Source: a virus. Taken from it: 64,000 nt of DNA. The stretch spans positions 32,001-96,000 of the IMG/VR virus record IMGVR_UViG_3300045988_122072. The stretch is one strand, 5' to 3'. The notes under the pieces were generated by a model that worked only from the letters and a program-made list of their open reading frames with translations, was not told the DNA's origin and made no database searches. Both the position numbers and the translations under genes were made by a program. Shown one piece after another: positions 1 to 64,000 of the stretch; within the stretch, counting starts at the first letter, position 1, and the number at the start of each line of letters is the position of its first letter.

Positions 1-148
1 TAGATTGATTCTGAGTTAGATCAATTAACTGCAAAATATCTTTAACTGCAGCAAATCTCGCTCTGGCTTTTTCGTCTTTTTGGAGAGCCGCTATGCGCTC
101 TTGTTCTGTTAGCTCTTTCTTTTTCTGTTCAAAACTTTCCAAAGGCAT
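1..148 (-). CDS. hypothetical protein, N-terminal 49 codons only (ORF continues beyond window start)
   Basis: ATG at 146-148 (minus) directly after GAAAGGAGG; no stop down to position 1. It lies immediately downstream of the terminase gene, so it could begin a portal/structural gene (position only). Confidence 0.4.
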   Translation of the reverse strand, partial: MPLESFEQKKKELTEQERIAALQKDEKARARFAAVKDILQLIDLTQNQS

Positions 149-160
149 CGGCCTCCTTTC

Positions 161-2209
161 TTATCCAAATATTTTTTCAATTTGTTTGCGTGGAGTAACA
201 GGTAGCATGTCTATAAGTTTATAATTTGTTGTACGTTTTTTATTACGAATACGCTCTGCACGTTTTTCTGAAAGTGCCCATGCACATAACGCCGCACAAT
301 AGCTTCTATCGTCGTGCAACTTATTTGCTTTTTCTGGTATTAAGTCAAAAGAGTCTTTCCCAGAATCTCTTTTTTTACGAACCATATTCACCATTTCTTC
401 TTTCATTGCATCAATATTTTTCAGTGCAATTTCTTGATATGGATCAAGTTTTACAATTTTTGTTTTAATACAAGAAGATTTTTTCATTTCTTCTTCGACC
501 TTTTGAGCAAATTCTATTTCTGGAATGTTTTGCTTTTTCAGTTCTTCAGAAATGCGTTTCTTCTCTGAATTATATAATTTATCATCGACCTCAAATAACG
601 TTAAATAGCCCTTATTATCATAATCATTCGTGAAACTAATGCAATCAAGATTCATCATTTCAATAAGTGCTTCATATATAATCGACTTATATTGAGTAGG
701 GGAGACAAGCTTTAATTTATTAATAGCATTAGGATATTTACTAACATAATCAGCGCTATATTCCTTATCTATTAAGCCTCTATGTTTATTTCCCTTATCA
801 TCTACCCAATCTTCCATCAGATAGTCAGCAATATTTACGCCGCCACCACCAGAACCAGCATCTATTAAAATTGCTTCTATGTTTTCATAATCTGGAGCGT
901 TTCCATTATAATCCAATATAAGTTCTTTTAAATATTTAATCTGATCTGGTGTCTGCATTGGGCTTTTACGTTTTTTACCAACATCTAATAAATTAACACA
1001 ATTTACAATACGCCCTTTATAATTACCATGTTCGTCAACATAAAGTTCCATTATAAGAATAACGCTATTATCTCTGGAACGAGCAGGGTCATATGCAAAT
1101 ATAAATTTCTTTTTACCCGTATCATTATATAACAACGGGACACGAGTTTCGCTATTACGAGCAATAGTGCCGCGCTTAATAATAGCATTTAGCCCAGCAT
1201 CGGTAGTAAATTCACAATAATACTCACGACGTGCCTTTTCTGGGTTCGTTGCCATTTCGGTTTCAACTGTACTACGCATAAGCAAAGGAGCGATAACCTT
1301 ACCATGCATAGTCGGTTTAAAAGCAACCTCACAATCTATATGAGCAACAAAATAATCTTGGTCTCCCATAAGTTGTCGCTTAGCAAATTCTCTATATAAG
1401 CGATAAAATTCAGTATCAGTACTCGATGCTGAACTAATATAAAATTTTTGGTTTGGAATATTTGTAGGAAATGTACGAAGTCTAATTGGGTCAATAAGAT
1501 TGCCATCTCTGTCTTTACCAGTTTTAAAGCTTTTATTGACAATAGCAAATGCGCCATAAACCTTCATCATTTCTGCCGACAAGAAACCAGATTCATCAAA
1601 TATTACAGTTCCACGCATACCTCTCTTGGCGTCTATATTACTATTTAAAGTTTGAGTCATTGAACCATTATATAAAGAATACGTAAAACCATTGCTTGAA
1701 TGACTGAATCCATCTCCTGCAGCATTTTTAATTTCAACTTCGTGCTTAAAAATATATCCAGTTGAACCAACCATTTCATCAATATTGTCATTTGCCAGAC
1801 GTTCGAGCGTTGTAAATGTTTGTTCAGCCTGTCCGCCTGATCCTGACGCTATATAACTCCAAAAGTTATTGAATAACATACCTTTAGACATAAGAATTAA
1901 ATCAATTACCGTAGATTTTCCTAATCCACGAGTTGCCACAACAAGAACATTTGGGCAATTCCAAGACCTTTGAACTATCCATGCTTGTGCATCAATTAAT
2001 TCTATACCGAAAAAATCACTTATAAATCTAACAGGATTACATTGATAATATTTTTGTAATTCTGCAATTTTTATAAGTGATTCTATTTTACGAGTTGACA
2101 TTGCATATACACCGGGTTTTACATACACAGTGTTACTTTCATTCATTATATCCGAAAGATATCTGTCATTCATTTCATCAATTATTTTGATCTTCATCTG
2201 ACTGCTCAT
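161..2209 (-). CDS. terL: terminase large subunit
   Basis: 682-aa product with Walker A-like ATRGLGKST and Walker B VIFDESGF, followed by a long nuclease-type C-terminal half. GAGGAGG SD 9 nt before ATG 2209 (the track ORF extends to 2230). Confidence 0.85.
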   Translation of the reverse strand: MSSQMKIKIIDEMNDRYLSDIMNESNTVYVKPGVYAMSTRKIESLIKIAELQKYYQCNPVRFISDFFGIELIDAQAWIVQRSWNCPNVLVVATRGLGKSTVIDLILMSKGMLFNNFWSYIASGSGGQAEQTFTTLERLANDNIDEMVGSTGYIFKHEVEIKNAAGDGFSHSSNGFTYSLYNGSMTQTLNSNIDAKRGMRGTVIFDESGFLSAEMMKVYGAFAIVNKSFKTGKDRDGNLIDPIRLRTFPTNIPNQKFYISSASSTDTEFYRLYREFAKRQLMGDQDYFVAHIDCEVAFKPTMHGKVIAPLLMRSTVETEMATNPEKARREYYCEFTTDAGLNAIIKRGTIARNSETRVPLLYNDTGKKKFIFAYDPARSRDNSVILIMELYVDEHGNYKGRIVNCVNLLDVGKKRKSPMQTPDQIKYLKELILDYNGNAPDYENIEAILIDAGSGGGGVNIADYLMEDWVDDKGNKHRGLIDKEYSADYVSKYPNAINKLKLVSPTQYKSIIYEALIEMMNLDCISFTNDYDNKGYLTLFEVDDKLYNSEKKRISEELKKQNIPEIEFAQKVEEEMKKSSCIKTKIVKLDPYQEIALKNIDAMKEEMVNMVRKKRDSGKDSFDLIPEKANKLHDDRSYCAALCAWALSEKRAERIRNKKRTTNYKLIDMLPVTPRKQIEKIFG

Positions 2210-3449
2210 TTTCGGATACCTCCTCGTCAACAGGTTCTATTTCACTAAGAGGGGAGAAGAGTTCATTTAAATTGATAAGATTCTCTTGCGGCAATAAATC
2301 ATGCTCAGACAGCGTATCTTTCAAATCTAAATTTTCTCTCAATAAAATCCTACATATCTCTTTATAATTTTCTCTTTCGCTAGTAAGTTGAGTTACAAGT
2401 TTTCTTTGCTCTGCGACAATATCAGAATATTCAGATTCATCAAGAGCAAGTTGCTTTAAAATAGAAGCATTGCTCAAATCCATAACCTGTTGCATGCCTT
2501 TACATGTTGCAATGTCAAATCCGTTGACTTCTCCCTCACGGAGATTTAATTCTTTAATTTTCTTAATTTTACCAGTCCAAGTATTTTCGCCCTTACTCTG
2601 ATTTTTATTATGTTTTAAACTTAAACAAGATTGTTCTGCCAACAAAGAAACAGTAGAGGCTACATTTTTCTTAGAATCTAAATAAGATTTAATTTCACCA
2701 GATTTATTGGAAACATTTGGAGAAGACATAGCTTTAGCAATCATATCATCTAATTTTGCTTGTTGTAAAAAACCACGAACAATAGTAATTGCGGAAGAGG
2801 TTCTCATCATGTCATCATTTTCTCCACTTGCATCCAAATATCCAATCAACTGAGAGTAGAGTAGTGGTTTATCTTCTTCTTGTTCATGCTCAAAAGGATC
2901 ATATCCAAGTAATCTAACAACGTCTACACGGTTCTTTTCATACTCTTCATTGATTTCTTGATTTTTTGGGCGTTGGTCTTCTGATAATTCCTTACCAATA
3001 TCTTGTTTAGCTTGCTTAATTGCTTCCTCTTTATAATTTGCAAATAAATCTCCATCACGCCAACGCATTGTCTTATATTGTGGCATACTAATATTTTTAA
3101 TATATGCCGCCCATATATTGCTACGTTGCTTTGGATTTTTATCATTTATATACTCAAAATAACTAGAATTCCAAATATTTTCGAGGAAGGGTTTATCAAG
3201 ACGTTCAAGTGCTTCTTGGACGGACGCCTTCGTACAATCGCCATATGTCTTAGTCCTAGCGTTATAATTTCTTGCAATTTTTTCCGCACAGTCCTTACAC
3301 ATTACCGTTTTGCCAGTCATCACAAGTGGGTCAGAGCTCATATAAAAATCTCCAGCTTTTTTAATGGTATTACAATATGGGCATAAGTATTTTTCAATTT
3401 GACAAGCCTTAGAAGTTGCCTTTCTACCCGCACTTTTACCTGTTGCCAT
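2178..3449 (-). CDS. hypothetical zinc-ribbon protein; candidate small terminase/DNA-recognition subunit by position only
   Basis: 423 aa with an N-terminal CPYC-x24-CKDC ribbon and an acidic C-terminus, overlapping the terL start. GGGAGG SD 7 nt before ATG 3449 (the track starts at GTG 3452). Functional call is low confidence. Confidence 0.7.
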   Translation of the reverse strand: MATGKSAGRKATSKACQIEKYLCPYCNTIKKAGDFYMSSDPLVMTGKTVMCKDCAEKIARNYNARTKTYGDCTKASVQEALERLDKPFLENIWNSSYFEYINDKNPKQRSNIWAAYIKNISMPQYKTMRWRDGDLFANYKEEAIKQAKQDIGKELSEDQRPKNQEINEEYEKNRVDVVRLLGYDPFEHEQEEDKPLLYSQLIGYLDASGENDDMMRTSSAITIVRGFLQQAKLDDMIAKAMSSPNVSNKSGEIKSYLDSKKNVASTVSLLAEQSCLSLKHNKNQSKGENTWTGKIKKIKELNLREGEVNGFDIATCKGMQQVMDLSNASILKQLALDESEYSDIVAEQRKLVTQLTSERENYKEICRILLRENLDLKDTLSEHDLLPQENLINLNELFSPLSEIEPVDEEVSENEQSDEDQNN

Positions 3450-3495
3450 CACTCTTCCTCCCTTCTACTTAGCATTTTGTAACGAATATTATATA

Positions 3496-3723
3496 TTATT
3501 CCGTACAAATCTCAACGGATTCATCAGTTGCCTGTTTCTTAAGACTGTCATTCAGCTCTGCAAACGCAGCCTCGAAAGCCTCATCACGTTTAAAAACAAA
3601 AATAGTCTTATCTGGATTTTCTTTAGACTGCTTAATATCTGCAATGGTACATCCAGCGCGTAGTAAACGTCTGGCGCATCCGGGGTTAAAAACTAGCTTA
3701 AAATTCTTTTTAATATCTTCCAT
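3496..3723 (-). CDS. small protein resembling DUF5659-type phage proteins
   Basis: 75 aa starting MEDIKKNF, with AAAGGAGA SD. The segment ARRLLRAGCTIADIKQSKENPDKTIFVFKRD recalls DUF5659 from memory; not searched. Confidence 0.6.
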   Translation of the reverse strand: MEDIKKNFKLVFNPGCARRLLRAGCTIADIKQSKENPDKTIFVFKRDEAFEAAFAELNDSLKKQATDESVEICTE

Positions 3724-3762
3724 TTTATTATGTTCTCCTTTATTTTTTCTTGTTTTCAATAT

Positions 3763-3797
3763 AAAAGCGGCAGTAATTATATATTACTGCCGTTTTA
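3763..3797 (-). terminator. rho-independent terminator after the metallophosphoesterase gene
   Basis: GCGGCAGTAAT-tatat-ATTACTGCCGT stem flanked by A and T tracts (bidirectional shape). Confidence 0.75.
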
Positions 3798-4994
3798 TTA
3801 AAGTTTTATATTATATTCTACGACGTTTCCTTTGCCTTTCTCTAAAACGAATAGGGTAGCACCAGGATCAGACGCTTTATTTAAAGATAACGAATAATCA
3901 TCAACACCTATAATGCTAGGAACACTAATAATATCAGATTCAATTCCGACATTGCTACTTGACTTATGATGCTTGTGTCCACCAATTAAATAATCAATAT
4001 GTACCTTATAAATTCTAGAAAAGTCTTTAATCGCTTGTTCAAGGGACTTTCCTTCACCATGATACCCAAAAATATTATATCCGGCAATTTGATCAAATAC
4101 ATAGCCAGTAGGATTCTGAATGAATTCAAAATTAGGATTATCTCCAAGTCTATCCATAAGCTTATCTGTAATAATATATGATACATTTTCATCCTTGAAT
4201 GTATTTTTAGGTTGTCCCAACATCCTAAGTTGACAATGATTAGAATCTTTCACCATTTGATATCTAACTTTTACATACTTGGTTAATTCATTTAACCACT
4301 CTGTAATAAAACGTCCATATCTCGCGGTGCTTTCGATAACTCCATATCTTAATTTCATAAGTGCAGAGACTCTTAAACATCCCTCAATTTCGTCGCCAAG
4401 ATCATAAACATTTAGTATATCAAAGCCTTCTTTATTACAAATCTGAAGAACTTGATTAAGTAAATTCCACATTCTTTTTTCAAAAATTTCAGGAGAATAT
4501 TCATTTAAAATTTCCCCAAAAAGTCCTTGAATACATAAATCTTTCCCATAATGAGGATCTGCAAAAACTAAGTTTCCAAACCTTGTATTATATTTTGGCT
4601 CAATGACACGAGGAATATCTAGCTTTGGCATTTCTCTAATTGCCTCGGCAATATGTTCTGCGATAAGTTCTTCTCTTGCTTCTTCTCTAAGCCATCTATT
4701 ATATTCCACTTTTTCTGTCTGCAGCTTTTTACGTTCCTTTTCAATGCCTTTACGTTCAGAACGAATTTTTTCAAGATATTCATCTTCTGTAAAAAATGCA
4801 CCTTCATTTGCTTCCATCATTTTATTAAAACTCTGCACTTTTTTTCTATATGCACTCTCACCGTAGTTATATCCAAGAGATTCATTTAATATGTCTGCAA
4901 TATTTTGCCACGTCCATCCTTGTGACTCTTTCATGGAGCATATGCGCAGTATATATTGCTCTTCGTTTTCATTACTTAATTTATCATAACTCAT
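3798..4994 (-). CDS. calcineurin-like metallophosphoesterase with N-terminal helix-turn-helix-like region
   Basis: 398 aa with phosphoesterase motifs FADPHYG (DxH), DLGDEIEG (GD), GYHGEG and GGHKHH (GHxH). GGGGTGG SD. Confidence 0.7.
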   Translation of the reverse strand: MSYDKLSNENEEQYILRICSMKESQGWTWQNIADILNESLGYNYGESAYRKKVQSFNKMMEANEGAFFTEDEYLEKIRSERKGIEKERKKLQTEKVEYNRWLREEAREELIAEHIAEAIREMPKLDIPRVIEPKYNTRFGNLVFADPHYGKDLCIQGLFGEILNEYSPEIFEKRMWNLLNQVLQICNKEGFDILNVYDLGDEIEGCLRVSALMKLRYGVIESTARYGRFITEWLNELTKYVKVRYQMVKDSNHCQLRMLGQPKNTFKDENVSYIITDKLMDRLGDNPNFEFIQNPTGYVFDQIAGYNIFGYHGEGKSLEQAIKDFSRIYKVHIDYLIGGHKHHKSSSNVGIESDIISVPSIIGVDDYSLSLNKASDPGATLFVLEKGKGNVVEYNIKL

Positions 4995-5006
4995 AAAACC
5001 ACCCCA

Positions 5007-5312
5007 TTATTCACCATTAATTCTATATCTAAATGGCTGGCTAAATTTAGCATATGGGATGACTCTTTCTGGTGCCATCAAAGTTGTATTATCATGTGGG
5101 TTTCTTACTTCACGCGGAGCAACTCTACGAGCACCAATTGTAACACCGGGAATTAACTTCATCTCAGCATTTTCATCAAAGTTTGCTTCCTGCATAACGT
5201 CCGTAACTAGCGCCTCTAAAGCAGTCAGAAACTCTTCAATATTATACTTATAAAAGCCTGTACGGTCTGCGAGTTCATTAATTATATCTTGCTTTTTTAG
5301 TATTTTATTCAT
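5007..5312 (-). CDS. HU/IHF-family DNA-binding protein
   Basis: 101 aa. The N-terminus (KQDIINELADRTG...) and the beta-arm (IPGVTIGARRVAPREVRNP...ERVIPYAKFSQ) are typical of HU. AGGAGG SD. Confidence 0.8.
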   Translation of the reverse strand: MNKILKKQDIINELADRTGFYKYNIEEFLTALEALVTDVMQEANFDENAEMKLIPGVTIGARRVAPREVRNPHDNTTLMAPERVIPYAKFSQPFRYRINGE

Positions 5313-5336
5313 TTTTTGTTCCTCCTAATTTGTATT

Positions 5337-5525
5337 TTATTCATAATCCTCATCATACGAAATAGACATAGATACTGGCTTTTCTAGAAAATCTACAAAC
5401 AATCTAGATAATTCAATAAATTCACCAGTATCAGGGTTCTCAATACCAATAATGCCATCCTCGTCTAATCCAAGCACTCCCTTTGCAGAGAGTTTATAAT
5501 TCTTATTAATACTTGCCTTTGCCAT
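5337..5525 (-). CDS. hypothetical protein (62 aa)
   Basis: AGGAGG SD; tightly packed in the minus-strand operon. Confidence 0.65.
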   Translation of the reverse strand: MAKASINKNYKLSAKGVLGLDEDGIIGIENPDTGEFIELSRLFVDFLEKPVSMSISYDEDYE

Positions 5526-5541
5526 ATTATGTTCCTCCTAA

Positions 5542-6252
5542 TCATTCAAGTTCGTCGGCTTTTGTTGAAACAATACCTCTATGATTGGTCGTTAAATGAC
5601 AAATCTGTGCATATGGTTCATCTTTGAAATGTTCAATATATTTAACAAAACCACTATTTTCTGGATGGTGGTACAAATCACATTGTCCACTATGTCCGAT
5701 TACAATAGTTTTAGAAGTATCAGAAATTCTTGTTAAAACCTTTTTTAATTCATCTGTATACATATTTTGTGATTCTTCAATAATAACAACTTTATTTTCT
5801 AAATTGCATCCTCTTAGATAAACATGAGAAATGCAATCAATATATCCAGTTCCATTCTTTTGATTTTCTACTCCTTCTTGGATGACAGAAGTAAATGGAT
5901 TAATTCCAAGCTTCGCAAGTGCATCATATAATGGAGTAGTGTAAATAGATACTTTTTCATCAGCGCTACCCGGAAGAAATCCAAGTTTTTCTTCCTGAAC
6001 AGGGCTAACTATATACACGATGCCATCATACTCGCCATGTTGCACTAAAAGATTTGCAGCAGCTACAGCCATTAACGTCTTGCCTGTACCAGCTCTCGCG
6101 TTCGCAAATACGATTAATTTATCTGGATTCAAAATGGCATTTACAAATTCCTTTTGCTCGTTATCTAATTTAAGACCATAAAAAGGGTGCCCTTCAACAG
6201 TTTTTGGGGCGTCCCCGTACTCATTTGTAACAGTCTTTTTCTTTGTAGCCAT
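5542..6252 (-). CDS. phoH: PhoH-like ATPase
   Basis: 236 aa with Walker A ARAGTGKT and the PhoH-type Walker B/Q motif VVIIEESQN. GGAGGG SD. Confidence 0.8.
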   Translation of the reverse strand: MATKKKTVTNEYGDAPKTVEGHPFYGLKLDNEQKEFVNAILNPDKLIVFANARAGTGKTLMAVAAANLLVQHGEYDGIVYIVSPVQEEKLGFLPGSADEKVSIYTTPLYDALAKLGINPFTSVIQEGVENQKNGTGYIDCISHVYLRGCNLENKVVIIEESQNMYTDELKKVLTRISDTSKTIVIGHSGQCDLYHHPENSGFVKYIEHFKDEPYAQICHLTTNHRGIVSTKADELE

Positions 6253-6266
6253 ATAGTCCCTCCAAA

Positions 6267-6881
6267 TTATAGAATTTCATCAATATCTTTAATAATTCCA
6301 TCAACCATGCCAAGAGTAACAGCCTCTTCACATGTGATATACCATTCTGTACTCTTTTTTTTATTAAAAGTCTTAGAGTCAATGGATGTTTTATCTAAAA
6401 TATAATTTCTCATCTTGTCAACAAGGGCTTTATATTGTTTCATTTGCTCAGTTGTTTGCTCAAATGAACCACCACAGCCACCACTTCCGCTATGAAGCAA
6501 ATAATTAGTATTTGGCATAGCAAAACGCTTATGTCCAGATAATGCAATTAAACATGCTGCGGAATATGCCCATCCCATATTAACAGTTATAATTGGTGTC
6601 TTACTGGTTTCTACAAGTCCAACAAAAGACAATGTATCTTCTAATGTACCGCCAGGAGAATTAATAAATATCTTAATTGGCTTTCTATCCTCTGGTGGAG
6701 TACCTTTGTCTTCTCTGTTCCAATTCATAATCAGCTTTGATGCTTCAAATAGACTTTCATCAATTTCGCCCTCGATCCAAATACTACGATTTTCTACATC
6801 CTTATAGAACTGTAGGAGTTCTGGGTTTGGCAACGAAAGATTCTCAATTGAATTTGGAATTGCGATTGCTAATTGTTCCAT
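6267..6881 (-). CDS. clpP: ClpP-family serine protease
   Basis: 204 aa. INSPGG, GWAYSAACLI (Ser position) and LLHSGSGG (His position) align with the ClpP core. GGGAGG SD. Confidence 0.8.
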   Translation of the reverse strand: MEQLAIAIPNSIENLSLPNPELLQFYKDVENRSIWIEGEIDESLFEASKLIMNWNREDKGTPPEDRKPIKIFINSPGGTLEDTLSFVGLVETSKTPIITVNMGWAYSAACLIALSGHKRFAMPNTNYLLHSGSGGCGGSFEQTTEQMKQYKALVDKMRNYILDKTSIDSKTFNKKKSTEWYITCEEAVTLGMVDGIIKDIDEIL

Positions 6882-6978
6882 GTTTTGTACCTCCCTGTTG
6901 TGTGTTTTATTTAATAAAATATAAGCTTTTTTCTTATATCATTACTATTTTGTTCTAACTTTAGTTTACTGAAATGCC

Positions 6979-7007
6979 AAAAATGCAAGAGAATTCCTTG
7001 CATTTTT
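6979..7007. terminator. bidirectional AT-rich terminator hairpin after the GIY-YIG gene
   Basis: AAAAATGCAAG-agaattc-CTTGCATTTTT, a perfect 11-bp stem. Confidence 0.6.
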
Positions 7008-7038
7008 GACATTAATTTTGTGTTGTCAAATTAACAAA

Positions 7039-7758
7039 TCACTTCACATTTTTATTGTACCATCGCTTTTGCCTCTCTCTATTAATCAATTTGTTATGCT
7101 CTGTTTGACATTTTTCACATCTACAAATTGCTGTTGCCAATGGATTAATAACTACATCAATTCCACAATCAATACAAACAATCACTTTATTTTGAGCTGG
7201 CGCACGCTTTCTGCAATCTTCACATCTTTTAATTTTATTAGAATATGGGATCTTCTTAGTATGAGATTTGTTCCACTTTAATTTAATTTCAAATAATGCT
7301 CCGCATTGTGAACACTTTCTTATGGCAGGATCTCCATTGTTAAATCTTTCTTGATATTTTTCAAAAGACTGCTCTTTATGCCTTCTTCTTATTGTATTTT
7401 GCATAGAAGAAATTTGCTTTAATATAGAAGATTTAGAACGAATATGATTCTCTCCGCCAGATTTTAAATTATATCCCTTATCTGGATTTGTAGTTTCTAA
7501 TTTTTCTATTAATAATTCTTCAAAATGATTAGCTTCTTCCTGAGTTAAATTTGAAGCAATGACTTCATGCTCAAAATTATCCCAACCATATTTTTGAATA
7601 GCATGATAAAAATATGAAGATAATTCATACCCTAATCCATTGCGCCAACGTTTATTTGGATCGTCTCCATATTTCGTTTGTCCAACATATTTTTTTTCAT
7701 TTATCTTATTAATATGCATATAAACACAATAAGTATCATTGTAAATTTCCATTATCAC
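7039..7758 (-). CDS. GIY-YIG homing endonuclease-like protein with C-terminal zinc ribbons
   Basis: YCVYMH...KKYVGQT (GIY-YIG), RWRNG, YGWDNFEHEVI. C-terminal CSQC...CEDC...CIDC...CEKC. Start is GTG 7758 or ATG 7752. Confidence 0.8.
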   Translation of the reverse strand: MIMEIYNDTYCVYMHINKINEKKYVGQTKYGDDPNKRWRNGLGYELSSYFYHAIQKYGWDNFEHEVIASNLTQEEANHFEELLIEKLETTNPDKGYNLKSGGENHIRSKSSILKQISSMQNTIRRRHKEQSFEKYQERFNNGDPAIRKCSQCGALFEIKLKWNKSHTKKIPYSNKIKRCEDCRKRAPAQNKVIVCIDCGIDVVINPLATAICRCEKCQTEHNKLINRERQKRWYNKNVK

Positions 7759-8635
7759 TCATTGCAACCCTCCTATTTTTCATCATCGCATTTCTCTGAT
7801 ATTCTAACTGCTTTTGATGTTGGCATTCTTCACATCTACAACTTCTCTTATTAGAAGATGCTACAATAAAATGAGTTCCACATTCAATACATTCAATTTC
7901 TTTAGTACCCATTGGTTCATAATTTTCTCTATGAATACCGCAATATTGCATAGCATTATTTCTTACACGGAACCATCTTCCGCACGCCTTACATCTTTTA
8001 TATCCACCATTTTTATAATTCAAAAATGCATAAGCAAGTTCCAAATAATCATATTCATCAAGCGTAAGAATAACTTCGCCCTCATCATGATCTACAAAAG
8101 CGGCAGTCAAGGCATTATAACCTATGCTAAAATTCTGTTTGAGCAATCCTTCCTTATATGCAAACCCAAAATATAAATCTCTATCTTTAGCTGGAATAAC
8201 AACCCTTGCAAACTTAAATATTTCAGAAGTCTTTGCATAGAATGTATCATTATCTCTTTGACTTTCGGCATTTTGATATTTTGCTAATGCTAAAATGACA
8301 AATGCAATTTTTTCTTTCCTTATATCATTTAAAGACATAATTTTGTCCATTTCTCTTTTTGTAATATTAATAGTATTTACATCTTTAATTTTATATTTAT
8401 AAGCCTTATTAATATCCTTATTAATGGTATTTATATACCCCTGATACATAAAACCATTATAATTTTGAGCCATAAAGTCAACAATTTTCCAAAATACATC
8501 ATTCTTATCTGCAGGATTTAATTGTGTATAATAAATTGCTGCATTCCAAATTGCTTGAGTTATACTAACTCCATCAATATTTTTATCCTCTATAATGCTA
8601 TAAATCCTACTTTTTTCATTAAAATTAAATCTCAT
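7736..8635 (-). CDS. hypothetical protein with C-terminal zinc-ribbon module
   Basis: 299 aa with GGAGGTGA SD. The C-terminal CKACG...CIECG...CRCEECQHQKQLEYQR resembles the C-terminus of the neighbouring GIY-YIG protein. Confidence 0.75.
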   Translation of the reverse strand: MRFNFNEKSRIYSIIEDKNIDGVSITQAIWNAAIYYTQLNPADKNDVFWKIVDFMAQNYNGFMYQGYINTINKDINKAYKYKIKDVNTINITKREMDKIMSLNDIRKEKIAFVILALAKYQNAESQRDNDTFYAKTSEIFKFARVVIPAKDRDLYFGFAYKEGLLKQNFSIGYNALTAAFVDHDEGEVILTLDEYDYLELAYAFLNYKNGGYKRCKACGRWFRVRNNAMQYCGIHRENYEPMGTKEIECIECGTHFIVASSNKRSCRCEECQHQKQLEYQRNAMMKNRRVAMSDNGNLQ

Positions 8636-11471
8636 CTATAATTTCACCTCCAATTCTAATAGTTTTATTAGAAAATTTCGTACCACAACAACAAAAATCT
8701 GCATTTTCACTCTTTTCTGGATATGTAAGAGTATTATCATGTTTTTCTAACATATTTTTAATAATTTGAGTACCGCAAACATCCCAAACTATAGTTTTAC
8801 TCATTTTCCCAGTATAACAAATATCTAATAAAATATCACAAAGAGACTCTTCATTCGGGCAAATAGACGTCATATCTTCTATGAGAGTTTCGAGAAGTCT
8901 GTCTTTGTCCTCTAATAATATCTTTCTTTCTTCTTCATTATTAATTTTTCTACTATTTAAAGCCTTCAAATTCATTAAATAATGCTCGCACAAACCTTTT
9001 ATTTCTGCATAAGAGCTTCTTCTTACATTATTTTTTGATTTATAAATACTATAGTCAAATTCTAATTCTTCACAAGAAAAATTTCCGTCAAATTTCTCTT
9101 CTATTTTTCTACAAATACGATTCATAGTAGAAGGAGACATATCAATAGGGCATTTTGCAGAACAATATTGAACAAATTTAGCCTCATCTTCACTTAAATT
9201 ATCCATTTTTAGCATATCTTCAAACGAAATACCATATAGACCAATTGATTTTGAATTAACTTCTTCAATAAATTTTTGATAATTAATTCTTTCTGTATCG
9301 TAGTTATACATAAAGAAATACGGCTTTTTATTTGCACAAATTGTTTGATTAAATGCTTTTTTCTCTTGAATTTCCTCAGAATCATCAGGCTTTATGATAT
9401 TTGCGCCATATTGATACCATTCTTTTGGCATCGGAATAGGTAAAATCCCCTTTGCTTTATCAATTTCTCTTTGTTGCAGTGCTTGACCACATTGAGTTCT
9501 ATATCTTAATGTTTCATATTCTTTACTATTTGGGGCATAATTTGCCATCAAACTTGTCATTTGTGTAATTTTATTTGTTATGGAACCAATTTTACTGCCA
9601 AATCCAGCCTTATTTGAAGCAATTATATCCTCTTCTTTAACTACTTTTTTAGGAGCCTTTGTCTGTATACAATTCAATGCAGGAAGATTAGTTTGTCTTC
9701 TTATCAATGACACATTATTTGTTGTAAATAATAAATCACCATCAAAATCAAAGCCATTTAATGCAGCGGGCATTGTGTCCCACCCATTTACAACTATACA
9801 AGTATCAATATATTGAAACCAATCAAGAGCTTTTTTATCTTTACATATATTTTGAGCAACTATAGAATGAGCATTACTCATTGGAGCTCTAAAACAAAGA
9901 ACTCTATCTACGCCTTCATCATACCAATATTTACTATAAATTTCACCAGCCTTTAAAATTCCATGTGGTTCCAGCCCAAACATACTTTCACAAAGGGCAT
10001 ATAAATCCCCAGAAAGGATTTGGAAGTTCCCATGCAGATCCAAAACGCCAATTTTAGCATCTTTTATTCGTCTATTTATCATTTTTTTGATTTTTGAGCG
10101 AATATAAGGATCATTTATAGCAATTTTATCAATCATAAGCGCTTTTGCAATATTTTCAGCAAAGATTACATTTTTCTCATTTAATCCCTTGCCACATAAA
10201 TATGCAACGCTTTTTCTTGGATCTAACTCCATAATATCTTTAATTTCATTAACTGTTAGTGCAATAAGCTCATCTATATCATCATCTGTAAGGTCTAAAG
10301 ACTGTATAAATTGATAATTTAATTGCCTTATATCATCATTTTCTTCTTCAGATGTCTTTGTAACTCTTAAAGTATAATGATTCGCAATACATTTTTCATA
10401 ATAATCTTCCCATGAAGAATAACTGCCGCACAACTTAAGCTGGCTTTCAGTTAATATTAAATCAGCATCGCGTATATCTCTTTCTTTCCCCCAATAATCT
10501 TTAATTAAATACTTTTCTGGATGTTCTGCAGACGCACCAATAATTTCTTCTGCGAATCTAATAAAATCAAAAGTAAGAGCCATGCCTTTTGTAAAAGCAC
10601 AACGCATATTACATCCGCTCATTGTATGTTCTGAGTTTCCATTTAGCTCTCCATTCCACCTTTTAGACAAGTGGGGGAGCATCATTGAACATCCATCCGA
10701 CATATTATTTTCAAAATCTTCATTATGTTTTTCTGTTACTTTTGGTTCTACCGTTGGATCACTGTCATCTATTTCAATAAAATTCGTCTTAAAATGAACA
10801 ACACAGTCTTTTACAACAATAATGCCTCCGGGAATATTACTTTCACGAGATCTAGGCCAGCTAACTGGGATTGATGCACTAGCGGCAAGTGATTCATAGG
10901 CTCCATACTTAGCAGGAGAGAGCTTTACATCTGTATTTCTGCCATTTGCTATGCGTCTCTTTAACTCATCATGAATATTTACACTTTGCCCATTGTACTC
11001 AACGAATCTATCTGCGGCATATACAACACTGGATGTTTTTACTCCATTGGTAGTGCAAATCAATCTTTTATATGCAATTCCATTTACTTTAAACCCTTTA
11101 TTTGCTCTATCATAATCAGACTTTTTATCAAAAACCACACATAAATAGTCCTTTTTGAACTGTAAATCATATAATTCTGTATATTTTTCTGAAACTTTTT
11201 TCTTATTGTCATCACTATTTGGCTGTTTTTTAATTTCTTTTATGTCTTTTTTAATTTGTTTTGCTCTTGAATCATAATCCTCGGTTCCATTTAGCTCATT
11301 AATCCAAGTTAAAATTTGCGAATCAGCCAAAGAAACAACAACCCCAGGAATTTTTCTTGCGTCTGACAATGGTAATTCTAATTCCCAATTATTTTGCTTG
11401 AGCAGACTTGAATTAATTTTATATATATACTGTTGTGTTTTTTGCTGTTTTGCCAAACGCACCGCCTCCAA
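8625..11471 (-). CDS. YonO/cellular-RdRP-like single-subunit RNA polymerase (candidate)
   Basis: 948-aa ORF. RVLCFRAPMSNAHSIV is followed about 45 aa later by NGFDFDGDLLF, the DxDGD metal-binding signature of two-barrel RNA polymerases. GAT TTT GAT GGT GAT lies at 9735-9749 (minus). There is no ATG at the 5' end: candidates are TTG 11471, GTG 11462 and TTG 11456 (the last with GGAGG 7 nt upstream). Confidence 0.6.
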   Translation of the reverse strand: MEAVRLAKQQKTQQYIYKINSSLLKQNNWELELPLSDARKIPGVVVSLADSQILTWINELNGTEDYDSRAKQIKKDIKEIKKQPNSDDNKKKVSEKYTELYDLQFKKDYLCVVFDKKSDYDRANKGFKVNGIAYKRLICTTNGVKTSSVVYAADRFVEYNGQSVNIHDELKRRIANGRNTDVKLSPAKYGAYESLAASASIPVSWPRSRESNIPGGIIVVKDCVVHFKTNFIEIDDSDPTVEPKVTEKHNEDFENNMSDGCSMMLPHLSKRWNGELNGNSEHTMSGCNMRCAFTKGMALTFDFIRFAEEIIGASAEHPEKYLIKDYWGKERDIRDADLILTESQLKLCGSYSSWEDYYEKCIANHYTLRVTKTSEEENDDIRQLNYQFIQSLDLTDDDIDELIALTVNEIKDIMELDPRKSVAYLCGKGLNEKNVIFAENIAKALMIDKIAINDPYIRSKIKKMINRRIKDAKIGVLDLHGNFQILSGDLYALCESMFGLEPHGILKAGEIYSKYWYDEGVDRVLCFRAPMSNAHSIVAQNICKDKKALDWFQYIDTCIVVNGWDTMPAALNGFDFDGDLLFTTNNVSLIRRQTNLPALNCIQTKAPKKVVKEEDIIASNKAGFGSKIGSITNKITQMTSLMANYAPNSKEYETLRYRTQCGQALQQREIDKAKGILPIPMPKEWYQYGANIIKPDDSEEIQEKKAFNQTICANKKPYFFMYNYDTERINYQKFIEEVNSKSIGLYGISFEDMLKMDNLSEDEAKFVQYCSAKCPIDMSPSTMNRICRKIEEKFDGNFSCEELEFDYSIYKSKNNVRRSSYAEIKGLCEHYLMNLKALNSRKINNEEERKILLEDKDRLLETLIEDMTSICPNEESLCDILLDICYTGKMSKTIVWDVCGTQIIKNMLEKHDNTLTYPEKSENADFCCCGTKFSNKTIRIGGEIIDEI

Positions 11472-11480
11472 ACCACAAAA

Positions 11481-11720
11481 TTATTCGCCAACTTCTCTTA
11501 TTTCATAACAATTTTCACAATATTTATTACCATTTTCAACTTCTACATATGTTCCACAGAGCCAGTCATTACATCCATCACATTTATATGTTTCTGCATA
11601 GGCTCCACCACAAGATGGGCACCCATCCCATTCTTCATATGGAGGGGAGTCCAAACCGTGTGTTTCTATCCAATGTTTAGGCTCGTCAAAAACACATCCA
11701 CAATCCAAGCAAATAAACAT
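11481..11720 (-). CDS. small multi-CxxC zinc-ribbon protein
   Basis: 79 aa starting MFICLDCG, with CLDC, CPSC, CDGC and CENC pairs. GGTGGTGA SD before ATG 11720 (the track ORF starts at 11735). Confidence 0.65.
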   Translation of the reverse strand: MFICLDCGCVFDEPKHWIETHGLDSPPYEEWDGCPSCGGAYAETYKCDGCNDWLCGTYVEVENGNKYCENCYEIREVGE

Positions 11721-11741
11721 AATTATCACCACCATCCAAAA

Positions 11742-12086
11742 TTACTCAACCGTCATTGTCATAAGATTTCCATTTTGATCTGAAATGCCAATAAAACTTA
11801 TATTTGTCGTTAATGATTTATTAGATATATAACTTGCAACCTTACCATTATGAGAATAACAATCAACCGTATCTGTTGACATTTCAATTGTATTCAATAT
11901 TGGTTTTACTAATTGAGTAATATATACTTGTTGGCCATTCATATTTGTACGTATTTTCAAATAAAATAGTTCACCACTTTCAAAATCAACGGCACTCATA
12001 TCATAATAAGAAGTCCCACAATACGGGCATTTATTCTTATCAATATCATATGGAGCTCCGCAATTAGGGCAGTTTCTTCTTCGCAT
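11742..12086 (-). CDS. hypothetical protein with N-terminal zinc ribbon
   Basis: 114 aa with CPNCG...CPYCG. AAGGAG SD 7 nt before ATG 12086. Confidence 0.7.
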   Translation of the reverse strand: MRRRNCPNCGAPYDIDKNKCPYCGTSYYDMSAVDFESGELFYLKIRTNMNGQQVYITQLVKPILNTIEMSTDTVDCYSHNGKVASYISNKSLTTNISFIGISDQNGNLMTMTVE

Positions 12087-12097
12087 CAAACCACTCC

Positions 12098-12394
12098 TTA
12101 ATAGGCTGCTTCTTCTTTAATAAATTTTAAAATTTCTTTTGCGCAACCATCATCATCTGTATGGCACTCAAAGCATCTAAACGTAGTCGCACAATCATGA
12201 TATACGAGCTTAGAAAACCAAGATGCAAGCTCTTCATCAGACATAGAACGAAATTTATCACCATTCGTCATTGGAACTTCAATTTCACCAGTTCCATTAC
12301 ATTCAAAACATTTTTCACTCCAGATGGAGCAACTATTAAATTTTGAAATAAAACCATGCCCATCACAAGCAGGGCAATTAATTTTCTTTTTCAT
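12098..12394 (-). CDS. small protein with DnaJ-type CxxCxGxG zinc finger
   Basis: 98 aa with CPACDGHG and CFECNGTG. GAGGTGA SD. Confidence 0.7.
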   Translation of the reverse strand: MKKKINCPACDGHGFISKFNSCSIWSEKCFECNGTGEIEVPMTNGDKFRSMSDEELASWFSKLVYHDCATTFRCFECHTDDDGCAKEILKFIKEEAAY

Positions 12395-12402
12395 AATTCA
12401 CC

Positions 12403-12798
12403 TCAACCAAATTGATATTCTACATGACCGCATCTATCACAACAATATTCATATTTCGCAGGATAAGAAGTTAGCACTACCATTTCATTGCGACGCATAC
12501 CGCCTTTATGACATTTAGGGCAAATATACTTTGGTTCTGACCATTCTTGTGGATAGCACATAGAATCTTCAATAAATTTACGATATTCATCCGCAGTAGG
12601 GAGCCCTGTATTTAATTCACTCACAGATACATCACCGGTATTTTTACAATAAATAATTTGCAATGTCTTCATATCAGTGGTCGTAGTAGTGGTTACAGTC
12701 TTATTAATAGGAAAATCATTATTCTGACAATTCTCACAAGGGTTAATGATACTCCAATATGGCCCGTTATATGGACAATTCTCACATAATTTATTCAT
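12403..12798 (-). CDS. small multi-CxxC zinc-ribbon protein
   Basis: 131 aa with CENC, CENC, CPKC and CDRC. GGAGG SD. Confidence 0.7.
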   Translation of the reverse strand: MNKLCENCPYNGPYWSIINPCENCQNNDFPINKTVTTTTTTDMKTLQIIYCKNTGDVSVSELNTGLPTADEYRKFIEDSMCYPQEWSEPKYICPKCHKGGMRRNEMVVLTSYPAKYEYCCDRCGHVEYQFG

Positions 12799-12803
12799 AT
12801 ATT

Positions 12804-12902
12804 TTACCTCCGTATATTTTTTAAATTATTTTTATCAAAACGGTTAATAGCGAAAAGTCCTACAATAAATGCTAGAACAATCACGCATACTTCTAAAGAC
12901 AT
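12804..12902 (-). CDS. 32-aa putative membrane peptide
   Basis: MSLEVCVIVLAFIVGLFAINRF... GGAGG SD 7 nt upstream. Its stop overlaps the SD of the next gene. Below the ORF-track cutoff. Confidence 0.35.
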   Translation of the reverse strand: MSLEVCVIVLAFIVGLFAINRFDKNNLKNIRR

Positions 12903-13031
12903 AATAAAACCTCCAAAATTTAATCATTATACAATTGAAATACAATACTAATTTAAATATCAATACATGCACCCATGAGTTTATACTATTAAAATTTTCA
13001 TTTGAATTAATATTGTATTGTAATAAAAATA

Positions 13032-13304
13032 TTACTTATTTCTGCTTGCCTGTAGACGAGCGGCAATTGCAGCCCTTTGCTCATCTGATAGATTTACCTG
13101 CTTAGGAGGAGAAACCTTAATCCAAGACTTAGGCACCTCAAACTTCGACATTTCATCTGAACTACGAATAACATGAATATCCGGATTCACACCAACAAGT
13201 TTATTAAGCTTATTTTTCAAAGCTTTGTTGAAAGTATAAACAGAAGCAGTCTTTTCTTCTTCGTTAAAATTAATAATTGTTTCGCGTTCATAAGATGTTA
13301 ACAT
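13032..13304 (-). CDS. hypothetical protein (90 aa)
   Basis: GGAGG SD; co-oriented with its neighbours. Confidence 0.65.
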   Translation of the reverse strand: MLTSYERETIINFNEEEKTASVYTFNKALKNKLNKLVGVNPDIHVIRSSDEMSKFEVPKSWIKVSPPKQVNLSDEQRAAIAARLQASRNK

Positions 13305-13345
13305 AGATATACAACCTCCATTAATATCATATTATTCTTACTTCT

Positions 13346-13771
13346 TTAATCCCACAACGAAAAGAAGTATTCGCTAAAGAGTTTAAAAAACTCATTTTTA
13401 GCATTTGTCTGTGTTTCATATTCTGTTTTCCAATCCATATTGTCATAAATTTCATTATTTTCGTCCATTTTATCAAGAAGGTCAATCATTTTATCAAGGA
13501 TAGTATCATATGCCTTTTCATTTTCTTCACTCCATGTTTCGTAATCATTGAATTCAACAACACATGGACTACCGAGTCTATTATGACGATAATTTATTAA
13601 AATCTCTCGCATCATATCTATAAAATATGCAAAGGTTTCCCATTTGGCAACAGGAGAGTAGCCATGCTTGAGCGTAAAGAAAATGCGTTTAAAAAGAATA
13701 TGGATATCTCTGAAATTTTTCCAGAAATACTTACCACGGTACATAAAAAGGCCACAAGTAATTTTATTCAT
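13346..13771 (-). CDS. hypothetical protein (141 aa)
   Basis: GGAGGA SD 6 nt before ATG 13771 (the track starts at TTG 13777). Confidence 0.65.
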   Translation of the reverse strand: MNKITCGLFMYRGKYFWKNFRDIHILFKRIFFTLKHGYSPVAKWETFAYFIDMMREILINYRHNRLGSPCVVEFNDYETWSEENEKAYDTILDKMIDLLDKMDENNEIYDNMDWKTEYETQTNAKNEFFKLFSEYFFSLWD

Positions 13772-13773
13772 AG

Positions 13774-14094
13774 TCAATCCTCCATTTTACGCATATCATC
13801 ATTGAACCTCTTTTCTGTAGCTTCAACATCTGCCAAAACATCCTCTTTTGTCTTACCAAGCTTCTTGATGGTGCGTTCAATTGTATCTTTGGCCCAAACT
13901 GCTAGATTGTCCCAGCCAACGCACCAAACAATACCTACAATATCACTATAAGGCTCTAGACCTTCTTTCAAACATTCTTCACAATAAGCAGAACTGCAAG
14001 AACTTAGTGTAGATGCCGCAACGGCCACAGGAGCTTCCTTACCACATACTTCACAAGTGCCCATATGGGCAACATCATTAAATGTCTTTTTCAT
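13774..14094 (-). CDS. hypothetical protein with CxxC pairs (106 aa)
   Basis: CEVCG ... CEEC; co-oriented and tightly packed. Confidence 0.65.
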   Translation of the reverse strand: MKKTFNDVAHMGTCEVCGKEAPVAVAASTLSSCSSAYCEECLKEGLEPYSDIVGIVWCVGWDNLAVWAKDTIERTIKKLGKTKEDVLADVEATEKRFNDDMRKMED

Positions 14095-14185
14095 TATAAT
14101 TCAACCTTCCCTTATCAAATTTAATTTCTCCATGTATGTTTTTGTCTCTTAGATTCTTTAGTTCATCAGCATCAATTGGGCGCAT
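14078..14185 (-). CDS. 35-aa truncated member of the IDA-x-EL paralogue family
   Basis: MRPIDADELKNL... matches the N-termini of the next three genes. GGAGGG SD. Overlaps the next gene start. Confidence 0.35.
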   Translation of the reverse strand: MRPIDADELKNLRDKNIHGEIKFDKGRLNYNEKDI

Positions 14186-14188
14186 TAG

Positions 14189-14437
14189 TCAGCCCTCCAG
14201 TTCACCATACTTGCAGAAAAATTCTGAATCGTCTGGGCATTTCGTTTTGAGCACCCAGCAGTAGATATAATATTCTCCTTCATCATGATATTTGCAGTCC
14301 TTACACCGTACTACAGGTACAGCATCTACGGTAGGTGCTGTATCAATGCAATAAAATGTCGTTTCCTTATCATCATATTCACCGAAGTGTTCATTCTCAA
14401 TAGTGTCTCTTAGCTCATTAGCGTCAATCAGCCGCAT
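14189..14437 (-). CDS. small Cys-rich protein, IDA-x-EL paralogue family
   Basis: 82 aa starting MRLIDANELRD, with GGAGGTGA SD 5 nt before ATG 14437. C-terminal CKDCKY...C...C. Confidence 0.65.
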   Translation of the reverse strand: MRLIDANELRDTIENEHFGEYDDKETTFYCIDTAPTVDAVPVVRCKDCKYHDEGEYYIYCWVLKTKCPDDSEFFCKYGELEG

Positions 14438-14723
14438 CACCGTCACCTCCGTCCATCTTCGCGCCGCATCGCCAGCAATATCCGCCTATAATTGCCGTAT
14501 GCGGGTTTTCGTGTGCACCGCATTTTGAGCACTCAAAATATTTGCCCACAGGTACCGTTTTCTCAATCCACCGCCCATGTCTCACCGGGGCCACATCGGC
14601 AACGGGTGCATTTTTAATTCGCTGGATTGCGTCTTCTGTTCTATCTCTTTGATATGGATATTCGACAGATTTCAGCCATTCAAATTCTGCAAGCAACGCT
14701 TCCCGATCTATATATTCAGGCAT
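14424..14723 (-). CDS. small zinc-ribbon protein, paralogue family (DVAPVRHGRW)
   Basis: 99 aa starting MPEYIDREALL. Shares VAPVRHG(R/H)W and a C-terminal CxxCGAKMDG with 14716-14991. Confidence 0.65.
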   Translation of the reverse strand: MPEYIDREALLAEFEWLKSVEYPYQRDRTEDAIQRIKNAPVADVAPVRHGRWIEKTVPVGKYFECSKCGAHENPHTAIIGGYCWRCGAKMDGGDGDAAD

Positions 14724-14991
14724 TATATTCATCTCCATCCATTTTTGCGCCGCAATTGGGGCAGTATGACGACCTTACTTTATTTTTTCTATTACACCAA
14801 GCGTAATCTTCCTTGTATACTTTTTTATGACAAATTGAACAATATACCCCCGCATTCGAGCAATCGGTTAACGATATCCAATGTCCATGTCGTACCGGAG
14901 CAACATCAGTTATAAATGAATTCATACAAGAATAGCAGACTTGTATGCCTTCTGGAATAATTTCTCCGCAGCATACGCAACGATTCTCCAT
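14716..14991 (-). CDS. small zinc-ribbon protein, paralogue family (DVAPVRHGHW)
   Basis: 91 aa with CVCCG, DVAPVRHGHW and CPNCGAKMDGD. Confidence 0.65.
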   Translation of the reverse strand: MENRCVCCGEIIPEGIQVCYSCMNSFITDVAPVRHGHWISLTDCSNAGVYCSICHKKVYKEDYAWCNRKNKVRSSYCPNCGAKMDGDEYNA

Positions 14992-15004
14992 ATTTAAGCA
15001 CCTC

Positions 15005-15247
15005 CTATAATTTTGTATTGTTATTAAAATATTTTTCCCAAGTAGAAGTAGGGCAGTCTAGATAATTTAGATCAATGTCGTCATTCCATTCAACTTGTGG
15101 CCCAGTCTGTTCATCTGCAAAATGACAAACACAATTTACAGCAACACCATCTAATGCATCTTGCTTGATTAGAGTCTTAATTTCGTCCAGAGATAGGTCG
15201 TCTTCTAGGTCGCAGACATATAACGTCATTTTATAAAGTTGTGCCAT
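15005..15247 (-). CDS. hypothetical protein (80 aa)
   Basis: ATG 15247 with GGAGGT SD, preceded by a leader box and promoter. The longer track ORF (to 15289) would overlap the promoter. Confidence 0.65.
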   Translation of the reverse strand: MAQLYKMTLYVCDLEDDLSLDEIKTLIKQDALDGVAVNCVCHFADEQTGPQVEWNDDIDLNYLDCPTSTWEKYFNNNTKL

Positions 15248-15277
15248 TTTCTGTACCTCCATTAATTTTGTACTGTT

Positions 15278-15305
15278 ATTATAACACATTTTCCCAATTT
15301 GTCAA
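15278..15305 (-). promoter_or_regulatory. sigma-A type promoter (TTGACA-16-TATAAT, TG-extended)
   Basis: Minus strand reads TTGACAaattgggaaaatgtgtTATAAT, then acagtACAAAATTAAtGGAGG. Confidence 0.6.
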
Positions 15306-15309
15306 TAGG

Positions 15310-15672
15310 TTATAGCTCATCAAAATCATCTTCCTGTAGTGCTCTTTGTACAGTTCTTAGACTACAGCCAAGCGCATTTGCGATTTCTTGATTATCCATG
15401 CCCTGTTCATTTAGTTCTTTAATTTTGTCACTTGAGTATTTTGGCTGCCTTCCTTTTGCTTTAAGGGCAGAATTATATCTTTCCTTTGCTTTATTCATAC
15501 TGCACTCAATAGCTCCTTTAATAATTGCTTGAATCATTGGATCGTCTGTAGTAATTTCTCCAGATGTACCAAAAGACATAATTTGCCATAAAATTTCTTT
15601 TGCAGTAGTTTCATCAAAACCCTCTATCAATGTTCTCCATTTGCCATAGAATACAAAATTTTCATATTCCAT
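15310..15672 (-). CDS. helix-turn-helix DNA-binding protein, first gene of leftward arm
   Basis: 120 aa with a C-terminal HTH (DNQEIANALGCSLRTVQRAL). GAGGAGG SD. A consensus promoter lies just upstream. Confidence 0.7.
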   Translation of the reverse strand: MEYENFVFYGKWRTLIEGFDETTAKEILWQIMSFGTSGEITTDDPMIQAIIKGAIECSMNKAKERYNSALKAKGRQPKYSSDKIKELNEQGMDNQEIANALGCSLRTVQRALQEDDFDEL

Positions 15673-15710
15673 TTTTCACACCTCCTCATTAATTTTGTTT
15701 TGTTGAGTGG

Positions 15711-15739
15711 ATTATATCATAGGATGTAAAATTTGTCAA
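15711..15739 (-). promoter_or_regulatory. sigma-A type promoter of the leftward arm
   Basis: Minus strand reads cTTGACAaattttacatcctatgaTATAAT (17-nt spacer), followed by leader box 15689-15698. Confidence 0.7.
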
Positions 15740-15819
15740 GACATAAATGACAAAAACTTTTGTCGTTGTCGCGACATAAATGACAAAATAGCGACAGACA
15801 ACGACGACACGACATAAAG
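15740..15819. repeat. iteron-like direct repeats GACATAAATGACAAAA (two full copies plus one partial) with GAC-rich filler
   Basis: Copies at 15740-15755, 15773-15788 and partial 15811-15819. Palindrome GACAAAA-AC-TTTTGTC at 15749-15764. The array abuts the -35 of the leftward promoter. Confidence 0.6.
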
Positions 15820-15846
15820 TTAATATAAATAATAATAATAATATAA

Positions 15847-15880
15847 ATATTAATAAGAATAACAATATTAATAAGAATAA
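15847..15880. repeat. 18-bp-period tandem repeat ATATTAATAAGAATAA, two copies
   Basis: 15847-15862 and 15865-15880 are identical. Confidence 0.7.
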
Positions 15881-15883
15881 TAC

Positions 15884-15908
15884 GGATTTACTATGTAAAT
15901 CCTTTTTT
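15884..15908 (+). terminator. orphan rho-independent terminator-like hairpin
   Basis: GGATTTAC-tat-GTAAATCC followed by TTTTTT. No plus-strand CDS lies upstream. Confidence 0.5.
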
Positions 15909-15913
15909 ACATT

Positions 15914-15941
15914 TTGTCATTATATTTTGGCTAGGTATGAT
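15914..15941 (+). promoter_or_regulatory. possible plus-strand promoter inside control region
   Basis: TTGTCA-16 nt-TATGAT. Confidence 0.3.
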
Positions 15942-16068
15942 TCGCATTGATACATGTCTTTGGATGGTTAGAAGTAGCCCCATATATGGTACGTTTGTTT
16001 TATAATATATGTATGTGTATTATATCAACCCTCTAGCGAGTTTTTGCCGACTCGTTTCACTTCGTCTG

Positions 16069-16092
16069 CAAAAAGCGTCCCAGTCATGGGAC
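16069..16092 (-). terminator. minus-strand terminator-like hairpin in GC-rich island
   Basis: GTCCCA-gtca-TGGGAC (16077-16092). The minus strand continues GCTTTTTG. Confidence 0.45.
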
Positions 16093-16489
16093 TCTCGCTT
16101 TGTCTGGCTTGCTAAAGCAAACCATCCAAAATAAGATTTGAAACGGATTTGGGCAATGATTAGTTGGTGTGTAAATGTTTGTATAGTAATTGGACAGATA
16201 TTTTTGATGAATTTTATATATTCTGGATTGAATTATAAAGAAATTGTTGGTTAAATTAGCTGTTTTACAATTTTGATGCCGTAATAATTAAGAGAAAATT
16301 TATAGCAAAAGTTTAATATATAGGTAATTATATGTTGTTATTTTACGATTCATATTGTTAATTTAATCTGATAAATGATTTGTTTTATAATTTATATAAT
16401 GGATAATTTTGTATAAAGAGACGTGTAAAATGGGTTTGATGATAGAAGATTATTAGAAAAGAGTGCCGTTTTATGTGGTAGTGGTTAAC

Positions 16490-16520
16490 GATATTTAGAT
16501 GATATTTAGGTAATATTTGA
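16490..16520. repeat. three 11-bp-phased direct repeats (GATATTTAG, GATATTTAG, AATATTTGA)
   Basis: 16490-16498, 16501-16509 and 16512-16520. Confidence 0.55.
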
Positions 16521-16661
16521 CACAATGATAGTGAAAAAGTTTAGAGAAATTTTTCTGAGTTAGTGTATATGATAACCTCGTGTACCCAACATTGAAAAAA
16601 CCATTGCAAACGCTAGTTTTATGTACCCCGGATGCGTGATTACACGTCGAAAAAATCAATT

Positions 16662-16693
16662 TTCTCAAAATATCAATTTTGAGAAGTTTTTTG
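16662..16693 (+). terminator. terminator-like hairpin upstream of first rightward gene
   Basis: TTCTCAAAAT-atca-ATTTTGAGAA, then GTTTTTTGCTTTT. Confidence 0.45.
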
Positions 16694-16703
16694 CTTTTCT
16701 GGC

Positions 16704-16733
16704 TGTCAAAACACAAAAAAATTGTGCTATGTT
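16704..16733 (+). promoter_or_regulatory. possible extended -10 promoter for rightward early genes
   Basis: TGTCAA ... TGcTATGTT, with a weak -35. Confidence 0.3.
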
Positions 16734-16809
16734 GGTGGTGGGCAACGGCTCAGCGGTTGACTGAGTTTGTTAGCTTTAGCTACTTAACTGTAGCAGATTG
16801 GAGTTAATC

Positions 16810-17175
16810 ATGTTGAAAGTTACTTTGGCAAATGGTACTGTTATCGAGGCTTCTACCGTTGAAGAATTGGCTGCTGTTCAGTCTCTTCTTTCTTCTTCTG
16901 TTCCTAGTAAACCTACCAGGACTACTGGAATGAGTGCTGCTGAAAAGTGGGAAAAGAACAAAGCTGACAGAGCCGCTGAACGTGAGGCATTTTACAAGAC
17001 ACATAAATGTGTCAAGACAGCTGACGAAAATAGGGCTATGGTCTATGAAGCTATGGGCTATGTTCCTAAGTCTGGAATGTACTTTGACAAGGCACTTTAC
17101 AAGGCTACTGCAAAGAAACTTGGCGTTCTTGGTAAGTCCGGCAAGGTTGTCGGCACTTATGAAGAGATCAAGTAA
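16810..17175 (+). CDS. hypothetical protein (121 aa), first rightward gene
   Basis: ATG 16810 with TTGGAG SD. Followed by a strong terminator. Confidence 0.7.
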   Translation: MLKVTLANGTVIEASTVEELAAVQSLLSSSVPSKPTRTTGMSAAEKWEKNKADRAAEREAFYKTHKCVKTADENRAMVYEAMGYVPKSGMYFDKALYKATAKKLGVLGKSGKVVGTYEEIK

Positions 17176-17192
17176 CGCGACCTGATCCCTAT

Positions 17193-17229
17193 AGCCTCTC
17201 ACCCTTCGGGGTGAGGGGCTTATTTTTTT
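17193..17229 (+). terminator. rho-independent terminator
   Basis: 12-bp stem AGCCTCTCACCC / GGGTGAGGGGCT with a TTCG loop, then TATTTTTTT. Confidence 0.85.
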
Positions 17230-17231
17230 GT

Positions 17232-17270
17232 GTGAACGGTTTTGTATTTTTTCAAGCCGTTCACTTTTCT
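17232..17270 (+). terminator. second tandem terminator-like hairpin
   Basis: GTGAACGG-17 nt-CCGTTCAC, then TTTTCT. Confidence 0.45.
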
Positions 17271-17423
17271 TATGTTCTCGTGTCTATGTGTTTTTGCATA
17301 GATGCGTTTTTATATATTTCACCGGGCTATGAGGTGTGAGTCCCCATAGCTCAACAAACAAACACCCAGTGTGAAACAGACGAGCATTATATGCGAGTCA
17401 ATAATATTTAGGAGGTACAAATT

Positions 17424-17627
17424 ATGAAAAAGTCCATTATCATCTTCTCTGCTATCTGTCTCATGCTCATTGCCTATATCATTGGTGTCAAGGTTGGTCG
17501 CAACGAGGCTATTCATAATGCTTACTTGGTGAGTGACGACGGCGATACCTACGTCATTGGTTACGGCTACAATAATGACGACGAGCTTGACGATGAATAT
17601 CATGAGTACATTCGAGAGGAGGAATAA
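17424..17627 (+). CDS. small membrane protein (67 aa)
   Basis: AGGAGG SD. N-terminal hydrophobic helix IIIFSAICLMLIAYIIGV. Confidence 0.7.
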   Translation: MKKSIIIFSAICLMLIAYIIGVKVGRNEAIHNAYLVSDDGDTYVIGYGYNNDDELDDEYHEYIREEE

Positions 17628-17630
17628 CCT

Positions 17631-17834
17631 ATGAACAAACTAACCCTTATCCAATTGCTCAACGTAGCAAACATCCCTTTCTTATCTTACACTGACAAGG
17701 TTGTCTTTGTGGTTGAGGATGAACTTCACAAATGCTTTCTCGATGAGAATGACTGTGTAGCCGCAGAAGAAACATGGTCTGACGGATGCACACTTGATGA
17801 TTATGTCAAAGAAGCTGGGAGGAATGATTTATGA
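17631..17834 (+). CDS. hypothetical protein (67 aa)
   Basis: GAGGAGG SD. Confidence 0.65.
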   Translation: MNKLTLIQLLNVANIPFLSYTDKVVFVVEDELHKCFLDENDCVAAEETWSDGCTLDDYVKEAGRNDL

Positions 17835-17953
17835 AATGTATCGATTGTTGTTACTGTTGGAAGGACGAGGATGATAAATATCCTTGTTGTCATTGGGCAT
17901 CCAAATGTCCTGATGACATTCCACCATGTGAGGATGAGGAGGCTGATGAATAA
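17831..17953 (+). CDS. 40-aa Cys-rich acidic peptide
   Basis: MKCIDCCYCWKDEDDKYPCCHWASKCPDDIPPCEDEEADE. ATGA overlap with the upstream stop. Below the ORF-track cutoff. Confidence 0.45.
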   Translation: MKCIDCCYCWKDEDDKYPCCHWASKCPDDIPPCEDEEADE

Positions 17954-17955
17954 AT

Positions 17956-18171
17956 ATGAGCGTTGAATTCCTACTTAAAACTCTTGCACTCAAGTGCAAA
18001 AATATCATTTGCACCGACCTTAGCATTGTGTTTGAGGTCGGTAATGTTTTGCATGAAGCAATGTATGCACATGGTCATGTCTATCAGGAGTACATCTTGG
18101 ATGACATGACGCTCAACGACTACATTGCACTTTGCAAAACTTATCATGTTCACTATCAACAAATTGCTTAG
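17956..18171 (+). CDS. hypothetical protein (71 aa)
   Basis: GAGGAGG upstream; co-oriented. Confidence 0.6.
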   Translation: MSVEFLLKTLALKCKNIICTDLSIVFEVGNVLHEAMYAHGHVYQEYILDDMTLNDYIALCKTYHVHYQQIA

Positions 18172-18327
18172 TAGGAACACAAAATGACATTTACATTCAC
18201 TGACCTGAAGAATCTCTACTGAAGTGATAGTTATGACATCTACCAAAAAGGTATCCACTACACATTGAGTACCAAATCACTTAACTGTGATGGTATTTAT
18301 GCTCGACTCAAATTTGGAGGTAATGAT

Positions 18328-18459
18328 ATGAATGTCAACTGGGATGAGCAGTATGCTCAGCTTGAGATGGATGAGGCTTATGACAAGTATCTTGACAGGT
18401 GTGCCATACTCGGCATGCCTCCAATGCCTTTCGGTGTGTGGAAGAAGTACTACAAATAA
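18328..18459 (+). CDS. hypothetical protein (43 aa)
   Basis: GGAGG SD 7 nt before ATG 18328 (the track starts at TTG 18265). Confidence 0.5.
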   Translation: MNVNWDEQYAQLEMDEAYDKYLDRCAILGMPPMPFGVWKKYYK

Positions 18460-18470
18460 ACCTGTAGCAA

Positions 18471-18496
18471 AAGCCCTTGACTTATGTCGAGGGCTT
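18471..18496 (+). terminator. conserved hairpin element copy A
   Basis: AAGCCCTTGAC-ttat-GTCGAGGGCTT, then ctctatGGGCTTATTT. Confidence 0.5.
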
Positions 18497-18568
18497 CTCT
18501 ATGGGCTTATTTAATGACCACCCACTAGCAATAGGGGTTAAGGTCAAGCTCATAGGAAGGAGCAAACA

Positions 18569-18766
18569 ATGACTAAGTTTGAGCAAAGAGGTATCAATTT
18601 CCAGTATGATGCAACAACTAAGGAGCAAGCACAAAAATCTTTCCAATATTCTTGCGACTGCTGCTGCAACAAGGGTATGCGCATTGATTGCGACCACTGC
18701 GCAATCAGCTACACCCACAAAATGGTTGTGGCGTATTTTGAAACTAAGGAGGAAGAAGCCCACTAA
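18569..18766 (+). CDS. Cys-rich small protein (65 aa)
   Basis: GGAAGGAG SD; contains CDCCCNKGMRIDCDHC. Confidence 0.65.
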   Translation: MTKFEQRGINFQYDATTKEQAQKSFQYSCDCCCNKGMRIDCDHCAISYTHKMVVAYFETKEEEAH

Positions 18767-18818
18767 CAATTAAATGTCACTGGTCAAATCAACAAGTATA
18801 AAACAGGAGGATTGCAAT

Positions 18819-19013
18819 ATGACTAAACAGCAGCGAGACATCATTGACGCCAAGAAAGAAGTATTCCGTGGTTTCTGCCTCAAGTGGGACAAGGACATTG
18901 AGCGCCGCTTCCTTGATGAGTGCTCCCGGCGTCCTAATGCCGACCATCAAATCATCATGGACAGGCTGACTCATGACAAAATTCAGGAGCGTTTCGATGA
19001 GTTCTACGGATGA
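18819..19013 (+). CDS. hypothetical protein (64 aa)
   Basis: AGGAGG SD 8 nt before ATG 18819. Confidence 0.6.
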   Translation: MTKQQRDIIDAKKEVFRGFCLKWDKDIERRFLDECSRRPNADHQIIMDRLTHDKIQERFDEFYG

Positions 19014-19114
19014 CTAGTTACAACCCATGCTGGCTAAGCAACGAGGTGTGCAACGTCAATAAGTCACAATTTTTCCGATGAGCCGCGCCAGTTCCAACTG
19101 AATAAAACCTATAT

Positions 19115-19143
19115 GAAGCCCTTGACCTTGCGTCGAGGGTTTC
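19115..19143 (+). terminator. conserved hairpin element copy B
   Basis: GAAGCCCTTGAC-cttgc-GTCGAGGGTTTC, then cttatGGGCTTT. Related to 18471-18510. Confidence 0.45.
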
Positions 19144-19170
19144 CTTATGGGCTTTGCTCAGAGACTTGCA

Positions 19171-19212
19171 TAAAACACGAATCAAACAGACAAGTGTAAA
19201 ACACGAGTCAAA
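19171..19212. repeat. direct repeat TAAAACACGA(A/G)TCAAA, two copies
   Basis: 19171-19186 and 19197-19212, in the leader of the 19249 gene. Confidence 0.6.
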
Positions 19213-19248
19213 TTTAATAGCCGACGGGCTTAAAACGTGGAGGTTTTT

Positions 19249-19746
19249 ATGAATAAGCAGGAAGTTATGAAGGCTCTGGCTATCTGCGGTGGTATCAATC
19301 GTGTGGGCTGTGAGGAGTGTCCTTACTATGGTGTGGAGAGCTGTGATGCTCGTATGAACAACGATGCTATTGCTCTGCTCAATTCTGAGCCTGAGCATAA
19401 CTCCAAACCCGCTTATCACACCGCTTACATCTACACCAAGCACGACAACCTGAGCAAGTGGTTCAATGTGAATTGCAGCAAGTTCATTGTTGACGGCAAC
19501 ATGGAGTACTCCGCACACTTCGTAAGAGCCGAAGCACATTATGCTCAGGAGCGTATCGTTAAGCTCGTTATCCTTGTTCGTCATGAGGCTGGCAAGTGCA
19601 TTTGCCGCATCAAGTGTCCCATCAATCCTCTGCCCATTAAGGGCGAGTTTGAAACTACTGCTGCCGCTGATGTTGGCAGACTGATTATGTCCATGGGCTG
19701 GAACTTCAGCCACAAGATTGAACTCAACTCTCCGCTTTACAAATAA
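19249..19746 (+). CDS. hypothetical protein (165 aa)
   Basis: GGAGG SD before ATG 19249. Confidence 0.7.
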   Translation: MNKQEVMKALAICGGINRVGCEECPYYGVESCDARMNNDAIALLNSEPEHNSKPAYHTAYIYTKHDNLSKWFNVNCSKFIVDGNMEYSAHFVRAEAHYAQERIVKLVILVRHEAGKCICRIKCPINPLPIKGEFETTAAADVGRLIMSMGWNFSHKIELNSPLYK

Positions 19747-19822
19747 GGCGGAGCGCAAGAAAGGGGGTGATGCCAAAACAATTATATCCACGCAAATCAT
19801 TAAATTTTAGGAGGTAAATCAA

Positions 19823-20071
19823 ATGAAACTCAAAAGCGAAATTCCTTTCATCAAGGCAAACTTCAGTAAAATCCCCAACTTGCCCGAGTATGCCGAAAGA
19901 CTCAAGGCAAATGGGAACTACAAGGACTTCGGCACTCGTCTTGCTTGGGATTGCATCCACGCAACCATCCCAAGCGAAATTGTTTGCGGCTGGTACGACA
20001 AGTACAACTGCCATGACGACCATATCACAACCGCAGCAAAAGCTGCATTAAGGGAAATGGGGGTACTCTAA
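19823..20071 (+). CDS. hypothetical protein (82 aa)
   Basis: AGGAGG SD. Confidence 0.65.
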   Translation: MKLKSEIPFIKANFSKIPNLPEYAERLKANGNYKDFGTRLAWDCIHATIPSEIVCGWYDKYNCHDDHITTAAKAALREMGVL

Positions 20072-20244
20072 TGAAGGCAAATGAATATATGCGCCAGCTT
20101 AAAGCCGCGTTCCCAAAGGCAGATGCAATTTATGAGGACACAATCATTGATATCTGTGGCATGGAAGGGTTTCTTTCTTTAAGGGAAAGCCGCCTGATCG
20201 AACTGTGCGGTGTTCTCGAATGCAGACGACTTTATGCCATTTAA
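20071..20244 (+). CDS. hypothetical protein (57 aa)
   Basis: TAATG stop/start overlap with the upstream gene. Below the ORF-track cutoff. Confidence 0.45.
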   Translation: MKANEYMRQLKAAFPKADAIYEDTIIDICGMEGFLSLRESRLIELCGVLECRRLYAI

Positions 20245-20268
20245 GGCAAATGGAAAGGAGAATGTAAA

Positions 20269-20781
20269 ATGACTGAATATCAAGCTCAAGCGAAATCATT
20301 CCTTGCTAACTGCAAGGCAACAATGGAAATCAACTTTGTTGGAAGGGAAATTCCTTCCCACTGGTTGGGCGAAACCAAGCCGCACAACAAGTATCAGTTC
20401 ACCATCACAACTCCCAAAGGCAAATACACAAGTTACTTCTGGGACAGTCTGCACAACACCGAGGTAAGCGAAATGACTGCCGATAATCTTGCGTGTAAGA
20501 AATACAAGGCACACTATGATGTGCTCAGGATGCATGAAAGAACCAATGTGTTGCGTGAACTCAGAAAACTCAAGGCAAACGCAATTCCTACCGAATACGA
20601 CATCCTTGCAGCCGTAGAGAAGTACAGCTACGACAGCTTCAGCGACTTCTGCTCCGAGTCTGGCTACAGTACCGACAGTATCTCTGCAAGGGAAACATTC
20701 CTTGCTTGTGGTGAGGAATATGCAGGGCTTCGCCGTATCTTTACGGAGGAGCAAATGGAAATGTTAAGGGAAATTAATTAA
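20269..20781 (+). CDS. hypothetical protein (170 aa)
   Basis: AAAGGAGA SD. Confidence 0.7.
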   Translation: MTEYQAQAKSFLANCKATMEINFVGREIPSHWLGETKPHNKYQFTITTPKGKYTSYFWDSLHNTEVSEMTADNLACKKYKAHYDVLRMHERTNVLRELRKLKANAIPTEYDILAAVEKYSYDSFSDFCSESGYSTDSISARETFLACGEEYAGLRRIFTEEQMEMLREIN

Positions 20782-20794
20782 GGAGGTAAGGCAA

Positions 20795-21028
20795 ATGACA
20801 TTCAAGGAATTTATGCACACACCTAACTCGCACCTTGACAATCTTGCAAGGGAAGCAGAAGCTCAGAGAACTGCTGACGAGGAAGCCATCTTTGATGAAC
20901 GAATCAGCAAGGCAGAACAGTGTCTGATTGACAACGGAATTGAACCAGATGAAGCACCTGTTGTTCTTCAGGCATTGGGTTACATTCTGCTCGATGAAGA
21001 ACTTTATCCAGAGGAGGAATCAAAATGA
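20795..21028 (+). CDS. hypothetical acidic protein (77 aa)
   Basis: AAGGAGG SD. Confidence 0.65.
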   Translation: MTFKEFMHTPNSHLDNLAREAEAQRTADEEAIFDERISKAEQCLIDNGIEPDEAPVVLQALGYILLDEELYPEEESK

Positions 21029-21231
21029 CCATTCAAGATAAACTCGGCATTATTTATGCTATTTCTGATTGTTCGGGTAGGTCATGCAATAATTGTGTCG
21101 CAGGGAAAACATGTCGTGGCGGACAAAAAACCTTTGTCATTGACCTGGTAAACGAAGTTAAAGCTCTTATCAAAGAGCGAGATGAGGCAGTTGCTGAACT
21201 TGCCGCCCTCAAAGAAAAACCCGAAAATTAA
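21025..21231 (+). CDS. hypothetical protein (68 aa)
   Basis: GAGGAGG SD; ATGA overlap. Confidence 0.65.
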   Translation: MTIQDKLGIIYAISDCSGRSCNNCVAGKTCRGGQKTFVIDLVNEVKALIKERDEAVAELAALKEKPEN

Positions 21232-21266
21232 ACAATACAAAATTATTACTGAAAGGAAATAAAACC

Positions 21267-21686
21267 ATGAAAAAGATTCTTGCTATCGTTCTTGCCCTGC
21301 TCGTTATCCTGTCCATGACTGCTTGCGCCAACTCTACCATGAAGGCAACTGAGCCTACCGAAAAGGAAAGCGATATCATTGAAGATGCATTCGTAAGCGA
21401 AATTGATGCAGAGTTCAAGTTGATTTTCGGAGATGATATGCTCTTCTCCATGTACGAGGACGAATGCTACTCCATCGTAATTAGCTTTGAAGGAATTCAG
21501 GATATCTATGATTATTATCACAGAATCCCTGACGAAGTATCTGACTCCATCGCGGAAATGAGCAACGCAACTTGTGAAGCAGGTCTTGACAATATGTTTG
21601 TGGTGGTGAGTGACATTGACCAGACAGAGCTACTCATCATCTACAACGGGACTGATGTAACGGAGGAGGTGCTCAATGCAGACTGA
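21267..21686 (+). CDS. putative lipoprotein
   Basis: Signal peptide MKKILAIVLALLVILSMTAC with a lipobox-like MTAC. Confidence 0.65.
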   Translation: MKKILAIVLALLVILSMTACANSTMKATEPTEKESDIIEDAFVSEIDAEFKLIFGDDMLFSMYEDECYSIVISFEGIQDIYDYYHRIPDEVSDSIAEMSNATCEAGLDNMFVVVSDIDQTELLIIYNGTDVTEEVLNAD

Positions 21687-21789
21687 AATCAAATGTGAAC
21701 ATGGGCATTACGTTGTCTATGTGAATGGAAAATTCTATTGCAGCGCTGATACATACAGCGAGGCAGAAAGAGAAATTGAGGAGGATTAA
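21676..21789 (+). CDS. 37-aa peptide
   Basis: GGAGGAGG SD 6 nt upstream. Overlaps the lipoprotein gene end. Below the ORF-track cutoff. Confidence 0.45.
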   Translation: MQTEIKCEHGHYVVYVNGKFYCSADTYSEAEREIEED

Positions 21790-21792
21790 ATC

Positions 21793-23607
21793 ATGTTCAA
21801 TGTTGGTGACAAGGTAATTGGCGTTCCTTGTTCTCCATACAGCATCACAGGATGTGGATGGATTGGCGTTGTAACTAAAATTATAGGCGAACACACCATG
21901 AAGGTGTTCGATGAAACATCCGGCGAATTTATTGTTGAGAAAAAATATTTCAAACTGTTCAAGGCAGAAGAAAAGGAGGAAAATAAAATGGATGTAAAAG
22001 AAATTATCACTGAGGAAGAAAAGGAAATGCTTCTTGAGGACATGAAGCATCTGCTTGATGAGTATGACTACGACTACACCGAGGAAGCGCTCGACAGGAT
22101 CATTAACACATGGGCAGAAAACAAGGCAGACCTTATCACCGCTTTCAAGAAGCATCCGAACTATCTCAAAGGCAAATTCATGATTGTATTCAGCCACAAT
22201 TTTGCACGCGAGACAAGCACCAATGCGCTTAGAGACTTTGCCAAATGGCTTCTGGATTTGGACAATACACTTGCAGTAAGGGAATTCATGCCTGATGACA
22301 TGAAAGACTATTGCACGTCTTATGGTAAAAAACTTCCTGAAGCTATCTTCAATTTCGTTATCAATCTGTACCAATTTTCTGACCAGTACATTGACGAGGC
22401 AACCGCAGGTAAATTTAATGAAATGTTGCCTGACATTCACGCTCACAACGGACAGAAGATGAGCCGCGTTATGAGCAAGCTGCTCACATACATTGGCTAC
22501 AATAAGCTGCCCGACTACAATAGGGAATTTGCAAAGTATGCTGATGCAATCAATCCGCTTCAGATTGTAAGGCATACCGTTCTTTCTGTGAACCCGCTTG
22601 ATTATCTCACCATGTCGTTTGGTAATTCGTGGGCAAGCTGCCATACCATCGACAAGACCAATAAGAGAAATATGCCGAACAGTTATGAGGGGATGTATTC
22701 CTCTGGCACTGTAAGCTACATGTTGGATAAGCCTTCCATGGTATTCTATACTGTGGACGCAGCCTACGGAGGGAAAGATTTCTGGCATGAGCCTAAGATT
22801 AACCGTCAGATGTTCCATTGGGCAGAAGACAAACTCGTACAGGGCAGACTGTACCCGCAAGACAATGACGGAAACGGTGGTGCATATGCTCCTTACAGAG
22901 AAATTGTCCAAAAGATTATGTCCGAAATCTTTGAGTTTCCGAATCTGTGGACTGTCTCAAAGGGAACTGATGCGGCAAGCAAATATGTGGTATCCGAAGG
23001 CACTCACTATAGAGACTATGAGAGCTACAGTAATTGCACACTTTCTCGTCCGAAGGGAAGCGAGAATGAAGAATACTTCACCGTTGGTCATGCACCGATT
23101 TGTATCAAGTGCGGCTATGAACATGACAAACAGGGAAATATTTCTTGCTGCGCTAGTAAAGTAACTTGCGCAAATTGCGGTTGTCTCATTGAAAGTGATA
23201 GCGAAGAAGTCGTTTGGATTAACGGAGAACCGTATTGCAGCGATTGTGTAAGCTGGTGCGACTGCTGTGATAGCTACGTTGTTGGCGGTGTAACAGAAGT
23301 AGATGGTGGCAATTTTGTGTGTGACGATTGTTTGGAAGATTACTACAGACAGTGTCACGATTGTGGAGAGTACCATAGGGAAATCCGCATGGTATATGTA
23401 GATTCCATTGAAGATTATGTTTGCCGCGATTGTCTTGAAGAGAATTATTGTTTCTGCGATGACTGTGGAGAATACTTCAGAAGCGGAGACTTGACAGAGC
23501 ATAACGGACGTTGGCTATGTGATAGTTGTCTTGAAGGAGCGGAAGCACAGGAAGAAGACGATGAAGAAGAAAACTCCGAGGCAAACGCCGAAGAACAGGC
23601 TATTTAA
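21793..23607 (+). CDS. large protein of unknown function, paralogue A; C-terminal LIM-like CxxC repeat array and acidic tail
   Basis: 604 aa with GAGGAGG SD. The conserved core NPLDYLTMSFGNSWASCHTIDK...GMYSSGTVSYMLD...LVQGRLYPQDNDGN is shared with 26943-28484. Confidence 0.8.
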   Translation: MFNVGDKVIGVPCSPYSITGCGWIGVVTKIIGEHTMKVFDETSGEFIVEKKYFKLFKAEEKEENKMDVKEIITEEEKEMLLEDMKHLLDEYDYDYTEEALDRIINTWAENKADLITAFKKHPNYLKGKFMIVFSHNFARETSTNALRDFAKWLLDLDNTLAVREFMPDDMKDYCTSYGKKLPEAIFNFVINLYQFSDQYIDEATAGKFNEMLPDIHAHNGQKMSRVMSKLLTYIGYNKLPDYNREFAKYADAINPLQIVRHTVLSVNPLDYLTMSFGNSWASCHTIDKTNKRNMPNSYEGMYSSGTVSYMLDKPSMVFYTVDAAYGGKDFWHEPKINRQMFHWAEDKLVQGRLYPQDNDGNGGAYAPYREIVQKIMSEIFEFPNLWTVSKGTDAASKYVVSEGTHYRDYESYSNCTLSRPKGSENEEYFTVGHAPICIKCGYEHDKQGNISCCASKVTCANCGCLIESDSEEVVWINGEPYCSDCVSWCDCCDSYVVGGVTEVDGGNFVCDDCLEDYYRQCHDCGEYHREIRMVYVDSIEDYVCRDCLEENYCFCDDCGEYFRSGDLTEHNGRWLCDSCLEGAEAQEEDDEEENSEANAEEQAI

Positions 23608-23622
23608 GGGAGGTAAATGAAT

Positions 23623-24534
23623 ATGAATAAAGAGTTTGAAAAAATCTGCCGCATGTCTCAGAAATCACTAAAGAATCATGTGAAACAGAAACTGGTAAAA
23701 ACACACGGCGAAATTGTCAGCGGGGATGGTTTTGTGTTTGCACAAGGCAAATTCCCCGTGCTCTTGATGGCACATCTTGACACAGTGCACAAAAGCTTGC
23801 CGACCATGGTTGAATATGATACAGAACAGAACATTATTTCTTCTCCTAATGGAATTGGAGGGGATGATCGATGTGGTGTATACATGATTTTTAAGATTCT
23901 CAAAAAATATAACTGCTCAGTCCTTTTCTGCGAGGATGAGGAGATTGGATGTGTTGGCGCAGGGAAATTCATTAAAACAGAACTTGCAAAGGAACTTGAT
24001 TTTAATTACATCATTGAGTTCGACCGTGCCAACGCAAACGACGCAGTATTTTATCAGTGCGCAAATGATGAGTTCGAAAAATTCATCACAAAGGAATTCT
24101 ATAAGACAGCATTCGGTTCGTTCTCTGATATTTGCGAGGTTGCGCCATTCATTGGGTGTGCGGCAGTGAATCTCAGCTGTGGATATTACAGAGCGCATAC
24201 CACAAGCGAATATGTGGTGATTTCTGAAATGGAAAGGAGTATTCAGGAAGCATGCAAGATTCTTGAAAGGACAACGGAAAACGACAAATTCAATTATGTG
24301 GAAAGCTATTGCAGTGCCGCAGCAGATTGGATTGATGATATGTATGATGACTATTATGGCAGCAAGTATTATGTTGTCGAATATGTAGACAAAAATAATA
24401 TTATGTGCTGGTATGATACGATTGCACATTCCAAGGCAGAGGCAGTCGGCAAATTCGTTATGGAATGCCCCGACATTCCTTTCGAAAACGTAATTGACGT
24501 CATGGTTGACAGTAACGTATATAACTATATCTAA
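23623..24534 (+). CDS. M20/M28/M42-like metallopeptidase
   Basis: MAHLDTVH, GGDDRCGV and CEDEEIGCVGA. GGGAGG SD 9 nt before ATG 23623 (alternative ATG 23617). Confidence 0.6.
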   Translation: MNKEFEKICRMSQKSLKNHVKQKLVKTHGEIVSGDGFVFAQGKFPVLLMAHLDTVHKSLPTMVEYDTEQNIISSPNGIGGDDRCGVYMIFKILKKYNCSVLFCEDEEIGCVGAGKFIKTELAKELDFNYIIEFDRANANDAVFYQCANDEFEKFITKEFYKTAFGSFSDICEVAPFIGCAAVNLSCGYYRAHTTSEYVVISEMERSIQEACKILERTTENDKFNYVESYCSAAADWIDDMYDDYYGSKYYVVEYVDKNNIMCWYDTIAHSKAEAVGKFVMECPDIPFENVIDVMVDSNVYNYI

Positions 24535-24581
24535 TAACAAAAACAAAATTATTGCCAACTGGCAGAAAGGGAATTGACATT

Positions 24582-24941
24582 ATGAAAAACATCACCATCA
24601 TCAAGGCTAAGTACATTGTGGAGAGCGACCGTCGTAAAGGTAAGGCAGTCATGTGTCTTGACACTGGTGAGGTATTCACTAGTGCAAAGGAATGTGCAGA
24701 TAAAAAGCATATGCCGTATGATAATTTTGCATATAAACTGCGCGATGGCAAGATTGCCGTGGATGGCAAACTGTATTGCTATGTCGAAGACATGAGCTAC
24801 TATGCAAACGCTATTCAGTCCAGAATCTATGCAAAGGCAAAGATGGAGTATGATGCGGCGGTGCTCCAGTTGGCAGAGATTGAGCGCAAAAAGACAGTTG
24901 CAAAGGCAAAGGTTGATAAGCTGAAAATGATTGTTGAATGA
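24582..24941 (+). CDS. hypothetical protein (119 aa)
   Basis: GAAAGGGA SD before ATG 24582 (the track starts at TTG 24552). Confidence 0.6.
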   Translation: MKNITIIKAKYIVESDRRKGKAVMCLDTGEVFTSAKECADKKHMPYDNFAYKLRDGKIAVDGKLYCYVEDMSYYANAIQSRIYAKAKMEYDAAVLQLAEIERKKTVAKAKVDKLKMIVE

Positions 24942-24955
24942 GGAGGTAAAGTAAA

Positions 24956-25150
24956 ATGAAAAAATTTCGCAAATGGTTCTTCAAACTGCTCACGGGCTAT
25001 GATCTGGTTGAATATGAAGATATATTGAATGAATGGGGCAAAACACTCAAGATTGCAAAGGAAGTACAACAAACTAATGAAGCAGTTTGCAAACATTCTG
25101 GTGAAGTTATAGATCTACTGAAGCGTTATGTTAATGAGGTGGCAAAGTAA
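24956..25150 (+). CDS. hypothetical protein (64 aa)
   Basis: GAGGAGG SD. Confidence 0.6.
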   Translation: MKKFRKWFFKLLTGYDLVEYEDILNEWGKTLKIAKEVQQTNEAVCKHSGEVIDLLKRYVNEVAK

Positions 25151-25231
25151 AGCAAGTTGACACAGCAGTATAATAAGGGTAAAATAATTACGAATAATGT
25201 ATAGGTCTTGTTAATAAAGGGAGGTAAACAA

Positions 25232-25378
25232 ATGGTTGTTATTTTACTTATTATCATTGCTTGTGTACTACTATTCGGAAAGGACGAAACAAAAGACGGG
25301 ATTATTGCTCTCATTGGAACTATCGTAGTCTTTGCAATTATTGCAATGATTGCAAATGCATGTGGATTTTTAGACTAA
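25232..25378 (+). CDS. 48-aa two-helix membrane peptide
   Basis: MVVILLIIIACVLLFGKDETKDGIIALIGTIVVFAIIAMIANACGFLD, with GGGAGG SD. Below the ORF-track cutoff. Confidence 0.5.
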   Translation: MVVILLIIIACVLLFGKDETKDGIIALIGTIVVFAIIAMIANACGFLD

Positions 25379-25455
25379 ACAAAATAGTTTGTCCTATAAT
25401 AGGGCAAACTAACACGAAACGAAAATACAATACGAAATTAAAGGGAGGAATAAAT

Positions 25456-25878
25456 ATGAACGTATCAAAAGAAATCAAAAAGGCAGAGGCAATTAACCGC
25501 ATGAAAGAGCTTGGGCTGTTTGCTCCGTGTATCAAGGCATTCAAGAGAGGCGAGGTGCAGCTTTCTGAACAGACTGGAGGTTTGTATGAGTTCAGCAGCG
25601 ACAAGGAACTTACTGCAAAGGTGCAGGAGTTTGAAAAGGAAAACAATGCGCTTGTGTATCATGTAATTCATACTCCTGTAATGATTGACGGTGAAGTAAT
25701 GGATATGTACAATTTCTTGTATGTATCGGATTATCAAGAGGAATACGAAATGGACAATGCCGACATTAAGGAGGGATATGTGCTTGCATATGTATGGAAC
25801 AAAACTATTGACTACTTCAGCGAGTTTGGCAGCATTGCTGTCAAGGAAAGGTTCGGTGGGCTTGTGCGAATCGGCTAA
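25456..25878 (+). CDS. hypothetical protein (140 aa)
   Basis: AAGGGAGGA SD before ATG 25456, with a leader-box variant just upstream. Confidence 0.7.
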   Translation: MNVSKEIKKAEAINRMKELGLFAPCIKAFKRGEVQLSEQTGGLYEFSSDKELTAKVQEFEKENNALVYHVIHTPVMIDGEVMDMYNFLYVSDYQEEYEMDNADIKEGYVLAYVWNKTIDYFSEFGSIAVKERFGGLVRIG

Positions 25879-25901
25879 GAAAATTTGTTGAATATGACAT
25901 A

Positions 25902-25929
25902 TTGAATTTTGAGAAAGAGGTGATATAAT
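25902..25929 (+). promoter_or_regulatory. sigma-A type promoter
   Basis: TTGAAT-16 nt-(TGa)TATAAT. Confidence 0.5.
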
Positions 25930-25952
25930 AAAGGCAAAAGGGGCTGATGCGA

Positions 25953-26084
25953 ATGGAAAACAAAGAGTTACAAGAAGTGGTTGATGTAATACTTCAGGCG
26001 CTACTTGAAATGGAAGAAAGATTAAATAAGAAGTTCGATGAAATAGACAAGTGGTTCGACAAGTTTGAAGAAAAGTCAAAGTAA
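25953..26084 (+). CDS. 43-aa coiled-coil peptide
   Basis: Lies between promoter 25902-25929 and hairpin 26086-26105. Below the ORF-track cutoff. Confidence 0.4.
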   Translation: MENKELQEVVDVILQALLEMEERLNKKFDEIDKWFDKFEEKSK

Positions 26085-26085
26085 G

Positions 26086-26105
26086 CGAGGGGCATTTGCC
26101 CCTTG
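26086..26105 (+). terminator. terminator-like hairpin
   Basis: CGAGGGGC-attt-GCCCCTTG, with a weak T tract. Confidence 0.45.
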
Positions 26106-26138
26106 TCTTACGCAATACAAAATTAACGGAGGCATCTT

Positions 26139-26927
26139 ATGAAACTTTTACTTAGACAGTTTGGAGACGAATGCTACGTATGGAAAAATGCAGAAATGAA
26201 TGATGAAAAAACATTTATTGTAAATGGGAGAACTGTAAATCAGGGAAACGTCGTATCTATTTATAGAGACAATAGAAATAAATTCGTCAAATGTTCGCAT
26301 TGTGGCACTATTCTCAAGAACGCGGATGTGGAAATCAAGGAACATAGACTTAAAAGTACAACTTCTACAACATGTTTTGGATGCCCGAACTTAAGAACAT
26401 GTGAAGAAATTACAAAGTCGATTAAATATGTGTTGCAAGATGACGGTAAGTATATTGCAACGGTCAAAAGTGAAATGCAGCTCAAGTGCCGTCAGGGATG
26501 GGGCAGATTGTACGACATTAACTCCGAAGATGCAAGAACTGGTTGTAAATATAGGGGATGTATTGATGCAACGATGAAAAGCATTCAGGATATTTTCACA
26601 GAGTACCCCGGTATTTTTGATGACATTATTACCATTGACTGTATTCTGGATACAAATTTCGAAGACAGAACTTCACATAGAAACGGCATGACATATAAAC
26701 TCAAGGGAAGAGACAACATTGTGGCGGTTGTAAACAAGATTGGTATTGTTGACCATTTTAATATCAGTCGTTATTCGCACTGCTGGGATGTTGTATATTC
26801 AAAAAAGTATAATGAATTTTATAAAATTTGGAACGGTTTATATATTAAATGGAATCCAGATGACGAGGATATGCCGCACGGAACCTTGCAAAGAATCAAA
26901 GACAGAATTGCAAAGCTGTATGCTTAA
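26139..26927 (+). CDS. hypothetical protein (262 aa)
   Basis: CGGAGG SD directly after the leader box. Confidence 0.75.
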   Translation: MKLLLRQFGDECYVWKNAEMNDEKTFIVNGRTVNQGNVVSIYRDNRNKFVKCSHCGTILKNADVEIKEHRLKSTTSTTCFGCPNLRTCEEITKSIKYVLQDDGKYIATVKSEMQLKCRQGWGRLYDINSEDARTGCKYRGCIDATMKSIQDIFTEYPGIFDDIITIDCILDTNFEDRTSHRNGMTYKLKGRDNIVAVVNKIGIVDHFNISRYSHCWDVVYSKKYNEFYKIWNGLYIKWNPDDEDMPHGTLQRIKDRIAKLYA

Positions 26928-26942
26928 AGGAGGACATAAATT

Positions 26943-28484
26943 ATGGCAAGATACAATGTTGGTGATCGCGTAGTTGTAAGAGAAGGCCTGGGGACTCGTT
27001 CCAGTAATTATGCATATGGATATGGCGACGGGATGGAGCAATATAATGGGCGGACTGTTACGATTGCAAGTTCCAGTGGAAATCAATACCGTATTGAAGA
27101 AGACAACCGTCGGTATTTTTGGGGTGATTCTGATTTTGTTGGTTTAGCAGATGGCTCTAGTGTTCCAGTAGCTCAGCACGCCACTTTCACAAAGGCAAAT
27201 CTGAAAGAAGCATGGGGTCAGTATTGTGACACCGACAAACTCGTTGATGATGTGATGACATTGCTCACTAAGTATAATCACAGAAATAGTGAGCACGGCG
27301 TTTGCACTATGCTTAATGAATACTTCACCAACAAGAAAGACTTGATTGAGCTGTTACAGAAATCTGAGCATTACATGGGAGATATGCGCATGATGATTGA
27401 CATTGAACTTGCAAGAGAAAATAATGCAAGGGACATTTGTGATTTCTGTGATAATTTCTATGTCAATGTAGGTGCAAGTAAACTGTTACTAAAGTACGAA
27501 GATGAGAACGGAAAGAAACTTGAGGATTATCTTAGAACTGGAGTAAAGTACATTACGGCAAAAGATTTGATGAAGCGCGAAGTAGTTTCCAAGTTGAAGA
27601 AAATAACGGATGTACAAAGTAAGTTCGCAGATGATGGGGCAACGATTGCATCTCATGCAAATGAAGATGAATGCTACAATGTGGTACGTAAATTTAGAGG
27701 GGTAAGTCTTTCTACTATTAGCAAAGAATTTTCTGATAGCATGGACGAGAAATATAAAGTAAGAGAAGGTATGAAAACCAGCCGCGCCTTTAACCGCGTG
27801 TGTGGCTTTTATGGAGTAGATAAATTACCTGAATATAACAAACTCTTTGCTCAGTATGCAGACATGGTGAGCAGTCTTAAGCGAAAGCTAAAGTTCTTCA
27901 TCAGTGTGAATCCTATTGACTACTTAACTATGAGTTTTGGCGTAAACTGGGCGAGTTGTCATACGATTGATAAAGAGAATCGTAGACATATAGAAAATAG
28001 TTATCATGGTATGTACTGCGCAGGTACTGTGAGCTATATGCTTGATGCAACATCGATTATCACATTTGTCCATGACCATGTACCCACTGACTGGGAAGAC
28101 GGTAAGATTTATCGCTGCATGTTCCATTATGGACAAAACATTCTTGTGCAAGGACGTGTCTATCCACAAGGGAATGATGGTAATACAGATTTGTACAAAG
28201 TATTCCGTAATTATGTTCAGAATGAGATTACGCCGCTGATTGGGATTACTGATACTACGTGGACGAAAAAGACAAGTGGAGATGTTGCATGTAATGTTAG
28301 CTCTTGCGGGTTGCATTATAAAGATTATGTTCAATTTAGTTATTGTAATGTGTCTTATCCAAGAGAAAGAAGTTTGGCAAAAGACAACGTGATTATGATT
28401 GGTCATACTGGCATCTGTCCTTATTGTGGAAGGGAATTTAGTGCAGATAAGGGAGCAATTAGCCATGCAAATTGTGTAATTTGA
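26943..28484 (+). CDS. large protein of unknown function, paralogue B
   Basis: 513 aa. NPIDYLTMSFGVNWASCHTIDK...GMYCAGTVSYMLD...LVQGRVYPQGNDGN align with the 21793-23607 product. Confidence 0.8.
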   Translation: MARYNVGDRVVVREGLGTRSSNYAYGYGDGMEQYNGRTVTIASSSGNQYRIEEDNRRYFWGDSDFVGLADGSSVPVAQHATFTKANLKEAWGQYCDTDKLVDDVMTLLTKYNHRNSEHGVCTMLNEYFTNKKDLIELLQKSEHYMGDMRMMIDIELARENNARDICDFCDNFYVNVGASKLLLKYEDENGKKLEDYLRTGVKYITAKDLMKREVVSKLKKITDVQSKFADDGATIASHANEDECYNVVRKFRGVSLSTISKEFSDSMDEKYKVREGMKTSRAFNRVCGFYGVDKLPEYNKLFAQYADMVSSLKRKLKFFISVNPIDYLTMSFGVNWASCHTIDKENRRHIENSYHGMYCAGTVSYMLDATSIITFVHDHVPTDWEDGKIYRCMFHYGQNILVQGRVYPQGNDGNTDLYKVFRNYVQNEITPLIGITDTTWTKKTSGDVACNVSSCGLHYKDYVQFSYCNVSYPRERSLAKDNVIMIGHTGICPYCGREFSADKGAISHANCVI

Positions 28485-28499
28485 AAGGAGAAAGAATAA

Positions 28500-28655
28500 A
28501 TGTCATACAACATGCTGGATATGGAACTTGATTATAAGGATCAGATTAAGTATCTTGAGTCCGAAGTCAAAAGGCTGAAAGCAAAGTGCGATAGGCTTAT
28601 CCGAGAGAATAGAGAATTGAAAGGAGATAACAATGAGAGATCCAAAGAGAATTGA
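28500..28655 (+). CDS. 51-aa coiled-coil peptide
   Basis: AAAGGAGA SD 7 nt upstream. Below the ORF-track cutoff. Confidence 0.45.
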   Translation: MSYNMLDMELDYKDQIKYLESEVKRLKAKCDRLIRENRELKGDNNERSKEN

Positions 28656-28815
28656 CAAGTTTTGTAATATGCTCAAGGCATACTTGTATACGGGTGACGA
28701 CCGGAGGGCTATGCAGTTAGTGTGTAATCTTCAGGCACAGATTGAAAGTGATGGATTCTATCTGGAAGACGATAAGGCAATGGAACTGATTGGGCAGATG
28801 TTAAAAGGAGAATAA
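28633..28815 (+). CDS. hypothetical protein (60 aa)
   Basis: AAAGGAGA SD. Confidence 0.55.
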   Translation: MRDPKRIDKFCNMLKAYLYTGDDRRAMQLVCNLQAQIESDGFYLEDDKAMELIGQMLKGE

Positions 28816-28816
28816 A

Positions 28817-29149
28817 ATGCTGATTAATTATAACAATAATGAAACTAATCATGTAAAGTTTGTTTCTTATACTGGGAAATATCCAAATCTTTGCACTGGA
28901 GATTTAACACTTGAAATTGATGGAGAGATTGCAACGTTTGGCTATGGCTTTGAGTCTAAAGAGAAACCGAAATACCATCGGTTTTGGAGTAGCGGCGGTG
29001 GTCTAAATCCCAATTATGAGGGAGCGTGGCAAGGCGAATGGAAAATTGATATTAATGATATTCCCGAACAGTTCCGTAAATATGCAACGGAAATTAATGA
29101 AGTGTTCAATGATAACGTTGAGTGGGGATGTTGTGGAGGATGTATCTAA
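28817..29149 (+). CDS. hypothetical protein (110 aa)
   Basis: AAAGGAGA SD. Confidence 0.7.
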   Translation: MLINYNNNETNHVKFVSYTGKYPNLCTGDLTLEIDGEIATFGYGFESKEKPKYHRFWSSGGGLNPNYEGAWQGEWKIDINDIPEQFRKYATEINEVFNDNVEWGCCGGCI

Positions 29150-29179
29150 AACGATACAAAATTAAAGGAGGATTTCATT

Positions 29180-29608
29180 ATGGGTAACAGAGCTGTAATC
29201 ACTACGAGGGAGAACTTTAATAACGATGGAGTAGGTGTATACCTGCACTGGAACGGAGGTCGAGATAGTGTACAAGCATTCTTAACCTATTGCAAAATGA
29301 AAGGATATAGAGAGCCGACAAGTGATAATTATGGGTGGGCAAGACTCTGCCAGGTGATTGGAAACTTCTTTGGCGGGGAACTTTCTATTGGGATTGATAA
29401 GTGTAGTCATCTTGACTATGATAACTACGATAACGGAACTTATATCATTGATGGGTGGGACATTGTAGACAGAGAATATTTTAATGAAAACGAGCAGTAT
29501 AATTACGACTTGTATGGAATGCTTTGCGACATTGATGATGCACAGCCAACAAGAGAACAGCTTGGCGCAAATAAAATTAAAGAGATGATTAATAAAGGAG
29601 GATTTTAA
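29180..29608 (+). CDS. hypothetical protein (142 aa)
   Basis: Leader box fused to AAAGGAGGA SD. Confidence 0.7.
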   Translation: MGNRAVITTRENFNNDGVGVYLHWNGGRDSVQAFLTYCKMKGYREPTSDNYGWARLCQVIGNFFGGELSIGIDKCSHLDYDNYDNGTYIIDGWDIVDREYFNENEQYNYDLYGMLCDIDDAQPTREQLGANKIKEMINKGGF

Positions 29609-29609
29609 T

Positions 29610-30203
29610 ATGGGACAGAGGCTTGTAGTAACAGTAAAAAGTACAGGAGAAGATTTATGTAAAATGTATTTTCATTGGAGTGCATACACAATCTCAGCTC
29701 TAATTGAAGTGAGAGATATGATGGCTGAGTTTCAAATGGAAACAAATAGTAAAGAAGATGCAATTCTTTACTTCATCAGATATTGTGAAGAGTATGGTGG
29801 AGGTATTGATGGTGGTATGGACGGCAAGGAATGGAATTATATCACCAATAAGTATCCGCATTATAAGTTCAAAAGCGAAAACATTAACAGAAATAGAGGG
29901 TTGATTGCAATTTCTGAAGATGGGATGGATGAAATGCAAAGTTGGAGCGAGGGAGATATTTATATCAATCTTGATGAAATGACTGTGCATAATGAACTTT
30001 TCTGGTATTATGACGATATTGATGAATATAATCGAGAGCTGGCAGACCGAGAAGATGAATCTATTACGCTGGACAAAATTCCAGAAGTAGGAGAGATTTG
30101 TGATTTTGATCTTGAAGATATTGACGATGTAATTGCAAATCTTGAAGATATTCCAGGTCATGTTTGTCGTAATGGAAATGAAATTTATGAACTGATTGCT
30201 TAA
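29610..30203 (+). CDS. hypothetical protein (197 aa), possibly distant paralogue of 29180-29608
   Basis: AAAGGAGGA SD. The N-termini MG-R-V-T...(Y/F)HW are similar. Confidence 0.7.
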   Translation: MGQRLVVTVKSTGEDLCKMYFHWSAYTISALIEVRDMMAEFQMETNSKEDAILYFIRYCEEYGGGIDGGMDGKEWNYITNKYPHYKFKSENINRNRGLIAISEDGMDEMQSWSEGDIYINLDEMTVHNELFWYYDDIDEYNRELADREDESITLDKIPEVGEICDFDLEDIDDVIANLEDIPGHVCRNGNEIYELIA

Positions 30204-30216
30204 GGAGGATTTAAAA

Positions 30217-30690
30217 ATGAATAATCAATATGAAGTAACTGCTACTGCTATCAAACAGGCAGAAGAAGCATTAGAAACATTAAAAGATTTTTCAGAAAGT
30301 CAATATAAGGCAAAAGGCAAAACAATGATGGAACAAATTATTGATTATATCACTCGTACGCTATCCAACGCAGATTATATGTTTTGTGGTTGTAAGCATT
30401 ATCATCTTGCATTAAGCAATACTAGAAAACAATTCACTTTTTATATTTATGATAATAGTGCGATTGGTTCTGGTTATCCAGTCTTTTCAATTACGACTAA
30501 TGGAGAGGTAAAAAATGTTTGCACCTTAAGCGAATGGATGATACTTACTCTTGTAAAAGAATGGGGAGAATTCAAAAAAGAACTCGACTTTTCAATTAAG
30601 ACAACAATGAAAATGCGTACAAAAAGTATTAATGATCGACTTGCTCATATTGGATATGTAAATGAGCAGTTATCAAAATGGCATGTATAA
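30217..30690 (+). CDS. hypothetical protein (157 aa)
   Basis: AAGGAGGA SD 8 nt before ATG 30217. Confidence 0.7.
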   Translation: MNNQYEVTATAIKQAEEALETLKDFSESQYKAKGKTMMEQIIDYITRTLSNADYMFCGCKHYHLALSNTRKQFTFYIYDNSAIGSGYPVFSITTNGEVKNVCTLSEWMILTLVKEWGEFKKELDFSIKTTMKMRTKSINDRLAHIGYVNEQLSKWHV

Positions 30691-30712
30691 ATAATTAAAG
30701 GAGGATTTTATT

Positions 30713-31099
30713 ATGAAAGAAATTAAAAAGGAAACTATTGTATATCAAGCATGTGATGGGAAAGAGTTTGTGAATAAAAATGATTGTATGGAATATGAAG
30801 CAAAAGTATTTAAGGATATTAATTTAAAACATTTTGATATTAATATTCCATATGGAGATGATGGATTATATAGCTGGATTGTTTACAAGGTAAATTCTGA
30901 AAATGAGTTTAATATGTTACACGCATATCTTGATTATAACTATGATGATATCTATGGCATTGATGGATATGAAGGAAATGGTTGGTACATTGTACAGGAA
31001 TCTGAATTTGCATGGGCAGATTTACGTCTTATGAATGATGTTGTAAGAGATTTTACAAATATGCTTGCAGAAATTGCAGAAAACACTTTGAAATTTTAA
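30713..31099 (+). CDS. hypothetical protein (128 aa)
   Basis: AAAGGAGGA SD. Confidence 0.7.
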   Translation: MKEIKKETIVYQACDGKEFVNKNDCMEYEAKVFKDINLKHFDINIPYGDDGLYSWIVYKVNSENEFNMLHAYLDYNYDDIYGIDGYEGNGWYIVQESEFAWADLRLMNDVVRDFTNMLAEIAENTLKF

Positions 31100-31111
31100 G
31101 GAGGAAATCAA

Positions 31112-31378
31112 ATGGATAAGATTAAAATTGACCTTGGATTTGCAACATTAGTTGCCGAAAAGGGAATTGATAATAACTATCGTGAAATATATCTCAGTCT
31201 TGAAGATAAAAACGGTGTATGGCTGCAAGACCTTGCGATTGTTGGACAGCAATATCATTATGACGCAAATGATGGTATTGTACATGACAAGGGAATTGAC
31301 GTAAAAGTATATACGGACTGTGGCAATGAAGATTTCACAGAGGAATTTGAAATTGATGTCTATGAGGAGGAAAATTAA
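31112..31378 (+). CDS. hypothetical protein (88 aa)
   Basis: AAGGAGGA SD. Confidence 0.7.
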   Translation: MDKIKIDLGFATLVAEKGIDNNYREIYLSLEDKNGVWLQDLAIVGQQYHYDANDGIVHDKGIDVKVYTDCGNEDFTEEFEIDVYEEEN

Positions 31379-31723
31379 ATGACTCGTAAAAAGTATTACA
31401 AACTCGTTAATGAATTTTTCCGCATTAAAAATTGGGAGGAAACTTTGGACAAGTATCCAAAAATGTTTAATGCAATTTGCATTTATTGCTTTAAGCTTCC
31501 AAAGAGAGTTCGCAAAGACCTGTTCACAAATCTTGTACAGGGAAATTGGATTCATCTTTGGGAAACGGATGAAGAAAAAGAAATGAACATTGTAGAATTG
31601 TGTAATGACCTTAGAACAGAAGTATTTTATTGCAGCGACAGAATGTCTTGGGACAGACTTTGCCGGATTCATTGGTATTGGCAGAGAATCCAAGATAGAT
31701 TGCGAATGCAGAACAAGGCGTAG
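31379..31723 (+). CDS. hypothetical protein (114 aa)
   Basis: GAGGAGG SD. Confidence 0.65.
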   Translation: MTRKKYYKLVNEFFRIKNWEETLDKYPKMFNAICIYCFKLPKRVRKDLFTNLVQGNWIHLWETDEEKEMNIVELCNDLRTEVFYCSDRMSWDRLCRIHWYWQRIQDRLRMQNKA

Positions 31724-31743
31724 AGAAATCTGCGTCTTTTCTA

Positions 31744-31771
31744 TTGACAGAATACAAAATTAATGTATAAT
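31744..31771 (+). promoter_or_regulatory. sigma-A type promoter with leader box in the spacer
   Basis: TTGACAgaatACAAAATTAAtgTATAAT. Confidence 0.6.
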
Positions 31772-31788
31772 TAGAAAGGAAGAAAATT

Positions 31789-32484
31789 ATGGAAAAGAAA
31801 ACAAGAGAAGAATTAAAGGCATTAAGTTATGCTGAAAAGATTGATTATTATGCGCACATTAACGATTTGATTTCTGTTAACAATGGAAATCACAAAACAG
31901 GTATTGGTTGCTTAACAATGTCTATGCCAGTACTTACCTGTAGACCTGACGCTCCATGTCGCAACAACGGAATTTGTTATTGTATGCGTGGACATCAAGC
32001 ATATCCAAGTGTGTGTGGGGCATATCATAGGAACTGGAGATTGTGGACTGAGAATCCAGATAAATTTGAAGAACAGCTAAATGCAATTTTGACTTTTTCT
32101 GGAGTTGGAATGTTTCGATACAATGATGCAGGAGAAATTCCAGATTCAAGATTCCTTGCAATGATGTGTCGTGTTGCAGAAAAACATCCAGAAGTTATTT
32201 TTCTTGCATATACGAAGAAATATGAAATGATTAATAGTTTTCTTGATAATGGAAATGAGATTCCAAAGAATTTAACAATTAGATTTTCTGCATGGGATAA
32301 AAGCTGGAATGTTCCAAATCCGTATAATCTTCCTATGGCGTATGTCGATTTTAAGAAAAATGAAAATAATCCAGATATTCCAAACAACACATTTATGTGT
32401 CCTGGTAATGGAAAAACTACTTGTTCGGCATGTAAAGTATGTTGGCGCAAGAACGTAAAATCAGTAGTATTTAAACAACATTAA
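31789..32484 (+). CDS. Cys-rich protein, possibly GP88-like
   Basis: 231 aa. KTGIGCLTMSMPVLTCRPDAPCRNNGICYC recalls the phage GP88 family from memory; not searched. Confidence 0.7.
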   Translation: MEKKTREELKALSYAEKIDYYAHINDLISVNNGNHKTGIGCLTMSMPVLTCRPDAPCRNNGICYCMRGHQAYPSVCGAYHRNWRLWTENPDKFEEQLNAILTFSGVGMFRYNDAGEIPDSRFLAMMCRVAEKHPEVIFLAYTKKYEMINSFLDNGNEIPKNLTIRFSAWDKSWNVPNPYNLPMAYVDFKKNENNPDIPNNTFMCPGNGKTTCSACKVCWRKNVKSVVFKQH

Positions 32485-32595
32485 ACAATACAAAATTAAT
32501 ATAAGGATGTGATATTTATGATTATTTGTAAACAATGTTTTAAAGGAGATGAACCGCGCAAGAAGGAAACAACACAAAATTAAGGAGGAACGAAA

Positions 32596-33348
32596 ATGAA
32601 AATATTTGCAGTATCAGATATTCATTCGTTTTATACGCCTATGAAAGAAGCGCTTGATAAAGCTGGATTTGAGTCTGGGAATGAGCAACAGTTGCTAGTG
32701 ATTTGTGGAGATTGCTTTGATAGGGGCAATGAAAGTCAACAGGTTTTAGACTATTTAATGAATGTACCAAATAAGGTACTTGTCAAAGGCAATCACGAGA
32801 GCCTTTTCGAAGAGTTTTGTCAGCGCCGCTATCCTATGTCTCATGACTGGTCAAATGGTACGGCAAAAACTATTATGGATTTGGCTCCAGAAGCAAAAAA
32901 CTGGGATGTCGCTTGCATGGTTGCAATTGAAAAGATGAAGCCGCTGCTAGATCAAATGGTTGATTACTATGAAACAGAAAACTATATATTCGTGCATAGC
33001 TTCGTTGCCCTAAAGTGCAATGATAATTATCCTGTATATTATACAAGAAATAGAAAGTTTGAGTATGATCCAGATTGGAGAACGGCTCACGCTTCTGCTT
33101 GGGAAACTGCCAGATGGGGAAATCCACTTGATCTTGCAATGAAAGGGCTAAACAAAACAGGGAAAACAATCATAGCGGGTCACTGGCACTGTTCGACTGG
33201 CTGGGCAATGGAAGCTGGTATCCCTGAGTTTGGATATGGTTCATGTTTTGAACCGTATTATTACAAGGATGAGCTAATTATGATTGATGCTTGTACAGCT
33301 TACACGCACAAAGTAAATATACTTGTGATTGAAGATAATTTAATTTGA
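32596..33348 (+). CDS. PPP-family metallophosphatase (lambda phosphatase/ApaH-like)
   Basis: VSDIH, GDCFDRG, GNHE and GHWH motifs in canonical order. Confidence 0.8.
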   Translation: MKIFAVSDIHSFYTPMKEALDKAGFESGNEQQLLVICGDCFDRGNESQQVLDYLMNVPNKVLVKGNHESLFEEFCQRRYPMSHDWSNGTAKTIMDLAPEAKNWDVACMVAIEKMKPLLDQMVDYYETENYIFVHSFVALKCNDNYPVYYTRNRKFEYDPDWRTAHASAWETARWGNPLDLAMKGLNKTGKTIIAGHWHCSTGWAMEAGIPEFGYGSCFEPYYYKDELIMIDACTAYTHKVNILVIEDNLI

Positions 33349-33361
33349 AAGGAAATTAATT

Positions 33362-33736
33362 ATGAAAAACTGGTGGAAGAATCCTGTACTACAGGGAGAA
33401 GACAATGATTATGGTCAGTATGATTATCTTATTGAAGAGCTTCCACATGACGAAGCCAATTGGGAATGGTATTACAGAAAGTGTGATGCTTGCGGGAAAT
33501 ATCATAGGTTGAATTTTTATTCTAACCATTACTTTTACACGTATGACGGTTGGGATTCGTTTGATTATACTGATTGTTGGAAGTGCAGATTTGAGAATAA
33601 GGTTTGGGGAATCAAGAATAAAATTAAAAAGGAAATTAAAGCTCATAAGCTGGCGTTTTCTCTGCTAAATAGAAAACATTCTGTTAAGAGAAATCTTGAG
33701 TATTATAAACTTGGGCTTAAAATTGGTAGAAATTGA
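33362..33736 (+). CDS. hypothetical protein (124 aa)
   Basis: GAAAGGAA SD. Confidence 0.65.
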   Translation: MKNWWKNPVLQGEDNDYGQYDYLIEELPHDEANWEWYYRKCDACGKYHRLNFYSNHYFYTYDGWDSFDYTDCWKCRFENKVWGIKNKIKKEIKAHKLAFSLLNRKHSVKRNLEYYKLGLKIGRN

Positions 33737-33762
33737 GACTCGTGAATAACGGGTCTCTTTTT
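33735..33762 (+). terminator. rho-independent terminator
   Basis: GAGACTCG-tgaataa-CGGGTCTC, then TTTTT. Confidence 0.8.
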
Positions 33763-33781
33763 AATTGAAAGGAGATTAATT

Positions 33782-34303
33782 ATGCAACATATTATCAAAA
33801 AAGGATATAAGTTATTTGAAATGAGGGATGACAATAAGTTATTCCCTCTTTTTATTTCTAAGACTACAGAAACACCAATGCATGAATGGGTTATGGCGGA
33901 AATAGTTGAATATCACCCTCAGTTTGCACATCGTCCGGGGTGGCATTTGGGTGCGGTAATTCCCTCTGCTCCATGGCTTATGTCTGCAAATGGAACTTAT
34001 AAAAGCCAAAGAGGAAAACGCTTCAAGAGAGTTTGGTGCGAAGTAGAATATGTGGCAGATATTGATTATACAGAAATTGTAGAAAAGCTTCCTAAGAAAT
34101 GTTTTACAGATAGATTACCTGATAATGGATTTTATAAATTCAGAGAATCTGGAAATAGACTCTGGGTTATTGCTGATAGAATCAGGATTACAAGAATTAT
34201 TAGTGAAGATGAAAGACAGAACATTTTGGTATCTATGAATTATAACGAAGCAGAAGCATTTGAACCTTATCGTAAGGCAATGAAAAAGAGGATGGCGAGT
34301 TGA
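33782..34303 (+). CDS. hypothetical protein (173 aa)
   Basis: AAAGGAGA SD. Confidence 0.7.
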   Translation: MQHIIKKGYKLFEMRDDNKLFPLFISKTTETPMHEWVMAEIVEYHPQFAHRPGWHLGAVIPSAPWLMSANGTYKSQRGKRFKRVWCEVEYVADIDYTEIVEKLPKKCFTDRLPDNGFYKFRESGNRLWVIADRIRITRIISEDERQNILVSMNYNEAEAFEPYRKAMKKRMAS

Positions 34304-34322
34304 CAAAATATTCTCAAAATTC

Positions 34323-34351
34323 TTGACAAAACAAAATTAATGTGGTAAGAT
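34323..34351 (+). promoter_or_regulatory. sigma-A type promoter with leader box in the spacer
   Basis: TTGACAaaACAAAATTAAtgTGgTAAGAT (17-nt spacer). A second TTGACA lies at 34299. Confidence 0.5.
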
Positions 34352-34378
34352 TATCATAGAAAGGAAAGGATGGTTTGG

Positions 34379-34603
34379 ATGAAAACGTTATACGGATGTG
34401 AATCTGAAAACTGTGCAGCTTATTGTAAATTGCATGGGTGTTGTATGACGGTAAAGCAAATTAGGACAAAGAATTGTTTACAAAAGCAGTGTCATTATTT
34501 AGAAAAGATTGAAACACATGATTGGTGGAGGCAGAGAGCGGTCACAAAGCAAAGACGCATTGATAGAAAAGAAAAATTATATGGAGGTATCAAAAATGTA
34601 TAA
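34379..34603 (+). CDS. Cys-rich small protein (74 aa)
   Basis: ATG 34379 (alternative 34370) after GAAAGGAAAGG. Confidence 0.6.
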   Translation: MKTLYGCESENCAAYCKLHGCCMTVKQIRTKNCLQKQCHYLEKIETHDWWRQRAVTKQRRIDRKEKLYGGIKNV

Positions 34604-35018
34604 AAAGGTAAAGTATAATGGAGAACCTGCATTTGTATACTATAACGCAAATCCAAAAGAAAAAAATACTGATGATTGTGTAATTAGAGCAATCGCAGCA
34701 GCAGAGGGAAGAGAATGGGTGGACGTGTTAAAGCAACTGACTGATTATGCAATTAAAACTGGGTATATGACAACAGCTGTAGAAAATTATACCATATATT
34801 TTAAGGAAAACGGCTGGACAGAAAAATCACAGCCAAAGAAAGCGAATGGTAAAAAATATAAGGCATATGAATTTGCAAAAATTTATAACGGGAGATGTCT
34901 TGCTCATGTTGGAGTGCACCACATGAGCTATTTGTGTGATCATAGCTGGTACGATTCTTGGAACTGTACGGAAGGCGTCGTAGGGAAATATTGGGTTTAT
35001 GAAGGAGAGATTAAATGA
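34596..35018 (+). CDS. hypothetical protein (140 aa), possible papain-like Cys/His fold
   Basis: GGAGG SD 8 nt before ATG 34596. DDCVIRAIA ... AHVGVHHMSY suggests a Cys/His pair (weak). Confidence 0.65.
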   Translation: MYKKVKYNGEPAFVYYNANPKEKNTDDCVIRAIAAAEGREWVDVLKQLTDYAIKTGYMTTAVENYTIYFKENGWTEKSQPKKANGKKYKAYEFAKIYNGRCLAHVGVHHMSYLCDHSWYDSWNCTEGVVGKYWVYEGEIK

Positions 35019-35446
35019 GCTATGCTAATCAGAATTTTAATGAATGGCTTGCAGATAAGCAATTGAGCGGAAGATACAAGACAAAATTATATCTTGATGG
35101 TGATATAGAATGTCAAGCAGATCATAAAATCTATCATCTGAAAGGAATATATTATGTTGATTCAATGTATAATAATGGCGTTTACAGCTGCGTTAATGAA
35201 GATGGGATTGGAATAAGTGCAAAGCATAAAGATTTGGTTAGAATTGTTAAGCAAGTATATAACCAAAAGGATGTAGACAATTGGGTTAAATCTTCACGAG
35301 ATAAAAATCAGTATGTAGATACTTTCAACGGAACGCTTTGGTATATCGTATTGATGATTTTAGTAAGCTTATTTACTGGAAGGATTGTAGGCTGGATATT
35401 CATTACGATTGTATATTTTATATGGAAATATCAAAAACATAATTAA
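35015..35446 (+). CDS. hypothetical membrane-anchored protein (143 aa)
   Basis: C-terminal TM segment WYIVLMILVSLFTGRIVGWIFITIVYFIW. Confidence 0.7.
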   Translation: MSYANQNFNEWLADKQLSGRYKTKLYLDGDIECQADHKIYHLKGIYYVDSMYNNGVYSCVNEDGIGISAKHKDLVRIVKQVYNQKDVDNWVKSSRDKNQYVDTFNGTLWYIVLMILVSLFTGRIVGWIFITIVYFIWKYQKHN

Positions 35447-35463
35447 TATTAAGGAGGTAAATT

Positions 35464-36444
35464 ATGAACGGAAGACTTGAAGCTGAATTAAATAAACAAA
35501 AGTTAATTAAAGACAAACTTAAATATTTGCCTAAAGTTTTCGAAGAATTTTATTATTACATGGATGAAGATGATAGATCATATAATACTATTGAGCATTA
35601 TATTGATTATAATGTAGAATTTATGAACTATATTACAAACGGAAATAAAGATGAATATTATTATAAAAATGTAAATTCAACGCACATCAAACAATTTATT
35701 AGTTCACAACGTACTAAAGAAATTAATGGAGAGCTGGTTAGAATCGGTGATAGCATTTTGGCTACAAAATTTTCAGCTATTAAAAAATTCTTTTCATTTT
35801 TAATTGATTCAAATTATATTGATGAAAATCCGGTAGAAGGAGTTCGAAGACCAAAAGTTAAAACAGATCATACGGTTACATTTCTTGAAGAAAACGAAAT
35901 CAATAAGTTGTTTTCAAATATTAAAACAATGGCAAATGAAAGATTATTAAATAGAGATTTGTGTATGTTCTCTTTATTTATTTCTACTGGTCTTAGAAAA
36001 TCTGCGTTAGTGCAGATCAATGTGGAAGATGTTAATTTTAAGACAAATACAATTAAGGTAATTGAAAAAGGAAGAAAGGAAAGGTTGATTAGTTTTGGCG
36101 GAAATATGAGACAGCTTTTATTAAACTGGATTCAAGATAGAAGAGATTATTTTAAAGTAGAAGAAAGTGGGCCATTATTTGTTTCTCAATGGAATAATAG
36201 AATGTCTACAAAAAATGTAGAAATGTTGTTAGCGAAGTATCTAGATGGCGTGAGCGATAAACATATCACAGTTCATAAACTTAGGGCGACCGCTGCAACC
36301 CAAATGGCAGCACATGATGTCCCGGTTCAGGTTATAAAGGAAATGTTGAATCATGAAAATGTTTCTACAACAATGAGATATGTTGCTGCAATTGACAGCC
36401 AGAAGCAAGAAGCAGTCAATATTCTTGATAGCATCGTGAAATAA
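35464..36444 (+). CDS. tyrosine recombinase/integrase (XerC/D-like)
   Basis: 326 aa with GLRKSAL, HKLRATAATQM and LNHENVSTTMRYV (R-H-R-Y catalytic pattern). Confidence 0.85.
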   Translation: MNGRLEAELNKQKLIKDKLKYLPKVFEEFYYYMDEDDRSYNTIEHYIDYNVEFMNYITNGNKDEYYYKNVNSTHIKQFISSQRTKEINGELVRIGDSILATKFSAIKKFFSFLIDSNYIDENPVEGVRRPKVKTDHTVTFLEENEINKLFSNIKTMANERLLNRDLCMFSLFISTGLRKSALVQINVEDVNFKTNTIKVIEKGRKERLISFGGNMRQLLLNWIQDRRDYFKVEESGPLFVSQWNNRMSTKNVEMLLAKYLDGVSDKHITVHKLRATAATQMAAHDVPVQVIKEMLNHENVSTTMRYVAAIDSQKQEAVNILDSIVK

Positions 36445-36446
36445 TC

Positions 36447-36475
36447 TTGACTAAATTAATATTGTATTGTATAAT
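36447..36475 (+). promoter_or_regulatory. sigma-A type promoter
   Basis: TTGACT-17 nt-TATAAT. The spacer carries the 18-nt repeat AATTAATATTGTATTGTA. Confidence 0.55.
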
Positions 36476-36501
36476 GTAAACCATAGGGGAGTGAAAAGGA
36501 G

Positions 36502-37389
36502 ATGTTTGACAAAGAACAAAAAGAGGCATTTATAAAGGAATATTTAAAAAGTAAGGTAGTTGCAAAGACTAGCCTTTATGCGGTTTTCAGAAAGACGGAA
36601 CCATTTGAAGAGAAATTAAATAAAGATGTATCACAATTTACAAGAGAAGAAATATTGGATATGTTTGCGCAATTCAGAGCGAAATCTGTAAATTCATTAT
36701 TAAATTACGCCATCATATTGAAGCATTATTCACGTTTAATGCGTGGAGAAAATGAATATGAATCAATTACAAAGGCAGATGTTGTGGATCTCATTGATAA
36801 AAGCGGAAATATATTATTAAGTAGAGAAGAACTTGATGATATTGAAGCGCAACTTTTAAACTGGTCAGATAAAGCCATAGTTGAACTACTTTGGGAGGGT
36901 ATATCTGGCAAAAATATGATTGATATATATTCGGTCTCAGAAGAATGTATACAAGGTGATATGCTGTGCGTTAATGGAAAAGAATTTTATATGACTAACA
37001 GATTAAAAGAATTGTTACTAAAGGCTTTTGCCGAAACAGAGATCATGAGCTATGGCAATACAATGCGAATAGTTGAAGTAGAAGGCAAAGGAAGACTTTA
37101 CAAGGAAAGAGCAAATACTAGAGGCGTCGATTCTGACGATCAAAAATTCCGTTATTTCTATCGTCGTATTCAAATATTCAGAGAGTATTTAGATATACCA
37201 GGACTAACCATGAAGAATCTTAGCGCATCTGGAATGTTTTACTATATTCAACTTGGTATAAAGGAAACAGGTCTAGCGCTTAGAGAGTTTTTAAAAACTT
37301 CAAAAGGAAAAGAATTAGCAATTCAATATGGATTTGCAGAAGACTATTATGTTGATACGATAGCACAGAAATACGAGCAATATATTTAA
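36502..37389 (+). CDS. hypothetical protein (295 aa)
   Basis: Lies downstream of the promoter and adjacent to the recombinase. No motif recognised. Confidence 0.75.
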   Translation: MFDKEQKEAFIKEYLKSKVVAKTSLYAVFRKTEPFEEKLNKDVSQFTREEILDMFAQFRAKSVNSLLNYAIILKHYSRLMRGENEYESITKADVVDLIDKSGNILLSREELDDIEAQLLNWSDKAIVELLWEGISGKNMIDIYSVSEECIQGDMLCVNGKEFYMTNRLKELLLKAFAETEIMSYGNTMRIVEVEGKGRLYKERANTRGVDSDDQKFRYFYRRIQIFREYLDIPGLTMKNLSASGMFYYIQLGIKETGLALREFLKTSKGKELAIQYGFAEDYYVDTIAQKYEQYI

Positions 37390-37463
37390 TTATGTTGCTC
37401 ATTATTCAAATGCTTACAGTACAAAATTAATTAGGATATTGCAGGAAATATACGAACTAATGT

Positions 37464-37492
37464 TTGCATGTTATGGAAAAGTATAGTATAAT
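37464..37492 (+). promoter_or_regulatory. possible promoter
   Basis: TTGCAT-17 nt-TATAAT. Confidence 0.45.
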
Positions 37493-37529
37493 AGTAGTAC
37501 AAACTTTAGACGAAAAGGGGAGAAAAAAC

Positions 37530-37781
37530 ATGAGACAATTAATCAAAGCATTAAAAGAAATAGAGGGGGCAAATGTGGACATCCATACTGAGCATAAGCT
37601 CTTTGGTAAACAACATATTCAAATGAAGTTTGTACCTGAAACGGAAGCAGGATGGGGGTTCTGTGTGCGTGGACAGGCAATTTATATTGATAAAGATGAT
37701 ATTGTTTCATATGATATTGACAACGAAAAGGTGGAAATTAACGGAAAAATGATGCATATTAAAATTATTCCAAGGGCTTGA
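37530..37781 (+). CDS. hypothetical protein (83 aa)
   Basis: AAGGGGAGA SD before ATG 37530. Confidence 0.65.
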   Translation: MRQLIKALKEIEGANVDIHTEHKLFGKQHIQMKFVPETEAGWGFCVRGQAIYIDKDDIVSYDIDNEKVEINGKMMHIKIIPRA

Positions 37782-37805
37782 CAAATTGGAAATATGTGGT
37801 ATAAT
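37778..37805 (+). promoter_or_regulatory. sigma-A type promoter followed by operator-like palindrome
   Basis: cTTGACAAATtggaaatatgTGgTATAAT, then AAGGGCAC-N14-GTGCCCTT (37806-37835). Confidence 0.65.
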
Positions 37806-37883
37806 AAGGGCACAAGATAGGGGTCTGGTGCCCTTGTAACTAACATATTTGCAGAAAGGGGGAAGCTGGATGTCGGTTTGGAC

Positions 37884-38102
37884 ATGAGCGTAAGTATGAG
37901 CGAGAAATATTATTGGCAGTGTCAACGATGCGGGGATATACATGAGACACGTTTTGAATATAAAACAGAAAATATGTTTGTAGATTTATATTGTGGGCAA
38001 TGTGAAACGGAAACCCCGCAATTGTATGTTGGAACGGATTTATTAGAAAAATATTTGTATATGAACCCAAATTTCGATGAGCGATTTTTTATTTATGATT
38101 AA
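37884..38102 (+). CDS. small zinc-ribbon protein
   Basis: CQRCG...CGQC. Start uncertain (TTG 37878, ATG 37884 or ATG 37896). Confidence 0.6.
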   Translation: MSVSMSEKYYWQCQRCGDIHETRFEYKTENMFVDLYCGQCETETPQLYVGTDLLEKYLYMNPNFDERFFIYD

Positions 38103-38141
38103 CACAATACAAAATTAATTTAAAAGGAGATATAAAGGCAT

Positions 38142-39281
38142 ATGAATAATTTCAGTTTTGTAGGCTATCTACGTAAGGTAAAGGACAAGGAAAATTTTAA
38201 AGGATTCGAATCGAAAACTTACGACAGCGGGTGGATGTCAGAAAGAACAAGATTCAATATTGTATGTGGCGATTCAAGCCATCTGGTAGAAGTTAATGCA
38301 GGACGTTGGATTGACGAGTCGAAGAACGTTATCTACGGATTTACCAAGGGAGATGCCAATAAGAAGGGTGAAACTTTCCAAGTTCCTTGGAATCAGAGAA
38401 ATAATCCAGATATCATTGAAAAAATGGCAGGTTTCAAGATCATGACGATAGATCTCGACACATATCAGCACCGTAAGGACGTAGAAGATAGCGGTGATGC
38501 TGAGGCTATTGCTAAGTCTAATAGTAAGAGAAAGCATTTTCTTGCTGGCACTGAATTCTGTGAGTATGTAAATAAGCTAGTCAATAGTGACAAGATTGCA
38601 AATGTAAAATTTAGAGTTAACGGTAACGTAACCTATACATATAGCGAAAAGAATGATAGATATTATTCAACTTTTGAAGTGAATAAGATTTACAGAGTAG
38701 ATGATTCTGTTGAATCTTCAAGTGAAGTCAACATTGATTTTTATTTTGGCAATGATTGCGTTGATGCAGATGATTATGACGAAACAGGACACGCAATTGT
38801 TAATGGTTGGACTCCGTTCTACGATGGAAATACAAAGAAGAATTGGTATTGCCCAATCACTCTTGCAATGAGATTCGGAACAGACGATAAGGGAAAGAAG
38901 CAGCTAAAGGGATGGAAGAAAATTTTTGATAAGTTTGAAGATGAAGAAATTCGTAGAATCGTACTAACATGCGACCAGATTAATGGGGCACAAAAAGTAG
39001 ATATTTCTTATGATGACCTCGATGAAGATACACGAGATAATATTGATTTTGGAATTATCTCTCTAGAAGACGTTATTAGGGATCTTGGTGGTCAGATGTA
39101 TGGCGATAGAATTCAGGAAATTAGAATCAACAAGCCGGGTCGTGGCTTCACTAAGGGATCTGAAACTACTATGTATACAATTGATGATATGAACCAGAAG
39201 CCTGTAAGAGAGATTGCGGCGAAGGTTGAAGATAATGACGAAGAGGACGAGGATATCGATCTTTTTGATGACGAACTTTGA
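38142..39281 (+). CDS. putative single-stranded DNA-binding protein
   Basis: 379 aa at the head of the replication module. The acidic tail EDNDEEDEDIDLFDDEL is typical of SSB C-termini. The fold was not verified. Confidence 0.45.
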   Translation: MNNFSFVGYLRKVKDKENFKGFESKTYDSGWMSERTRFNIVCGDSSHLVEVNAGRWIDESKNVIYGFTKGDANKKGETFQVPWNQRNNPDIIEKMAGFKIMTIDLDTYQHRKDVEDSGDAEAIAKSNSKRKHFLAGTEFCEYVNKLVNSDKIANVKFRVNGNVTYTYSEKNDRYYSTFEVNKIYRVDDSVESSSEVNIDFYFGNDCVDADDYDETGHAIVNGWTPFYDGNTKKNWYCPITLAMRFGTDDKGKKQLKGWKKIFDKFEDEEIRRIVLTCDQINGAQKVDISYDDLDEDTRDNIDFGIISLEDVIRDLGGQMYGDRIQEIRINKPGRGFTKGSETTMYTIDDMNQKPVREIAAKVEDNDEEDEDIDLFDDEL

Positions 39282-39284
39282 TAA

Positions 39285-39307
39285 GTAGGGGGATTAATTC
39301 TCCCTAC
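39285..39307 (+). other. 9-bp hairpin after SSB-like gene (no T tract)
   Basis: GTAGGGGGA-ttaat-TCTCCCTAC. Confidence 0.4.
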
Positions 39308-39341
39308 AACACAAAATTAATTGATAAAAGGAGATAAGAAC

Positions 39342-40529
39342 ATGGCAAGAAAGTATGGACGTACATATAAACTAAGTAAGAATTTTGAAGATTATTCGTA
39401 TATCATTAACGGAATTGGTGGTATTGGTAAGACTACAATGGTTTATGAAATCGGTAAGCTAATCACTGGCAGTAATGAGGGCACATTTATTATCACTTGT
39501 GGCGTAGAAAATAAGCCAAAGCATATTGATGATGCATTCGGTGATGTTGCACCTGATTTTAAGACTTTTACTGACATTGTAAAGGAGCTTTGTGAAAACA
39601 AAGCAGATTATCCAGCAACCAAGTTCGTAGCTATTGATTCCATGGACGAATATGCAAGAATTACGGAGAATTATGTTGTGGCAGAGTGGAATAAGACTTG
39701 TGACATCAATGATAGAGCGAAGTCAATTTCTCAGGCTTACAAGGGATTCCAAAAGGGCGAGAACAGAGCTTGCGATTTGATGCTAAACCAGATCATGAAG
39801 CTACAAAATGCGGGTTATTCGCTACTACTCGTAGGCCACACAAAGACAAAACTCAAGGAAGACGTTATTACGAAGGTTCAATTTGAGCAACTTACATGTA
39901 ATCTTGATAACAAATATTATAACGCATTAAAGGACAAAGTGAATTTGGTCGTAATGTGTTATAACGAAAACGTTGTTGATAACATTGAGGAGAAGAAGAA
40001 TGCTTTTACTAAGAAGATGGAGAAGATTGGTCAGCTTACTGATCGTAAGAGAGTGATGGTCTTTGCAGATACGGAAAACGCCGTTGATTGTAAGAGCCAT
40101 TTCCCGTACATTGTAGCAAAAGCCGATTTTGGAGCCGCCAATTTTATTAAGGCAGTTAGAGATGCGCTTGAAGAACAGAGCAAGCATCCAAATTGCGAAG
40201 CCGATATTTCAAAAGTCAAGAAGCTAAACGCAAATGAAGAATCGCTTGAAGACCACGTAACCGTCACAAAGGAAGAAGCACAGGAGCTTCACGATATGGG
40301 AGCAGTTCTTCTAGACGATGAAGATGAGGATCTAGACTCTCCGCCTTTTGATGCAGATGATGATGAAGAGCCATTTGATGTAGAATCTGCCAAGGCAAAT
40401 TTACGCAGCCTTTTTAAAACTGGCACAGCAGAGCAGAAGAAGGCAGTAAAGGAAATCCGTGGCGATAAGACTTTAGCTCAGATTAGCGATCAAGAGACCA
40501 TTGAGAAGATGTTGGCGGTATTTGAATAA
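39342..40529 (+). CDS. AAA_24/Sak4-like ATPase
   Basis: Walker A GIGGIGKTT, Walker B FVAIDSMDE, and LLLVGHTK. Acidic C-terminal region. Confidence 0.65.
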   Translation: MARKYGRTYKLSKNFEDYSYIINGIGGIGKTTMVYEIGKLITGSNEGTFIITCGVENKPKHIDDAFGDVAPDFKTFTDIVKELCENKADYPATKFVAIDSMDEYARITENYVVAEWNKTCDINDRAKSISQAYKGFQKGENRACDLMLNQIMKLQNAGYSLLLVGHTKTKLKEDVITKVQFEQLTCNLDNKYYNALKDKVNLVVMCYNENVVDNIEEKKNAFTKKMEKIGQLTDRKRVMVFADTENAVDCKSHFPYIVAKADFGAANFIKAVRDALEEQSKHPNCEADISKVKKLNANEESLEDHVTVTKEEAQELHDMGAVLLDDEDEDLDSPPFDADDDEEPFDVESAKANLRSLFKTGTAEQKKAVKEIRGDKTLAQISDQETIEKMLAVFE

Positions 40530-40538
40530 ACAATTTAT

Positions 40539-40565
40539 GGAGGAGGTGGAGGTTCTGCCTCCTCC
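40539..40565 (+). other. hairpin GGAGGAGG-11 nt-CCTCCTCC
   Basis: Perfect 8-bp stem made of an SD-like sequence and its complement. Confidence 0.5.
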
Positions 40566-40593
40566 AATGTTTAGAAATATGAGTGAAAGGAGA

Positions 40594-41106
40594 ATGGAAA
40601 TGAGGCAAGTTAAATGCCGTAACTGTGGCACATTTATCAATAGAGACTCTGCCATTAGCGTCCAAAATGGAAAGGCAAAACTATGGTATTGCAATTCTTC
40701 GTGTTTAGAGCAAGCAACAAAAAATGCGTTAGAAACTGCAAAGAAAAAAGAAGAATATGACTCTATTTTTGAAGAGACGAAAGTTATATTTGGATATGAT
40801 TTTCAGGGATATAGTCTTCTAAAAAAAGAAGTTCAAAACTGGGAAAAACTCGCGAATAGAAATAAGATATTAAATTATCTTAAAGAAAACGAAAATTATT
40901 TATCTTCTATCTTGGCAAAAAAAGAATTTGCAAATGACTATAATAGAATAAGATATTATAGCGTTATTGTATCTTCAAAATTGCACGATTATCAAGGTAA
41001 AACAGAAGAGAAAGTTGTCCCGAAGGTTGATATGATTTTTTACGAACCAAGCCAAACGAGCAACAACAAACGTAGATCATTGGAGGACTTGGAGGATGAA
41101 TTTTAA
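40594..41106 (+). CDS. zinc-ribbon protein upstream of helicase (possible loader/organizer by position)
   Basis: 170 aa with GAAAGGAGA SD and CRNCG...CNSSC. Its stop overlaps the helicase ATG. Confidence 0.6.
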   Translation: MEMRQVKCRNCGTFINRDSAISVQNGKAKLWYCNSSCLEQATKNALETAKKKEEYDSIFEETKVIFGYDFQGYSLLKKEVQNWEKLANRNKILNYLKENENYLSSILAKKEFANDYNRIRYYSVIVSSKLHDYQGKTEEKVVPKVDMIFYEPSQTSNNKRRSLEDLEDEF

Positions 41107-42686
41107 TGAACAAAACAGATTTTATTAATGGAGTTTTTGAATTGTATGACGAGAGACTTTTAGAATCTAGATTAACAGAAGAAGGTAATGTTTGTGGATG
41201 TCTACTCAAATCATTACCTTTGTATGATGATTGTGGATTATCCTCTAAAGATTTCGTCACAAAATCAGGTCGGCTTTTATTTATAATTGGCAAACAAATT
41301 CGAGATAAAAAATATAGTGAGTTTGATGAAATAAGTTTTATTTCTAATACTAGTGAAGATGTTCGTAATAAAATTAATGATGAGTTTGGCGGGTTTAAGG
41401 CAATTCAAAATGTTATGGATGTTGTATCTATTAAAAACTACGATTCTTTTCTAGATGATTTGAATAAAAGCAATATTATTCTGTCGCTGTATAGGAAAAA
41501 TTTTAATGTTTTAGAAGAAATGACTTTAGATAACGGTAAAAGGGTAGTTCCATTTAATGTGTTTAAAAAACTAACTGCATCTGAGGTTATTGATTTTTAC
41601 GAAGGCACTTTAGCAACGCTTGATACAAAAATTAATTCTTCGAAAATTGTTGAAGAAGGTTATATTAGTTTCGGAGAAGATTTTGTAAACAGGCTAGTGA
41701 ATAAAGAGGAAATGGGTGTTAGTTTCGGATCTGCTGGGTTAGATATTTCTGGAAATGAAATTAGAACGTTCCCATTTATGTCAAACGATATTCTAGGATT
41801 AAAACATGGTACTTTATCATGCTGGTCGGCGCATTCCGGTGCAGGAAAATCAACCTATATGGTAACGGTGTGTATGTCATTAATTTCTCAGGGAGAACGT
41901 GTTACTGTAATTACTAATGAAAGCTCAAAGTCGGATGTAGAGGTACAGTTTTTAATTTGGCTTCTAACAAGATGTCTTGGCTATTGGAAAATTAATAAAA
42001 AGAAACTTGTATCTGGGAATTTAACAGACGAAGACCGTATTAAAATAAAAGAGGCACAGCAATGGTGGAATGAACATTATGCAAAATCTATTAAAGTGAC
42101 AAGTCTAAGTGATGCAGATGCAAGACTTACATGTCAAATTATTAAAAAGGATATTACTCGTGGCGGCTTTTCAACGTTTCTGGTAGATACTTTTAAGCTT
42201 ACTATTGATAATGGAAGCAACGATGCGGCGTGGATGAGTTTGATTAAAGATACAAGAAGTTTAACGGAGATTGCAATGAAATATAATGTTATTGGTCTTA
42301 TGACAGTCCAGCTTGCACTTAGTTCTTTAAATAGATGTTGGATTTCTTCAGACTGTCTCGCGGGGAGTAAAGCTATTAAGGAAACCCTGTCAAACTTGGT
42401 AATGTTCAAAAAAGTAACAGACATGGAACTTGACCCATCTTCTCCAGTTTTTATCCATCCATTTAGACATAAGCAAAAAGAAGATGGAACGTGGTATGAA
42501 GAAGAATTTTTCCCAGATAGGAGTAAAGTATGGAGATTATTTTTTATAGATAAATGTAGACGAGGCGCAGACTCTGGTGATACTGGAATTGCTTATTTGG
42601 TTAGATATGATGGGGACTTTTGTTGTTTTTATGAAACCGCGAAAGCAAGACCTACACATAAACTGATTAATACAGATGGTAGGTAA
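41106..42686 (+). CDS. dnaB: DnaB-like replicative DNA helicase
   Basis: 526 aa with Walker A SAHSGAGKST, Walker B FLVDTF, and RecA-like C-terminal domain organisation. Confidence 0.75.
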   Translation: MNKTDFINGVFELYDERLLESRLTEEGNVCGCLLKSLPLYDDCGLSSKDFVTKSGRLLFIIGKQIRDKKYSEFDEISFISNTSEDVRNKINDEFGGFKAIQNVMDVVSIKNYDSFLDDLNKSNIILSLYRKNFNVLEEMTLDNGKRVVPFNVFKKLTASEVIDFYEGTLATLDTKINSSKIVEEGYISFGEDFVNRLVNKEEMGVSFGSAGLDISGNEIRTFPFMSNDILGLKHGTLSCWSAHSGAGKSTYMVTVCMSLISQGERVTVITNESSKSDVEVQFLIWLLTRCLGYWKINKKKLVSGNLTDEDRIKIKEAQQWWNEHYAKSIKVTSLSDADARLTCQIIKKDITRGGFSTFLVDTFKLTIDNGSNDAAWMSLIKDTRSLTEIAMKYNVIGLMTVQLALSSLNRCWISSDCLAGSKAIKETLSNLVMFKKVTDMELDPSSPVFIHPFRHKQKEDGTWYEEEFFPDRSKVWRLFFIDKCRRGADSGDTGIAYLVRYDGDFCCFYETAKARPTHKLINTDGR

Positions 42687-42761
42687 AATAAATAAGAAAG
42701 GAGTATATTGTGATTATTAAAAAGAAACAATAAGAAAATAATTTATATATGGTAAAACATT

Positions 42762-44207
42762 ATGTCTAAGAAGAAAACACATGAAGAATATATATCAGAG
42801 GTACAAAAGAAAAATCCTAATGTAGAAGTAGTAGAGGAGTATCGAGGGAAAAGGGAAAAAATTTTACACAGATGTAAAGTTTGTGGACATCAATGGCCAG
42901 TATATCCAGGAAGTATTCTACAAGGATATGGATGCCCAAAATGTGGTAGAATTAAACAGGCAAACTCTAAGAAAATGTCACACGAAAAATACCTATCTAA
43001 ACTATCTAAACTAAATTCAAACATAGAAGTATTAGAAAAATATAATGGCATGTCTGTGCCTATACGGCATAGATGTAAAGTTTGCGGATATGGTAAGAAT
43101 GGGGAATGGAACCCTAAACCTTGTAATATTTTGCACGGAGATGGCTGCCCAGTGTGCTGTTTTCCCCCTAAAAAAATCGGCCAACCTCCAGAGTATAAAA
43201 ATAGTATATGGGCGAGTGAATATAAAAAATTAGCGGAGTATTATGGTATGGCAGAGGAGCAAATGAAAGAAATTATGCCCATGAGTCATAAAAATATAGA
43301 TATAAAATGCCCAAATTGTGGTAATATTAAATTAATAACTCCAATGCAGTTATTTAAAACAGGACTTAGTTTCTCAAAATGTTCAGACGGAATTAGTTAT
43401 CCTGAAAAATTTATGATATCATTATTAGATCAACTTCATTTTAAATATCAATTACAATATTCTCCTAATTGGGCAGATGATAAAAAATATGATTTTTATA
43501 TTCCAAATTATAATTGTATTGTCGAAACACATGGAGGGCAACATTATAAAGACCAAAAAAGAGGAAGGTCTCTAAAAGAAGAGCAAGAAAATGATCTATT
43601 AAAGGAGAATGTTGCGAGATTAAATGGCATTATAAAATATATTGTTCTTGATTGTAGAGAGTCAGTAGAAGAATGGATTAAAAATAGCATTATGAATAGC
43701 GATATACCAAATTTATTACATTTTACAGACAATGATATTAATTGGAGTAAATGTAATATAGACGCTTTAAGTAGTAAAGTTAAATATGCGGCAGTTTTAT
43801 GGAGCAATGGATTATCAATTGGTAAAATTGCAAAGAATATAAATGTAAATGCATGTACGGTAACAAGGTGGCTTAAAAAAGCGGCTAATTGTGGGATGTG
43901 TGATTATACGCCAGAAAAAAGTAAAAAAAGGCAAGGAGAATTAATGAGAGGAAGGACTGTCTCAGAAGAATCTAAGAGAAAAAATAGTGAATCACATAAA
44001 GGAGTTCAAACTGGTGAAAACGAGACAAAAGCACGCAAGGTAATTCGTTTAGTTGATTTTAAAATTTATGGCTGTCTTAATTATGCAGCACAAAATAACA
44101 ACATAAGCAATGTCACAATGCGAAATCGTTGTAAAGCTCACAAAGATTTTATGTACTACGATGAATGGTTGGCAGAACAAGAGAATTTGAAAGGAGAGGT
44201 ACTATGA
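42762..44207 (+). CDS. free-standing homing endonuclease-like protein
   Basis: Duplicated HRCKVCG...GCP(K/V)CG ribbons. Vsr/PD-(D/E)xK-like YDFYIPNYNCIVETHGGQHY. NUMOD3-like GRTVSEESKRKNSESHKG. Weak SD. Confidence 0.65.
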   Translation: MSKKKTHEEYISEVQKKNPNVEVVEEYRGKREKILHRCKVCGHQWPVYPGSILQGYGCPKCGRIKQANSKKMSHEKYLSKLSKLNSNIEVLEKYNGMSVPIRHRCKVCGYGKNGEWNPKPCNILHGDGCPVCCFPPKKIGQPPEYKNSIWASEYKKLAEYYGMAEEQMKEIMPMSHKNIDIKCPNCGNIKLITPMQLFKTGLSFSKCSDGISYPEKFMISLLDQLHFKYQLQYSPNWADDKKYDFYIPNYNCIVETHGGQHYKDQKRGRSLKEEQENDLLKENVARLNGIIKYIVLDCRESVEEWIKNSIMNSDIPNLLHFTDNDINWSKCNIDALSSKVKYAAVLWSNGLSIGKIAKNINVNACTVTRWLKKAANCGMCDYTPEKSKKRQGELMRGRTVSEESKRKNSESHKGVQTGENETKARKVIRLVDFKIYGCLNYAAQNNNISNVTMRNRCKAHKDFMYYDEWLAEQENLKGEVL

Positions 44208-44536
44208 ATGAAGTATATTTAAGTAAACAGACTGTAAAAGTACTAAAAGATTTATTAAAGAAAGAAAATAATGAATTTGGAGGGAAAGACATTCCAGAAA
44301 ATGAATATGAAAATATAGAAGAAGAAATAAAAGAATTAAAAGATGTTTCTTTTGTTAAAATTACTTGGTTGCCACAGATTAATGAAGTAGAAGATAGAAT
44401 ATATCGTATTCAGATAACACAAGATGGAAAGAGTTATTTTAAGAAACAAAGAGAAAATAAATTTAGATTTTGGTTCCCAACTATTATTTCTATCGGAGCA
44501 TTTATAATGTCTATCTTTAGTTTTATTTGTGCTTAA
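44204..44536 (+). CDS. hypothetical C-terminally membrane-anchored protein (110 aa)
   Basis: AAAGGAGAGG SD; ATGA overlap. Confidence 0.6.
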   Translation: MNEVYLSKQTVKVLKDLLKKENNEFGGKDIPENEYENIEEEIKELKDVSFVKITWLPQINEVEDRIYRIQITQDGKSYFKKQRENKFRFWFPTIISIGAFIMSIFSFICA

Positions 44537-44544
44537 TTCTCCTC

Positions 44545-44572
44545 TTGACAAACCGAAAATCTATGATATAAT
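44545..44572 (+). promoter_or_regulatory. sigma-A type promoter (family member)
   Basis: ctcTTGACAAACcgaaaatctaTGaTATAAT, then the leader box 6 nt downstream. Confidence 0.7.
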
Positions 44573-44605
44573 CATAGTACAAAATTAATTGGAAGGTGAT
44601 AATAA

Positions 44606-45031
44606 ATGAGTAACTACACCGCTTACAATGCCGACATTAAGATTATCAACTCAGAACTCACAGTAGATAAAAACAGAAACCTGACTAGCTTCGATGCACT
44701 ATGTGAATGCAACGGCAACCAGCTTGTGCTTACATATGTTGCTGATTCTGGCAACACTCCAGAAGATTGGTGCTTTGCAGTTTTGGACAATATGTACAAC
44801 AAAGCACTAGAATACCTATCTGACGCTCTAACAAATGAGGAAGATGTATTTGTTAATGCGTTTAGATATAAGGATTCGCCAACCGCATATGATATCTATT
44901 ATGGTTGCGAAGACCAGTTTGAAACTCCAGCAGATGCAGCAAGATGGGTTCTTGCGCATGGAGGCATCGAAAACATCGGGCATTATTATACTGAAACTAG
45001 AGACGGAAAGAAGACCGCAATTGAATTTTAA
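44606..45031 (+). CDS. hypothetical protein (141 aa)
   Basis: GGAAGGTGA SD. Confidence 0.7.
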   Translation: MSNYTAYNADIKIINSELTVDKNRNLTSFDALCECNGNQLVLTYVADSGNTPEDWCFAVLDNMYNKALEYLSDALTNEEDVFVNAFRYKDSPTAYDIYYGCEDQFETPADAARWVLAHGGIENIGHYYTETRDGKKTAIEF

Positions 45032-45068
45032 TATAAAGTAAATAATACAGAAAGGAGCTTGACAATGA

Positions 45069-46082
45069 GTGCTTAATGAAATCTTGCAAAAACTAAATGA
45101 AAATTCAGATGCAATTGTCGAGCTCCTTGACTATTATGAGTGCGGCAAAATAAAAGTAAATACACGCGAGGTAAGATTCGCTAGAGATGATAGATCAGAG
45201 AGTGGTCTTAATATATCAATTAGGCTTGAAAATAATGATGCGTGTCTTGTGAAAGACTTTGCACGTAGTGAAGTAAATAATATTATTTCATGGTTATGTA
45301 AAGAAAAGAATGCTGACTTCAAATCAGTTTTACTGACAGTTAAACGTATTCTTAATTTGTCTGATGATTGGAGACCACGAAGAAATACACCTAAACTTTT
45401 TGGAGGAGTTTACGACTGTATTATTAATAAAACTCAGCCTGAACCTAAAACATACCCAGAAGAAATCTTGAAGCAGTATGTTCAAATTGGAAATGAACTT
45501 TGGCTGAAAGACGGAATAAGTCTTGAAGTGCAGAGAGAATTTGATGTGTGTTTTTCTCCAGAAGATAATGCAATAATTTTTCCATGGAAAGATGCAAAAG
45601 ACGATATTATTGCAATTAAATCAAGATATAATGGTACGCCACCAGAAGGTATGAGCAAATATTTTTATCCTGTAGGCGGCAATATATCAAGCAGCCTATA
45701 TGGATATAGTCACAATTATCAATATTTATATGGAAATGATGTTGTTATTGTAGAAGCAGAAAAAAGCTGTCTACAAGGATGTACATTTGGATATAGAAAT
45801 ATTGTTGCAATTGGCTCAAACAATCTTAGTGAAGCGCAATCAAAGCTAATATTGCAATTGCAACCAAAAAGAATTATTATGGCACTTGATGAGGGTCTTG
45901 AATTTGAGCAGATAAAAAAGAATTTGGATTTATTAAAATCACTTGCTACAATGAGGCAAGTGGAGCTTTACTATTGGGATAGCACATTAGATTTAGACAT
46001 TCCATCTAAAGCATCTCCTACGGATATGGGAGCAAAAAAATTCAATGAAATAATGCAGGAACAGCTTGTAGAATATACTTGA
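45069..46082 (+). CDS. Toprim-domain DNA primase-like protein
   Basis: VVIVEAEKSCLQ (Toprim Glu) and IIMALDEGLE (acidic cluster). GTG start, so the start is uncertain. Confidence 0.6.
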   Translation: MLNEILQKLNENSDAIVELLDYYECGKIKVNTREVRFARDDRSESGLNISIRLENNDACLVKDFARSEVNNIISWLCKEKNADFKSVLLTVKRILNLSDDWRPRRNTPKLFGGVYDCIINKTQPEPKTYPEEILKQYVQIGNELWLKDGISLEVQREFDVCFSPEDNAIIFPWKDAKDDIIAIKSRYNGTPPEGMSKYFYPVGGNISSSLYGYSHNYQYLYGNDVVIVEAEKSCLQGCTFGYRNIVAIGSNNLSEAQSKLILQLQPKRIIMALDEGLEFEQIKKNLDLLKSLATMRQVELYYWDSTLDLDIPSKASPTDMGAKKFNEIMQEQLVEYT

Positions 46083-46106
46083 CAGATTAGTATTTTATGT
46101 TATAAT
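46079..46106 (+). promoter_or_regulatory. sigma-A type promoter (family member)
   Basis: TTGACAGATtagtattttaTGtTATAAT, then gacaatACAAAATTAAAGGAGA. Confidence 0.65.
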
Positions 46107-46135
46107 GACAATACAAAATTAAAGGAGAAATAATT

Positions 46136-46312
46136 ATGACACCTGAAGAATTCGCTAAAAAGGCGCAGAAAATTTATGACAAGCATGAAGGTTACGCAGG
46201 AGAAGATGGTCATATTGATATAGATCGTCTTATGACTGAATGCCTTGAAAGCTTAGGTTATCAAGATGGATGTGATATTTTGTGGAGTATGTCTAGTATT
46301 TGGTATGCATAA
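46136..46312 (+). CDS. hypothetical protein (58 aa)
   Basis: Leader box fused to AAAGGAGA SD. Below the ORF-track cutoff. Confidence 0.55.
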   Translation: MTPEEFAKKAQKIYDKHEGYAGEDGHIDIDRLMTECLESLGYQDGCDILWSMSSIWYA

Positions 46313-46331
46313 AAATAAGGGAGAATTAATT

Positions 46332-46487
46332 ATGAGAAAGTTATGGCAAAAGATTTATTCGTTTTTCGGCTTTTGGCACTATTATGAGCTTATTTCAAAT
46401 AGGGTATACAAAGTAACATATTGGCGTTGCTTACCATGGGGAAAGTTTTTCCGAAAGTTTAATTTGTTTAGAAAGAGGGTATGGTGA
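46332..46487 (+). CDS. hypothetical basic aromatic-rich peptide (51 aa)
   Basis: AAGGGAGA SD before ATG 46332. Confidence 0.5.
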   Translation: MRKLWQKIYSFFGFWHYYELISNRVYKVTYWRCLPWGKFFRKFNLFRKRVW

Positions 46488-46756
46488 CAATTATGCTAAC
46501 ACCGGAACAATACCAAGTATACGTAGATGTTGTTGATAAGTTTGACAAATATATTCGAGAACATCCAGAAGTTATAGAAGAGGCTGCGCGTAAGTATGCA
46601 GAGCAGTTTGTTGACGTTAAGGACGTTGCACTTGGAGACAAAGTTCCATTCACAAGAGATTATCACAAATGTGTCTACGAAGTTGGCTGTCATGGCAATC
46701 CAGTAGGTTGCAAGGACTATAAGAGAGATGCACCAGATGGAGGTTATTATGGATAA
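46481..46756 (+). CDS. hypothetical protein (91 aa)
   Basis: Start is ATG 46481 or 46493. Confidence 0.6.
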   Translation: MVTIMLTPEQYQVYVDVVDKFDKYIREHPEVIEEAARKYAEQFVDVKDVALGDKVPFTRDYHKCVYEVGCHGNPVGCKDYKRDAPDGGYYG

Positions 46757-46777
46757 TATCACCAAGGAGAATGAATT

Positions 46778-47047
46778 ATGTTGATGAAAATTGCACACCA
46801 CAATGATGGTAAAGAAAAATGGCAATCACATACCTGTTATTTGTTTAATGATGCTGACGAACATCATAATTTTGATATAACAAACGTTTACGGACATGGT
46901 GAAACAAAAGAAGAAGCAATAGAAAATCTCAAGAAAGAACTTGAATATTATTTTAATGAACTTAATGCATTGGAAAAGATGCTTTACGAAACAGATGCAC
47001 TTGATAATGATATTGTTGAAGTTGATTGCCTAGGGAGGAAAATTTAA
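46778..47047 (+). CDS. hypothetical protein (89 aa)
   Basis: AAGGAGA SD. Confidence 0.65.
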   Translation: MLMKIAHHNDGKEKWQSHTCYLFNDADEHHNFDITNVYGHGETKEEAIENLKKELEYYFNELNALEKMLYETDALDNDIVEVDCLGRKI

Positions 47048-47241
47048 TGAGCGATATTAAAAATTTAAAGTGCTATTGTTGCAAATGCTATGATAGTTTT
47101 GATGGGTGTACAGCATGGTCATGCAAAGATGACTTTGAGATTAGTATTGATAAAATCAAGCAGGTGTCGAAGGAGTATGGGATAAGTATTTCGGACATTA
47201 CCGCGTTGATTGACTTTGAACGAAGAGGTGGTAGCAGATGA
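47047..47241 (+). CDS. hypothetical protein (64 aa)
   Basis: GGGAGGA SD; TAATG overlap. Confidence 0.6.
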   Translation: MSDIKNLKCYCCKCYDSFDGCTAWSCKDDFEISIDKIKQVSKEYGISISDITALIDFERRGGSR

Positions 47242-47633
47242 ATTATATTATTGCGGCACTTATTGGTATTGTTGTATGGCAGATAATTTGTTTTATTGCA
47301 TATGAAGTCAGTAAAGAAAGTTGGGAAATCCTAGAATACTGGGCACTAGGATTTGTTGTTGTTACTGTAGGATTTGTTGGACTAGTATACAGAACGCTTC
47401 GTTTTAGATGGTGTAAAAAGCATCTAAATGGTTATAGATTTTACAATAAAGGAACTAGCCTTTACATGTACTATATGACAGATAAACAAGCACAGAAGTT
47501 GTATAGTGAAGGTGAAAATGAATGCTATATTATAAAGTGTTCAGAAGGATGTAATTGGAAATCTGCTCCACACAAAGGAGAAATTTACAAGGGGCAAGAA
47601 GTATTTCATGGTGGTGATATGAAAAAGTATTAG
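47238..47633 (+). CDS. membrane protein (131 aa, two N-terminal TM helices)
   Basis: IIAALIGIVVWQIICFIAY and WALGFVVVTVGFVGLVY. Confidence 0.7.
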   Translation: MNYIIAALIGIVVWQIICFIAYEVSKESWEILEYWALGFVVVTVGFVGLVYRTLRFRWCKKHLNGYRFYNKGTSLYMYYMTDKQAQKLYSEGENECYIIKCSEGCNWKSAPHKGEIYKGQEVFHGGDMKKY

Positions 47634-47647
47634 AAGGAGCAACCAGT

Positions 47648-47971
47648 ATGACGAACGAAGAAATTATTGCAAAGATTGCTGAACTGGGCGACCTTAAAGA
47701 TAATCCAGTAACATGGGGAGATTTATTTGAAGTCTTGTATGATATGAGCACTGAGATTATGCAAACAATACAAACTGCAGATGAGTGCCAAGACAAGGTT
47801 GTTGACAGCTTAGGACAACACGTATTGGAATTGTACAATGAAGCTGAGTATCGTCGTATGCGTAGTATGGCATTTGTTCTCGCTATTACTGGGCATACAG
47901 ACCCAACTAAATGGTATCCTATTTATGAAGAGTTTTGCAAGGAGTATGATAAGTTAAATAGAAAGGAATGA
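47648..47971 (+). CDS. hypothetical protein (107 aa)
   Basis: GAAGGAG SD. Confidence 0.65.
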   Translation: MTNEEIIAKIAELGDLKDNPVTWGDLFEVLYDMSTEIMQTIQTADECQDKVVDSLGQHVLELYNEAEYRRMRSMAFVLAITGHTDPTKWYPIYEEFCKEYDKLNRKE

Positions 47972-47977
47972 CATGTA

Positions 47978-48379
47978 ATGGGGTTAGACAATGGTGTTAT
48001 GTTAAAAGTCAAAAATGAAAAGGATTATGAAAAGGCACACTGCCTATTTAATCATGAATCATGGTATGAACCATGTGAATGTGAAGTGGCATACTGGAGA
48101 AAATGCTATGGCATCAGAAATGCAATTCTACGAGTGGTAGATCCAAGTGTAACAAATGAATATAGATTTCCTGTGACACTTGATAATATTGATGATATCA
48201 TCAAGACATTTAAGTACTTTCTACATAAGAAAGAATGGGAAGAGGAAGCGGATACAATCTGGGAGTGGGACGAAAATACGAGACGTAATCAAGCAAGGAA
48301 TTTAAGAGGATTGCGATGTTTGCGGCGTTGGCTCAGGAGACACCCAGATGATACTGCGTATTTTTATGACAGTTATTAA
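47978..48379 (+). CDS. hypothetical protein (133 aa)
   Basis: AAAGGAA SD. Confidence 0.65.
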   Translation: MGLDNGVMLKVKNEKDYEKAHCLFNHESWYEPCECEVAYWRKCYGIRNAILRVVDPSVTNEYRFPVTLDNIDDIIKTFKYFLHKKEWEEEADTIWEWDENTRRNQARNLRGLRCLRRWLRRHPDDTAYFYDSY

Positions 48380-48389
48380 GGAGGGCAAT

Positions 48390-48638
48390 ATGGCAGAAAA
48401 AGATCAATTGTTGCAGAATATTTTATCACGTGTGGGACAATTTGAATATAATTTCGGATATGATTCTGTTAAGGCAATTTTTGTAAATGATTATGCATGG
48501 AAGCTGATTACAACGTACCGCATATATGAAATGCAATATTTCAATGGTGGTTATGGATGTGTCGGTAGGCTTTATGGATATTTAACGTACAGATATCATG
48601 ACGATAAGAATGCGCCAGATTTTTATATTGGCGTATAA
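48390..48638 (+). CDS. hypothetical protein (82 aa)
   Basis: AAGGAGGG SD before ATG 48390. Confidence 0.65.
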   Translation: MAEKDQLLQNILSRVGQFEYNFGYDSVKAIFVNDYAWKLITTYRIYEMQYFNGGYGCVGRLYGYLTYRYHDDKNAPDFYIGV

Positions 48639-48664
48639 CAGCACGAAATTAATGAGGTGATATT

Positions 48665-48886
48665 ATGAAAAATGAAAAGCCTACGCGTTGTATTGATCCT
48701 GTCATAAAGTATTGTCAGAGCTGCGAATATGGTTGGATGTCGTATCCAGATTGGGTTGAAACGGTAGGAGACCTTGATGGATGTTGCTTCGATTCTGGTT
48801 GCATATATGGGCTAGAAAATACTCAACCTACGGAGGAAGAGCTTGCAGAGTTTAATAAGTGGTGGAATGAATGGAATGAGGTGTAA
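48665..48886 (+). CDS. hypothetical Cys-containing protein (73 aa)
   Basis: Leader-box variant followed by GAGGTGA SD. Confidence 0.65.
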   Translation: MKNEKPTRCIDPVIKYCQSCEYGWMSYPDWVETVGDLDGCCFDSGCIYGLENTQPTEEELAEFNKWWNEWNEV

Positions 48887-48888
48887 AT

Positions 48889-49053
48889 ATGAAACAAACA
48901 ATTCAGTTAAATGCAAAAGATATTCAACAGCTAATTGCAAAAGAGTTTGGTGTTAAAGAAGAACAGGTACTTGTCTCGCTCAGCAAAGTATATAGTGGAT
49001 ATGGAATGGGAGAACATAAGGATTATGAAATCTATGCTACGGTAAATAAGTGA
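48889..49053 (+). CDS. hypothetical protein (54 aa)
   Basis: Starts 2 nt after the upstream stop. Below the ORF-track cutoff. Confidence 0.45.
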   Translation: MKQTIQLNAKDIQQLIAKEFGVKEEQVLVSLSKVYSGYGMGEHKDYEIYATVNK

Positions 49054-49064
49054 TGGTGATGTGA

Positions 49065-50672
49065 ATGAAGAAAAAATGGAATATAAAGATTGACGGTAGA
49101 GGACTAGAGCAGGACGAGATTATAGACTCCCTGCTCTCTAGTCGCAATATAGATAATGTTGGCGAATTTTTACATCCTAGTGAAGAAGATATATTACCGC
49201 TTGAAAAGCTACATAATATTGATAAGGCAGCCCAGATGATTCTTGATGGAGTAGAAAATTTAGAATCATTTTATGTTTACTATGACGTGGACGTGGACGG
49301 ATGCGGAAGCGGTAGTATTGCGACAAGATATTTAAATCATTTGGGTGCAGATGTAACAATTGGAATTAATAATTGGAAAGAGCATGGCATCAAGAATACA
49401 AATATTGATGATTTTGACGGCATTGATATTTTGTGGATTGTAGATAGCATTCAGGATTCAATTGAACCTTATAAAAAGTTTTTAGACAAAGATATTAAAA
49501 TTGTAATAAGTGATCACCACATTGTGTCAAATAAACTTGCAAAAGAGATGGAAGAAGTGGGAATCATTCTTGTATCTTCCGCTTATCACTATGAGAATCC
49601 TGACTTGAGTGGATCTTGCGTAACATGGAAAGTGTGCAAGATGATTGATGAACTATGTCTTGATGATTATGCAGACAGTTTAATTGACTTAGCAGCTACA
49701 GGGCTGATTGCAGATATGTGCAATATGATGTCGCCAGAGAATAGAGCAATTTGTGATAAGGCTTTTAAGAATTTACGCAATCCTGGTATTAAAAAGATTA
49801 ATGGTAGTTATGCTTTTGTAGCTAGAAATGTAAGCTTTGGAGTCTCGCCTAAAATTAATGCGGCCAACAGGGTTAATCATAACGACTTAGCAATGAAAGT
49901 GTTTCTGTCGGATGATGAAGATGAAATTGCAGAAATTGTTAAAGGTCTTAACCAATGTAGAGAAGAACAAAATAAAATTGTTGATGAAATTATGCCTAAT
50001 TTAGAAGAACAAGCACAAAGCCAATTGGATAAGAAATGTATGTTTTTCTTTATTCCAGATAATATTAAAGCTGCAGTTAGTGGGCTCGTCGCCAACCGCC
50101 TCCTGGAGCGATATAGCCGCCCTTTATGCGTGCTGAAGAAGTGTGAAGATGAATATAGCGGATCGATGCGAGCAACAGGCGTGAAGTCATTTAAGAAGTA
50201 TTGCGATAATACTGGTATTGGTTGGTGCTCAGGACATGAGAATGCCGCTGGTATTGGTATTCCAATTGCACAGCTTGATGAATTTAAGAAAAAGATTGAA
50301 GAAGAACTGGCAGATATTGAATTTGTATGTGAAACTTCGGCAGATATTCAACTTGATGCAGAGCAAGTAACGGACAACCTAATTAAGAGCTTAAACGCAT
50401 TAAATAGAATCAGTGGAACTGGGTTTGAACCGATTACTGTTATGGTTGAAACAGATAATTATTCTGTTAGCAGTATGTCTGGTGGGAAACATGTAAAGAT
50501 TATAGACAATGAGACAGAAATGATATTCGTAAAATGGAACTATAATGGTGATTGGGATTTTGATGGTACATTTAAGGCTATTGGAACGTTAGAGAATGCT
50601 CATTATGGTAGGAACAATTATAAGCAATTGACTATCCAAGATTTCAAGCTTGACAAATCGGAAAAATTGTGA
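49065..50672 (+). CDS. recJ: RecJ-like DHH/DHHA1 phosphoesterase (ssDNA exonuclease)
   Basis: YDVDVDGCGSG, VISDHH, GLIADM and GHENAAG motifs in DHH-family order. Confidence 0.8.
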   Translation: MKKKWNIKIDGRGLEQDEIIDSLLSSRNIDNVGEFLHPSEEDILPLEKLHNIDKAAQMILDGVENLESFYVYYDVDVDGCGSGSIATRYLNHLGADVTIGINNWKEHGIKNTNIDDFDGIDILWIVDSIQDSIEPYKKFLDKDIKIVISDHHIVSNKLAKEMEEVGIILVSSAYHYENPDLSGSCVTWKVCKMIDELCLDDYADSLIDLAATGLIADMCNMMSPENRAICDKAFKNLRNPGIKKINGSYAFVARNVSFGVSPKINAANRVNHNDLAMKVFLSDDEDEIAEIVKGLNQCREEQNKIVDEIMPNLEEQAQSQLDKKCMFFFIPDNIKAAVSGLVANRLLERYSRPLCVLKKCEDEYSGSMRATGVKSFKKYCDNTGIGWCSGHENAAGIGIPIAQLDEFKKKIEEELADIEFVCETSADIQLDAEQVTDNLIKSLNALNRISGTGFEPITVMVETDNYSVSSMSGGKHVKIIDNETEMIFVKWNYNGDWDFDGTFKAIGTLENAHYGRNNYKQLTIQDFKLDKSEKL

Positions 50673-50678
50673 TATAAA
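50650..50678 (+). promoter_or_regulatory. sigma-A type promoter overlapping recJ 3' end
   Basis: cTTGACAAATcggaaaaattgTGaTATAAA (17-nt spacer), then leader-box variant 50685-50694. Confidence 0.55.
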
Positions 50679-50706
50679 TACAATACGAAATTAATGGAGG
50701 ACAACA

Positions 50707-51210
50707 ATGCAGATTAATCGTGTGTGGGCTATGCCGAATAGCAAGACATTTCAAATTAAACCAATTAGAGAATTAATCAACAAATATGCATATGGGGTTA
50801 TTGTAGATCCATTCGCTAATGATAGTAAAATTGGAACCATTACCAATGATTTGGATGAACAATATGATACTGATTACCACATGGATGCTTTGGATTTTTT
50901 GAAGATGCTTGGAGACAATTCTGTTGATACTGTTCTGTATGATCCGCCATACTCACCACGTCAAGTGTCAGAATGTTACACATCACTTGGCAAAACAGTA
51001 AATATGCAAACAACACAAGCATCTTACTGGAGCAAACAAAAGGAGCAAATTGGCAGAATCGTCAAGAAAGATGGTATTGTAATTACTTGCTGCTGGAACA
51101 GCGGCGGCATTGGTAAGAAATATGGATTTGAAATTGAAGAAATTCTGCTTGTTCCGCATGGCGGTTGGCATAATGACACAATTGTAACAGTTGAAAGAAA
51201 AGTAGTGTAA
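50707..51210 (+). CDS. small DNA methyltransferase (N6-adenine/N4-cytosine type)
   Basis: 167 aa with IVDPFAN and LYDPPYSP (DPPY catalytic motif). Confidence 0.7.
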   Translation: MQINRVWAMPNSKTFQIKPIRELINKYAYGVIVDPFANDSKIGTITNDLDEQYDTDYHMDALDFLKMLGDNSVDTVLYDPPYSPRQVSECYTSLGKTVNMQTTQASYWSKQKEQIGRIVKKDGIVITCCWNSGGIGKKYGFEIEEILLVPHGGWHNDTIVTVERKVV

Positions 51211-51226
51211 AAGTAGGAGGAACGTT

Positions 51227-51613
51227 ATGACCTGTATCGAAAAGTACAACGAACAAAAAAATATAACAACCAAGATTATTAGCAATCTTAATAAGGCTAA
51301 GGGTCTTACTGCTATTGGAGAGAAAGACCCTCGCAATGATAAATATGGATTTAATTTTTACGACCATAGTATTTGGGGTGATGATATCCCTGTATATTTT
51401 CATGCGTCATATGGGTATTATGGGGATTCCGGTGGTTATAATGCTTGCTGCCCAGAGATGCAGAAGTATCTTTTAAGAGCACTTAATTATTATAAGGATG
51501 ATATTGTAAATTATATTATGGAACAAGCAGAAAAGGATAAGAATGATGCTCTGTTAGCTTGCAAGCAAGAAGCCGAGAGTATTTTAAAGCAAATTGAAGA
51601 GAAGACGTTTTGA
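51227..51613 (+). CDS. hypothetical protein (128 aa)
   Basis: AGGAGG SD. Confidence 0.7.
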   Translation: MTCIEKYNEQKNITTKIISNLNKAKGLTAIGEKDPRNDKYGFNFYDHSIWGDDIPVYFHASYGYYGDSGGYNACCPEMQKYLLRALNYYKDDIVNYIMEQAEKDKNDALLACKQEAESILKQIEEKTF

Positions 51614-51645
51614 GAATATGAAATTAATGGAGGAGGTGTGAGAGA

Positions 51646-52692
51646 ATGTCTGCTTTAAAAGATTTAACTGGGCAAACAAAAGGGGATTGGACAGTAAAAA
51701 GAAGAGTAGATCCTCCAGAAAATGCTAAGGTTAAAAATAGACCATGGTATCTTCTTGAATGCAATAGGGGACATAATAGAATATGCATGGGGCAAAATTT
51801 TTCAAATGGGAAAGTAACTCAATGTCATGAATGTGCGGCTATTATAAGAGAGGAAAAGAAACAAAAGAAAAGAGAAGAAGCTCTAACAATAGAGCAAGTT
51901 CGCAAACTCACAATTGATAAACATAGACAAATTAAATTAGGTGAAGAACGATTAAATAATGATGGAGATTTAATGAAACTAGTTGAATATAATGGAAGTA
52001 CATCTGTCACAATTGAGTTTCAAGACGAGTTTAAGCATAGAACCACTACATGGTATGCCAATTTTAAAAAGGGGACAATGAAAAACCCATATCATAAATT
52101 GTTATATGGCAGAGGTTATATAGGCGTTGGGCCATACGAGCAAACTATTAATCGTAAATCGACTAGAGAATATGATATGTGGAGAAGAATGTTTGATAGG
52201 TGTTATAGTGGAAAACAACCAGCATATGACGATTGTGAAGTTTGTGAAGAATGGTGGAATTTCCAAAATTTTGCAAAATGGTACAGAGAACATTATTATG
52301 AAATTCCAGGGCAAAACATGCAAGTCGATAAGGATTGGCTACGTGTCGGGAATAGAATTTATTGTCCTGAAAATTGTTGCATAGTCCCTCAAATAATCAA
52401 TACATGTCTATTGACTCATACAAAACATAATGAATCAAATATTCCAAATGGTGTTAGCATTACTACGTCAAATAGATACAAAGCTAGATGCTCAGTAGAG
52501 GGGAAAAGAAAAGATTTAGGAACATACAGTACTATAGAAGAAGCATTTAATGTTTATAAAGAATTTAAAATTGAATATATAAGAAATTTAGCAGAAAAAT
52601 ATAAAGATTATTTACCAGAAAATTTATATCAAGCAATGTTAAATTATAGAAATACTTTTGAAGTAAGGAGTAAATATTCTTTAATGGATTAA
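51646..52692 (+). CDS. free-standing homing endonuclease-like protein with AP2-type DNA-binding domain
   Basis: NGVSITTSNRYKARCSVEGKRKDLGTYSTIEEAFNVYKEFK fits the AP2 pattern. Lies immediately upstream of the polymerase gene. Confidence 0.55.
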   Translation: MSALKDLTGQTKGDWTVKRRVDPPENAKVKNRPWYLLECNRGHNRICMGQNFSNGKVTQCHECAAIIREEKKQKKREEALTIEQVRKLTIDKHRQIKLGEERLNNDGDLMKLVEYNGSTSVTIEFQDEFKHRTTTWYANFKKGTMKNPYHKLLYGRGYIGVGPYEQTINRKSTREYDMWRRMFDRCYSGKQPAYDDCEVCEEWWNFQNFAKWYREHYYEIPGQNMQVDKDWLRVGNRIYCPENCCIVPQIINTCLLTHTKHNESNIPNGVSITTSNRYKARCSVEGKRKDLGTYSTIEEAFNVYKEFKIEYIRNLAEKYKDYLPENLYQAMLNYRNTFEVRSKYSLMD

Positions 52693-52705
52693 AGGAGGTG
52701 ACATA

Positions 52706-55700
52706 ATGCAAAATTACCATCGTCATACAAGTTATAGCGAAGGTGATAGCGCTGCAATGCCTGAAGAATATGCGAAAAGAGCAGTAGAACTTGGGCACAA
52801 AGTCATTAGTTCTGTAGAGCATGGATGGCAAGGCTATTATCACAAAGCATTTGAATTGGCAAAAGAATATAATTTGAAATTTATTTTTGGTACAGAAGCA
52901 TATTGGGTCAAGGATCGTCAGAAAGAATATGAAGAATATGATAAAGAAACTGGTGAAGTTAAGAAAAATAAAGATGGAACAATTCGTACCAATAAAGATA
53001 AGTCAAATAACCATATAATTATTCTTGCTAAAAATGAGAATGGAAGACGATCCATAAATCGTATTTTGTCTGATGCCAACGAAACGGGATATTATTACAA
53101 GCCCAGAATTGACCTTGATTTAATTTTTTCACTTCCTGCAGATGATGTGTTTATTACAACTGCGTGTGTTGCGTTTTGGAAATATGAAGATAGTGATGAT
53201 ATTGTAAAGCACATGCATGATTATTTCAAAGATAATTTTATGCTAGAGATTCAGAATCATAATACTGCAAGACAGATTGCATTGAACAAGCATATTAAAG
53301 AATTGTCCGAGAAATATAACATTCCAATGATAGTTGGTCTTGACAGCCACTATATTTATCCAGAACAATCTGTAGAAAGAGATGATATTCTCGCTGGGCG
53401 CAATATCCAATTCGACGACAATGAAGTTGGTTGGTATATGGATTATCCAGATGACGACACTGTACATAAGAGATTTGCAGAACAGGGAGTGTTCGATGCA
53501 GAAACCGTGCAGAAAGCTATGGACAATACTGACATTCTGCTAACTTTTGATGACTATGATAATGTACCAGTATTTACTACTGATATTAAATTGCCTACAT
53601 TGTATCCAGACAAGACACAAGAGGCACGAAATAAAATATATAGCCAGCTTATTTCTAGACTTTTTAAAGACTACGTAAAACATGTTCCAAAGGACAAGTA
53701 TAAAGAATATTTTGATGGAGTTAAGCAAGAAGTATCTGTGTATAAAGAAACAGGGATGGTAGATTATCCATTAATGGACTACGCTATTATCAAACGTGGT
53801 ATTGAAAAGGGTGGACTAATTACAACTACTGGTCGTGGTAGTGCGGTTGGTTACTTTACAAATACTCTATGCGGATTTTCTAAGGTGGATAGATTTACAT
53901 CTCCTATTAAATTATATCCAGAGCGTTTCATTAGTAAGACAAGAATTCTTGAGACCCATAGCCTCCCAGATTTGGACATGAATCTCGGAACAGTAGAACC
54001 TTTTGCGGAAGCTCAGAAAGAGATTCTTGGAGAGGATCATGCATATCCAATGATTGCTTTCGGTACATTGAAGAAGAAGTCTGCGTTTAAACTTTATGCA
54101 AGAGCAACTAACTTGGATTATGAAATTGCTAATGAGATTTCTAAACAGCTTGATAAATATGAAGAAGCTGTTAAATATGCAGACGATGATGAAAAAGATG
54201 AAATTAATATTTACGATTTCATTGACGAGAAGTATAAGAAGTATATTGATCAGAGCAAAAAGTATTGGGGCGTAATTGACCATAAGAATAAAGCTCCTTG
54301 TGCATATCTTCTATATCAAGGAAGTATCAGAGAAGAAATTGGACTTATAAAGTGCAAAAGTGAGAGTACAAAGCGTGAATATATTACTGCTGTTATTGAT
54401 GGCGCAATTGCAGAAAAATATAAGTTCCTTAAAAATGATCTACTTAAAGTAGATGTCGTTCTGCTTATTGATATGATTTATAAGCGTATTGGAATCCCAG
54501 TACATACCGCTAGTGAAATTAGTGATCTTGTTGATGGAGATAAAAAAGTGTGGGATATTTATGCCAATGGATATACCATTGGTGTCAATCAGTGCGAAAA
54601 AGAATCTGCAATGAGGAAACTTAGAAAGTATAAACCTCAGAATATTTCAGAATTAGCTGCTTGGATTGCAGCAATTCGTCCTGCTTTTAAATCAATGTAT
54701 TCTAAGTTTGAATCACGAGAACATTTTGAATATGGAATTAAGGCTTTTGATAAGATTCTTCAAACACCACAATTCCCATATTCTTATATTCTTTATCAAG
54801 AGCAGAGTATGAATACACTAAACTATGCTGGGTTCCCTCTTGATGAGTGCTATGGCATCATTAAAGCTATTGCAAAGAAGCATCCAGAAAAGGTTCGTCC
54901 TTTGAAATCTAGATTCATTGAAGGATTCAAGAAGCGTATTATGGAAGACGATCATATTCCAGATGCAGAAGCAGAAGAAATGAGTGCAAAGGTGTGGCAG
55001 ATTATTGACGACTCCTGCGGTTACGGATTTAATAGTGCCCATGCTTATTGTATGGCTCTTGATAGCCTGTATTGTGCATGGCTAAAAGCTCATTATCCAT
55101 ATGAATTTTATGAAGTTCTTCTGCAGGTATTTTCTGATAAGGGCAAAAAGGATAAAGTTCAAGCGCTTAAACAGGAAATGCAAGGAGCTTTTGGAATTAA
55201 AGAGGGAGCATATAAATTTGGAGTAGATAATAGAAAATTTGTAGCAGATAAAGAAAATCATACAATCAATCCTTCATTATTATCAATCAAGGGTCTGAGC
55301 CAAGCTTGTGCCGATGATTTATATGAACTTTCACAAAGCAGACAGTTTAATAATTTTGTAGAACTTCTTCAAGCCATGACCAAAATTCCTAGTCTGAATT
55401 CTGCAAAAATAGACACGCTTATAAAGATTGGTTATTTCTCTCAATTTGGAAGCATAGGTACTTTACTACGTATAGTGGATCTCTATAATCTCTATGCAGG
55501 AAAGAAACTTCTCAAGAAAGATAAGTGCTCATTGCCTCCAGAAATTCTATCTAAGTATTGTACAGAAACCGCAAAGCAGTACAAAATTACCGATTCAGAC
55601 GGACTACTACAGGAACTATGTGGTATGATACCAAAGGACTGTCATGTACCATTGATGAGCGAGATTCAGTGGCAACAGGAATATCTCGGTTATTGTTCTA

Positions 55701-55975
55701 TTATTATGCCAGAGCAGAAAGATGTAGGTTATGTAATGAACGTGGATTGCAAGTATTCTCCGAAGATCACTATGTACCTCTTAAACAAAGGGGCCACAGT
55801 CACATATAAACTTTCTAAAGCAGCTTATCAGAAGCAGCCATTTGATACAGGGGATTTTATTCAAATGCGCACAGAACAACGTAATAAGTCTAGAAAGACG
55901 GAGAATGGTTGGGAGAAGGTACCGAACGAGTACGATACTTGGATTACGGCATATATCATAAAAAATAATTTCTAG
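52706..55975 (+). CDS. dnaE: DNA polymerase III alpha subunit-like (DnaE/PolC family) with N-terminal PHP domain
   Basis: 1089 aa with PHP motifs YHRHTSYS and GLDSHY. Pol III alpha palm motifs TGRGSAVGY and LPDLDMNL. Confidence 0.85.
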   Translation: MQNYHRHTSYSEGDSAAMPEEYAKRAVELGHKVISSVEHGWQGYYHKAFELAKEYNLKFIFGTEAYWVKDRQKEYEEYDKETGEVKKNKDGTIRTNKDKSNNHIIILAKNENGRRSINRILSDANETGYYYKPRIDLDLIFSLPADDVFITTACVAFWKYEDSDDIVKHMHDYFKDNFMLEIQNHNTARQIALNKHIKELSEKYNIPMIVGLDSHYIYPEQSVERDDILAGRNIQFDDNEVGWYMDYPDDDTVHKRFAEQGVFDAETVQKAMDNTDILLTFDDYDNVPVFTTDIKLPTLYPDKTQEARNKIYSQLISRLFKDYVKHVPKDKYKEYFDGVKQEVSVYKETGMVDYPLMDYAIIKRGIEKGGLITTTGRGSAVGYFTNTLCGFSKVDRFTSPIKLYPERFISKTRILETHSLPDLDMNLGTVEPFAEAQKEILGEDHAYPMIAFGTLKKKSAFKLYARATNLDYEIANEISKQLDKYEEAVKYADDDEKDEINIYDFIDEKYKKYIDQSKKYWGVIDHKNKAPCAYLLYQGSIREEIGLIKCKSESTKREYITAVIDGAIAEKYKFLKNDLLKVDVVLLIDMIYKRIGIPVHTASEISDLVDGDKKVWDIYANGYTIGVNQCEKESAMRKLRKYKPQNISELAAWIAAIRPAFKSMYSKFESREHFEYGIKAFDKILQTPQFPYSYILYQEQSMNTLNYAGFPLDECYGIIKAIAKKHPEKVRPLKSRFIEGFKKRIMEDDHIPDAEAEEMSAKVWQIIDDSCGYGFNSAHAYCMALDSLYCAWLKAHYPYEFYEVLLQVFSDKGKKDKVQALKQEMQGAFGIKEGAYKFGVDNRKFVADKENHTINPSLLSIKGLSQACADDLYELSQSRQFNNFVELLQAMTKIPSLNSAKIDTLIKIGYFSQFGSIGTLLRIVDLYNLYAGKKLLKKDKCSLPPEILSKYCTETAKQYKITDSDGLLQELCGMIPKDCHVPLMSEIQWQQEYLGYCSIIMPEQKDVGYVMNVDCKYSPKITMYLLNKGATVTYKLSKAAYQKQPFDTGDFIQMRTEQRNKSRKTENGWEKVPNEYDTWITAYIIKNNF

Positions 55976-55980
55976 ACCTC

Positions 55981-56008
55981 TTGACAAATCCAAAATCTAT
56001 GCTATAAT
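55981..56008 (+). promoter_or_regulatory. sigma-A type promoter (AGACAG subclass), first of a tandem pair
   Basis: ctcTTGACAAATccaaaatctaTGcTATAATacAGACAcAGT. Confidence 0.7.
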
Positions 56009-56060
56009 ACAGACACAGTCAAGGGGCGATTCAAAACTTACACATACTGCGAATTGCCTC

Positions 56061-56088
56061 TTGACAAATTAAAATTTTGTGTTATAAT
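56061..56088 (+). promoter_or_regulatory. sigma-A type promoter, second of a tandem pair
   Basis: ctcTTGACAAATtaaaattttgTGtTATAATcacaatACAAAATTAAtGAAGGAGA. Confidence 0.7.
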
Positions 56089-56120
56089 CACAATACAAAA
56101 TTAATGAAGGAGAATTTAAA

Positions 56121-56315
56121 ATGAAGATGATCCCTGAAAAAGACAGAGACTTTCGGAAGTGTTACTTCTGCGGTGGTTTTCACACCAAAGAAAATCCTGT
56201 GGCTTTTGAACTGGATGTAGATGAGACAACTATTCCAGAGAGTGAAGCAAAGTTTCTTGGCGGTTCAGTTTATTGTTGTAAAAAGTGCTTAGAGAAGGAG
56301 TGGATGGCAACATAA
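56121..56315 (+). CDS. small zinc-ribbon protein (64 aa)
   Basis: CYFCGG...CCKKC; GAAGGAGA SD. Confidence 0.7.
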   Translation: MKMIPEKDRDFRKCYFCGGFHTKENPVAFELDVDETTIPESEAKFLGGSVYCCKKCLEKEWMAT

Positions 56316-56431
56316 TGGAACTTCTGATTTTGGCAGTTATTGCTTTTGTTTTTGGTGGCATCTGGTGCGCTATCTTTGGAAGGAATTGGAGGAAGACAGA
56401 TGACGATTCTGAATCAATACGAGATTCTTAA
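56315..56431 (+). CDS. 38-aa putative membrane peptide
   Basis: TAATG overlap. MELLILAVIAFVFGGIWCAIFG. Overlaps the next gene by 32 nt. Confidence 0.35.
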   Translation: MELLILAVIAFVFGGIWCAIFGRNWRKTDDDSESIRDS

Positions 56432-56741
56432 AAATGTAACCCCAACTTGGTGGATTATTACCCTTATGGCATTGATTGTATTTATTTTTATCATGACTAT
56501 TATTGCAACCGAAAGCACATCAAGGTCTGCACTGGCAGTCTTATCCTTTGCTATTATTTTCACCATTGTATGGGGATGGGTAGTGAGGCCCATTGTGACT
56601 AAAGAGGACATTCCAACAGGTCGTTATCGTTACGAATGCACAATTGATGATGATGCGTCATTCATTGATATTTATGAGAAGTACATTGTAGTTGAGCAGC
56701 GTGGAGATTTGTGGGTTTTGGAGGATAAAGATGACACTTGA
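56400..56741 (+). CDS. two-TM membrane protein, paralogue of 57543-57872
   Basis: MTILNQYEILKNVTPTWWI... ends VEQRGDLWVLEDKDD. GGAGG SD 7 nt upstream. Confidence 0.7.
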   Translation: MTILNQYEILKNVTPTWWIITLMALIVFIFIMTIIATESTSRSALAVLSFAIIFTIVWGWVVRPIVTKEDIPTGRYRYECTIDDDASFIDIYEKYIVVEQRGDLWVLEDKDDT

Positions 56742-56913
56742 TAGCTTATTCCTTTGTCCAAAGTGCCAGAGTAATGACCACGAAGAGATTAGTAAGGAAT
56801 TTTGTGTTGATGACGGCAAGTTTTATGTGAAATGTCTTTGTAGTAATTGTGGATACCTCTATAAATATCGTTTTTGGTTTGACTTTTATTTGAATGAAGA
56901 AGAGGAGAATTGA
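56731..56913 (+). CDS. small zinc-ribbon protein (60 aa)
   Basis: CPKC...CSNCG; GGAGGA SD. Confidence 0.6.
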   Translation: MTLDSLFLCPKCQSNDHEEISKEFCVDDGKFYVKCLCSNCGYLYKYRFWFDFYLNEEEEN

Positions 56914-56914
56914 A

Positions 56915-57349
56915 ATGACTTATACTTTTGGCAGACAGGTTCCCACTGGCTATTATGCGTATCTCAATCGAAAGGGCACTCTCATCATTGGGAGGCAGAC
57001 TTTTGATGGAAGATGTAATATCTTTTCAGGTAGCTATAGCGAAGCGAAAGAGCGTGGTCTTATCAATCGTCTTGCTTTTGATGCTCCACGCATTCATCGA
57101 AATATCGCAGAACATTATGAAGATTGGTCGGAAATTAGTCGTCCGAAGGTTGAAGACAGAGTAGTAAGACACGAAGACTTCTATGAAGGCGACGAAGAAG
57201 CGAATAGAATGGGTTGGCAGGTAATGTCGGTGTCTTCGTATTATGTCAATGATCCGTGGAATAATAAGGAATATGTGGGTTATACAAGACTTCTGCGTCG
57301 TGTTCCGCGCGACATCAATACGGATAAAGTTATTTATGAGGAGGGCTAA
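56915..57349 (+). CDS. hypothetical protein (144 aa)
   Basis: AGAGGAGA SD 6 nt before ATG 56915. Confidence 0.7.
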   Translation: MTYTFGRQVPTGYYAYLNRKGTLIIGRQTFDGRCNIFSGSYSEAKERGLINRLAFDAPRIHRNIAEHYEDWSEISRPKVEDRVVRHEDFYEGDEEANRMGWQVMSVSSYYVNDPWNNKEYVGYTRLLRRVPRDINTDKVIYEEG

Positions 57350-57354
57350 TTATA

Positions 57355-57543
57355 ATGAGTATCAATATTTGGCAACTTGAAATTCTTGATAACGAGACAC
57401 ATGAGAATGTCCACTCGATGTATTTCCTTACTCGCAGAGGTGCTCGTCATTATGGTGCGAAGCGAGAGAAGGAGTGGAAGGAGTACGGCTGGACTTGGAC
57501 TTATGGTGGTGAACCGTTGTATTTCGGGAGGGTTAGAGACTAA
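57355..57543 (+). CDS. hypothetical protein (62 aa)
   Basis: GAGGAGGG SD. Confidence 0.65.
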   Translation: MSINIWQLEILDNETHENVHSMYFLTRRGARHYGAKREKEWKEYGWTWTYGGEPLYFGRVRD

Positions 57544-57872
57544 TGACAATTGTAAATCAGTATCCTATTATGGAGCTTATGACACCTGTTTGGGTAATCC
57601 TTCTTCTTTGTATTGTTACTTGTGTTTTTGCTTTTCTCGCAACAAAGACTCTTATAGAAGAAGATTGGAGAATAGCGAGTGTTCTATTTGGAGTTACTTT
57701 AGTCTTTGGAATAGCTTTATGTCTTGCCGCAAATATAAAACAAGAGGGTAAGCGAAATCGTTATGAATGTCTGATTAATAATACAATATCTTTTGTAGAA
57801 GTGGCTGAAAATTATGATATTGTCGAACAACGCGGAGATCTGTGGATTCTGGAGGATAAAATAGATGAGTAA
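57543..57872 (+). CDS. two-TM membrane protein, paralogue of 56400-56741
   Basis: MTIVNQYPIMELMTPVWVI... ends VEQRGDLWILEDKIDE. Confidence 0.7.
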   Translation: MTIVNQYPIMELMTPVWVILLLCIVTCVFAFLATKTLIEEDWRIASVLFGVTLVFGIALCLAANIKQEGKRNRYECLINNTISFVEVAENYDIVEQRGDLWILEDKIDE

Positions 57873-58107
57873 TGTTCGCTGTGATTTTTATGTACAGATG
57901 TCAAAGGATAGAAAACTCTCTATCAAAGAAGGTATTACTTTGGATGAGCTTGCTTATGTCCTTTCTTCTTTCTTCGAACGCGAAGAAAATTGGCATAAGA
58001 TGAAGGAGTGTTGGCTTGAAAATGGGAAGTCTAAGGACTTTCAGCATTTGATGAAAGAAGCACTGCTTGGGGCTTATGACACTTTCTGTACAGATGAATT
58101 CGGTTGA
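57865..58107 (+). CDS. hypothetical protein (80 aa)
   Basis: GGAGGA SD. Confidence 0.65.
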   Translation: MSNVRCDFYVQMSKDRKLSIKEGITLDELAYVLSSFFEREENWHKMKECWLENGKSKDFQHLMKEALLGAYDTFCTDEFG

Positions 58108-58121
58108 AAGGAGATTTGAAA

Positions 58122-58403
58122 ATGAATATCTATAGGATTTGGGTTGACGAGTGGCTTGGTTATGATACCTATGATAGTGCGATTGTCGTGGCTAAGGACG
58201 AAGAGTCTGCGCGACATATTCATCCGCGAGGCGCTGCGCGTGGGTGGAATGAAAAAACTCGCCGTTATGATAAATTGTGGTATGAGAGTGATGAGCCTCT
58301 TGACAGTTGGGTAATGCCAGAAAGAGTAAATGTTAGACTGGTTGGAACAACAGAGATTTTCCACGAAGGGACGGTTCTGTGCTCGAGCTATAATGCGGGG
58401 TAA
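58122..58403 (+). CDS. hypothetical protein (93 aa)
   Basis: AAAGGAGA SD before ATG 58122. Confidence 0.65.
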   Translation: MNIYRIWVDEWLGYDTYDSAIVVAKDEESARHIHPRGAARGWNEKTRRYDKLWYESDEPLDSWVMPERVNVRLVGTTEIFHEGTVLCSSYNAG

Positions 58404-58409
58404 ACGGGT

Positions 58410-58559
58410 ATGAGATGTGTCGAAGTAAAACTCTGTGAGGGCATCAATGAATTGAGAAGGTTTATTGAGGAAGCTAATAGAAAAAGCTATGAAATTATTG
58501 CTATGACAGAAGTAGTGCGTGGCTATACTTCTTATTATACAATTCTCTATAGGACGTGA
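58410..58559 (+). CDS. hypothetical protein (49 aa)
   Basis: Fills the gap between neighbours, with a weak SD. Below the ORF-track cutoff. Confidence 0.35.
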   Translation: MRCVEVKLCEGINELRRFIEEANRKSYEIIAMTEVVRGYTSYYTILYRT

Positions 58560-58563
58560 TGAA

Positions 58564-58773
58564 ATGAAAATGATTTATTGCCCAAAATGCGGTGCCAAGC
58601 TCTATTCAAATACAGCCGGATATTACTGCACTAATCTTACTTGTCTCCTTCATATTCGTCCTAACGGAATTTGGGATGAAAATCCGTGGTGGTATTATAT
58701 GCCATCAGAAGATTATCATCGCACTTATTATGAAGTGGATGAAAATCCAAAGGAGGTTCGTCAGTGGATGTAG
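58564..58773 (+). CDS. small zinc-ribbon protein (69 aa)
   Basis: MKMIYCPKCGAKL...YYCTNLTC. Confidence 0.6.
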   Translation: MKMIYCPKCGAKLYSNTAGYYCTNLTCLLHIRPNGIWDENPWWYYMPSEDYHRTYYEVDENPKEVRQWM

Positions 58774-58916
58774 AAGAAGTAAAGACTAAGGAAAACCCCG
58801 AAGTGAAAATTGCTGAAGTTGTTGAGGATATTAGTGATACGAGAGAAGATCCGGCAGAGCTTGTGCGTCTAATACATGATCTATTTTATAACGGTGAAGG
58901 GCCATGGTATAGATGA
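58764..58916 (+). CDS. 50-aa acidic peptide with GTG start
   Basis: AAAGGAGG SD 7 nt before GTG 58764. Its stop overlaps the next ATG (ATGA). Confidence 0.4.
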   Translation: MDVEEVKTKENPEVKIAEVVEDISDTREDPAELVRLIHDLFYNGEGPWYR

Positions 58917-59116
58917 TACTGTGCGGAGAAGGTTGTATTCCCTGCTGTGACTTTTGTATTTACTCAATTCGTGATATTTGGGTTGATGAAAATGGCTGGG
59001 AAAATGACCAAGGGCCAAAAGGATGCGCGAAATATAATGATGAAGCGCACCAAGATATAGCATTTGATAATGGTTTTTGTGAAGATTTTCATTGTTTTAG
59101 AGCTAAAAATAATTAA
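58913..59116 (+). CDS. Cys-rich small protein (67 aa)
   Basis: CGEGCIPCCDFC ... CEDFHC. Confidence 0.6.
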   Translation: MILCGEGCIPCCDFCIYSIRDIWVDENGWENDQGPKGCAKYNDEAHQDIAFDNGFCEDFHCFRAKNN

Positions 59117-59124
59117 AATATCTC

Positions 59125-59152
59125 TTGACAAATAAGAAAAACGTGTTATAAT
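59125..59152 (+). promoter_or_regulatory. sigma-A type promoter (AGACAG subclass)
   Basis: ctcTTGACAAATaagaaaaacgTGtTATAATctAGACAGT, with the leader box 21 nt downstream of the -10. Confidence 0.7.
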
Positions 59153-59210
59153 CTAGACAGTAAGAAACACAAAACAAAATTAAAGTAAAATCAAAAAGGA
59201 GAATTGAGTT

Positions 59211-59795
59211 ATGACAAATGTGTTCAATGGTATGTTCGGAAAGATTGCTCCCGGTATGTGCCGACTTTCTATGAGCGGAGGAATCGCTGTTAAGACTTCC
59301 AATGGCTATAAGAGCTATAATGTGAAGAATGGGCGTCTTACAAATTGTGACAGCTTTGTTTTTGACATTGGCGAAGAGTTCTTCTTCGTTATGCCAACCA
59401 ACAAGGTTGAAGTTGGAGACATTATTCTAGTGTCTGGCAAGCCAAAGTGTGTTATTAAGGCTGAGAAGGAGACCATTACGGTTATTAATTATGAGGATTC
59501 TACTGTAGAAACCGTCCTCCCTGAGCGTCATGTATTTATGGGAAGTACTTATTTCTATGGTAAGATCGTATCTATGTTCGGTAACAATTTTATGAAGGGC
59601 AAGAAGGGTGTGGACAAGATGATGTCTTATATGGTCATGTCCGAGATGATGAAGGGTGGTAATGGTTCAAGCAACGGAATGAATTCTATGCTTCCTATGA
59701 TGATGCTTATGAATGGCGGTAATATGTCGGATATGTTTAGCGGAATGTTTAATTTTGATATTGATGCAATCGACGATGAAAGTGAGGCTGAGTAA
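59211..59795 (+). CDS. hypothetical protein with Met/Gly/Asn-rich low-complexity C-terminal region
   Basis: 194 aa with AAAGGAGA SD. C-terminal MMSYMVMSEMMKGGNGSSNGMNSMLPMMMLMNGGNMSDMFSGMF. Confidence 0.75.
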   Translation: MTNVFNGMFGKIAPGMCRLSMSGGIAVKTSNGYKSYNVKNGRLTNCDSFVFDIGEEFFFVMPTNKVEVGDIILVSGKPKCVIKAEKETITVINYEDSTVETVLPERHVFMGSTYFYGKIVSMFGNNFMKGKKGVDKMMSYMVMSEMMKGGNGSSNGMNSMLPMMMLMNGGNMSDMFSGMFNFDIDAIDDESEAE

Positions 59796-59797
59796 TT

Positions 59798-60661
59798 ATG
59801 GGTGGCGGTTCTTGGACGAGAGATAACTTTACTAGCTATGTAACTACTGCAAAGTGTGCAATGGTAGACGATTTTGGTGTTGTCAGAGGACTAAATAGTG
59901 TTCAGGATAATTTTAAATCGAGATGCCTAGTGGCGGAGCTTAATCCTAAAAATGTTGTTCGCGAGTGTGTAGATTCCGCAGAGCATCCCAATACAAAGCC
60001 TGTTATTCTAGCACTCGATGTCACTGGTAGTATGGGCAGTGCAGCCATGGAAGTTGCAAAGCAGATCAATGTTGTTATGACAAGCCTATATGAGAAGATG
60101 ACAGATGTTGAATTTATGATTATGGGCATTGGAGATCTTGCTTATGATAACGCTCCAATTCAGGCATCTCAGTTTGAATCAGATATCAGAATCGCAGAAC
60201 AGCTTGATAAAATTTATTTTGAGGGCGGTGGCGGCGGCAATTCTTATGAGTCCTATACTGCCGCATGGTATTTTGGGCTTAATCATACCAAACTAGATTG
60301 TTGGAATCGTGGGCAGAAGGGTGTTATTATTACAATGGGTGATGAACCTTTGAATCCGTATCTGCCTAAGAATACTCTATCTGTTGCGACTGGTGATAAC
60401 CTACAGGATGATGTTGAGACAGCTCAGCTTTACAAGGATGCTTCTGAGAAGTTTGATATCTACCATTTGTATGTAAAGCATGGGTATGGTCGTTATGAAG
60501 AAGCCGTTAAGGATACTTTCGGCAAGTTTCTTGATACGAATCATCTCAAGACTACATCTGTAAATAAGATTGCAGATGACATTATTGAGATTGTAACAAA
60601 TGCATTTACTGGAAGCGATACAAGTACATTTGTAAATACTAGCGAAGGAATTTCTTGGTAA
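59798..60661 (+). CDS. von Willebrand factor A (vWA) domain protein
   Basis: MIDAS-type ILALDVTGSMGS, followed by alternating beta/alpha-like segments (IITMGDEP). Confidence 0.7.
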   Translation: MGGGSWTRDNFTSYVTTAKCAMVDDFGVVRGLNSVQDNFKSRCLVAELNPKNVVRECVDSAEHPNTKPVILALDVTGSMGSAAMEVAKQINVVMTSLYEKMTDVEFMIMGIGDLAYDNAPIQASQFESDIRIAEQLDKIYFEGGGGGNSYESYTAAWYFGLNHTKLDCWNRGQKGVIITMGDEPLNPYLPKNTLSVATGDNLQDDVETAQLYKDASEKFDIYHLYVKHGYGRYEEAVKDTFGKFLDTNHLKTTSVNKIADDIIEIVTNAFTGSDTSTFVNTSEGISW

Positions 60662-60675
60662 GAGGAGATAAACAC

Positions 60676-61824
60676 ATGTCTAATGTTAAAGTAGTAATCG
60701 GTAGCAATTTTGGGGACGAAGGAAAAGGATTGATGACTGATTATTTCTGCGCAGAAGCAAAAAAGCGGAATGAATCCTGTATTGTTGTTTTATCTAATGG
60801 CGGAGCGCAGAGAGGGCACACTGTGGTTACGCCAGATGGCATTAGACATGTGTTTCATCATTTTGGTTCTGGCACTTTTGCAGAAGCCCCTACATATTTT
60901 AGTGAGCAATATATTTTGAATCCTATGACTTTCAGAAAAGAGCATGAAGAATTGGATTCTTTAGGCTTTAAGCCACTCGTTTGTGCTCATTGGAATTGCA
61001 GATGGTCAACGCCGTATGACGTGATCGTAAATCAAATTCTTGAAGATAGTCGTGGAGAAAATCGACATGGATCTTGCGGCATGGGAATCTGGGAAACTAT
61101 CTGCAGATATACAAGTACTGGAGCACCATCATTGCGGCACTTTAATATGATGAGTGAAGAATATAAAGTTCAATTTCTAAAAAATATTAGAGATAAATAT
61201 ATGCCGCAGAGATTAGCGTCTGCGAATCCAGATGTAGTAAAACAGTGGGAAGAAATTCTATATTCTGATAATCTAATTTATAATTTTATTGCGGACATTC
61301 AGTTCATGTGTTCGCATATGGTTTTTGATTATGGACGCATATTGAGACGATATGACAATGTTGTATTTGAAAATGGGCAAGGTCTGCTACTAGATCAGAA
61401 CCAGACAAGATACGGAGACAATACAACTCCTAGCAATACTGGAATTCAGAACCCGCATGTGATTATTGAAAAGTATTTATTTGGCGCTAACGTTGAAGTG
61501 TGTTATGTTACAAGAACATACCTAACAAGACATGGTGCTGGGGCTTTTGATGGTGAATGTGATAAATCTGAAATCAATGGTTCTATGAAAGATAAGACCA
61601 ATGTGCCAAATCCGTATCAGGGCAGTATTCGATATGGTAAGCTGGATGTTAATGAACTTGTAAACAGAATCAAAAAGGATATTGGGGAGCATTCTTATAA
61701 TGTATCTTTGGCAGTGACACATTTGAACGAGTTTGAAAACAAAGAGTTATTGGCACTAAAGGAACTAAATGTTAAGTATTTGTCTTATAATGAGACTAGA
61801 AAATTAACAGAAAAAATTTCCTGA
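60676..61824 (+). CDS. adenylosuccinate synthetase (PurA)/PurZ-family enzyme, divergent
   Basis: 382 aa. GSNFGDEGKGLMTDY (PurA P-loop GDEGKGK), GGAQRGHT (GGHNAGHT), FENGQGLLLD (FEGAQGTLLD) and TRHGAGAF (TRVGAGPF). The TKLD guanine box is replaced by THLN. Confidence 0.75.
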   Translation: MSNVKVVIGSNFGDEGKGLMTDYFCAEAKKRNESCIVVLSNGGAQRGHTVVTPDGIRHVFHHFGSGTFAEAPTYFSEQYILNPMTFRKEHEELDSLGFKPLVCAHWNCRWSTPYDVIVNQILEDSRGENRHGSCGMGIWETICRYTSTGAPSLRHFNMMSEEYKVQFLKNIRDKYMPQRLASANPDVVKQWEEILYSDNLIYNFIADIQFMCSHMVFDYGRILRRYDNVVFENGQGLLLDQNQTRYGDNTTPSNTGIQNPHVIIEKYLFGANVEVCYVTRTYLTRHGAGAFDGECDKSEINGSMKDKTNVPNPYQGSIRYGKLDVNELVNRIKKDIGEHSYNVSLAVTHLNEFENKELLALKELNVKYLSYNETRKLTEKIS

Positions 61825-61830
61825 AAGTAC

Positions 61831-61858
61831 TTGACAAATAAAAAATATATGATATAAT
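61831..61858 (+). promoter_or_regulatory. sigma-A type promoter (AGACAG subclass)
   Basis: acTTGACAAATaaaaaatataTGaTATAATatGGACAGT, with the leader box at 61881. Confidence 0.7.
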
Positions 61859-61910
61859 ATGGACAGTTGAAAGAAACAAAACAAAATTAATTGAAAAGGA
61901 GCAAGAAAAA

Positions 61911-62240
61911 ATGATTAAGTATTATCACCTGAGCGATGGCACGACGATTGGCGAGCTGCGGGGTACAAAGTATGACTGTATTAACCGGATTGCAAAGGCA
62001 ATGGGTATGACAAAGAGCCTGTGCTTCGATCCTAGTAAGTATCTTATGAATGATGTCTTCAAGGCTGCGTCTAAGCCCTATGGCGGCGACGAGTACGACA
62101 AGGAATATGGCGAACAGGAAGTAAAGCGCAAGGTCATGCGGAAGTATTATAAGCAGCTTGATAGACTGTCTTCTGCGTTCGTAGAGGATCTCAATAAGGC
62201 GATGTTCGAAGCATCTTGGCGGCTTACAAAAAATTCTTAA
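61911..62240 (+). CDS. hypothetical protein (109 aa)
   Basis: AAAGGAG SD. Confidence 0.7.
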   Translation: MIKYYHLSDGTTIGELRGTKYDCINRIAKAMGMTKSLCFDPSKYLMNDVFKAASKPYGGDEYDKEYGEQEVKRKVMRKYYKQLDRLSSAFVEDLNKAMFEASWRLTKNS

Positions 62241-62247
62241 AAACCTC

Positions 62248-62275
62248 TTGACAAATAAAAAATTTATGATATAAT
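62248..62275 (+). promoter_or_regulatory. sigma-A type promoter (AGACAG subclass) driving the structured-RNA array
   Basis: ctcTTGACAAATaaaaaatttaTGaTATAATacAGAtAGT, with the leader box at 62295. No SD or CDS follows for about 540 nt. Confidence 0.7.
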
Positions 62276-62340
62276 ACAGATAGTTCAAGACAATACAAAA
62301 TTAAAGTTCCTGAGCACGAACTGAAAAGGCTCAACTATAT

Positions 62341-62464
62341 GCGATGATAGTCAAATGGTTAAGACGGCAGCGATTATTTTGAAGTGTCTAGCTAGACATG
62401 AACAGCAAGTTTGCAAAATTAATGCTCCAAGCTGCAATTGTGGGTTCGATTCCTACTCATCGCA
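62341..62464 (+). tRNA. tRNA-like gene 1 (Trp-like features) with 59-nt segment in place of the 7-nt anticodon loop
   Basis: Acceptor GCGATGA (62341-47) / TCATCGC (62457-63). D arm TA-GTCA..GAC. Anticodon-stem strands GCAGC (62367-71) / GCTGC (62431-35). T arm GTGGG-TTCGATT-CCTAC (62440-56). The last loop nt read CTCCAA. Confidence 0.55.
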
Positions 62465-62472
62465 ATCATATG

Positions 62473-62590
62473 TCTCCTGTAGCTCAGTCGGGTAGAGCGC
62501 TTAATAACGAGACTTGTAAAAGCCTTAAACAGCAAGTTTCTAACTGGTCTGTTAAACCAGAGGTCACAGGTTCGAGCCCTGTCAGGAGAC
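62473..62590 (+). tRNA. tRNA-Asn(GUU)-like gene 2 with 44-nt insertion between D arm and anticodon arm
   Basis: Acceptor TCTCCTG / CAGGAGA. D arm GCTC-AGTCGGGTA-GAGC. Anticodon arm CTGGT-CTGTTAA-ACCAG (62544-60). Variable AGGTC. T arm ACAGG-TTCGAGC-CCTGT. The insertion at 62500-62543 forms its own 8-bp hairpin. Confidence 0.6.
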
Positions 62591-62596
62591 TTTAAA

Positions 62597-62651
62597 AAGG
62601 CACTAGCAGCAACTTTAAACAATATGCTGGATATTATATTGATGGTGCCTT
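62597..62651 (+). ncRNA. minihelix unit 3 (7-bp closing stem plus CAGCAA box)
   Basis: AAGGCAC (62597-603) / GTGCCTT (62645-51). The box TAGCAGCAACTTT follows the stem directly. Inner stem CAGCA/TGCTG. Confidence 0.4.
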
Positions 62652-62661
62652 GCCTTACATA

Positions 62662-62729
62662 GAGACGCTTACAGCAATTTAAAAAAGATGAAAATGATAT
62701 TTTTACTAATGATTTTATTTTGGCGTCTC
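62662..62729 (+). ncRNA. minihelix unit 4
   Basis: GAGACGC (62662-68) / GCGTCTC (62723-29). The box TTACAGCAATTT follows the stem directly. Confidence 0.4.
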
Positions 62730-62744
62730 GTTGAATAAACTCCA

Positions 62745-62798
62745 AAGACACTAACAGCAAATTTTTAATGTTGGAGATTGTACATAAGAATGTGTCTT
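62745..62798 (+). ncRNA. minihelix unit 5
   Basis: AAGACAC (62745-51) / GTGTCTT (62792-98). The box TAACAGCAAATTT follows the stem directly. Confidence 0.4.
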
Positions 62799-62835
62799 GG
62801 GATTTAGAAATAAATCAAAAATGGAGGAAAGAAAA

Positions 62836-64000
62836 ATGTCTTTTATGAATGCAGTAAAGAATACTCTGAACGAGGATTTCAACTATTCGGTGACTGAGAA
62901 TGGTGCTCTTGGGTATCGTACTTCTGGCAAAGAACTGACTGACCTAAACTTTGCCGTTGCTTCTATGCGCGGTATGAACGAGAAGACCATCTATGATAAG
63001 TTCACGAAGGCTTATTTCGAAGACAAGATGATGGCTTTACGTTGGTTATTTTTCGCAAGAGATGTTCGTGGCGGTCTTGGCGAGAGACGTTTGTTCAGAA
63101 CGGTTCTTAAAAATATGGTAAAGGACGACCCCAATACTGTTAAACGTCTTGCCTGTCTGGTGAGCGAGTATGGCCGTTATGATGACCTGTGGTGTCTGTT
63201 TGGAACGGATGTGGATGGTGTTGTTTTCGATATCATTAAGAAGCAGCTTTCTGATGACATCGCAAATATGGCAGAGAATAAACCCGTATCTCTTCTTGCT
63301 AAGTGGCTCCCTTCCGTAAATGCTTCTTCTACAAGAACTAAGATGAATGCAAGATATATTTGCAAGAATCTTAGTATGACTGAGCGTGAGTATCGTAAGA
63401 CACTTTCTTCTCTTCGTTCTTACATTGATATTGTAGAGAGCAAGATGTCTGCAAAGAAGTGGGAAGACATTAAGTATGAAACGGTTCCTTCTCGTGCAAA
63501 TCTCATTTATAACAGAGCTTTCCTTCGTAATGATGAGGAGCGTCGCAGAGAGTATCTGAGTAAGCTCGAAAATGGTGAAGCTAAGATTAATGCGGGAACT
63601 TTGTTTCCTCACGACATTGTGCATAAGTATTCTAGCACAACTGGATGGGGCTGCCGCGTCAACGAGTACGATGCAACTCTTGAATCTCTTTGGAAGGCTT
63701 TGCCTGACACAGTAAATGGGTGTGGAAACACCATTGTAGTCGCAGACAGTTCTGGCTCTATGTGTTGCAATATTGGTGGAAATACTCATATTGCAGCACT
63801 TGAAGTTGCGAATGCACTTGCAATTTACTTTGCAGAACATTCTTCTGGTGACTTTAAGGATAAGTACATTACTTTCTCTAGCAGACCTCAATTGGTTGAT
63901 TTTAGTCAGTGCAATTCTCTAAGAGATAAGCTTCGTGTTGCATATAGTCATAGTGAGTGTTCAAATACGAACATTGAAAAGGTGTTTGATTTGATTCTTA
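62836..64000 (+). CDS. DUF2828-type protein (helical N-domain plus C-terminal vWA/MIDAS), 3' end outside window
   Basis: Not in the ORF track because there is no stop before the window end. GGAGG SD. TENGALGYRTSG, LAKWLPS, YETVPSRANLIYNRAFLRNDEERRREYL, KINAGTLFPHDIV and MIDAS VVADSSGSM match my memory of the DUF2828/UCP015417 vWA family. Confidence 0.8.
   Translation, partial: MSFMNAVKNTLNEDFNYSVTENGALGYRTSGKELTDLNFAVASMRGMNEKTIYDKFTKAYFEDKMMALRWLFFARDVRGGLGERRLFRTVLKNMVKDDPNTVKRLACLVSEYGRYDDLWCLFGTDVDGVVFDIIKKQLSDDIANMAENKPVSLLAKWLPSVNASSTRTKMNARYICKNLSMTEREYRKTLSSLRSYIDIVESKMSAKKWEDIKYETVPSRANLIYNRAFLRNDEERRREYLSKLENGEAKINAGTLFPHDIVHKYSSTTGWGCRVNEYDATLESLWKALPDTVNGCGNTIVVADSSGSMCCNIGGNTHIAALEVANALAIYFAEHSSGDFKDKYITFSSRPQLVDFSQCNSLRDKLRVAYSHSECSNTNIEKVFDLIL

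What the first reader, a model, noticed from the sequence alone, without database searches (positions are those of the whole stretch)
5326..62304. Conserved 10-mer ACAAAATTAA fused to Shine-Dalgarno sites: 18 exact, strand-matched intergenic copies
Exact copies, always on the coding strand of the downstream gene, are as follows. Minus strand: 7012-7021, 15262-15271 and 15689-15698. Plus strand, 10 nt each, starting at 26117, 29156, 31754, 32490, 32574, 34331, 37421, 38109, 39311, 44579, 46113, 56095, 59174, 61881 and 62295. One-change variants occur at 5326-5335 (minus) and at plus-strand starts 21237, 24543, 25432, 48643, 50685, 51618 and 62413. The last variant lies inside the insert of tRNA-like gene 1. 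The box is usually extended to CAATACAAAATTAAT and is followed within 0-12 nt by the SD, for example ACAAAATTAAAGGAGGA. A rough composition-based estimate gives about one chance occurrence of this 10-mer on both strands of the window. The box occurs both just downstream of consensus promoters (near +1) and with no promoter nearby, and in at least three cases (7012, 31754, 34331) it lies immediately downstream of a TTGACA -35-like hexamer, i.e. in spacer position. It could therefore be a translational enhancer or standby site, an RNA-processing site defining mRNA 5' ends, an operator, or the promoter of the phage RNA polymerase. It appears absent between 16.8 and 21.2 kb.
Basis: seen in the sequence. 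Interest (0 to 1): 0.75.

Follow-up and report, generated by a model that had tools for sequence, protein, structure and literature searches.

The report
Operator boxes of an SPβ-type phage repressor
The repeated 10-mer is the core of a 17-bp one-directional DNA box found in or just after most strong early promoters of a large SPβ-like phage. It is most likely the docking site of the phage's integrase-like master repressor, as already shown for Bacillus phages SPβ and phi3T, and not a translation signal.

Summary
ACAAAATTAA occurs 19 times against about 1 expected, and it is the core of a 17-nt asymmetric box, ACAA-n-ACAAAATTAA-T-G. There are 28 box sites: 27 point the same way as the local genes and about 24 are intergenic.

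The window is a distant SPβ-like phage. It has a YonO-like RNA polymerase and an SPβ-like replication module. It also encodes, at 36502-37389, a homologue of MrpR/SroF/YopR, the integrase-fold master repressor of SPβ and phi3T. That repressor is known to bind, as a monomer, a long asymmetric A/T-rich "repeated element" (SPBRE, Phi3TRE) scattered through the phage genome.

The box has the same architecture as those elements. It lies in the spacer of σA-type promoters, or starts 1-17 nt after the -10, or lies promoter-less against a Shine-Dalgarno site. Nine of the 11 perfect consensus promoters in the window carry it. An inverted variant sits in the spacer of the repressor gene's own promoter, and one copy precedes tRNA-like genes.

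Best reading (confidence about 0.65): an operator array for the MrpR-like repressor. Translation-enhancer, RNA-processing and phage-RNAP-promoter readings fit less well. This is a new member of a known kind and is moderately interesting.

The parts
7010..7026 (-). Box ACAACACAAAATTAATG, 25.4 bits. It lies 13 nt after the stop of the GIY-YIG gene, inside a weak TTGACA-16-AAAAAT promoter-like site, and is followed by the 12-bp hairpin 6978-7008.
13005..13021 (-). Box variant ACAATACAATATTAATT, the same variant as at the repressor promoter. It is intergenic with no SD nearby.
15005..15021 (-). Box ACAATACAAAATTATAG with no promoter. It abuts the SD (GAGGT) of gene 14716-14991.
15260..15276 (-). 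Box starting 1 nt after the -10 of perfect promoter 15305-15278. It abuts the SD.
15687..15703 (-). Box starting 7 nt after the -10 of perfect promoter 15739-15711. It abuts the SD of the HTH-protein gene 15310-15672.
21232..21248 (+). Box variant ACAATACAAAATTATTA with no promoter, directly after the upstream stop codon.
25427..25443 (+). Box ACAATACGAAATTAAAG, 26 nt after TAGACT-18-TATAAT. It abuts the SD.
26112..26128 (+). Box after the hairpin 26088-26103, with no promoter. It abuts the SD.
29151..29167 (+). Box with no promoter. It fills the 30-nt gap between the upstream stop codon and the SD.
31749..31765 (+). Box forming the 16-nt spacer of perfect promoter TTGACA...TATAAT (31744-31771), just after terminator-like hairpin 31715-31738.
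32485..32501 (+). Box with no promoter, starting directly after the stop codon of the upstream gene.
32569..32585 (+). Box with no promoter that overlaps the SD (..TTAAGGAGG). It lies 84 nt after the previous box; relatives have a gene of about 1.1 kb between the two.
34326..34342 (+). Box in the 17-nt spacer of TTGACA-17-TAAGAT (34323-34351), with TG before the -10.
35076..35092 (+). Weaker box-like site (17.5 bits) inside ORF 35015-35446. Conserved in L131. Doubtful.
36454..36470 (-). Inverted box variant ACAATACAATATTAATT. On the + strand it forms the spacer of the promoter of the repressor gene.
36447..36475 (+). Promoter TTGACT-17-TATAAT of the MrpR-like gene, with the inverted box as its spacer.
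36502..37389 (+). MrpR/SroF/YopR-like integrase-fold repressor, 295 aa. This is the proposed binder of the box.
35464..36444 (+). Tyrosine integrase (YopP-like) immediately upstream of the repressor gene, as in the SPβ and phi3T sro operon.
37416..37432 (+). Box 27 nt after the repressor stop codon and about 30 nt upstream of the SOS-box-controlled promoter. No SD nearby.
37453..37466 (+). LexA (SOS) box-like CGAACTAATGTTTG overlapping the -35 (TTTGCA, 37463) of the promoter whose -10 (TATAAT) ends at 37492.
37530..37781 (+). 83-aa ORF downstream of the SOS-like box. It is a positional candidate for a Sar-like antirepressor, with no sequence similarity to Sar of phi3T.
38104..38120 (+). Box with no promoter, 3 nt before the SD of gene 38142-39281.
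39306..39322 (+). Box after a hairpin (tagggggattaattctcccta), with no promoter, before the SD of the Sak4-like AAA_24 gene.
44574..44590 (+). Box starting 1 nt after the -10 of perfect promoter 44545-44572.
46108..46124 (+). Box starting 1 nt after the -10 of perfect promoter 46079-46106. It abuts the SD.
48638..48654 (+). Box variant ACAGCACGAAATTAATG with no promoter. It fills a 26-nt gap.
50680..50696 (+). Box ACAATACGAAATTAATG starting 1 nt after TTGACA-17-TATAAA (from 50650).
51613..51629 (+). Weak variant AGAATATGAAATTAATG (16.4 bits) with no promoter. It abuts the SD. The orthologous site in L086 reads AGAGTACAAAATTAATG.
55576..55592 (+). Weak box-like site (16.9 bits) inside the DNA polymerase III alpha gene. 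Doubtful.
56090..56106 (+). Best-scoring box (26.8 bits), starting 1 nt after the -10 of perfect promoter 56061-56088.
59169..59185 (+). Box starting 16 nt after the -10 of perfect promoter 59125-59152.
61876..61892 (+). Box starting 17 nt after the -10 of perfect promoter 61831-61858.
62290..62306 (+). Box starting 14 nt after the -10 of perfect promoter 62248-62275. It is followed by two tRNA-like genes (62341-62464, 62473-62590), not by an SD or ORF.

Best explanation
The box ACAA-n-ACAAAATTAA-T-G is the operator ('repeated element') of the phage's MrpR/SroF-type master repressor, the 295-aa integrase-fold protein encoded at 36502-37389.

By analogy with SroF of phi3T, one repressor monomer would clamp around one asymmetric A-tract-rich box. 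This step is established for phi3T and inferred here.

A repressor bound in any of the three promoter positions would exclude or trap the host σA RNA polymerase and keep the early and replication genes silent (inferred). The three positions are (i) the -35/-10 spacer, (ii) from 1 nt after the -10, covering the start site, and (iii) 7-17 nt after the -10.

An inverted, slightly different box in the spacer of the repressor gene's own promoter would give autoregulation (inferred).

The promoter-less copies pressed against Shine-Dalgarno sites are the least certain part. Most likely they are extra clamps that block read-through transcription at gene starts, and/or copies that travelled with gene cassettes inserted at a box.

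Release would come from a LexA-controlled small antirepressor. A positional candidate lies directly downstream of the repressor gene (inferred).
For: 1. Repressor homologue in the window. The 36502-37389 product hits Pfam MrpR_N_CB (53.7 bits, cut-off 27) and MrpR_C_cat (27.6 bits, cut-off 27). It is 25% identical to SPβ YopR over 281 aa, E 3e-13. It also matches the solved YopR/MrpR chains 8bj6, 8bjv and 8a0a and the chain 9rd5_H ('Core-binding (CB) domain-containing protein'), with E about 1e-9.
2. DNA-reading residues. In the alignment to chain 9rd5_H, residues that carry the numbering reported for DNA reading in SroF-phi3T are kept in the window protein: L25, Y26, K233/F234 (here K215/F216) and R238 (here R221). 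F216, Y220 and R221 are invariant across the family. That 9rd5 is SroF-phi3T is my inference from the matching residue numbers; the database name does not say so.
3. Synteny. The window matches SPβ and phi3T gene order: YonO-like RNAP on the opposite strand, then integrase, MrpR-like repressor, Sak4-like protein, DnaB-like helicase, RecJ-like protein and PolIIIα.
4. Known function of the family. MrpR binds the 15-bp SPBRE at 10 promoter regions of SPβ (ChAP-seq, EMSA and reporters; PMC10516654). SroF-phi3T binds a 26-bp asymmetric box as a monomer (10.1101/2025.11.27.690993).
5. Same architecture in the reference phages. I re-derived the SPβ sites and scanned 50 kb of phi3T. In both, the boxes are co-oriented with the genes. 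In SPβ they lie in promoter spacers, in phi3T at the -35 edge, and in both some are promoter-less and abut the SD. phi3T shows 17 boxes with at most 2 mismatches to the core in 50 kb.
6. Promoter association here. 9 of the 11 perfect TTGACA-N16/17-TATAAT promoters found by the scan tool carry the box. Across the window and its relatives, 56 of 73 unique perfect promoters carry it in three fixed registers: 16 in the spacer, 5 inverted in the spacer, 25 starting 1-2 nt after the -10, 9 starting 3-20 nt after, and 1 further away.
7. The inverted variant in the repressor promoter spacer is conserved in all relatives examined.
8. The box is unchanged while flanks diverge, and it stays with MrpR-like proteins down to 69% identity.
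9. One copy controls a promoter of tRNA-like genes, so a translation role cannot apply there.
10. An SOS-like box plus a small ORF lie next to the repressor gene, as described for sar. The box is conserved in 10 of 12 relatives.
Against: - No binding data exist for this phage. The protein-to-box link is by homology and architecture only.
- The box sequence is not significantly similar to SPBRE (11/17, 35% of shuffles reach this) or to Phi3TRE (12/17, 16% of shuffles). The window matrix does not recover the SPBRE sites in SPβ.
- About half of the sites (13-15 of 28) have no recognisable σA promoter, so a simple promoter-occlusion model does not explain them.
- Strict co-orientation and SD proximity would also fit an RNA-level role.
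- No covariation test was possible. All relatives found keep the same box, and the one more distant phage examined, Perkons, gave no clear element.
- No integrated prophage relatives were found in 185k representative genomes, so a lysogeny role is unproven.
- The AlphaFold model of the protein was too poor to use (mean pLDDT 50.8).
- Other DNA-binding proteins exist in the window, for example the HTH protein at 15310-15672.
Confidence: 0.65

Rival explanations
1. RNA-level leader element. The A/U-rich ACAAAAUUAA just 5' of the SD acts in the mRNA as a translational enhancer or standby site, a 5'-end stabiliser, or the target of an RNA-binding repressor or endoribonuclease, in the style of T4 RegA or RegB.
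For: - The box is strictly on the sense strand.
- In about 17 of 28 sites the SD-like motif starts 2 nt inside to 5 nt after the box end.
- In sites that start 1 nt after the -10, the predicted start site falls at the first A of the 10-mer, so the box would be the 5' end of the mRNA.
- SD-abutting copies also occur in SPβ and phi3T.
- SPβ even carries Phi3TRE-like boxes next to SDs, at genes that are not among the ten reported MrpR peak regions.
Against: - 16 forward spacer-type copies in the family would not be transcribed from their own promoters.
- The inverted copy in the repressor promoter is conserved.
- The copy at 62290 precedes tRNA-like genes, and other copies have no SD.
- The distance to the SD varies from overlapping by 2 nt to 18 nt after the box.
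- SD proximity follows from intergenic gaps of 26-60 nt that the box and the SD fill.
- 61 co-directional gaps shorter than 25 nt hold only 2 sites, so most genes do without the box.
Confidence: 0.1
2. Promoter or promoter element for phage-directed transcription, recognised by the YonO-like single-chain RNA polymerase (8625-11471) or by host polymerase carrying a phage factor. This would resemble the many copies of the T7 promoter in front of T7 genes.
For: - The box is highly conserved, one-directional, intergenic and present in many copies immediately upstream of genes.
- A phage RNAP gene is present.
- Promoter-less copies would gain a rationale.
- The YonO promoter sequence is still undefined.
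Against: - In SPβ, YonO starts at a single late promoter upstream of yonK. The region bracketed by the published primers holds no SPBRE core, and its one box-like stretch is not conserved in SPbetaL1.
- The SPβ and phi3T repeated elements are bound by the repressor.
- The boxes here concentrate in the early and replication module, not in the region below 7 kb that is the late module by synteny.
- In several sites the SD overlaps or starts right at the box end, so a start site would have to lie inside the box.
- The inverted copy would fire antisense into the integrase gene.
Confidence: 0.07
3. Cassette-boundary sequence. The box is mainly a short homology, or a site for the neighbouring YopP-like tyrosine recombinase, at which gene cassettes are exchanged. 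It is kept by recombination history rather than by regulation.
For: - L137 has promoter + box + NUMOD3 endonuclease cassette + a second, promoter-less box + gene, where L136 has promoter + box + the same gene. L134 versus L133 shows the same with a GIY-YIG cassette.
- Boxes 32485 and 32569 flank a remnant of a gene that is present in relatives.
- 21 of 126 homology breakpoints lie within 20 nt of a box, against 2.5% of the sequence.
- A tyrosine integrase of unknown role sits next to the repressor gene.
Against: - Among intergenic breakpoints the enrichment is modest: 31% observed against about 19% expected.
- The box is a single asymmetric arm with no inverted half-sites or central region of the kind tyrosine recombinases use.
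- The fixed registers in promoters and the autoregulatory copy point to regulation.
- This reading explains how copies spread, not why they stay perfect.
Confidence: 0.08
4. The box is an operator, but for a different DNA-binding protein of the phage or host, not for the MrpR-like protein. One candidate is the HTH protein at 15310-15672.
For: Other DNA-binding proteins are encoded in the window. The box sequence is not detectably related to SPBRE or Phi3TRE.
Against: - A 17-nt non-palindromic site suits a monomeric clamp rather than a dimeric HTH protein.
- The architecture matches the SroF and MrpR elements in two reference phages.
- An inverted copy lies in the MrpR-like gene's own promoter.
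Confidence: 0.1

Closest known systems
SPBRE (SPβ repeated element), bound by MrpR/YopR/SroF of Bacillus phage SPβ
   Same: - It is an asymmetric A/T-rich element of 15-20 bp with about 11 copies, and every copy is co-oriented with the downstream gene.
- Copies lie in the spacer of σA-type promoters (TAGACA-17-TATAAT) or abut the SD downstream of a promoter.
- The repressor is an integrase-fold protein encoded after a YopP-like integrase.
- The overall genome layout is the same.
   Different: - The sequence differs: ACAAATACAAATAATATGTAT against ACAATACAAAATTAATG. The similarity is not significant.
- The repressors are only 25% identical.
- Density here is about five times higher: 28 sites in 64 kb against 11 in 134 kb.
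- Many more copies here are promoter-less.
- No YopQ-like gene lies between the integrase and the repressor here.
- No arbitrium genes were identified; only part of the window's proteins was scanned.
Phi3TRE, bound by SroF of phage phi3T (crystal structure of the complex)
   Same: - A monomeric clamp reads a long one-directional box containing A-tracts.
- Boxes are dense (17 with at most 2 mismatches to the core in 50 kb), co-oriented, promoter-adjacent or SD-abutting.
- An antirepressor gene under a LexA box lies near the repressor gene. Here there is an SOS-like box plus a small ORF.
   Different: - In phi3T the box usually sits just upstream of or against the -35. Here it sits in the spacer or after the -10.
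- The conserved length here is 17-20 bp, against 24-26 bp contacted in phi3T.
- The candidate antirepressor shows no sequence similarity to Sar of phi3T.
Lambda-type operators (CI/Cro at OR and OL)
   Same: Repressor sites overlap early promoters, and there is an autoregulated repressor promoter.
   Different: Lambda operators are palindromic, bound by dimers, and clustered at two loci. Here there are single asymmetric sites scattered at more than 25 loci.
T7-type phage RNA polymerase promoters
   Same: Many near-identical, one-directional copies lie in front of genes.
   Different: Here the copies overlap host-type promoters in fixed registers, one copy is inverted, and the homologous phage SPβ uses one YonO promoter of another kind.
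T4 RegA translational operators and A/U-rich translational enhancers
   Same: An A/U-rich sequence next to the ribosome-binding site of many early genes.
   Different: Spacer-type, inverted and tRNA-gene copies cannot act in mRNA translation.
PeSL promoter-stem-loop cassettes of T4-like phages (mobile regulatory cassettes)
   Same: Conserved regulatory sequences lie at the borders of exchangeable gene cassettes. The comparison with PeSLs rests on my own knowledge of that literature.
   Different: No stem-loop is involved here. Breakpoint enrichment is modest once intergenic location is taken into account.

Membership tests
MrpR/SroF/YopR integrase-fold phage repressors (protein at 36502-37389) | N-terminal core-binding and C-terminal catalytic-like domains of the MrpR family | tested here: met
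   Pfam PF22822 scores 53.7 bits (cut-off 27). PF22823 scores 27.6 bits (cut-off 27) and covers only residues 109-179. All 120 listed relatives carry both domains in the precomputed annotation.
MrpR/SroF/YopR integrase-fold phage repressors (protein at 36502-37389) | Sequence homology to the solved YopR/MrpR/SroF structures | tested here: met
   phmmer hits: 9rd5_H at 6e-10 over residues 2-279; 8bj6, 8bjv and 8a0a at about 1e-9. BLASTP against SPβ YopR: 25% identity over 281 aa, E 3e-13.
MrpR/SroF/YopR integrase-fold phage repressors (protein at 36502-37389) | Integrase-like three-dimensional fold with loss of recombinase catalytic residues | tested here: inconclusive
   The AlphaFold2 model from a 12-sequence alignment has mean pLDDT 50.8 and pTM 0.32, too poor for a fold search. 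Catalytic residues were not mapped.
MrpR/SroF/YopR integrase-fold phage repressors (protein at 36502-37389) | Gene context: downstream of a YopP-like tyrosine integrase in an SPβ-like early region | tested here: met
   The integrase (PF00589, 7e-35) lies at 35464-36444, directly upstream. SPβ has yopP-yopQ-yopR and phi3T has genes 95-96-97. A yopQ equivalent is absent here.
MrpR/SroF/YopR integrase-fold phage repressors (protein at 36502-37389) | Specific binding to the repeated element and repression of lytic promoters | not testable with these tools
   Needs EMSA, ChIP or reporter assays.
SPBRE/Phi3TRE-type repeated operator elements | Non-palindromic A/T-rich box of 15-26 bp, in many dispersed copies in the phage genome | tested here: met
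   A 17-nt box at 28 sites; 19 exact 10-mer cores against 1.05 expected.
SPBRE/Phi3TRE-type repeated operator elements | Located within or next to σA-type promoters of early genes | tested here: met
   9 of 11 perfect promoters in the window. 56 of 73 across the family, in fixed registers. About half of the sites have no promoter, as also seen in SPβ and phi3T.
SPBRE/Phi3TRE-type repeated operator elements | Co-orientation with the downstream gene | tested here: met
   27 of 28 here. 11 of 11 SPBRE sites in SPβ. All phi3T boxes with at most 2 mismatches to the core.
SPBRE/Phi3TRE-type repeated operator elements | Sequence relatedness to SPBRE or Phi3TRE | tested here: not met
   Best ungapped matches are 11/17 and 12/17, reached by 35% and 16% of shuffles respectively. 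A cross-scan does not find SPBRE sites. The reference phages also differ from each other, because each repressor has its own box, so this is not a strict requirement.
SPBRE/Phi3TRE-type repeated operator elements | Co-occurrence and co-variation of the box with its repressor | tested here: inconclusive
   The box is present wherever MrpR-like proteins of 69-99% identity were found, but it never changes, so there is no covariation signal. Perkons (25% identity) showed no clear element.
Phage single-chain RNAP promoters (YonO type) | Sequence at the mapped YonO start region of SPβ resembles the element | tested here: not met
   The region between the published primers (SPβ 60549-60357, minus strand) has no SPBRE core. 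Its only box-like stretch (ACACAAAAC) is not conserved in SPbetaL1.

The most novel reading that the evidence does not exclude
The promoter-less boxes that abut Shine-Dalgarno sites are not passive copies. In this reading each one is a repressor clamp placed at the start of a gene cassette. It would act as a transcriptional roadblock, giving gene-by-gene silencing of a roughly 160-kb phage, and would also be the junction at which cassettes such as homing-endonuclease genes are inserted. The array would then be a combined silencing and cassette-exchange system, possibly with an added role for the same sequence in the mRNA leader.
Probability: 0.12. Interest if true: 0.7.

Novelty: new member of a known kind. 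Interest (0 to 1): 0.4.

Why it matters
- It extends the recently described integrase-fold repressor system (MrpR/SroF with its scattered one-way operators and an SOS-controlled antirepressor) beyond Bacillus arbitrium phages. The new setting is a distant, uncultivated family of roughly 160-kb phages known only from metagenomes.
- It gives a ready-made, testable regulon map: 28 sites, three promoter registers and an autoregulatory inverted site.
- The high density, and the fact that about half of the sites lack a promoter, raise a concrete question. That feature is also visible in the phi3T and SPβ sequences. Do clamp-like repressors also work as roadblocks or mark cassette borders?
- For annotation, the box is a reliable marker of early gene starts and of this phage family.

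Tried and rejected
1. megablast of 8 kb against the phage collection found no match. The window has no close cultured relative.
2. Operator sequence homology to SPBRE or Phi3TRE is not significant, so I dropped that argument and kept only the architecture.
3. I looked for a fourth data point in Psychrobacillus phage Perkons, which has MrpR-like and YonO-like genes. k-mer analysis showed only the -10 hexamer followed by TAAGTT, with no clear dispersed box.
4. Two scans of representative bacterial genomes for prophage relatives of the repressor found nothing, so the host remains unknown.
5. The structure prediction of the repressor was of low confidence, so no fold search was run.
6. The candidate antirepressor showed no meaningful similarity to Sar of phi3T.
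7. Breakpoints are enriched at boxes, but the enrichment is mostly explained by intergenic location.
8. The YonO promoter idea: I located the SPβ P_YonO region through the published primer. It has no SPBRE core and no conserved similarity to the box.
9. The exact copy at 15419 and the variants at 24543 and 62413 score below 10 bits with the 17-nt matrix, so I treat them as chance or undecided.
10. RNA folding of the leaders was considered but not run. An A/U-rich box would be unpaired in any case, so the result would not discriminate.

Full report

ACAAAATTAA occurs 19 times in the window, 15 on the + strand and 4 on the - strand. Dinucleotide-preserving shuffles give a mean of 1.05 and a maximum of 4. 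The 19th copy, at 15419-15428 (-), lies inside an ORF and lacks the flanking conservation.

It is the most frequent 10-mer in the window. Aligning the copies shows a longer box, ACAA-n-ACAAAATTAA-T-G. A matrix scan finds 28 sites at or above 16 bits, whereas shuffles gave about 2.5 hits even at the looser 10-bit threshold.

27 of 28 sites point the same way as the local genes: - strand below about 16 kb, + strand above. About 24 of 28 are intergenic although 87% of the window is coding.

5326 is a one-base deletion form and 51618 has two changes.

**2. What is the window?**

It is a low-GC (about 35%) phage-like sequence with no close relative among deposited phages.
- The 948-aa protein at 8625-11471 is a YonO-type two-barrel RNA polymerase. 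It hits Pfam RdRP at 7.5e-15 and is 37% identical to the Clostridium phage c-st protein and about 27% to the SPβ-group proteins.
- The + strand carries, in SPβ order, a tyrosine integrase, a Sak4-like ATPase, a DnaB-like helicase, a DHH/RecJ-like protein and DNA polymerase III alpha (compare).
- Related contigs of 80-170 kb are common in metagenomes. No prophage copy was found in representative bacterial genomes.

**3. The key gene**

The 295-aa product of 36502-37389, directly after the integrase, belongs to the MrpR/SroF/YopR family.
- It hits Pfam MrpR_N_CB at 53.7 bits and MrpR_C_cat at 27.6 bits, both with a cut-off of 27.
- It is 25% identical to SPβ YopR over 281 aa, E 3e-13.
- It matches the solved YopR/MrpR chains and chain 9rd5_H at E about 1e-9.

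In SPβ this protein is the master repressor. It binds the 15-bp SPBRE at ten promoter regions (PMC10516654). In phi3T it binds a 26-bp asymmetric A-tract box as a monomeric clamp and is displaced by a LexA-controlled antirepressor, Sar (10.1101/2025.11.27.690993).

In the alignment to chain 9rd5_H, several residues line up with the positions the preprint reports for DNA reading in SroF-phi3T. L25 and Y26 are kept. K233/F234 correspond to K215/F216 and R238 to R221, while H237 becomes Y220. F216, Y220 and R221 are invariant in the family. That chain 9rd5_H is SroF-phi3T is my inference from the matching residue numbers.

**4. Position of the box relative to promoters**

The scan tool finds 11 perfect TTGACA-N16/17-TATAAT promoters in the window, and 9 of them carry the box. 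The box takes three promoter positions:
- (a) It is the promoter spacer itself. There are two registers: TTGAC[A-GAATACAAAATTAATG]TATAAT and TTG[ACAA-n-ACAAAATTAATG]tgGTATAAT. Sites 31749 and 34326 are of this kind, and relatives have many more.
- (b) It starts exactly 1 nt after the -10. Sites 15260, 44574, 46108, 50680 and 56090 are of this kind.
- (c) It starts 7-17 nt after the -10. Sites 15687, 59169, 61876 and 62290 are of this kind.

Over the window and its relatives, 56 of 73 unique perfect promoters carry the box: 16 in the spacer, 5 inverted in the spacer, 25 starting 1-2 nt after the -10, 9 starting 3-20 nt after, and 1 further away.

The inverted copies are all at one place, the spacer of the promoter of the MrpR-like gene (window 36447-36475). 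They always have the same core variant, ACAATATTAA, and are conserved in relatives whose repressor is only 69% identical.

The copy at 62290 follows a perfect promoter and precedes two tRNA-like genes, not an ORF.

**5. Comparison with the experimentally studied phages**

I re-derived the SPβ element from the upstream regions of the ten ChAP-seq genes. The consensus is (T)AGACAAATACAAA[T/A]AATATGTAT(ATAAT). It has 11 sites, all co-oriented with the downstream gene. They are either the spacer of TAGACA-17-TATAAT promoters (yonP, yorE, yorZ, yosX, yorM), or lie downstream of a promoter and abut the SD (yopV, yopM, the second yonX site).

In 50 kb of phi3T, 17 boxes lie within 2 mismatches of the AAGAATAAAAATAAAATTA core, and all are co-oriented. 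Some lie against the -35 and some are promoter-less against an SD.

The sequences themselves are not significantly alike. That is expected for repressors only 25% identical, but it means the link rests on architecture and on the presence of the repressor homologue.

**6. Why not translation, processing or a phage-RNAP promoter?**

Spacer-type copies are not transcribed from their own promoter. The inverted copy and the tRNA-gene copy cannot serve translation. The box-to-SD distance runs from a 2-nt overlap to 18 nt, and some sites have no SD. SD contact follows from gap size. Of 39 co-directional gaps of at least 25 nt, 22 hold a box, and the box plus the SD often fill the gap. The 61 gaps shorter than 25 nt hold only 2 sites.

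For the RNAP idea, SPβ YonO uses one late promoter. I placed that region through the published primer at SPβ 60573-60550. It contains no SPBRE core, and its only box-like stretch is not conserved in SPbetaL1. Neither rival is excluded as a secondary role.

**7. The promoter-less copies**

About half of the sites have no recognisable promoter. Comparison of relatives shows one way they arise. In L136 the order is promoter, box, gene. In L137 a NUMOD3 endonuclease cassette sits between that box and a second, perfect, promoter-less box in front of the same gene. L134 versus L133 shows the same with a GIY-YIG cassette. In the window, boxes 32485 and 32569 flank an 84-nt remnant of a gene that is present in relatives.

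Homology breakpoints are enriched near boxes: 21 of 126 against 2.5% of the sequence. Among intergenic breakpoints the excess is modest, 31% against about 19% expected.

I therefore treat cassette traffic as the origin of many copies. A roadblock function of a DNA-encircling repressor is a plausible but untested reason for keeping them.

**8. Supporting context**

Directly after the repressor gene come a box (37416-37432) and then CGAACTAATGTTTG. This is the only GAAC-N4-GTTY match in the window, against 3.9 expected by chance, so location rather than number is the point. It overlaps the -35 of a promoter that drives an 83-aa ORF. The arrangement is conserved in 10 of 12 relatives. It mirrors the LexA-controlled sar gene described for SPβ-like phages, but the protein shows no similarity to Sar of phi3T.

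**9. Verdict**

The finding is real and biologically meaningful. It is best explained as the operator array of an MrpR/SroF-type repressor (confidence about 0.65). That makes it a new member of a known kind, in a distant uncultivated phage family. What remains open, and mildly novel, is the role of the many promoter-less copies.

Noticed in passing
window 62341-62464 and 62473-62590 (+): Two tRNA-like genes are found by Rfam (48.7 and 42.6 bits) but not by ARAGORN. Each carries an insert of about 50 nt, by length against the 71-nt tRNA model. The first insert contains GCAAAATTAATG, which resembles the 3' part of the box. They are transcribed from perfect promoter 62248-62275, which carries an operator box.
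   Followed up: partly
window 37453-37466 and 37530-37781 (+): An SOS-box-like sequence overlaps the -35 of a promoter for an 83-aa ORF directly after the repressor gene, and is conserved in 10 of 12 relatives. The ORF is a candidate LexA-controlled antirepressor with no sequence similarity to Sar of phi3T.
   Followed up: partly
window 37778-37805 (+) and the leader to about 37840: This is one of the two perfect promoters without a box. Its leader can form the hairpin AAGGGCAC...GTGCCCTT and precedes ORF 37878-38102. The promoter and leader are conserved in relatives. They might be expressed while the other promoters are repressed.
   Followed up: no
window 55981-56008 (+): A second perfect promoter without a box lies 80 nt upstream of the box-carrying promoter 56061-56088, giving a tandem arrangement.
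   Followed up: no
window about 16000-24000: This stretch has higher GC (41-43% against about 34% elsewhere), unclear gene orientation between 16 and 19.8 kb, several strong hairpins (17193-17220, 17279-17306, 18013-18042), and no box between 15.7 and 21.2 kb. None of the six ORFs between 16.8 and 21.7 kb that were scanned hit Pfam. It may be a different module or cargo.
   Followed up: partly
window 6978-7008: A perfect 12-bp hairpin (CAAAAATGCAAG / CTTGCATTTTTG) starts inside the 3' end of box 7010-7026. About 90 nt of untranslated sequence follows before gene 6267-6881. The position (two genes after the YonO-like gene) recalls the SPβ late-promoter and ncRNA region, but no sequence similarity was seen.
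   Followed up: partly
window 7039-7758 (-); L133, L134, L137: Homing-endonuclease genes (GIY-YIG in the window next to the RNAP gene; NUMOD3 and GIY-YIG cassettes in relatives) are inserted immediately after operator boxes.
   Followed up: partly
SPβ NC_001884: 132771, 120664, 113688, 90642 (+): SPβ carries phi3T-type boxes ((T)AGAATAAAAATAAAAT..) directly in front of SDs, although the ten reported MrpR peak regions carry the different SPBRE. They may be relics of recombination with phi3T-like phages, or a hint at a repressor-independent role.
   Followed up: no
window 8625-11471 (-): A YonO-like single-chain two-barrel RNA polymerase (948 aa). Its closest deposited relatives are in Clostridium phage c-st and Enterocloster phages (36-37% identity).
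   Followed up: partly
window 60655-61824 (+): A phage-encoded adenylosuccinate synthetase-like protein (Pfam PF00709, 1.4e-29), an auxiliary nucleotide-metabolism gene.
   Followed up: no
class-A promoters, e.g. window 44545-44572, 56061-56088; L133 around 17390: The spacers of promoters whose box starts 1 nt after the -10 share the pattern ACAAAT-nnn-AAAT-n-TATG. This loosely resembles both the box and the SPβ SPBRE, and could be a second, degenerate operator in tandem with the perfect one.
   Followed up: partly

Follow-up and report, generated by a model that had tools for sequence, protein, structure and literature searches.

A single-chain RNA polymerase of the YonO family and its conserved zinc-ribbon companion in a large SPbeta-like gut phage

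A YonO-family polymerase beside the packaging genes

The 64,000-nucleotide stretch of viral DNA analysed here (the window) encodes a single-chain, two-barrel RNA polymerase of the YonO family and belongs to a large SPbeta-like gut phage. The protein, 948 amino acids (aa) from the first TTG of its open reading frame, is an ordinary additional member of a family that is already known, and by analogy with YonO it very probably transcribes the late genes of the phage. YonO itself, from the Bacillus subtilis prophage SPbeta, was demonstrated experimentally to be a DNA-dependent RNA polymerase (RNAP); its 3D>3N mutant is inactive, and the late operon of SPbeta depends on the enzyme (Forrest et al. 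2017, PMC5467207). It works in vitro on scaffolds as the sole polypeptide and is highly processive, and whether its initiation needs additional factors was left open (PMC5467207). The features of the gene in the window are as follows.

8625..11471, minus strand: gene for the YonO-family single-chain two-barrel RNA polymerase (ORF, Pfam, BLASTP, hhalign, AF2, Foldseek and start codon context)
10584..10697, minus strand: first-barrel motif, residues 259-296 (D259 G260 ... R290 ... K295 G296), predicted supplier of basic residues ((nearly) invariant columns)
9858..9896, minus strand: segment CFRAPMSNAHSIV (codons for residues 526-538; R528 and P530 invariant in the alignment; matches YonO LRSPHLF)
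9735..9749, minus strand: DFDGD codons (D575, D577, D579), predicted metal-binding Asp triad of the second barrel (invariance; alignment with DNDGD of YonO)

A first-pass annotation, made from the sequence alone, had proposed a YonO/RdRP-like polymerase here; its 948-aa minus-strand frame is in the ORF listing of the window, and the DFDGD codons lie exactly where it had placed them. The true start is probably not the first TTG but the TTG at 11456, which stands 7 nt after GGAGG; the protein is then 943 aa long, as in all public gene calls. The sequence NGFDFDGDLLF begins at residue 572, so that DFDGD occupies residues 575-579 in the 948-aa numbering and 570-574 in the 943-aa numbering. In a six-frame translation of the whole 64-kb window the pattern D.DGD occurs once and D.D.D nine times. 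As a string of letters the pentapeptide would be weak evidence by itself; it stands in a protein with family-level homology.

Sequence homology to YonO

The Pfam RdRP family (PF05183) matched residues 117-635 of the polymerase at an E value of 7.5e-15 (55.1 bits, where the gathering score is 23.8), and the same match is precomputed on near-identical public proteins; near-identical metagenomic proteins are already labelled RdRP. A BLASTP comparison with SPbeta YonO gave 28% identity over residues 185-638 (E value of 2e-30), with DFDGD aligned to DNDGD. The profile comparison with YonO that the first-pass annotation had recommended bore the proposal out: hhalign of the polymerase profile against YonO returned a probability of 100 (E value of 2.4e-57), and against a YonO-clade profile of 22 sequences the alignment ran over 789 columns at full length (E value of 1e-120), pairing residues 1-948 with YonO 1-827. 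Relatives of the polymerase fall into 1661 clusters at 50% identity in all, and the related loci, retrieved with a 15-sequence polymerase alignment, lie on viral contigs and in genomes of Clostridia, Paenibacillus, and gut metagenomes. A phmmer search of the polymerase against PDB sequences and a megablast search of 25 kb against a phage collection returned no match, and NCBIfam holds no model for the polymerase or its partner (see below), nor even for YonO.

Conservation was assessed in an alignment of 95 sequences, 88 of them representatives of 50%-identity clusters. The aspartates D575, D577, and D579 are invariant in this alignment and in 102 full-length cluster representatives. R528, P530, D259, G260, K295, and G296 are likewise invariant among the 95 sequences and R290 is 98% conserved, so the R-x-P segment upstream of the aspartates, noted earlier as fitting the RdRP/YonO layout, is a family-wide feature that aligns with LRSPHLF of YonO. 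The metal-binding loop had been described as DxDGD; its Asp triad stands, but 29 of the 102 full-length representatives have S, A, F, Y, L, or M at position 578 in place of the glycine. Since this position varies, the signature that defines the family, as read from these alignments, is DxDxD and not DxDGD.

The homology to YonO extends over the entire length of the protein, with the Asp triad, the R-x-P segment, and the first-barrel motif in common. The window polymerase differs from YonO, at 28% identity, in being ~105 residues longer; its N terminus is different, and it has an additional insert of helices around residues 690-770. The C terminus of YonO is a canonical zinc ribbon, whereas the corresponding mini-domain in the window has CCC where YonO has CC.C, and the second cysteine pair is unmatched; the broader family consensus has none of the cysteines of this mini-domain.

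Tblastn searches matched yonO of SPbeta-group phages as well as Clostridium phage c-st. The closest cultured relatives are c-st (CST179/CST178 plus CST177; 37% identity) and Enterocloster phage PMBT24 (36% identity), at 84 to 96% coverage, and the c-st polymerase has already been cited as YonO-like (PMC7824862). In c-st the gene is interrupted exactly between DMD and GD by a group I intron-like insert of 317 nt; it has been annotated as separate ORFs, and IS elements flank it, whereas the window copy is uninterrupted. Introns inside the invariant catalytic motifs were seen in relatives.

Predicted structure and template

The AF2 model of the polymerase is confident (pLDDT 94, pTM 0.89), with beta-rich segments at residues ~217-300 and 478-601. 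Comparison with QDE-1 by AlphaFold and Foldseek had been suggested as a structural check, and a Foldseek search of the model against the PDB agreed with the proposal, the top 21 matches all being RDR2 and QDE-1 (probability 1.00, E values of 1.5e-17 to 1e-11) over ~900 aligned columns at TM 0.4-0.5 and 11 to 15% identity. The next matches were two-barrel RNAPs of Thermus phages (E value of 5e-6). These matches of the model support the prediction that two double-psi beta-barrels lie within one chain. The largest subunits of cellular-type RNAPs appeared only at E values of 0.25 or above (probability of 0.18 or below), no T7-like right-hand RNAP was among the 50 Foldseek matches listed, and a Pfam scan of the polymerase found neither an RNA_pol_Rpb1/Rpb2 family nor a T7-type RNAP family. 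The protein is assigned neither to the multisubunit beta/beta-prime RNAPs nor to the T7-like single-subunit RNAPs.

The resemblance to QDE-1 and RDR2, members of PF05183, covers the overall fold in the model and the first-barrel and DxDxD motifs, and the family profile matched solved RdRPs in the first-barrel motif (RDR2 7eu0, E value of 7.9e-5; QDE-1 2j7n, E value of 3e-3). The eukaryotic cellular RdRPs QDE-1 and plant RDR2 have a role in RNA silencing. Given that the best structural matches are these RNA-dependent enzymes and that the Pfam family is RdRP, one might suppose that the phage enzyme works on RNA templates, amplifying or copying phage or host transcripts or making double-stranded RNA. 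We consider this very improbable. YonO, which uses DNA templates, is far closer (E value of 1e-120) than the eukaryotic RdRPs (E value of 8e-5), from which the window protein stands apart at 11 to 15% identity, encoded by a double-stranded DNA phage and grouping with DNA-dependent YonO. Moreover, one of the matched QDE-1 structures holds a DNA template (PDB 7y7r, by its title), and the gene heads the presumed late operon, as in SPbeta. Against DNA as the template speak the low identity to YonO (28%) and a Pfam family named for RNA-dependent enzymes; the preference for DNA is a prediction by analogy.

Single-chain, two-barrel phage RNAPs, including Thermus phage enzymes, have been described (bioRxiv 10.1101/2022.12.01.518664). 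The window polymerase shares with Thermus phage P23-45 gp64/P74-26 gp62 and crAss-like phage phi14:2 gp66 the organisation of two barrels in one polypeptide and the DxDxD loop. The Foldseek matches of the model to 8f72 and 8f5m (E value of 5e-6, TM 0.25) are much weaker than those to RDR2 and QDE-1, the Thermus and crAss-like phage RNAPs gave no sequence-level match to the polymerase, and phi14:2 gp66 (6VR4) was not among the 50 Foldseek matches listed. The Thermus and crAss-like phage enzymes transcribe early genes, and some are packaged in the virion.

Gene neighbourhood and expected targets

The polymerase gene lies on the minus strand in a block with the following features.

161..2230, minus strand: large terminase (Pfam/PHROG)
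2178..3452, minus strand: YonG-like (Pfam/PHROG; YonG_N on an identical public contig)
3798..4994, minus strand: YonJ-like exonuclease (Pfam/PHROG; YonJ_N/YonJ_CC on an identical public contig)
5007..5312, minus strand: HU-like (Pfam/PHROG; Bac_DNA_binding on an identical public contig)
5542..6252, minus strand: PhoH (Pfam/PHROG)
6267..6881, minus strand: ClpP-like protease (Pfam/PHROG)
7039..7758, minus strand: free-standing GIY-YIG homing-endonuclease-like gene (Pfam GIY-YIG)
15278..15739, minus strand: two perfect sigma-A-type candidate promoters (TTGACA, 16-17 nt spacer, TATAAT, with TG; 12/12 consensus matches)

The same-strand genes at 161..6881 are presumed to form the late operon. Gene order downstream of the polymerase is conserved in the clade, and the order yonO-yonN-yonK-yonJ in SPbeta is the same; in both phages, homologues of HU, YonJ, YonG, and terminase are arranged in an operon that the polymerase heads on the same strand, and a Pol III alpha-type replication module is present. 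The GIY-YIG gene is a variable insertion between the partner and the late genes, present in some relatives (L008, L088) and absent from others. The candidate promoters lie upstream of a series of minus-strand genes that continues into the polymerase gene.

By analogy with YonO, a regulatory cascade is expected in which the host polymerase makes the enzyme from the sigma-A-type promoters upstream, at 15.3-15.7 kb, and the YonO-type enzyme then copies phage DNA into RNA. Catalysis would use the D575-x-D577-x-D579 loop of the second barrel for metal binding, and the first barrel would contribute the conserved basic residues R290 and K295. The main target would be the same-strand structural and packaging operon downstream (ClpP through HU, YonJ, YonG, and terminase, and onward left of the window).

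A polymerase of this kind might instead make short RNAs for other ends, such as replication priming or counter-defence. A complete set of replication genes (DnaB, Pol III alpha, and a RecJ-like protein) is indeed present in the window, and none of the scanned ORFs was recognised as a primase. However, the polymerase gene stands beside the packaging genes in a block on the opposite strand, outside that module; its neighbourhood remains syntenic with the YonO late operon, and YonO is highly processive. Short-RNA synthesis in place of late-gene transcription therefore seems to us highly unlikely.

A zinc-ribbon partner linked to the polymerase gene

The first-pass annotation had seen no other subunits. 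Indeed, a Pfam scan of the 41 larger ORFs turned up neither a sigma factor nor any other RNAP subunit, but a conserved partner gene directly downstream had been overlooked.

7736..8635, minus strand: partner gene, 299 aa (11-nt overlap between its start and the polymerase stop)

In the partner, a helical region that may contain a winged-helix fold precedes two zinc ribbons, and a basic helix forms the C terminus. Of ~154 related loci (those with enough sequence downstream of the polymerase), all but about two have it directly downstream and on the same strand as the polymerase, across polymerase identities of 38 to 98%, and the stop/start overlap is most often 4 nt. Its homologues include CST177 of c-st (E value of 1e-19) and, in PMBT24, the ORF that follows the polymerase (E value of 8e-7); in both phages, as in the window, the partner gene overlaps the polymerase stop and an HU-like gene follows. 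Because its gene overlaps the polymerase stop codon, the partner would be expected to be made together with the polymerase.

The AF2 model of the partner (pLDDT 84) had no significant match among PDB folds (best E value of 0.27), and its matches in BFVD were uncharacterised phage proteins only. No Pfam or NCBIfam family was found for the partner, and a PDB sequence profile search returned zinc-finger pattern matches only. The GIY-YIG gene at 7039..7758 has a C-terminal zinc-ribbon module homologous to that of the partner (E value of 2e-7); in I-TevI, the corresponding C-terminal part of a GIY-YIG homing endonuclease binds DNA.

The c-st annotation treats the partner as the C-terminal part of YonO, and the partner does resemble YonO 733-824 in BLASTP and hhalign comparisons (E values of 0.006, 9e-4, 2.6e-5, and 3.6e-6). 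We rejected this identification: YonO 745-827 aligns with the polymerase's own C terminus, where a global profile alignment shows Y886 and W896 to be conserved. Judged from these alignments, the similarity between partner and YonO is a generic zinc-ribbon resemblance only, with no evidence of fusion.

We suggest tentatively, as something short of an even chance, that the partner acts with the polymerase as a DNA-binding initiation or promoter-specificity factor. The argument for such a role is one of gene linkage, because YonO has no counterpart of the partner and works in vitro without one. A comparably serious candidate, also short of an even chance, is that the YonO-type polymerase acts wholly alone and that the 299-aa protein is an unrelated DNA-binding operon-mate, be it a regulator, an accessory for packaging or recombination, or a mobile-element remnant. 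YonO needs no other polypeptide for its activity in vitro (PMC5467207), the partner profile had no HMMER match in an 11-kb SPbeta locus, YonO has no partner-like region, and no separate partner was found next to yonO as it is in the window clade. The partner also lacks a recognisable transcription-factor fold, and a homing endonuclease has zinc ribbons similar to its own. On the other hand, adjacency, strand, and overlap are kept in all but those few loci despite divergence of the polymerase to 38% identity, and surrounding genes change while the linkage stays, a pattern typical of co-acting proteins. The need for extra initiation factors was, moreover, left open in the YonO paper (PMC5467207).

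A conserved motif after the polymerase unit

Between the polymerase unit and the presumed late operon lies a conserved region.

6882..7038, minus strand: conserved intergenic region after the polymerase unit (sequence; alignment with 10 relatives)
7026-7012, minus strand: motif ACAACACAAAATTAA, within the intergenic region
7008-6978, minus strand: hairpin with T-run, within the intergenic region

Compared with 10 relatives, ACA..ACAAAAT is invariant in this region and the hairpin is kept via compensatory changes; a second conserved block lies around AATAGTAATGATATAAG. The region is a candidate for the boundary and start region of the late operon. It measures 157 nt, whereas SPbeta has a ~1.2-1.4-kb untranslated leader before yonK. 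The 15-nt motif ACAATACAAAATTAA has ~27 gene-oriented copies in the window, one of them immediately after the polymerase unit, and it lies 13-28 nt after the partner stop in 24 of 26 clade loci. In two of the three clade loci without the motif at that place, a GIY-YIG gene comes after the partner. Copies of ACAATACAAAATTAA that have no sigma-A promoter with them are those at 7026, 13021, and 15021 on the minus strand and at 21232, 25427, 26112, 29151, 32485, 38104, and 39306 on the plus strand.

EM motif discovery in the 300 nt after the partner gene of 110 non-redundant loci yielded ATTTTTCtTATaATGAA, a motif shared by distant clades, which in cross-validation was enriched at the position where it was found (28/110 top matches versus 1.4 expected). 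As a universal late promoter this motif was set aside for the window: in the window intergenic region it reaches only 6 bits, a score that 160 positions of the window equal or exceed, and it likewise does not score in the primer-bracketed SPbeta start-site interval. A search for a repeated clade-specific motif in distant clades (14-kb loci, co-variation with the polymerase) gave nothing outstanding, and these motif searches identified no promoter of the polymerase. Rfam found no structured RNA in window positions 1-20500; RAGATH-18, found in c-st, and DUF3800-VIII, found in SPbeta, have no counterpart in the window.

Taken further, the long (~930-aa) branch of the YonO family could be a two-protein system in which the partner is the initiation or promoter-specificity factor and ACAATACAAAATTAA is part of its promoter, although we regard this full combination as unlikely. 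In such a system, a polymerase starting at ACAATACAAAATTAA would read through a hairpin that would stop the host polymerase.

Implications for the YonO family

As an annotation the result is routine, and the proper name for the protein is "DNA-directed RNA polymerase, YonO family" and not "RNA-dependent RNA polymerase." To our knowledge, no relatives of cellular RNA polymerases smaller than the YonO-type enzymes are known, and SPbeta YonO is the only one of these enzymes to have been studied. The longer branch of the family is common and comes with an invariant companion gene, which is a concrete candidate for the initiation mechanism of YonO-type enzymes; c-st, Enterocloster phage PMBT24, and Bacillus phage BUCT082 are cultured phages with the polymerase-partner pair. 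If the two-protein arrangement proved true, it would answer how a YonO-type polymerase finds its promoters, the question left by the YonO paper.

The polymerase gene and its family

The polymerase gene and its immediate neighbors lie on the minus strand:

8625..11471 (-), polymerase ORF, 948 aa counted from the first TTG
7736..8635 (-), 299-aa partner ORF with zinc ribbons, starting 11 nt before the polymerase stop codon
7039..7758 (-), free-standing GIY-YIG endonuclease gene between the partner gene and a conserved intergenic region; present in some close relatives and missing from others

The first-pass annotation had read the largest of these as a YonO/RdRP-like single-subunit RNA polymerase, and both the ORF and its two motifs lie where it placed them: CFRAPMSNAHSIV at residues 526 to 538 and DFDGD at residues 575 to 579 (codons 9735-9749, minus strand). 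The latter is the single occurrence of D.DGD in a six-frame translation of the whole 64-kb window. The true start is likely the TTG at 11456, which has GGAGG 7 nt before it and yields 943 aa, the length in all public gene calls of near-identical proteins.

Residues 117 to 635 match the Pfam family RdRP (PF05183; E 7.5e-15), scoring 55 bits where the gathering cut-off is 23.8. In PHROGs three families of unknown function match the polymerase, two of them as halves (7-577 and 600-933). A tblastn search of 50,697 phage records matched 38, the best being Clostridium phage c-st (37% identity, 96% coverage), with six Enterocloster phages (about 36% identity) also among the best and Bacillus phage BUCT082 at 29% identity; the SPbeta group ranks after these, the gene matched being yonO, which encodes the single-chain RNA polymerase of that prophage. 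BLASTP against SPbeta YonO gave an E value of 2e-30 with YonO DNDGD aligned to DFDGD, and profile alignment of the family with YonO gave a probability of 100 (E 2.4e-57). Alignment to a 22-member YonO-clade profile was global (E 1e-120, 789 columns, window residues 1-948 against YonO 1-827). Among 1.84 billion cluster representatives, searched exhaustively, 1661 relatives reached E <= 1e-3, mostly of 900 to 940 aa.

A conservation alignment of 95 sequences (88 of them representing 50%-identity clusters) shows no variation at K188, Y192, D259, G260, K295, G296, K346, Y386, Q387, R528, P530, D575, D577, D579, G629, N633, R658, D671, and K674. Since the DxDGD glycine is substituted in 29 of the 102 full-length representatives, the signature is DxDxD, as is also given in the literature (PMC7824862). 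The family profile further matches the solved eukaryotic RdRPs RDR2 (7.9e-5) and QDE-1 (3e-3) at the first-barrel motif DG.G...R...KG.

An AlphaFold2 model built from the 95-sequence alignment has a mean pLDDT of 94 and a pTM of 0.89. In a Foldseek search of the PDB, the top 21 matches are all RDR2 or QDE-1 (E 1.5e-17 to 1e-11), aligned over about 900 columns at TM 0.4 to 0.5; Thermus phage two-barrel RNAPs come next (E 5e-6), and no cellular largest subunit among the matches listed scores better than E 0.25. A double-psi barrel near residues 520 to 600, on which the original reading depended, is thus supported.

The polymerase belongs to an already known family. YonO-like polymerases of caudoviruses are established (PMC5467207), the c-st protein has been named as YonO-like (PMC7824862), and near-identical metagenomic proteins already carry the label "RNA-dependent RNA polymerase [Caudoviricetes sp.]". 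Length, N terminus, an insert near residues 690 to 770, a degenerate C-terminal ribbon, and an obligatory partner set the window polymerase apart from YonO.

Interrupted genes in relatives

Polymerase genes of relatives are interrupted by probable introns at two sites, both inside invariant motifs, unlike the window gene, which is uninterrupted. In c-st, a 317-nt insert (7630-7946 of the c-st locus, L002) divides the catalytic-loop motif exactly at DMD|GD. It matches the Rfam group I intron model weakly, its 25.4 bits falling short of the gathering score (E 2e-4 when searched locally). CST179 and CST178, annotated separately, probably represent exons of a single gene. The second site follows residue 670-671, in the invariant I-D-K motif, and is occupied in six loci by inserts of 230 to 1120 nt whose junction shows both a stop and a change of frame:

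L029 7969-8996; L030, L031, L089, L164, and L165: IDK-site insertions, polymerase identity 45 to 67%

One of these inserts, that of L029, contains a GIY-YIG ORF and matches group I weakly (22 bits). Several Enterocloster phage polymerase genes are in two to three pieces.

A linked zinc-ribbon partner

Homologues of the partner are c-st CST177 (E 1e-19) and, in phage PMBT24, the ORF that overlaps the polymerase stop (E 8e-7). We surveyed 160 loci from viral and genome collections (polymerase identity 38 to 98%), searching their ORFs with a partner profile; 159 loci gave a polymerase match, and 157 of these a partner match. Of the ~154 loci whose sequence extends 900 nt or more downstream, all but about two have the homologue directly 3' on the same strand; a 4-nt overlap is the most frequent arrangement (53 loci).

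The AlphaFold2 model of the partner (pLDDT 84) comprises a helical region, two zinc ribbons with conserved cysteines (C215/C218/C232 and C249/C252/C268/C271), and a basic C-terminal helix. Foldseek found nothing significant in the PDB (best E 0.27; the low-probability matches are winged-helix regulators) and only uncharacterized phage proteins in BFVD. The adjoining GIY-YIG endonuclease ends in a double zinc ribbon homologous to the partner's zinc-ribbon module (213-290; E 2e-7), which suggests that the partner binds DNA.

The c-st record labels CST177 as a homologue of the YonO C terminus, a similarity also found here. We rejected the equation of the partner with that terminus: the global alignment pairs the YonO C-terminal ribbon with the polymerase's own C-terminal mini-domain, and the partner is therefore left without a YonO counterpart. 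HMMER found no partner homologue in the 11-kb SPbeta locus, and the open-access literature searched makes no mention of the partner. A role as a transcription initiation factor is proposed tentatively and is somewhat less likely than not.

Genome context

The window comprises two gene blocks. The minus-strand block (about 1-19.8 kb) contains the polymerase, followed on the same strand by the partner, GIY-YIG endonuclease, ClpP-like, PhoH, 62-aa ORF, HU-like, YonJ-like exonuclease, 87-aa ORF, YonG-like, and large terminase genes; on an identical 163,290-bp ENA contig, the downstream genes carry Pfam Bac_DNA_binding, YonJ_N/YonJ_CC, and YonG_N. SPbeta has the matching order yonO-yonN(HU)-yonK-yonJ, and in both PMBT24 and c-st the polymerase is followed by an overlapping ORF and then HU, with terminase and portal after HU in PMBT24. 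A Pfam scan of the 41 larger ORFs gave neither a sigma factor nor any other polymerase subunit. About a dozen small ORFs (58 to 143 aa) lie 5' of the polymerase (11481-15865, minus strand), at least five of them cysteine-rich with zinc-ribbon-like CxxC pairs; no known function was found for any.

The plus-strand block encodes replication and recombination functions (AAA_24, DnaB-like, RecJ-like DHH, Pol III alpha, and adenylosuccinate synthetase). Within it are two adjoining tyrosine-recombinase genes (Phage_integrase, MrpR-like; 35464-37389, plus strand), a pairing compatible with a c-st-like temperate or plasmid-prophage lifestyle. G+C content reaches 0.43 to 0.44 at 18000-24000, surrounding the strand switch, and about 0.33 elsewhere; this stretch holds a 604-aa ORF without a family match (21793-23607) and an M20/M28 peptidase-like ORF (23617-24534). 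The strong Shine-Dalgarno sites of the phage, together with its numerous perfect TTGACA/TATAAT promoters, suggest a Bacillota-like host. Relatives occur in Prevotella- and Gastranaerophilales-binned contigs and in Clostridia and Paenibacillus genomes.

Candidate regulatory elements

A 157-nt region after the polymerase unit (6882-7038) is conserved in relatives at just 54 to 86% polymerase identity. It contains, in this order, the motif ACAAYACAAAATTAA, a hairpin with a T-run maintained via compensatory changes, and a second conserved block. This same 15-nt motif, ACAATACAAAATTAA, has about 27 copies in the window at <=2 mismatches, and 41 matches against 12 expected at <=3. Example sites are 7026-7012, 15021, and 15276 on the minus strand and 21232, 32485, 38104, 46108, 56090, and 62290 on the plus strand. 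Copies are mostly intergenic and gene-oriented, 0 to 25 nt 5' of ribosome-binding sites; exceptions include 12942 and 36470 (ambiguous orientation to the nearest gene) and 35076 (within an ORF). A perfect sigma-A TTGACA/TATAAT promoter directly precedes some copies and is missing from others. The motif is conserved in clade relatives and was not found in distant clades; it could serve as a promoter for the phage polymerase, as a regulator site, or as an element of the 5' leader.

One copy, together with a perfect sigma-A-type promoter, directly precedes two tRNA-like genes (62341-62464 and 62473-62590, plus strand; Rfam tRNA 48.7 and 42.6 bits), in which insertions of 59 and 57 nt replace the 7-nt anticodon loop. 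ARAGORN called no tRNA at either, and a weak Y RNA-like (YrlA) match spans 62418-62526 (26 bits, below threshold).

In many distant clades, unbiased EM on loci L008-L167 recovered a weaker motif, a T-rich, TATAATG-like element, ATTTTTCtTATaATGAA, 0 to 300 nt after the partner stop, often after a hairpin and, in examples inspected by eye, without a correctly spaced -35 box. In two-fold cross-validation, 28 of 110 loci had their whole-locus best match in this region, where 1.4 would be expected. The element may be a late-promoter element of the polymerase family; it does not score in the window or at the SPbeta start-site interval. In SPbeta (L003 7745-7987 and 8844-8909), the primers of the published primer-extension work put the start site used by YonO 260 to 500 nt after yonN, about 1.2 to 1.4 kb before yonK. 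The resulting long leader contains an Rfam DUF3800-VIII RNA, and in c-st a RAGATH-18 RNA lies directly 5' of the HU gene (L002 11923-11983); neither RNA has a counterpart in the window.

Proposed role of the polymerase

Family membership, fold, conserved catalytic residues, gene order, and gene linkage are established here. Promoter scans suggest that the host RNA polymerase would express the polymerase operon, using sigma-A-type promoters at 15739-15711 and 15305-15278. The first-pass observation is confirmed and its RNA polymerase reading supported, and we consider it very likely that this is a YonO-family RNA polymerase transcribing phage DNA. By analogy with YonO (PMC5467207), it would carry out DNA-templated RNA synthesis relying on the Asp triad and would transcribe the downstream late operon.
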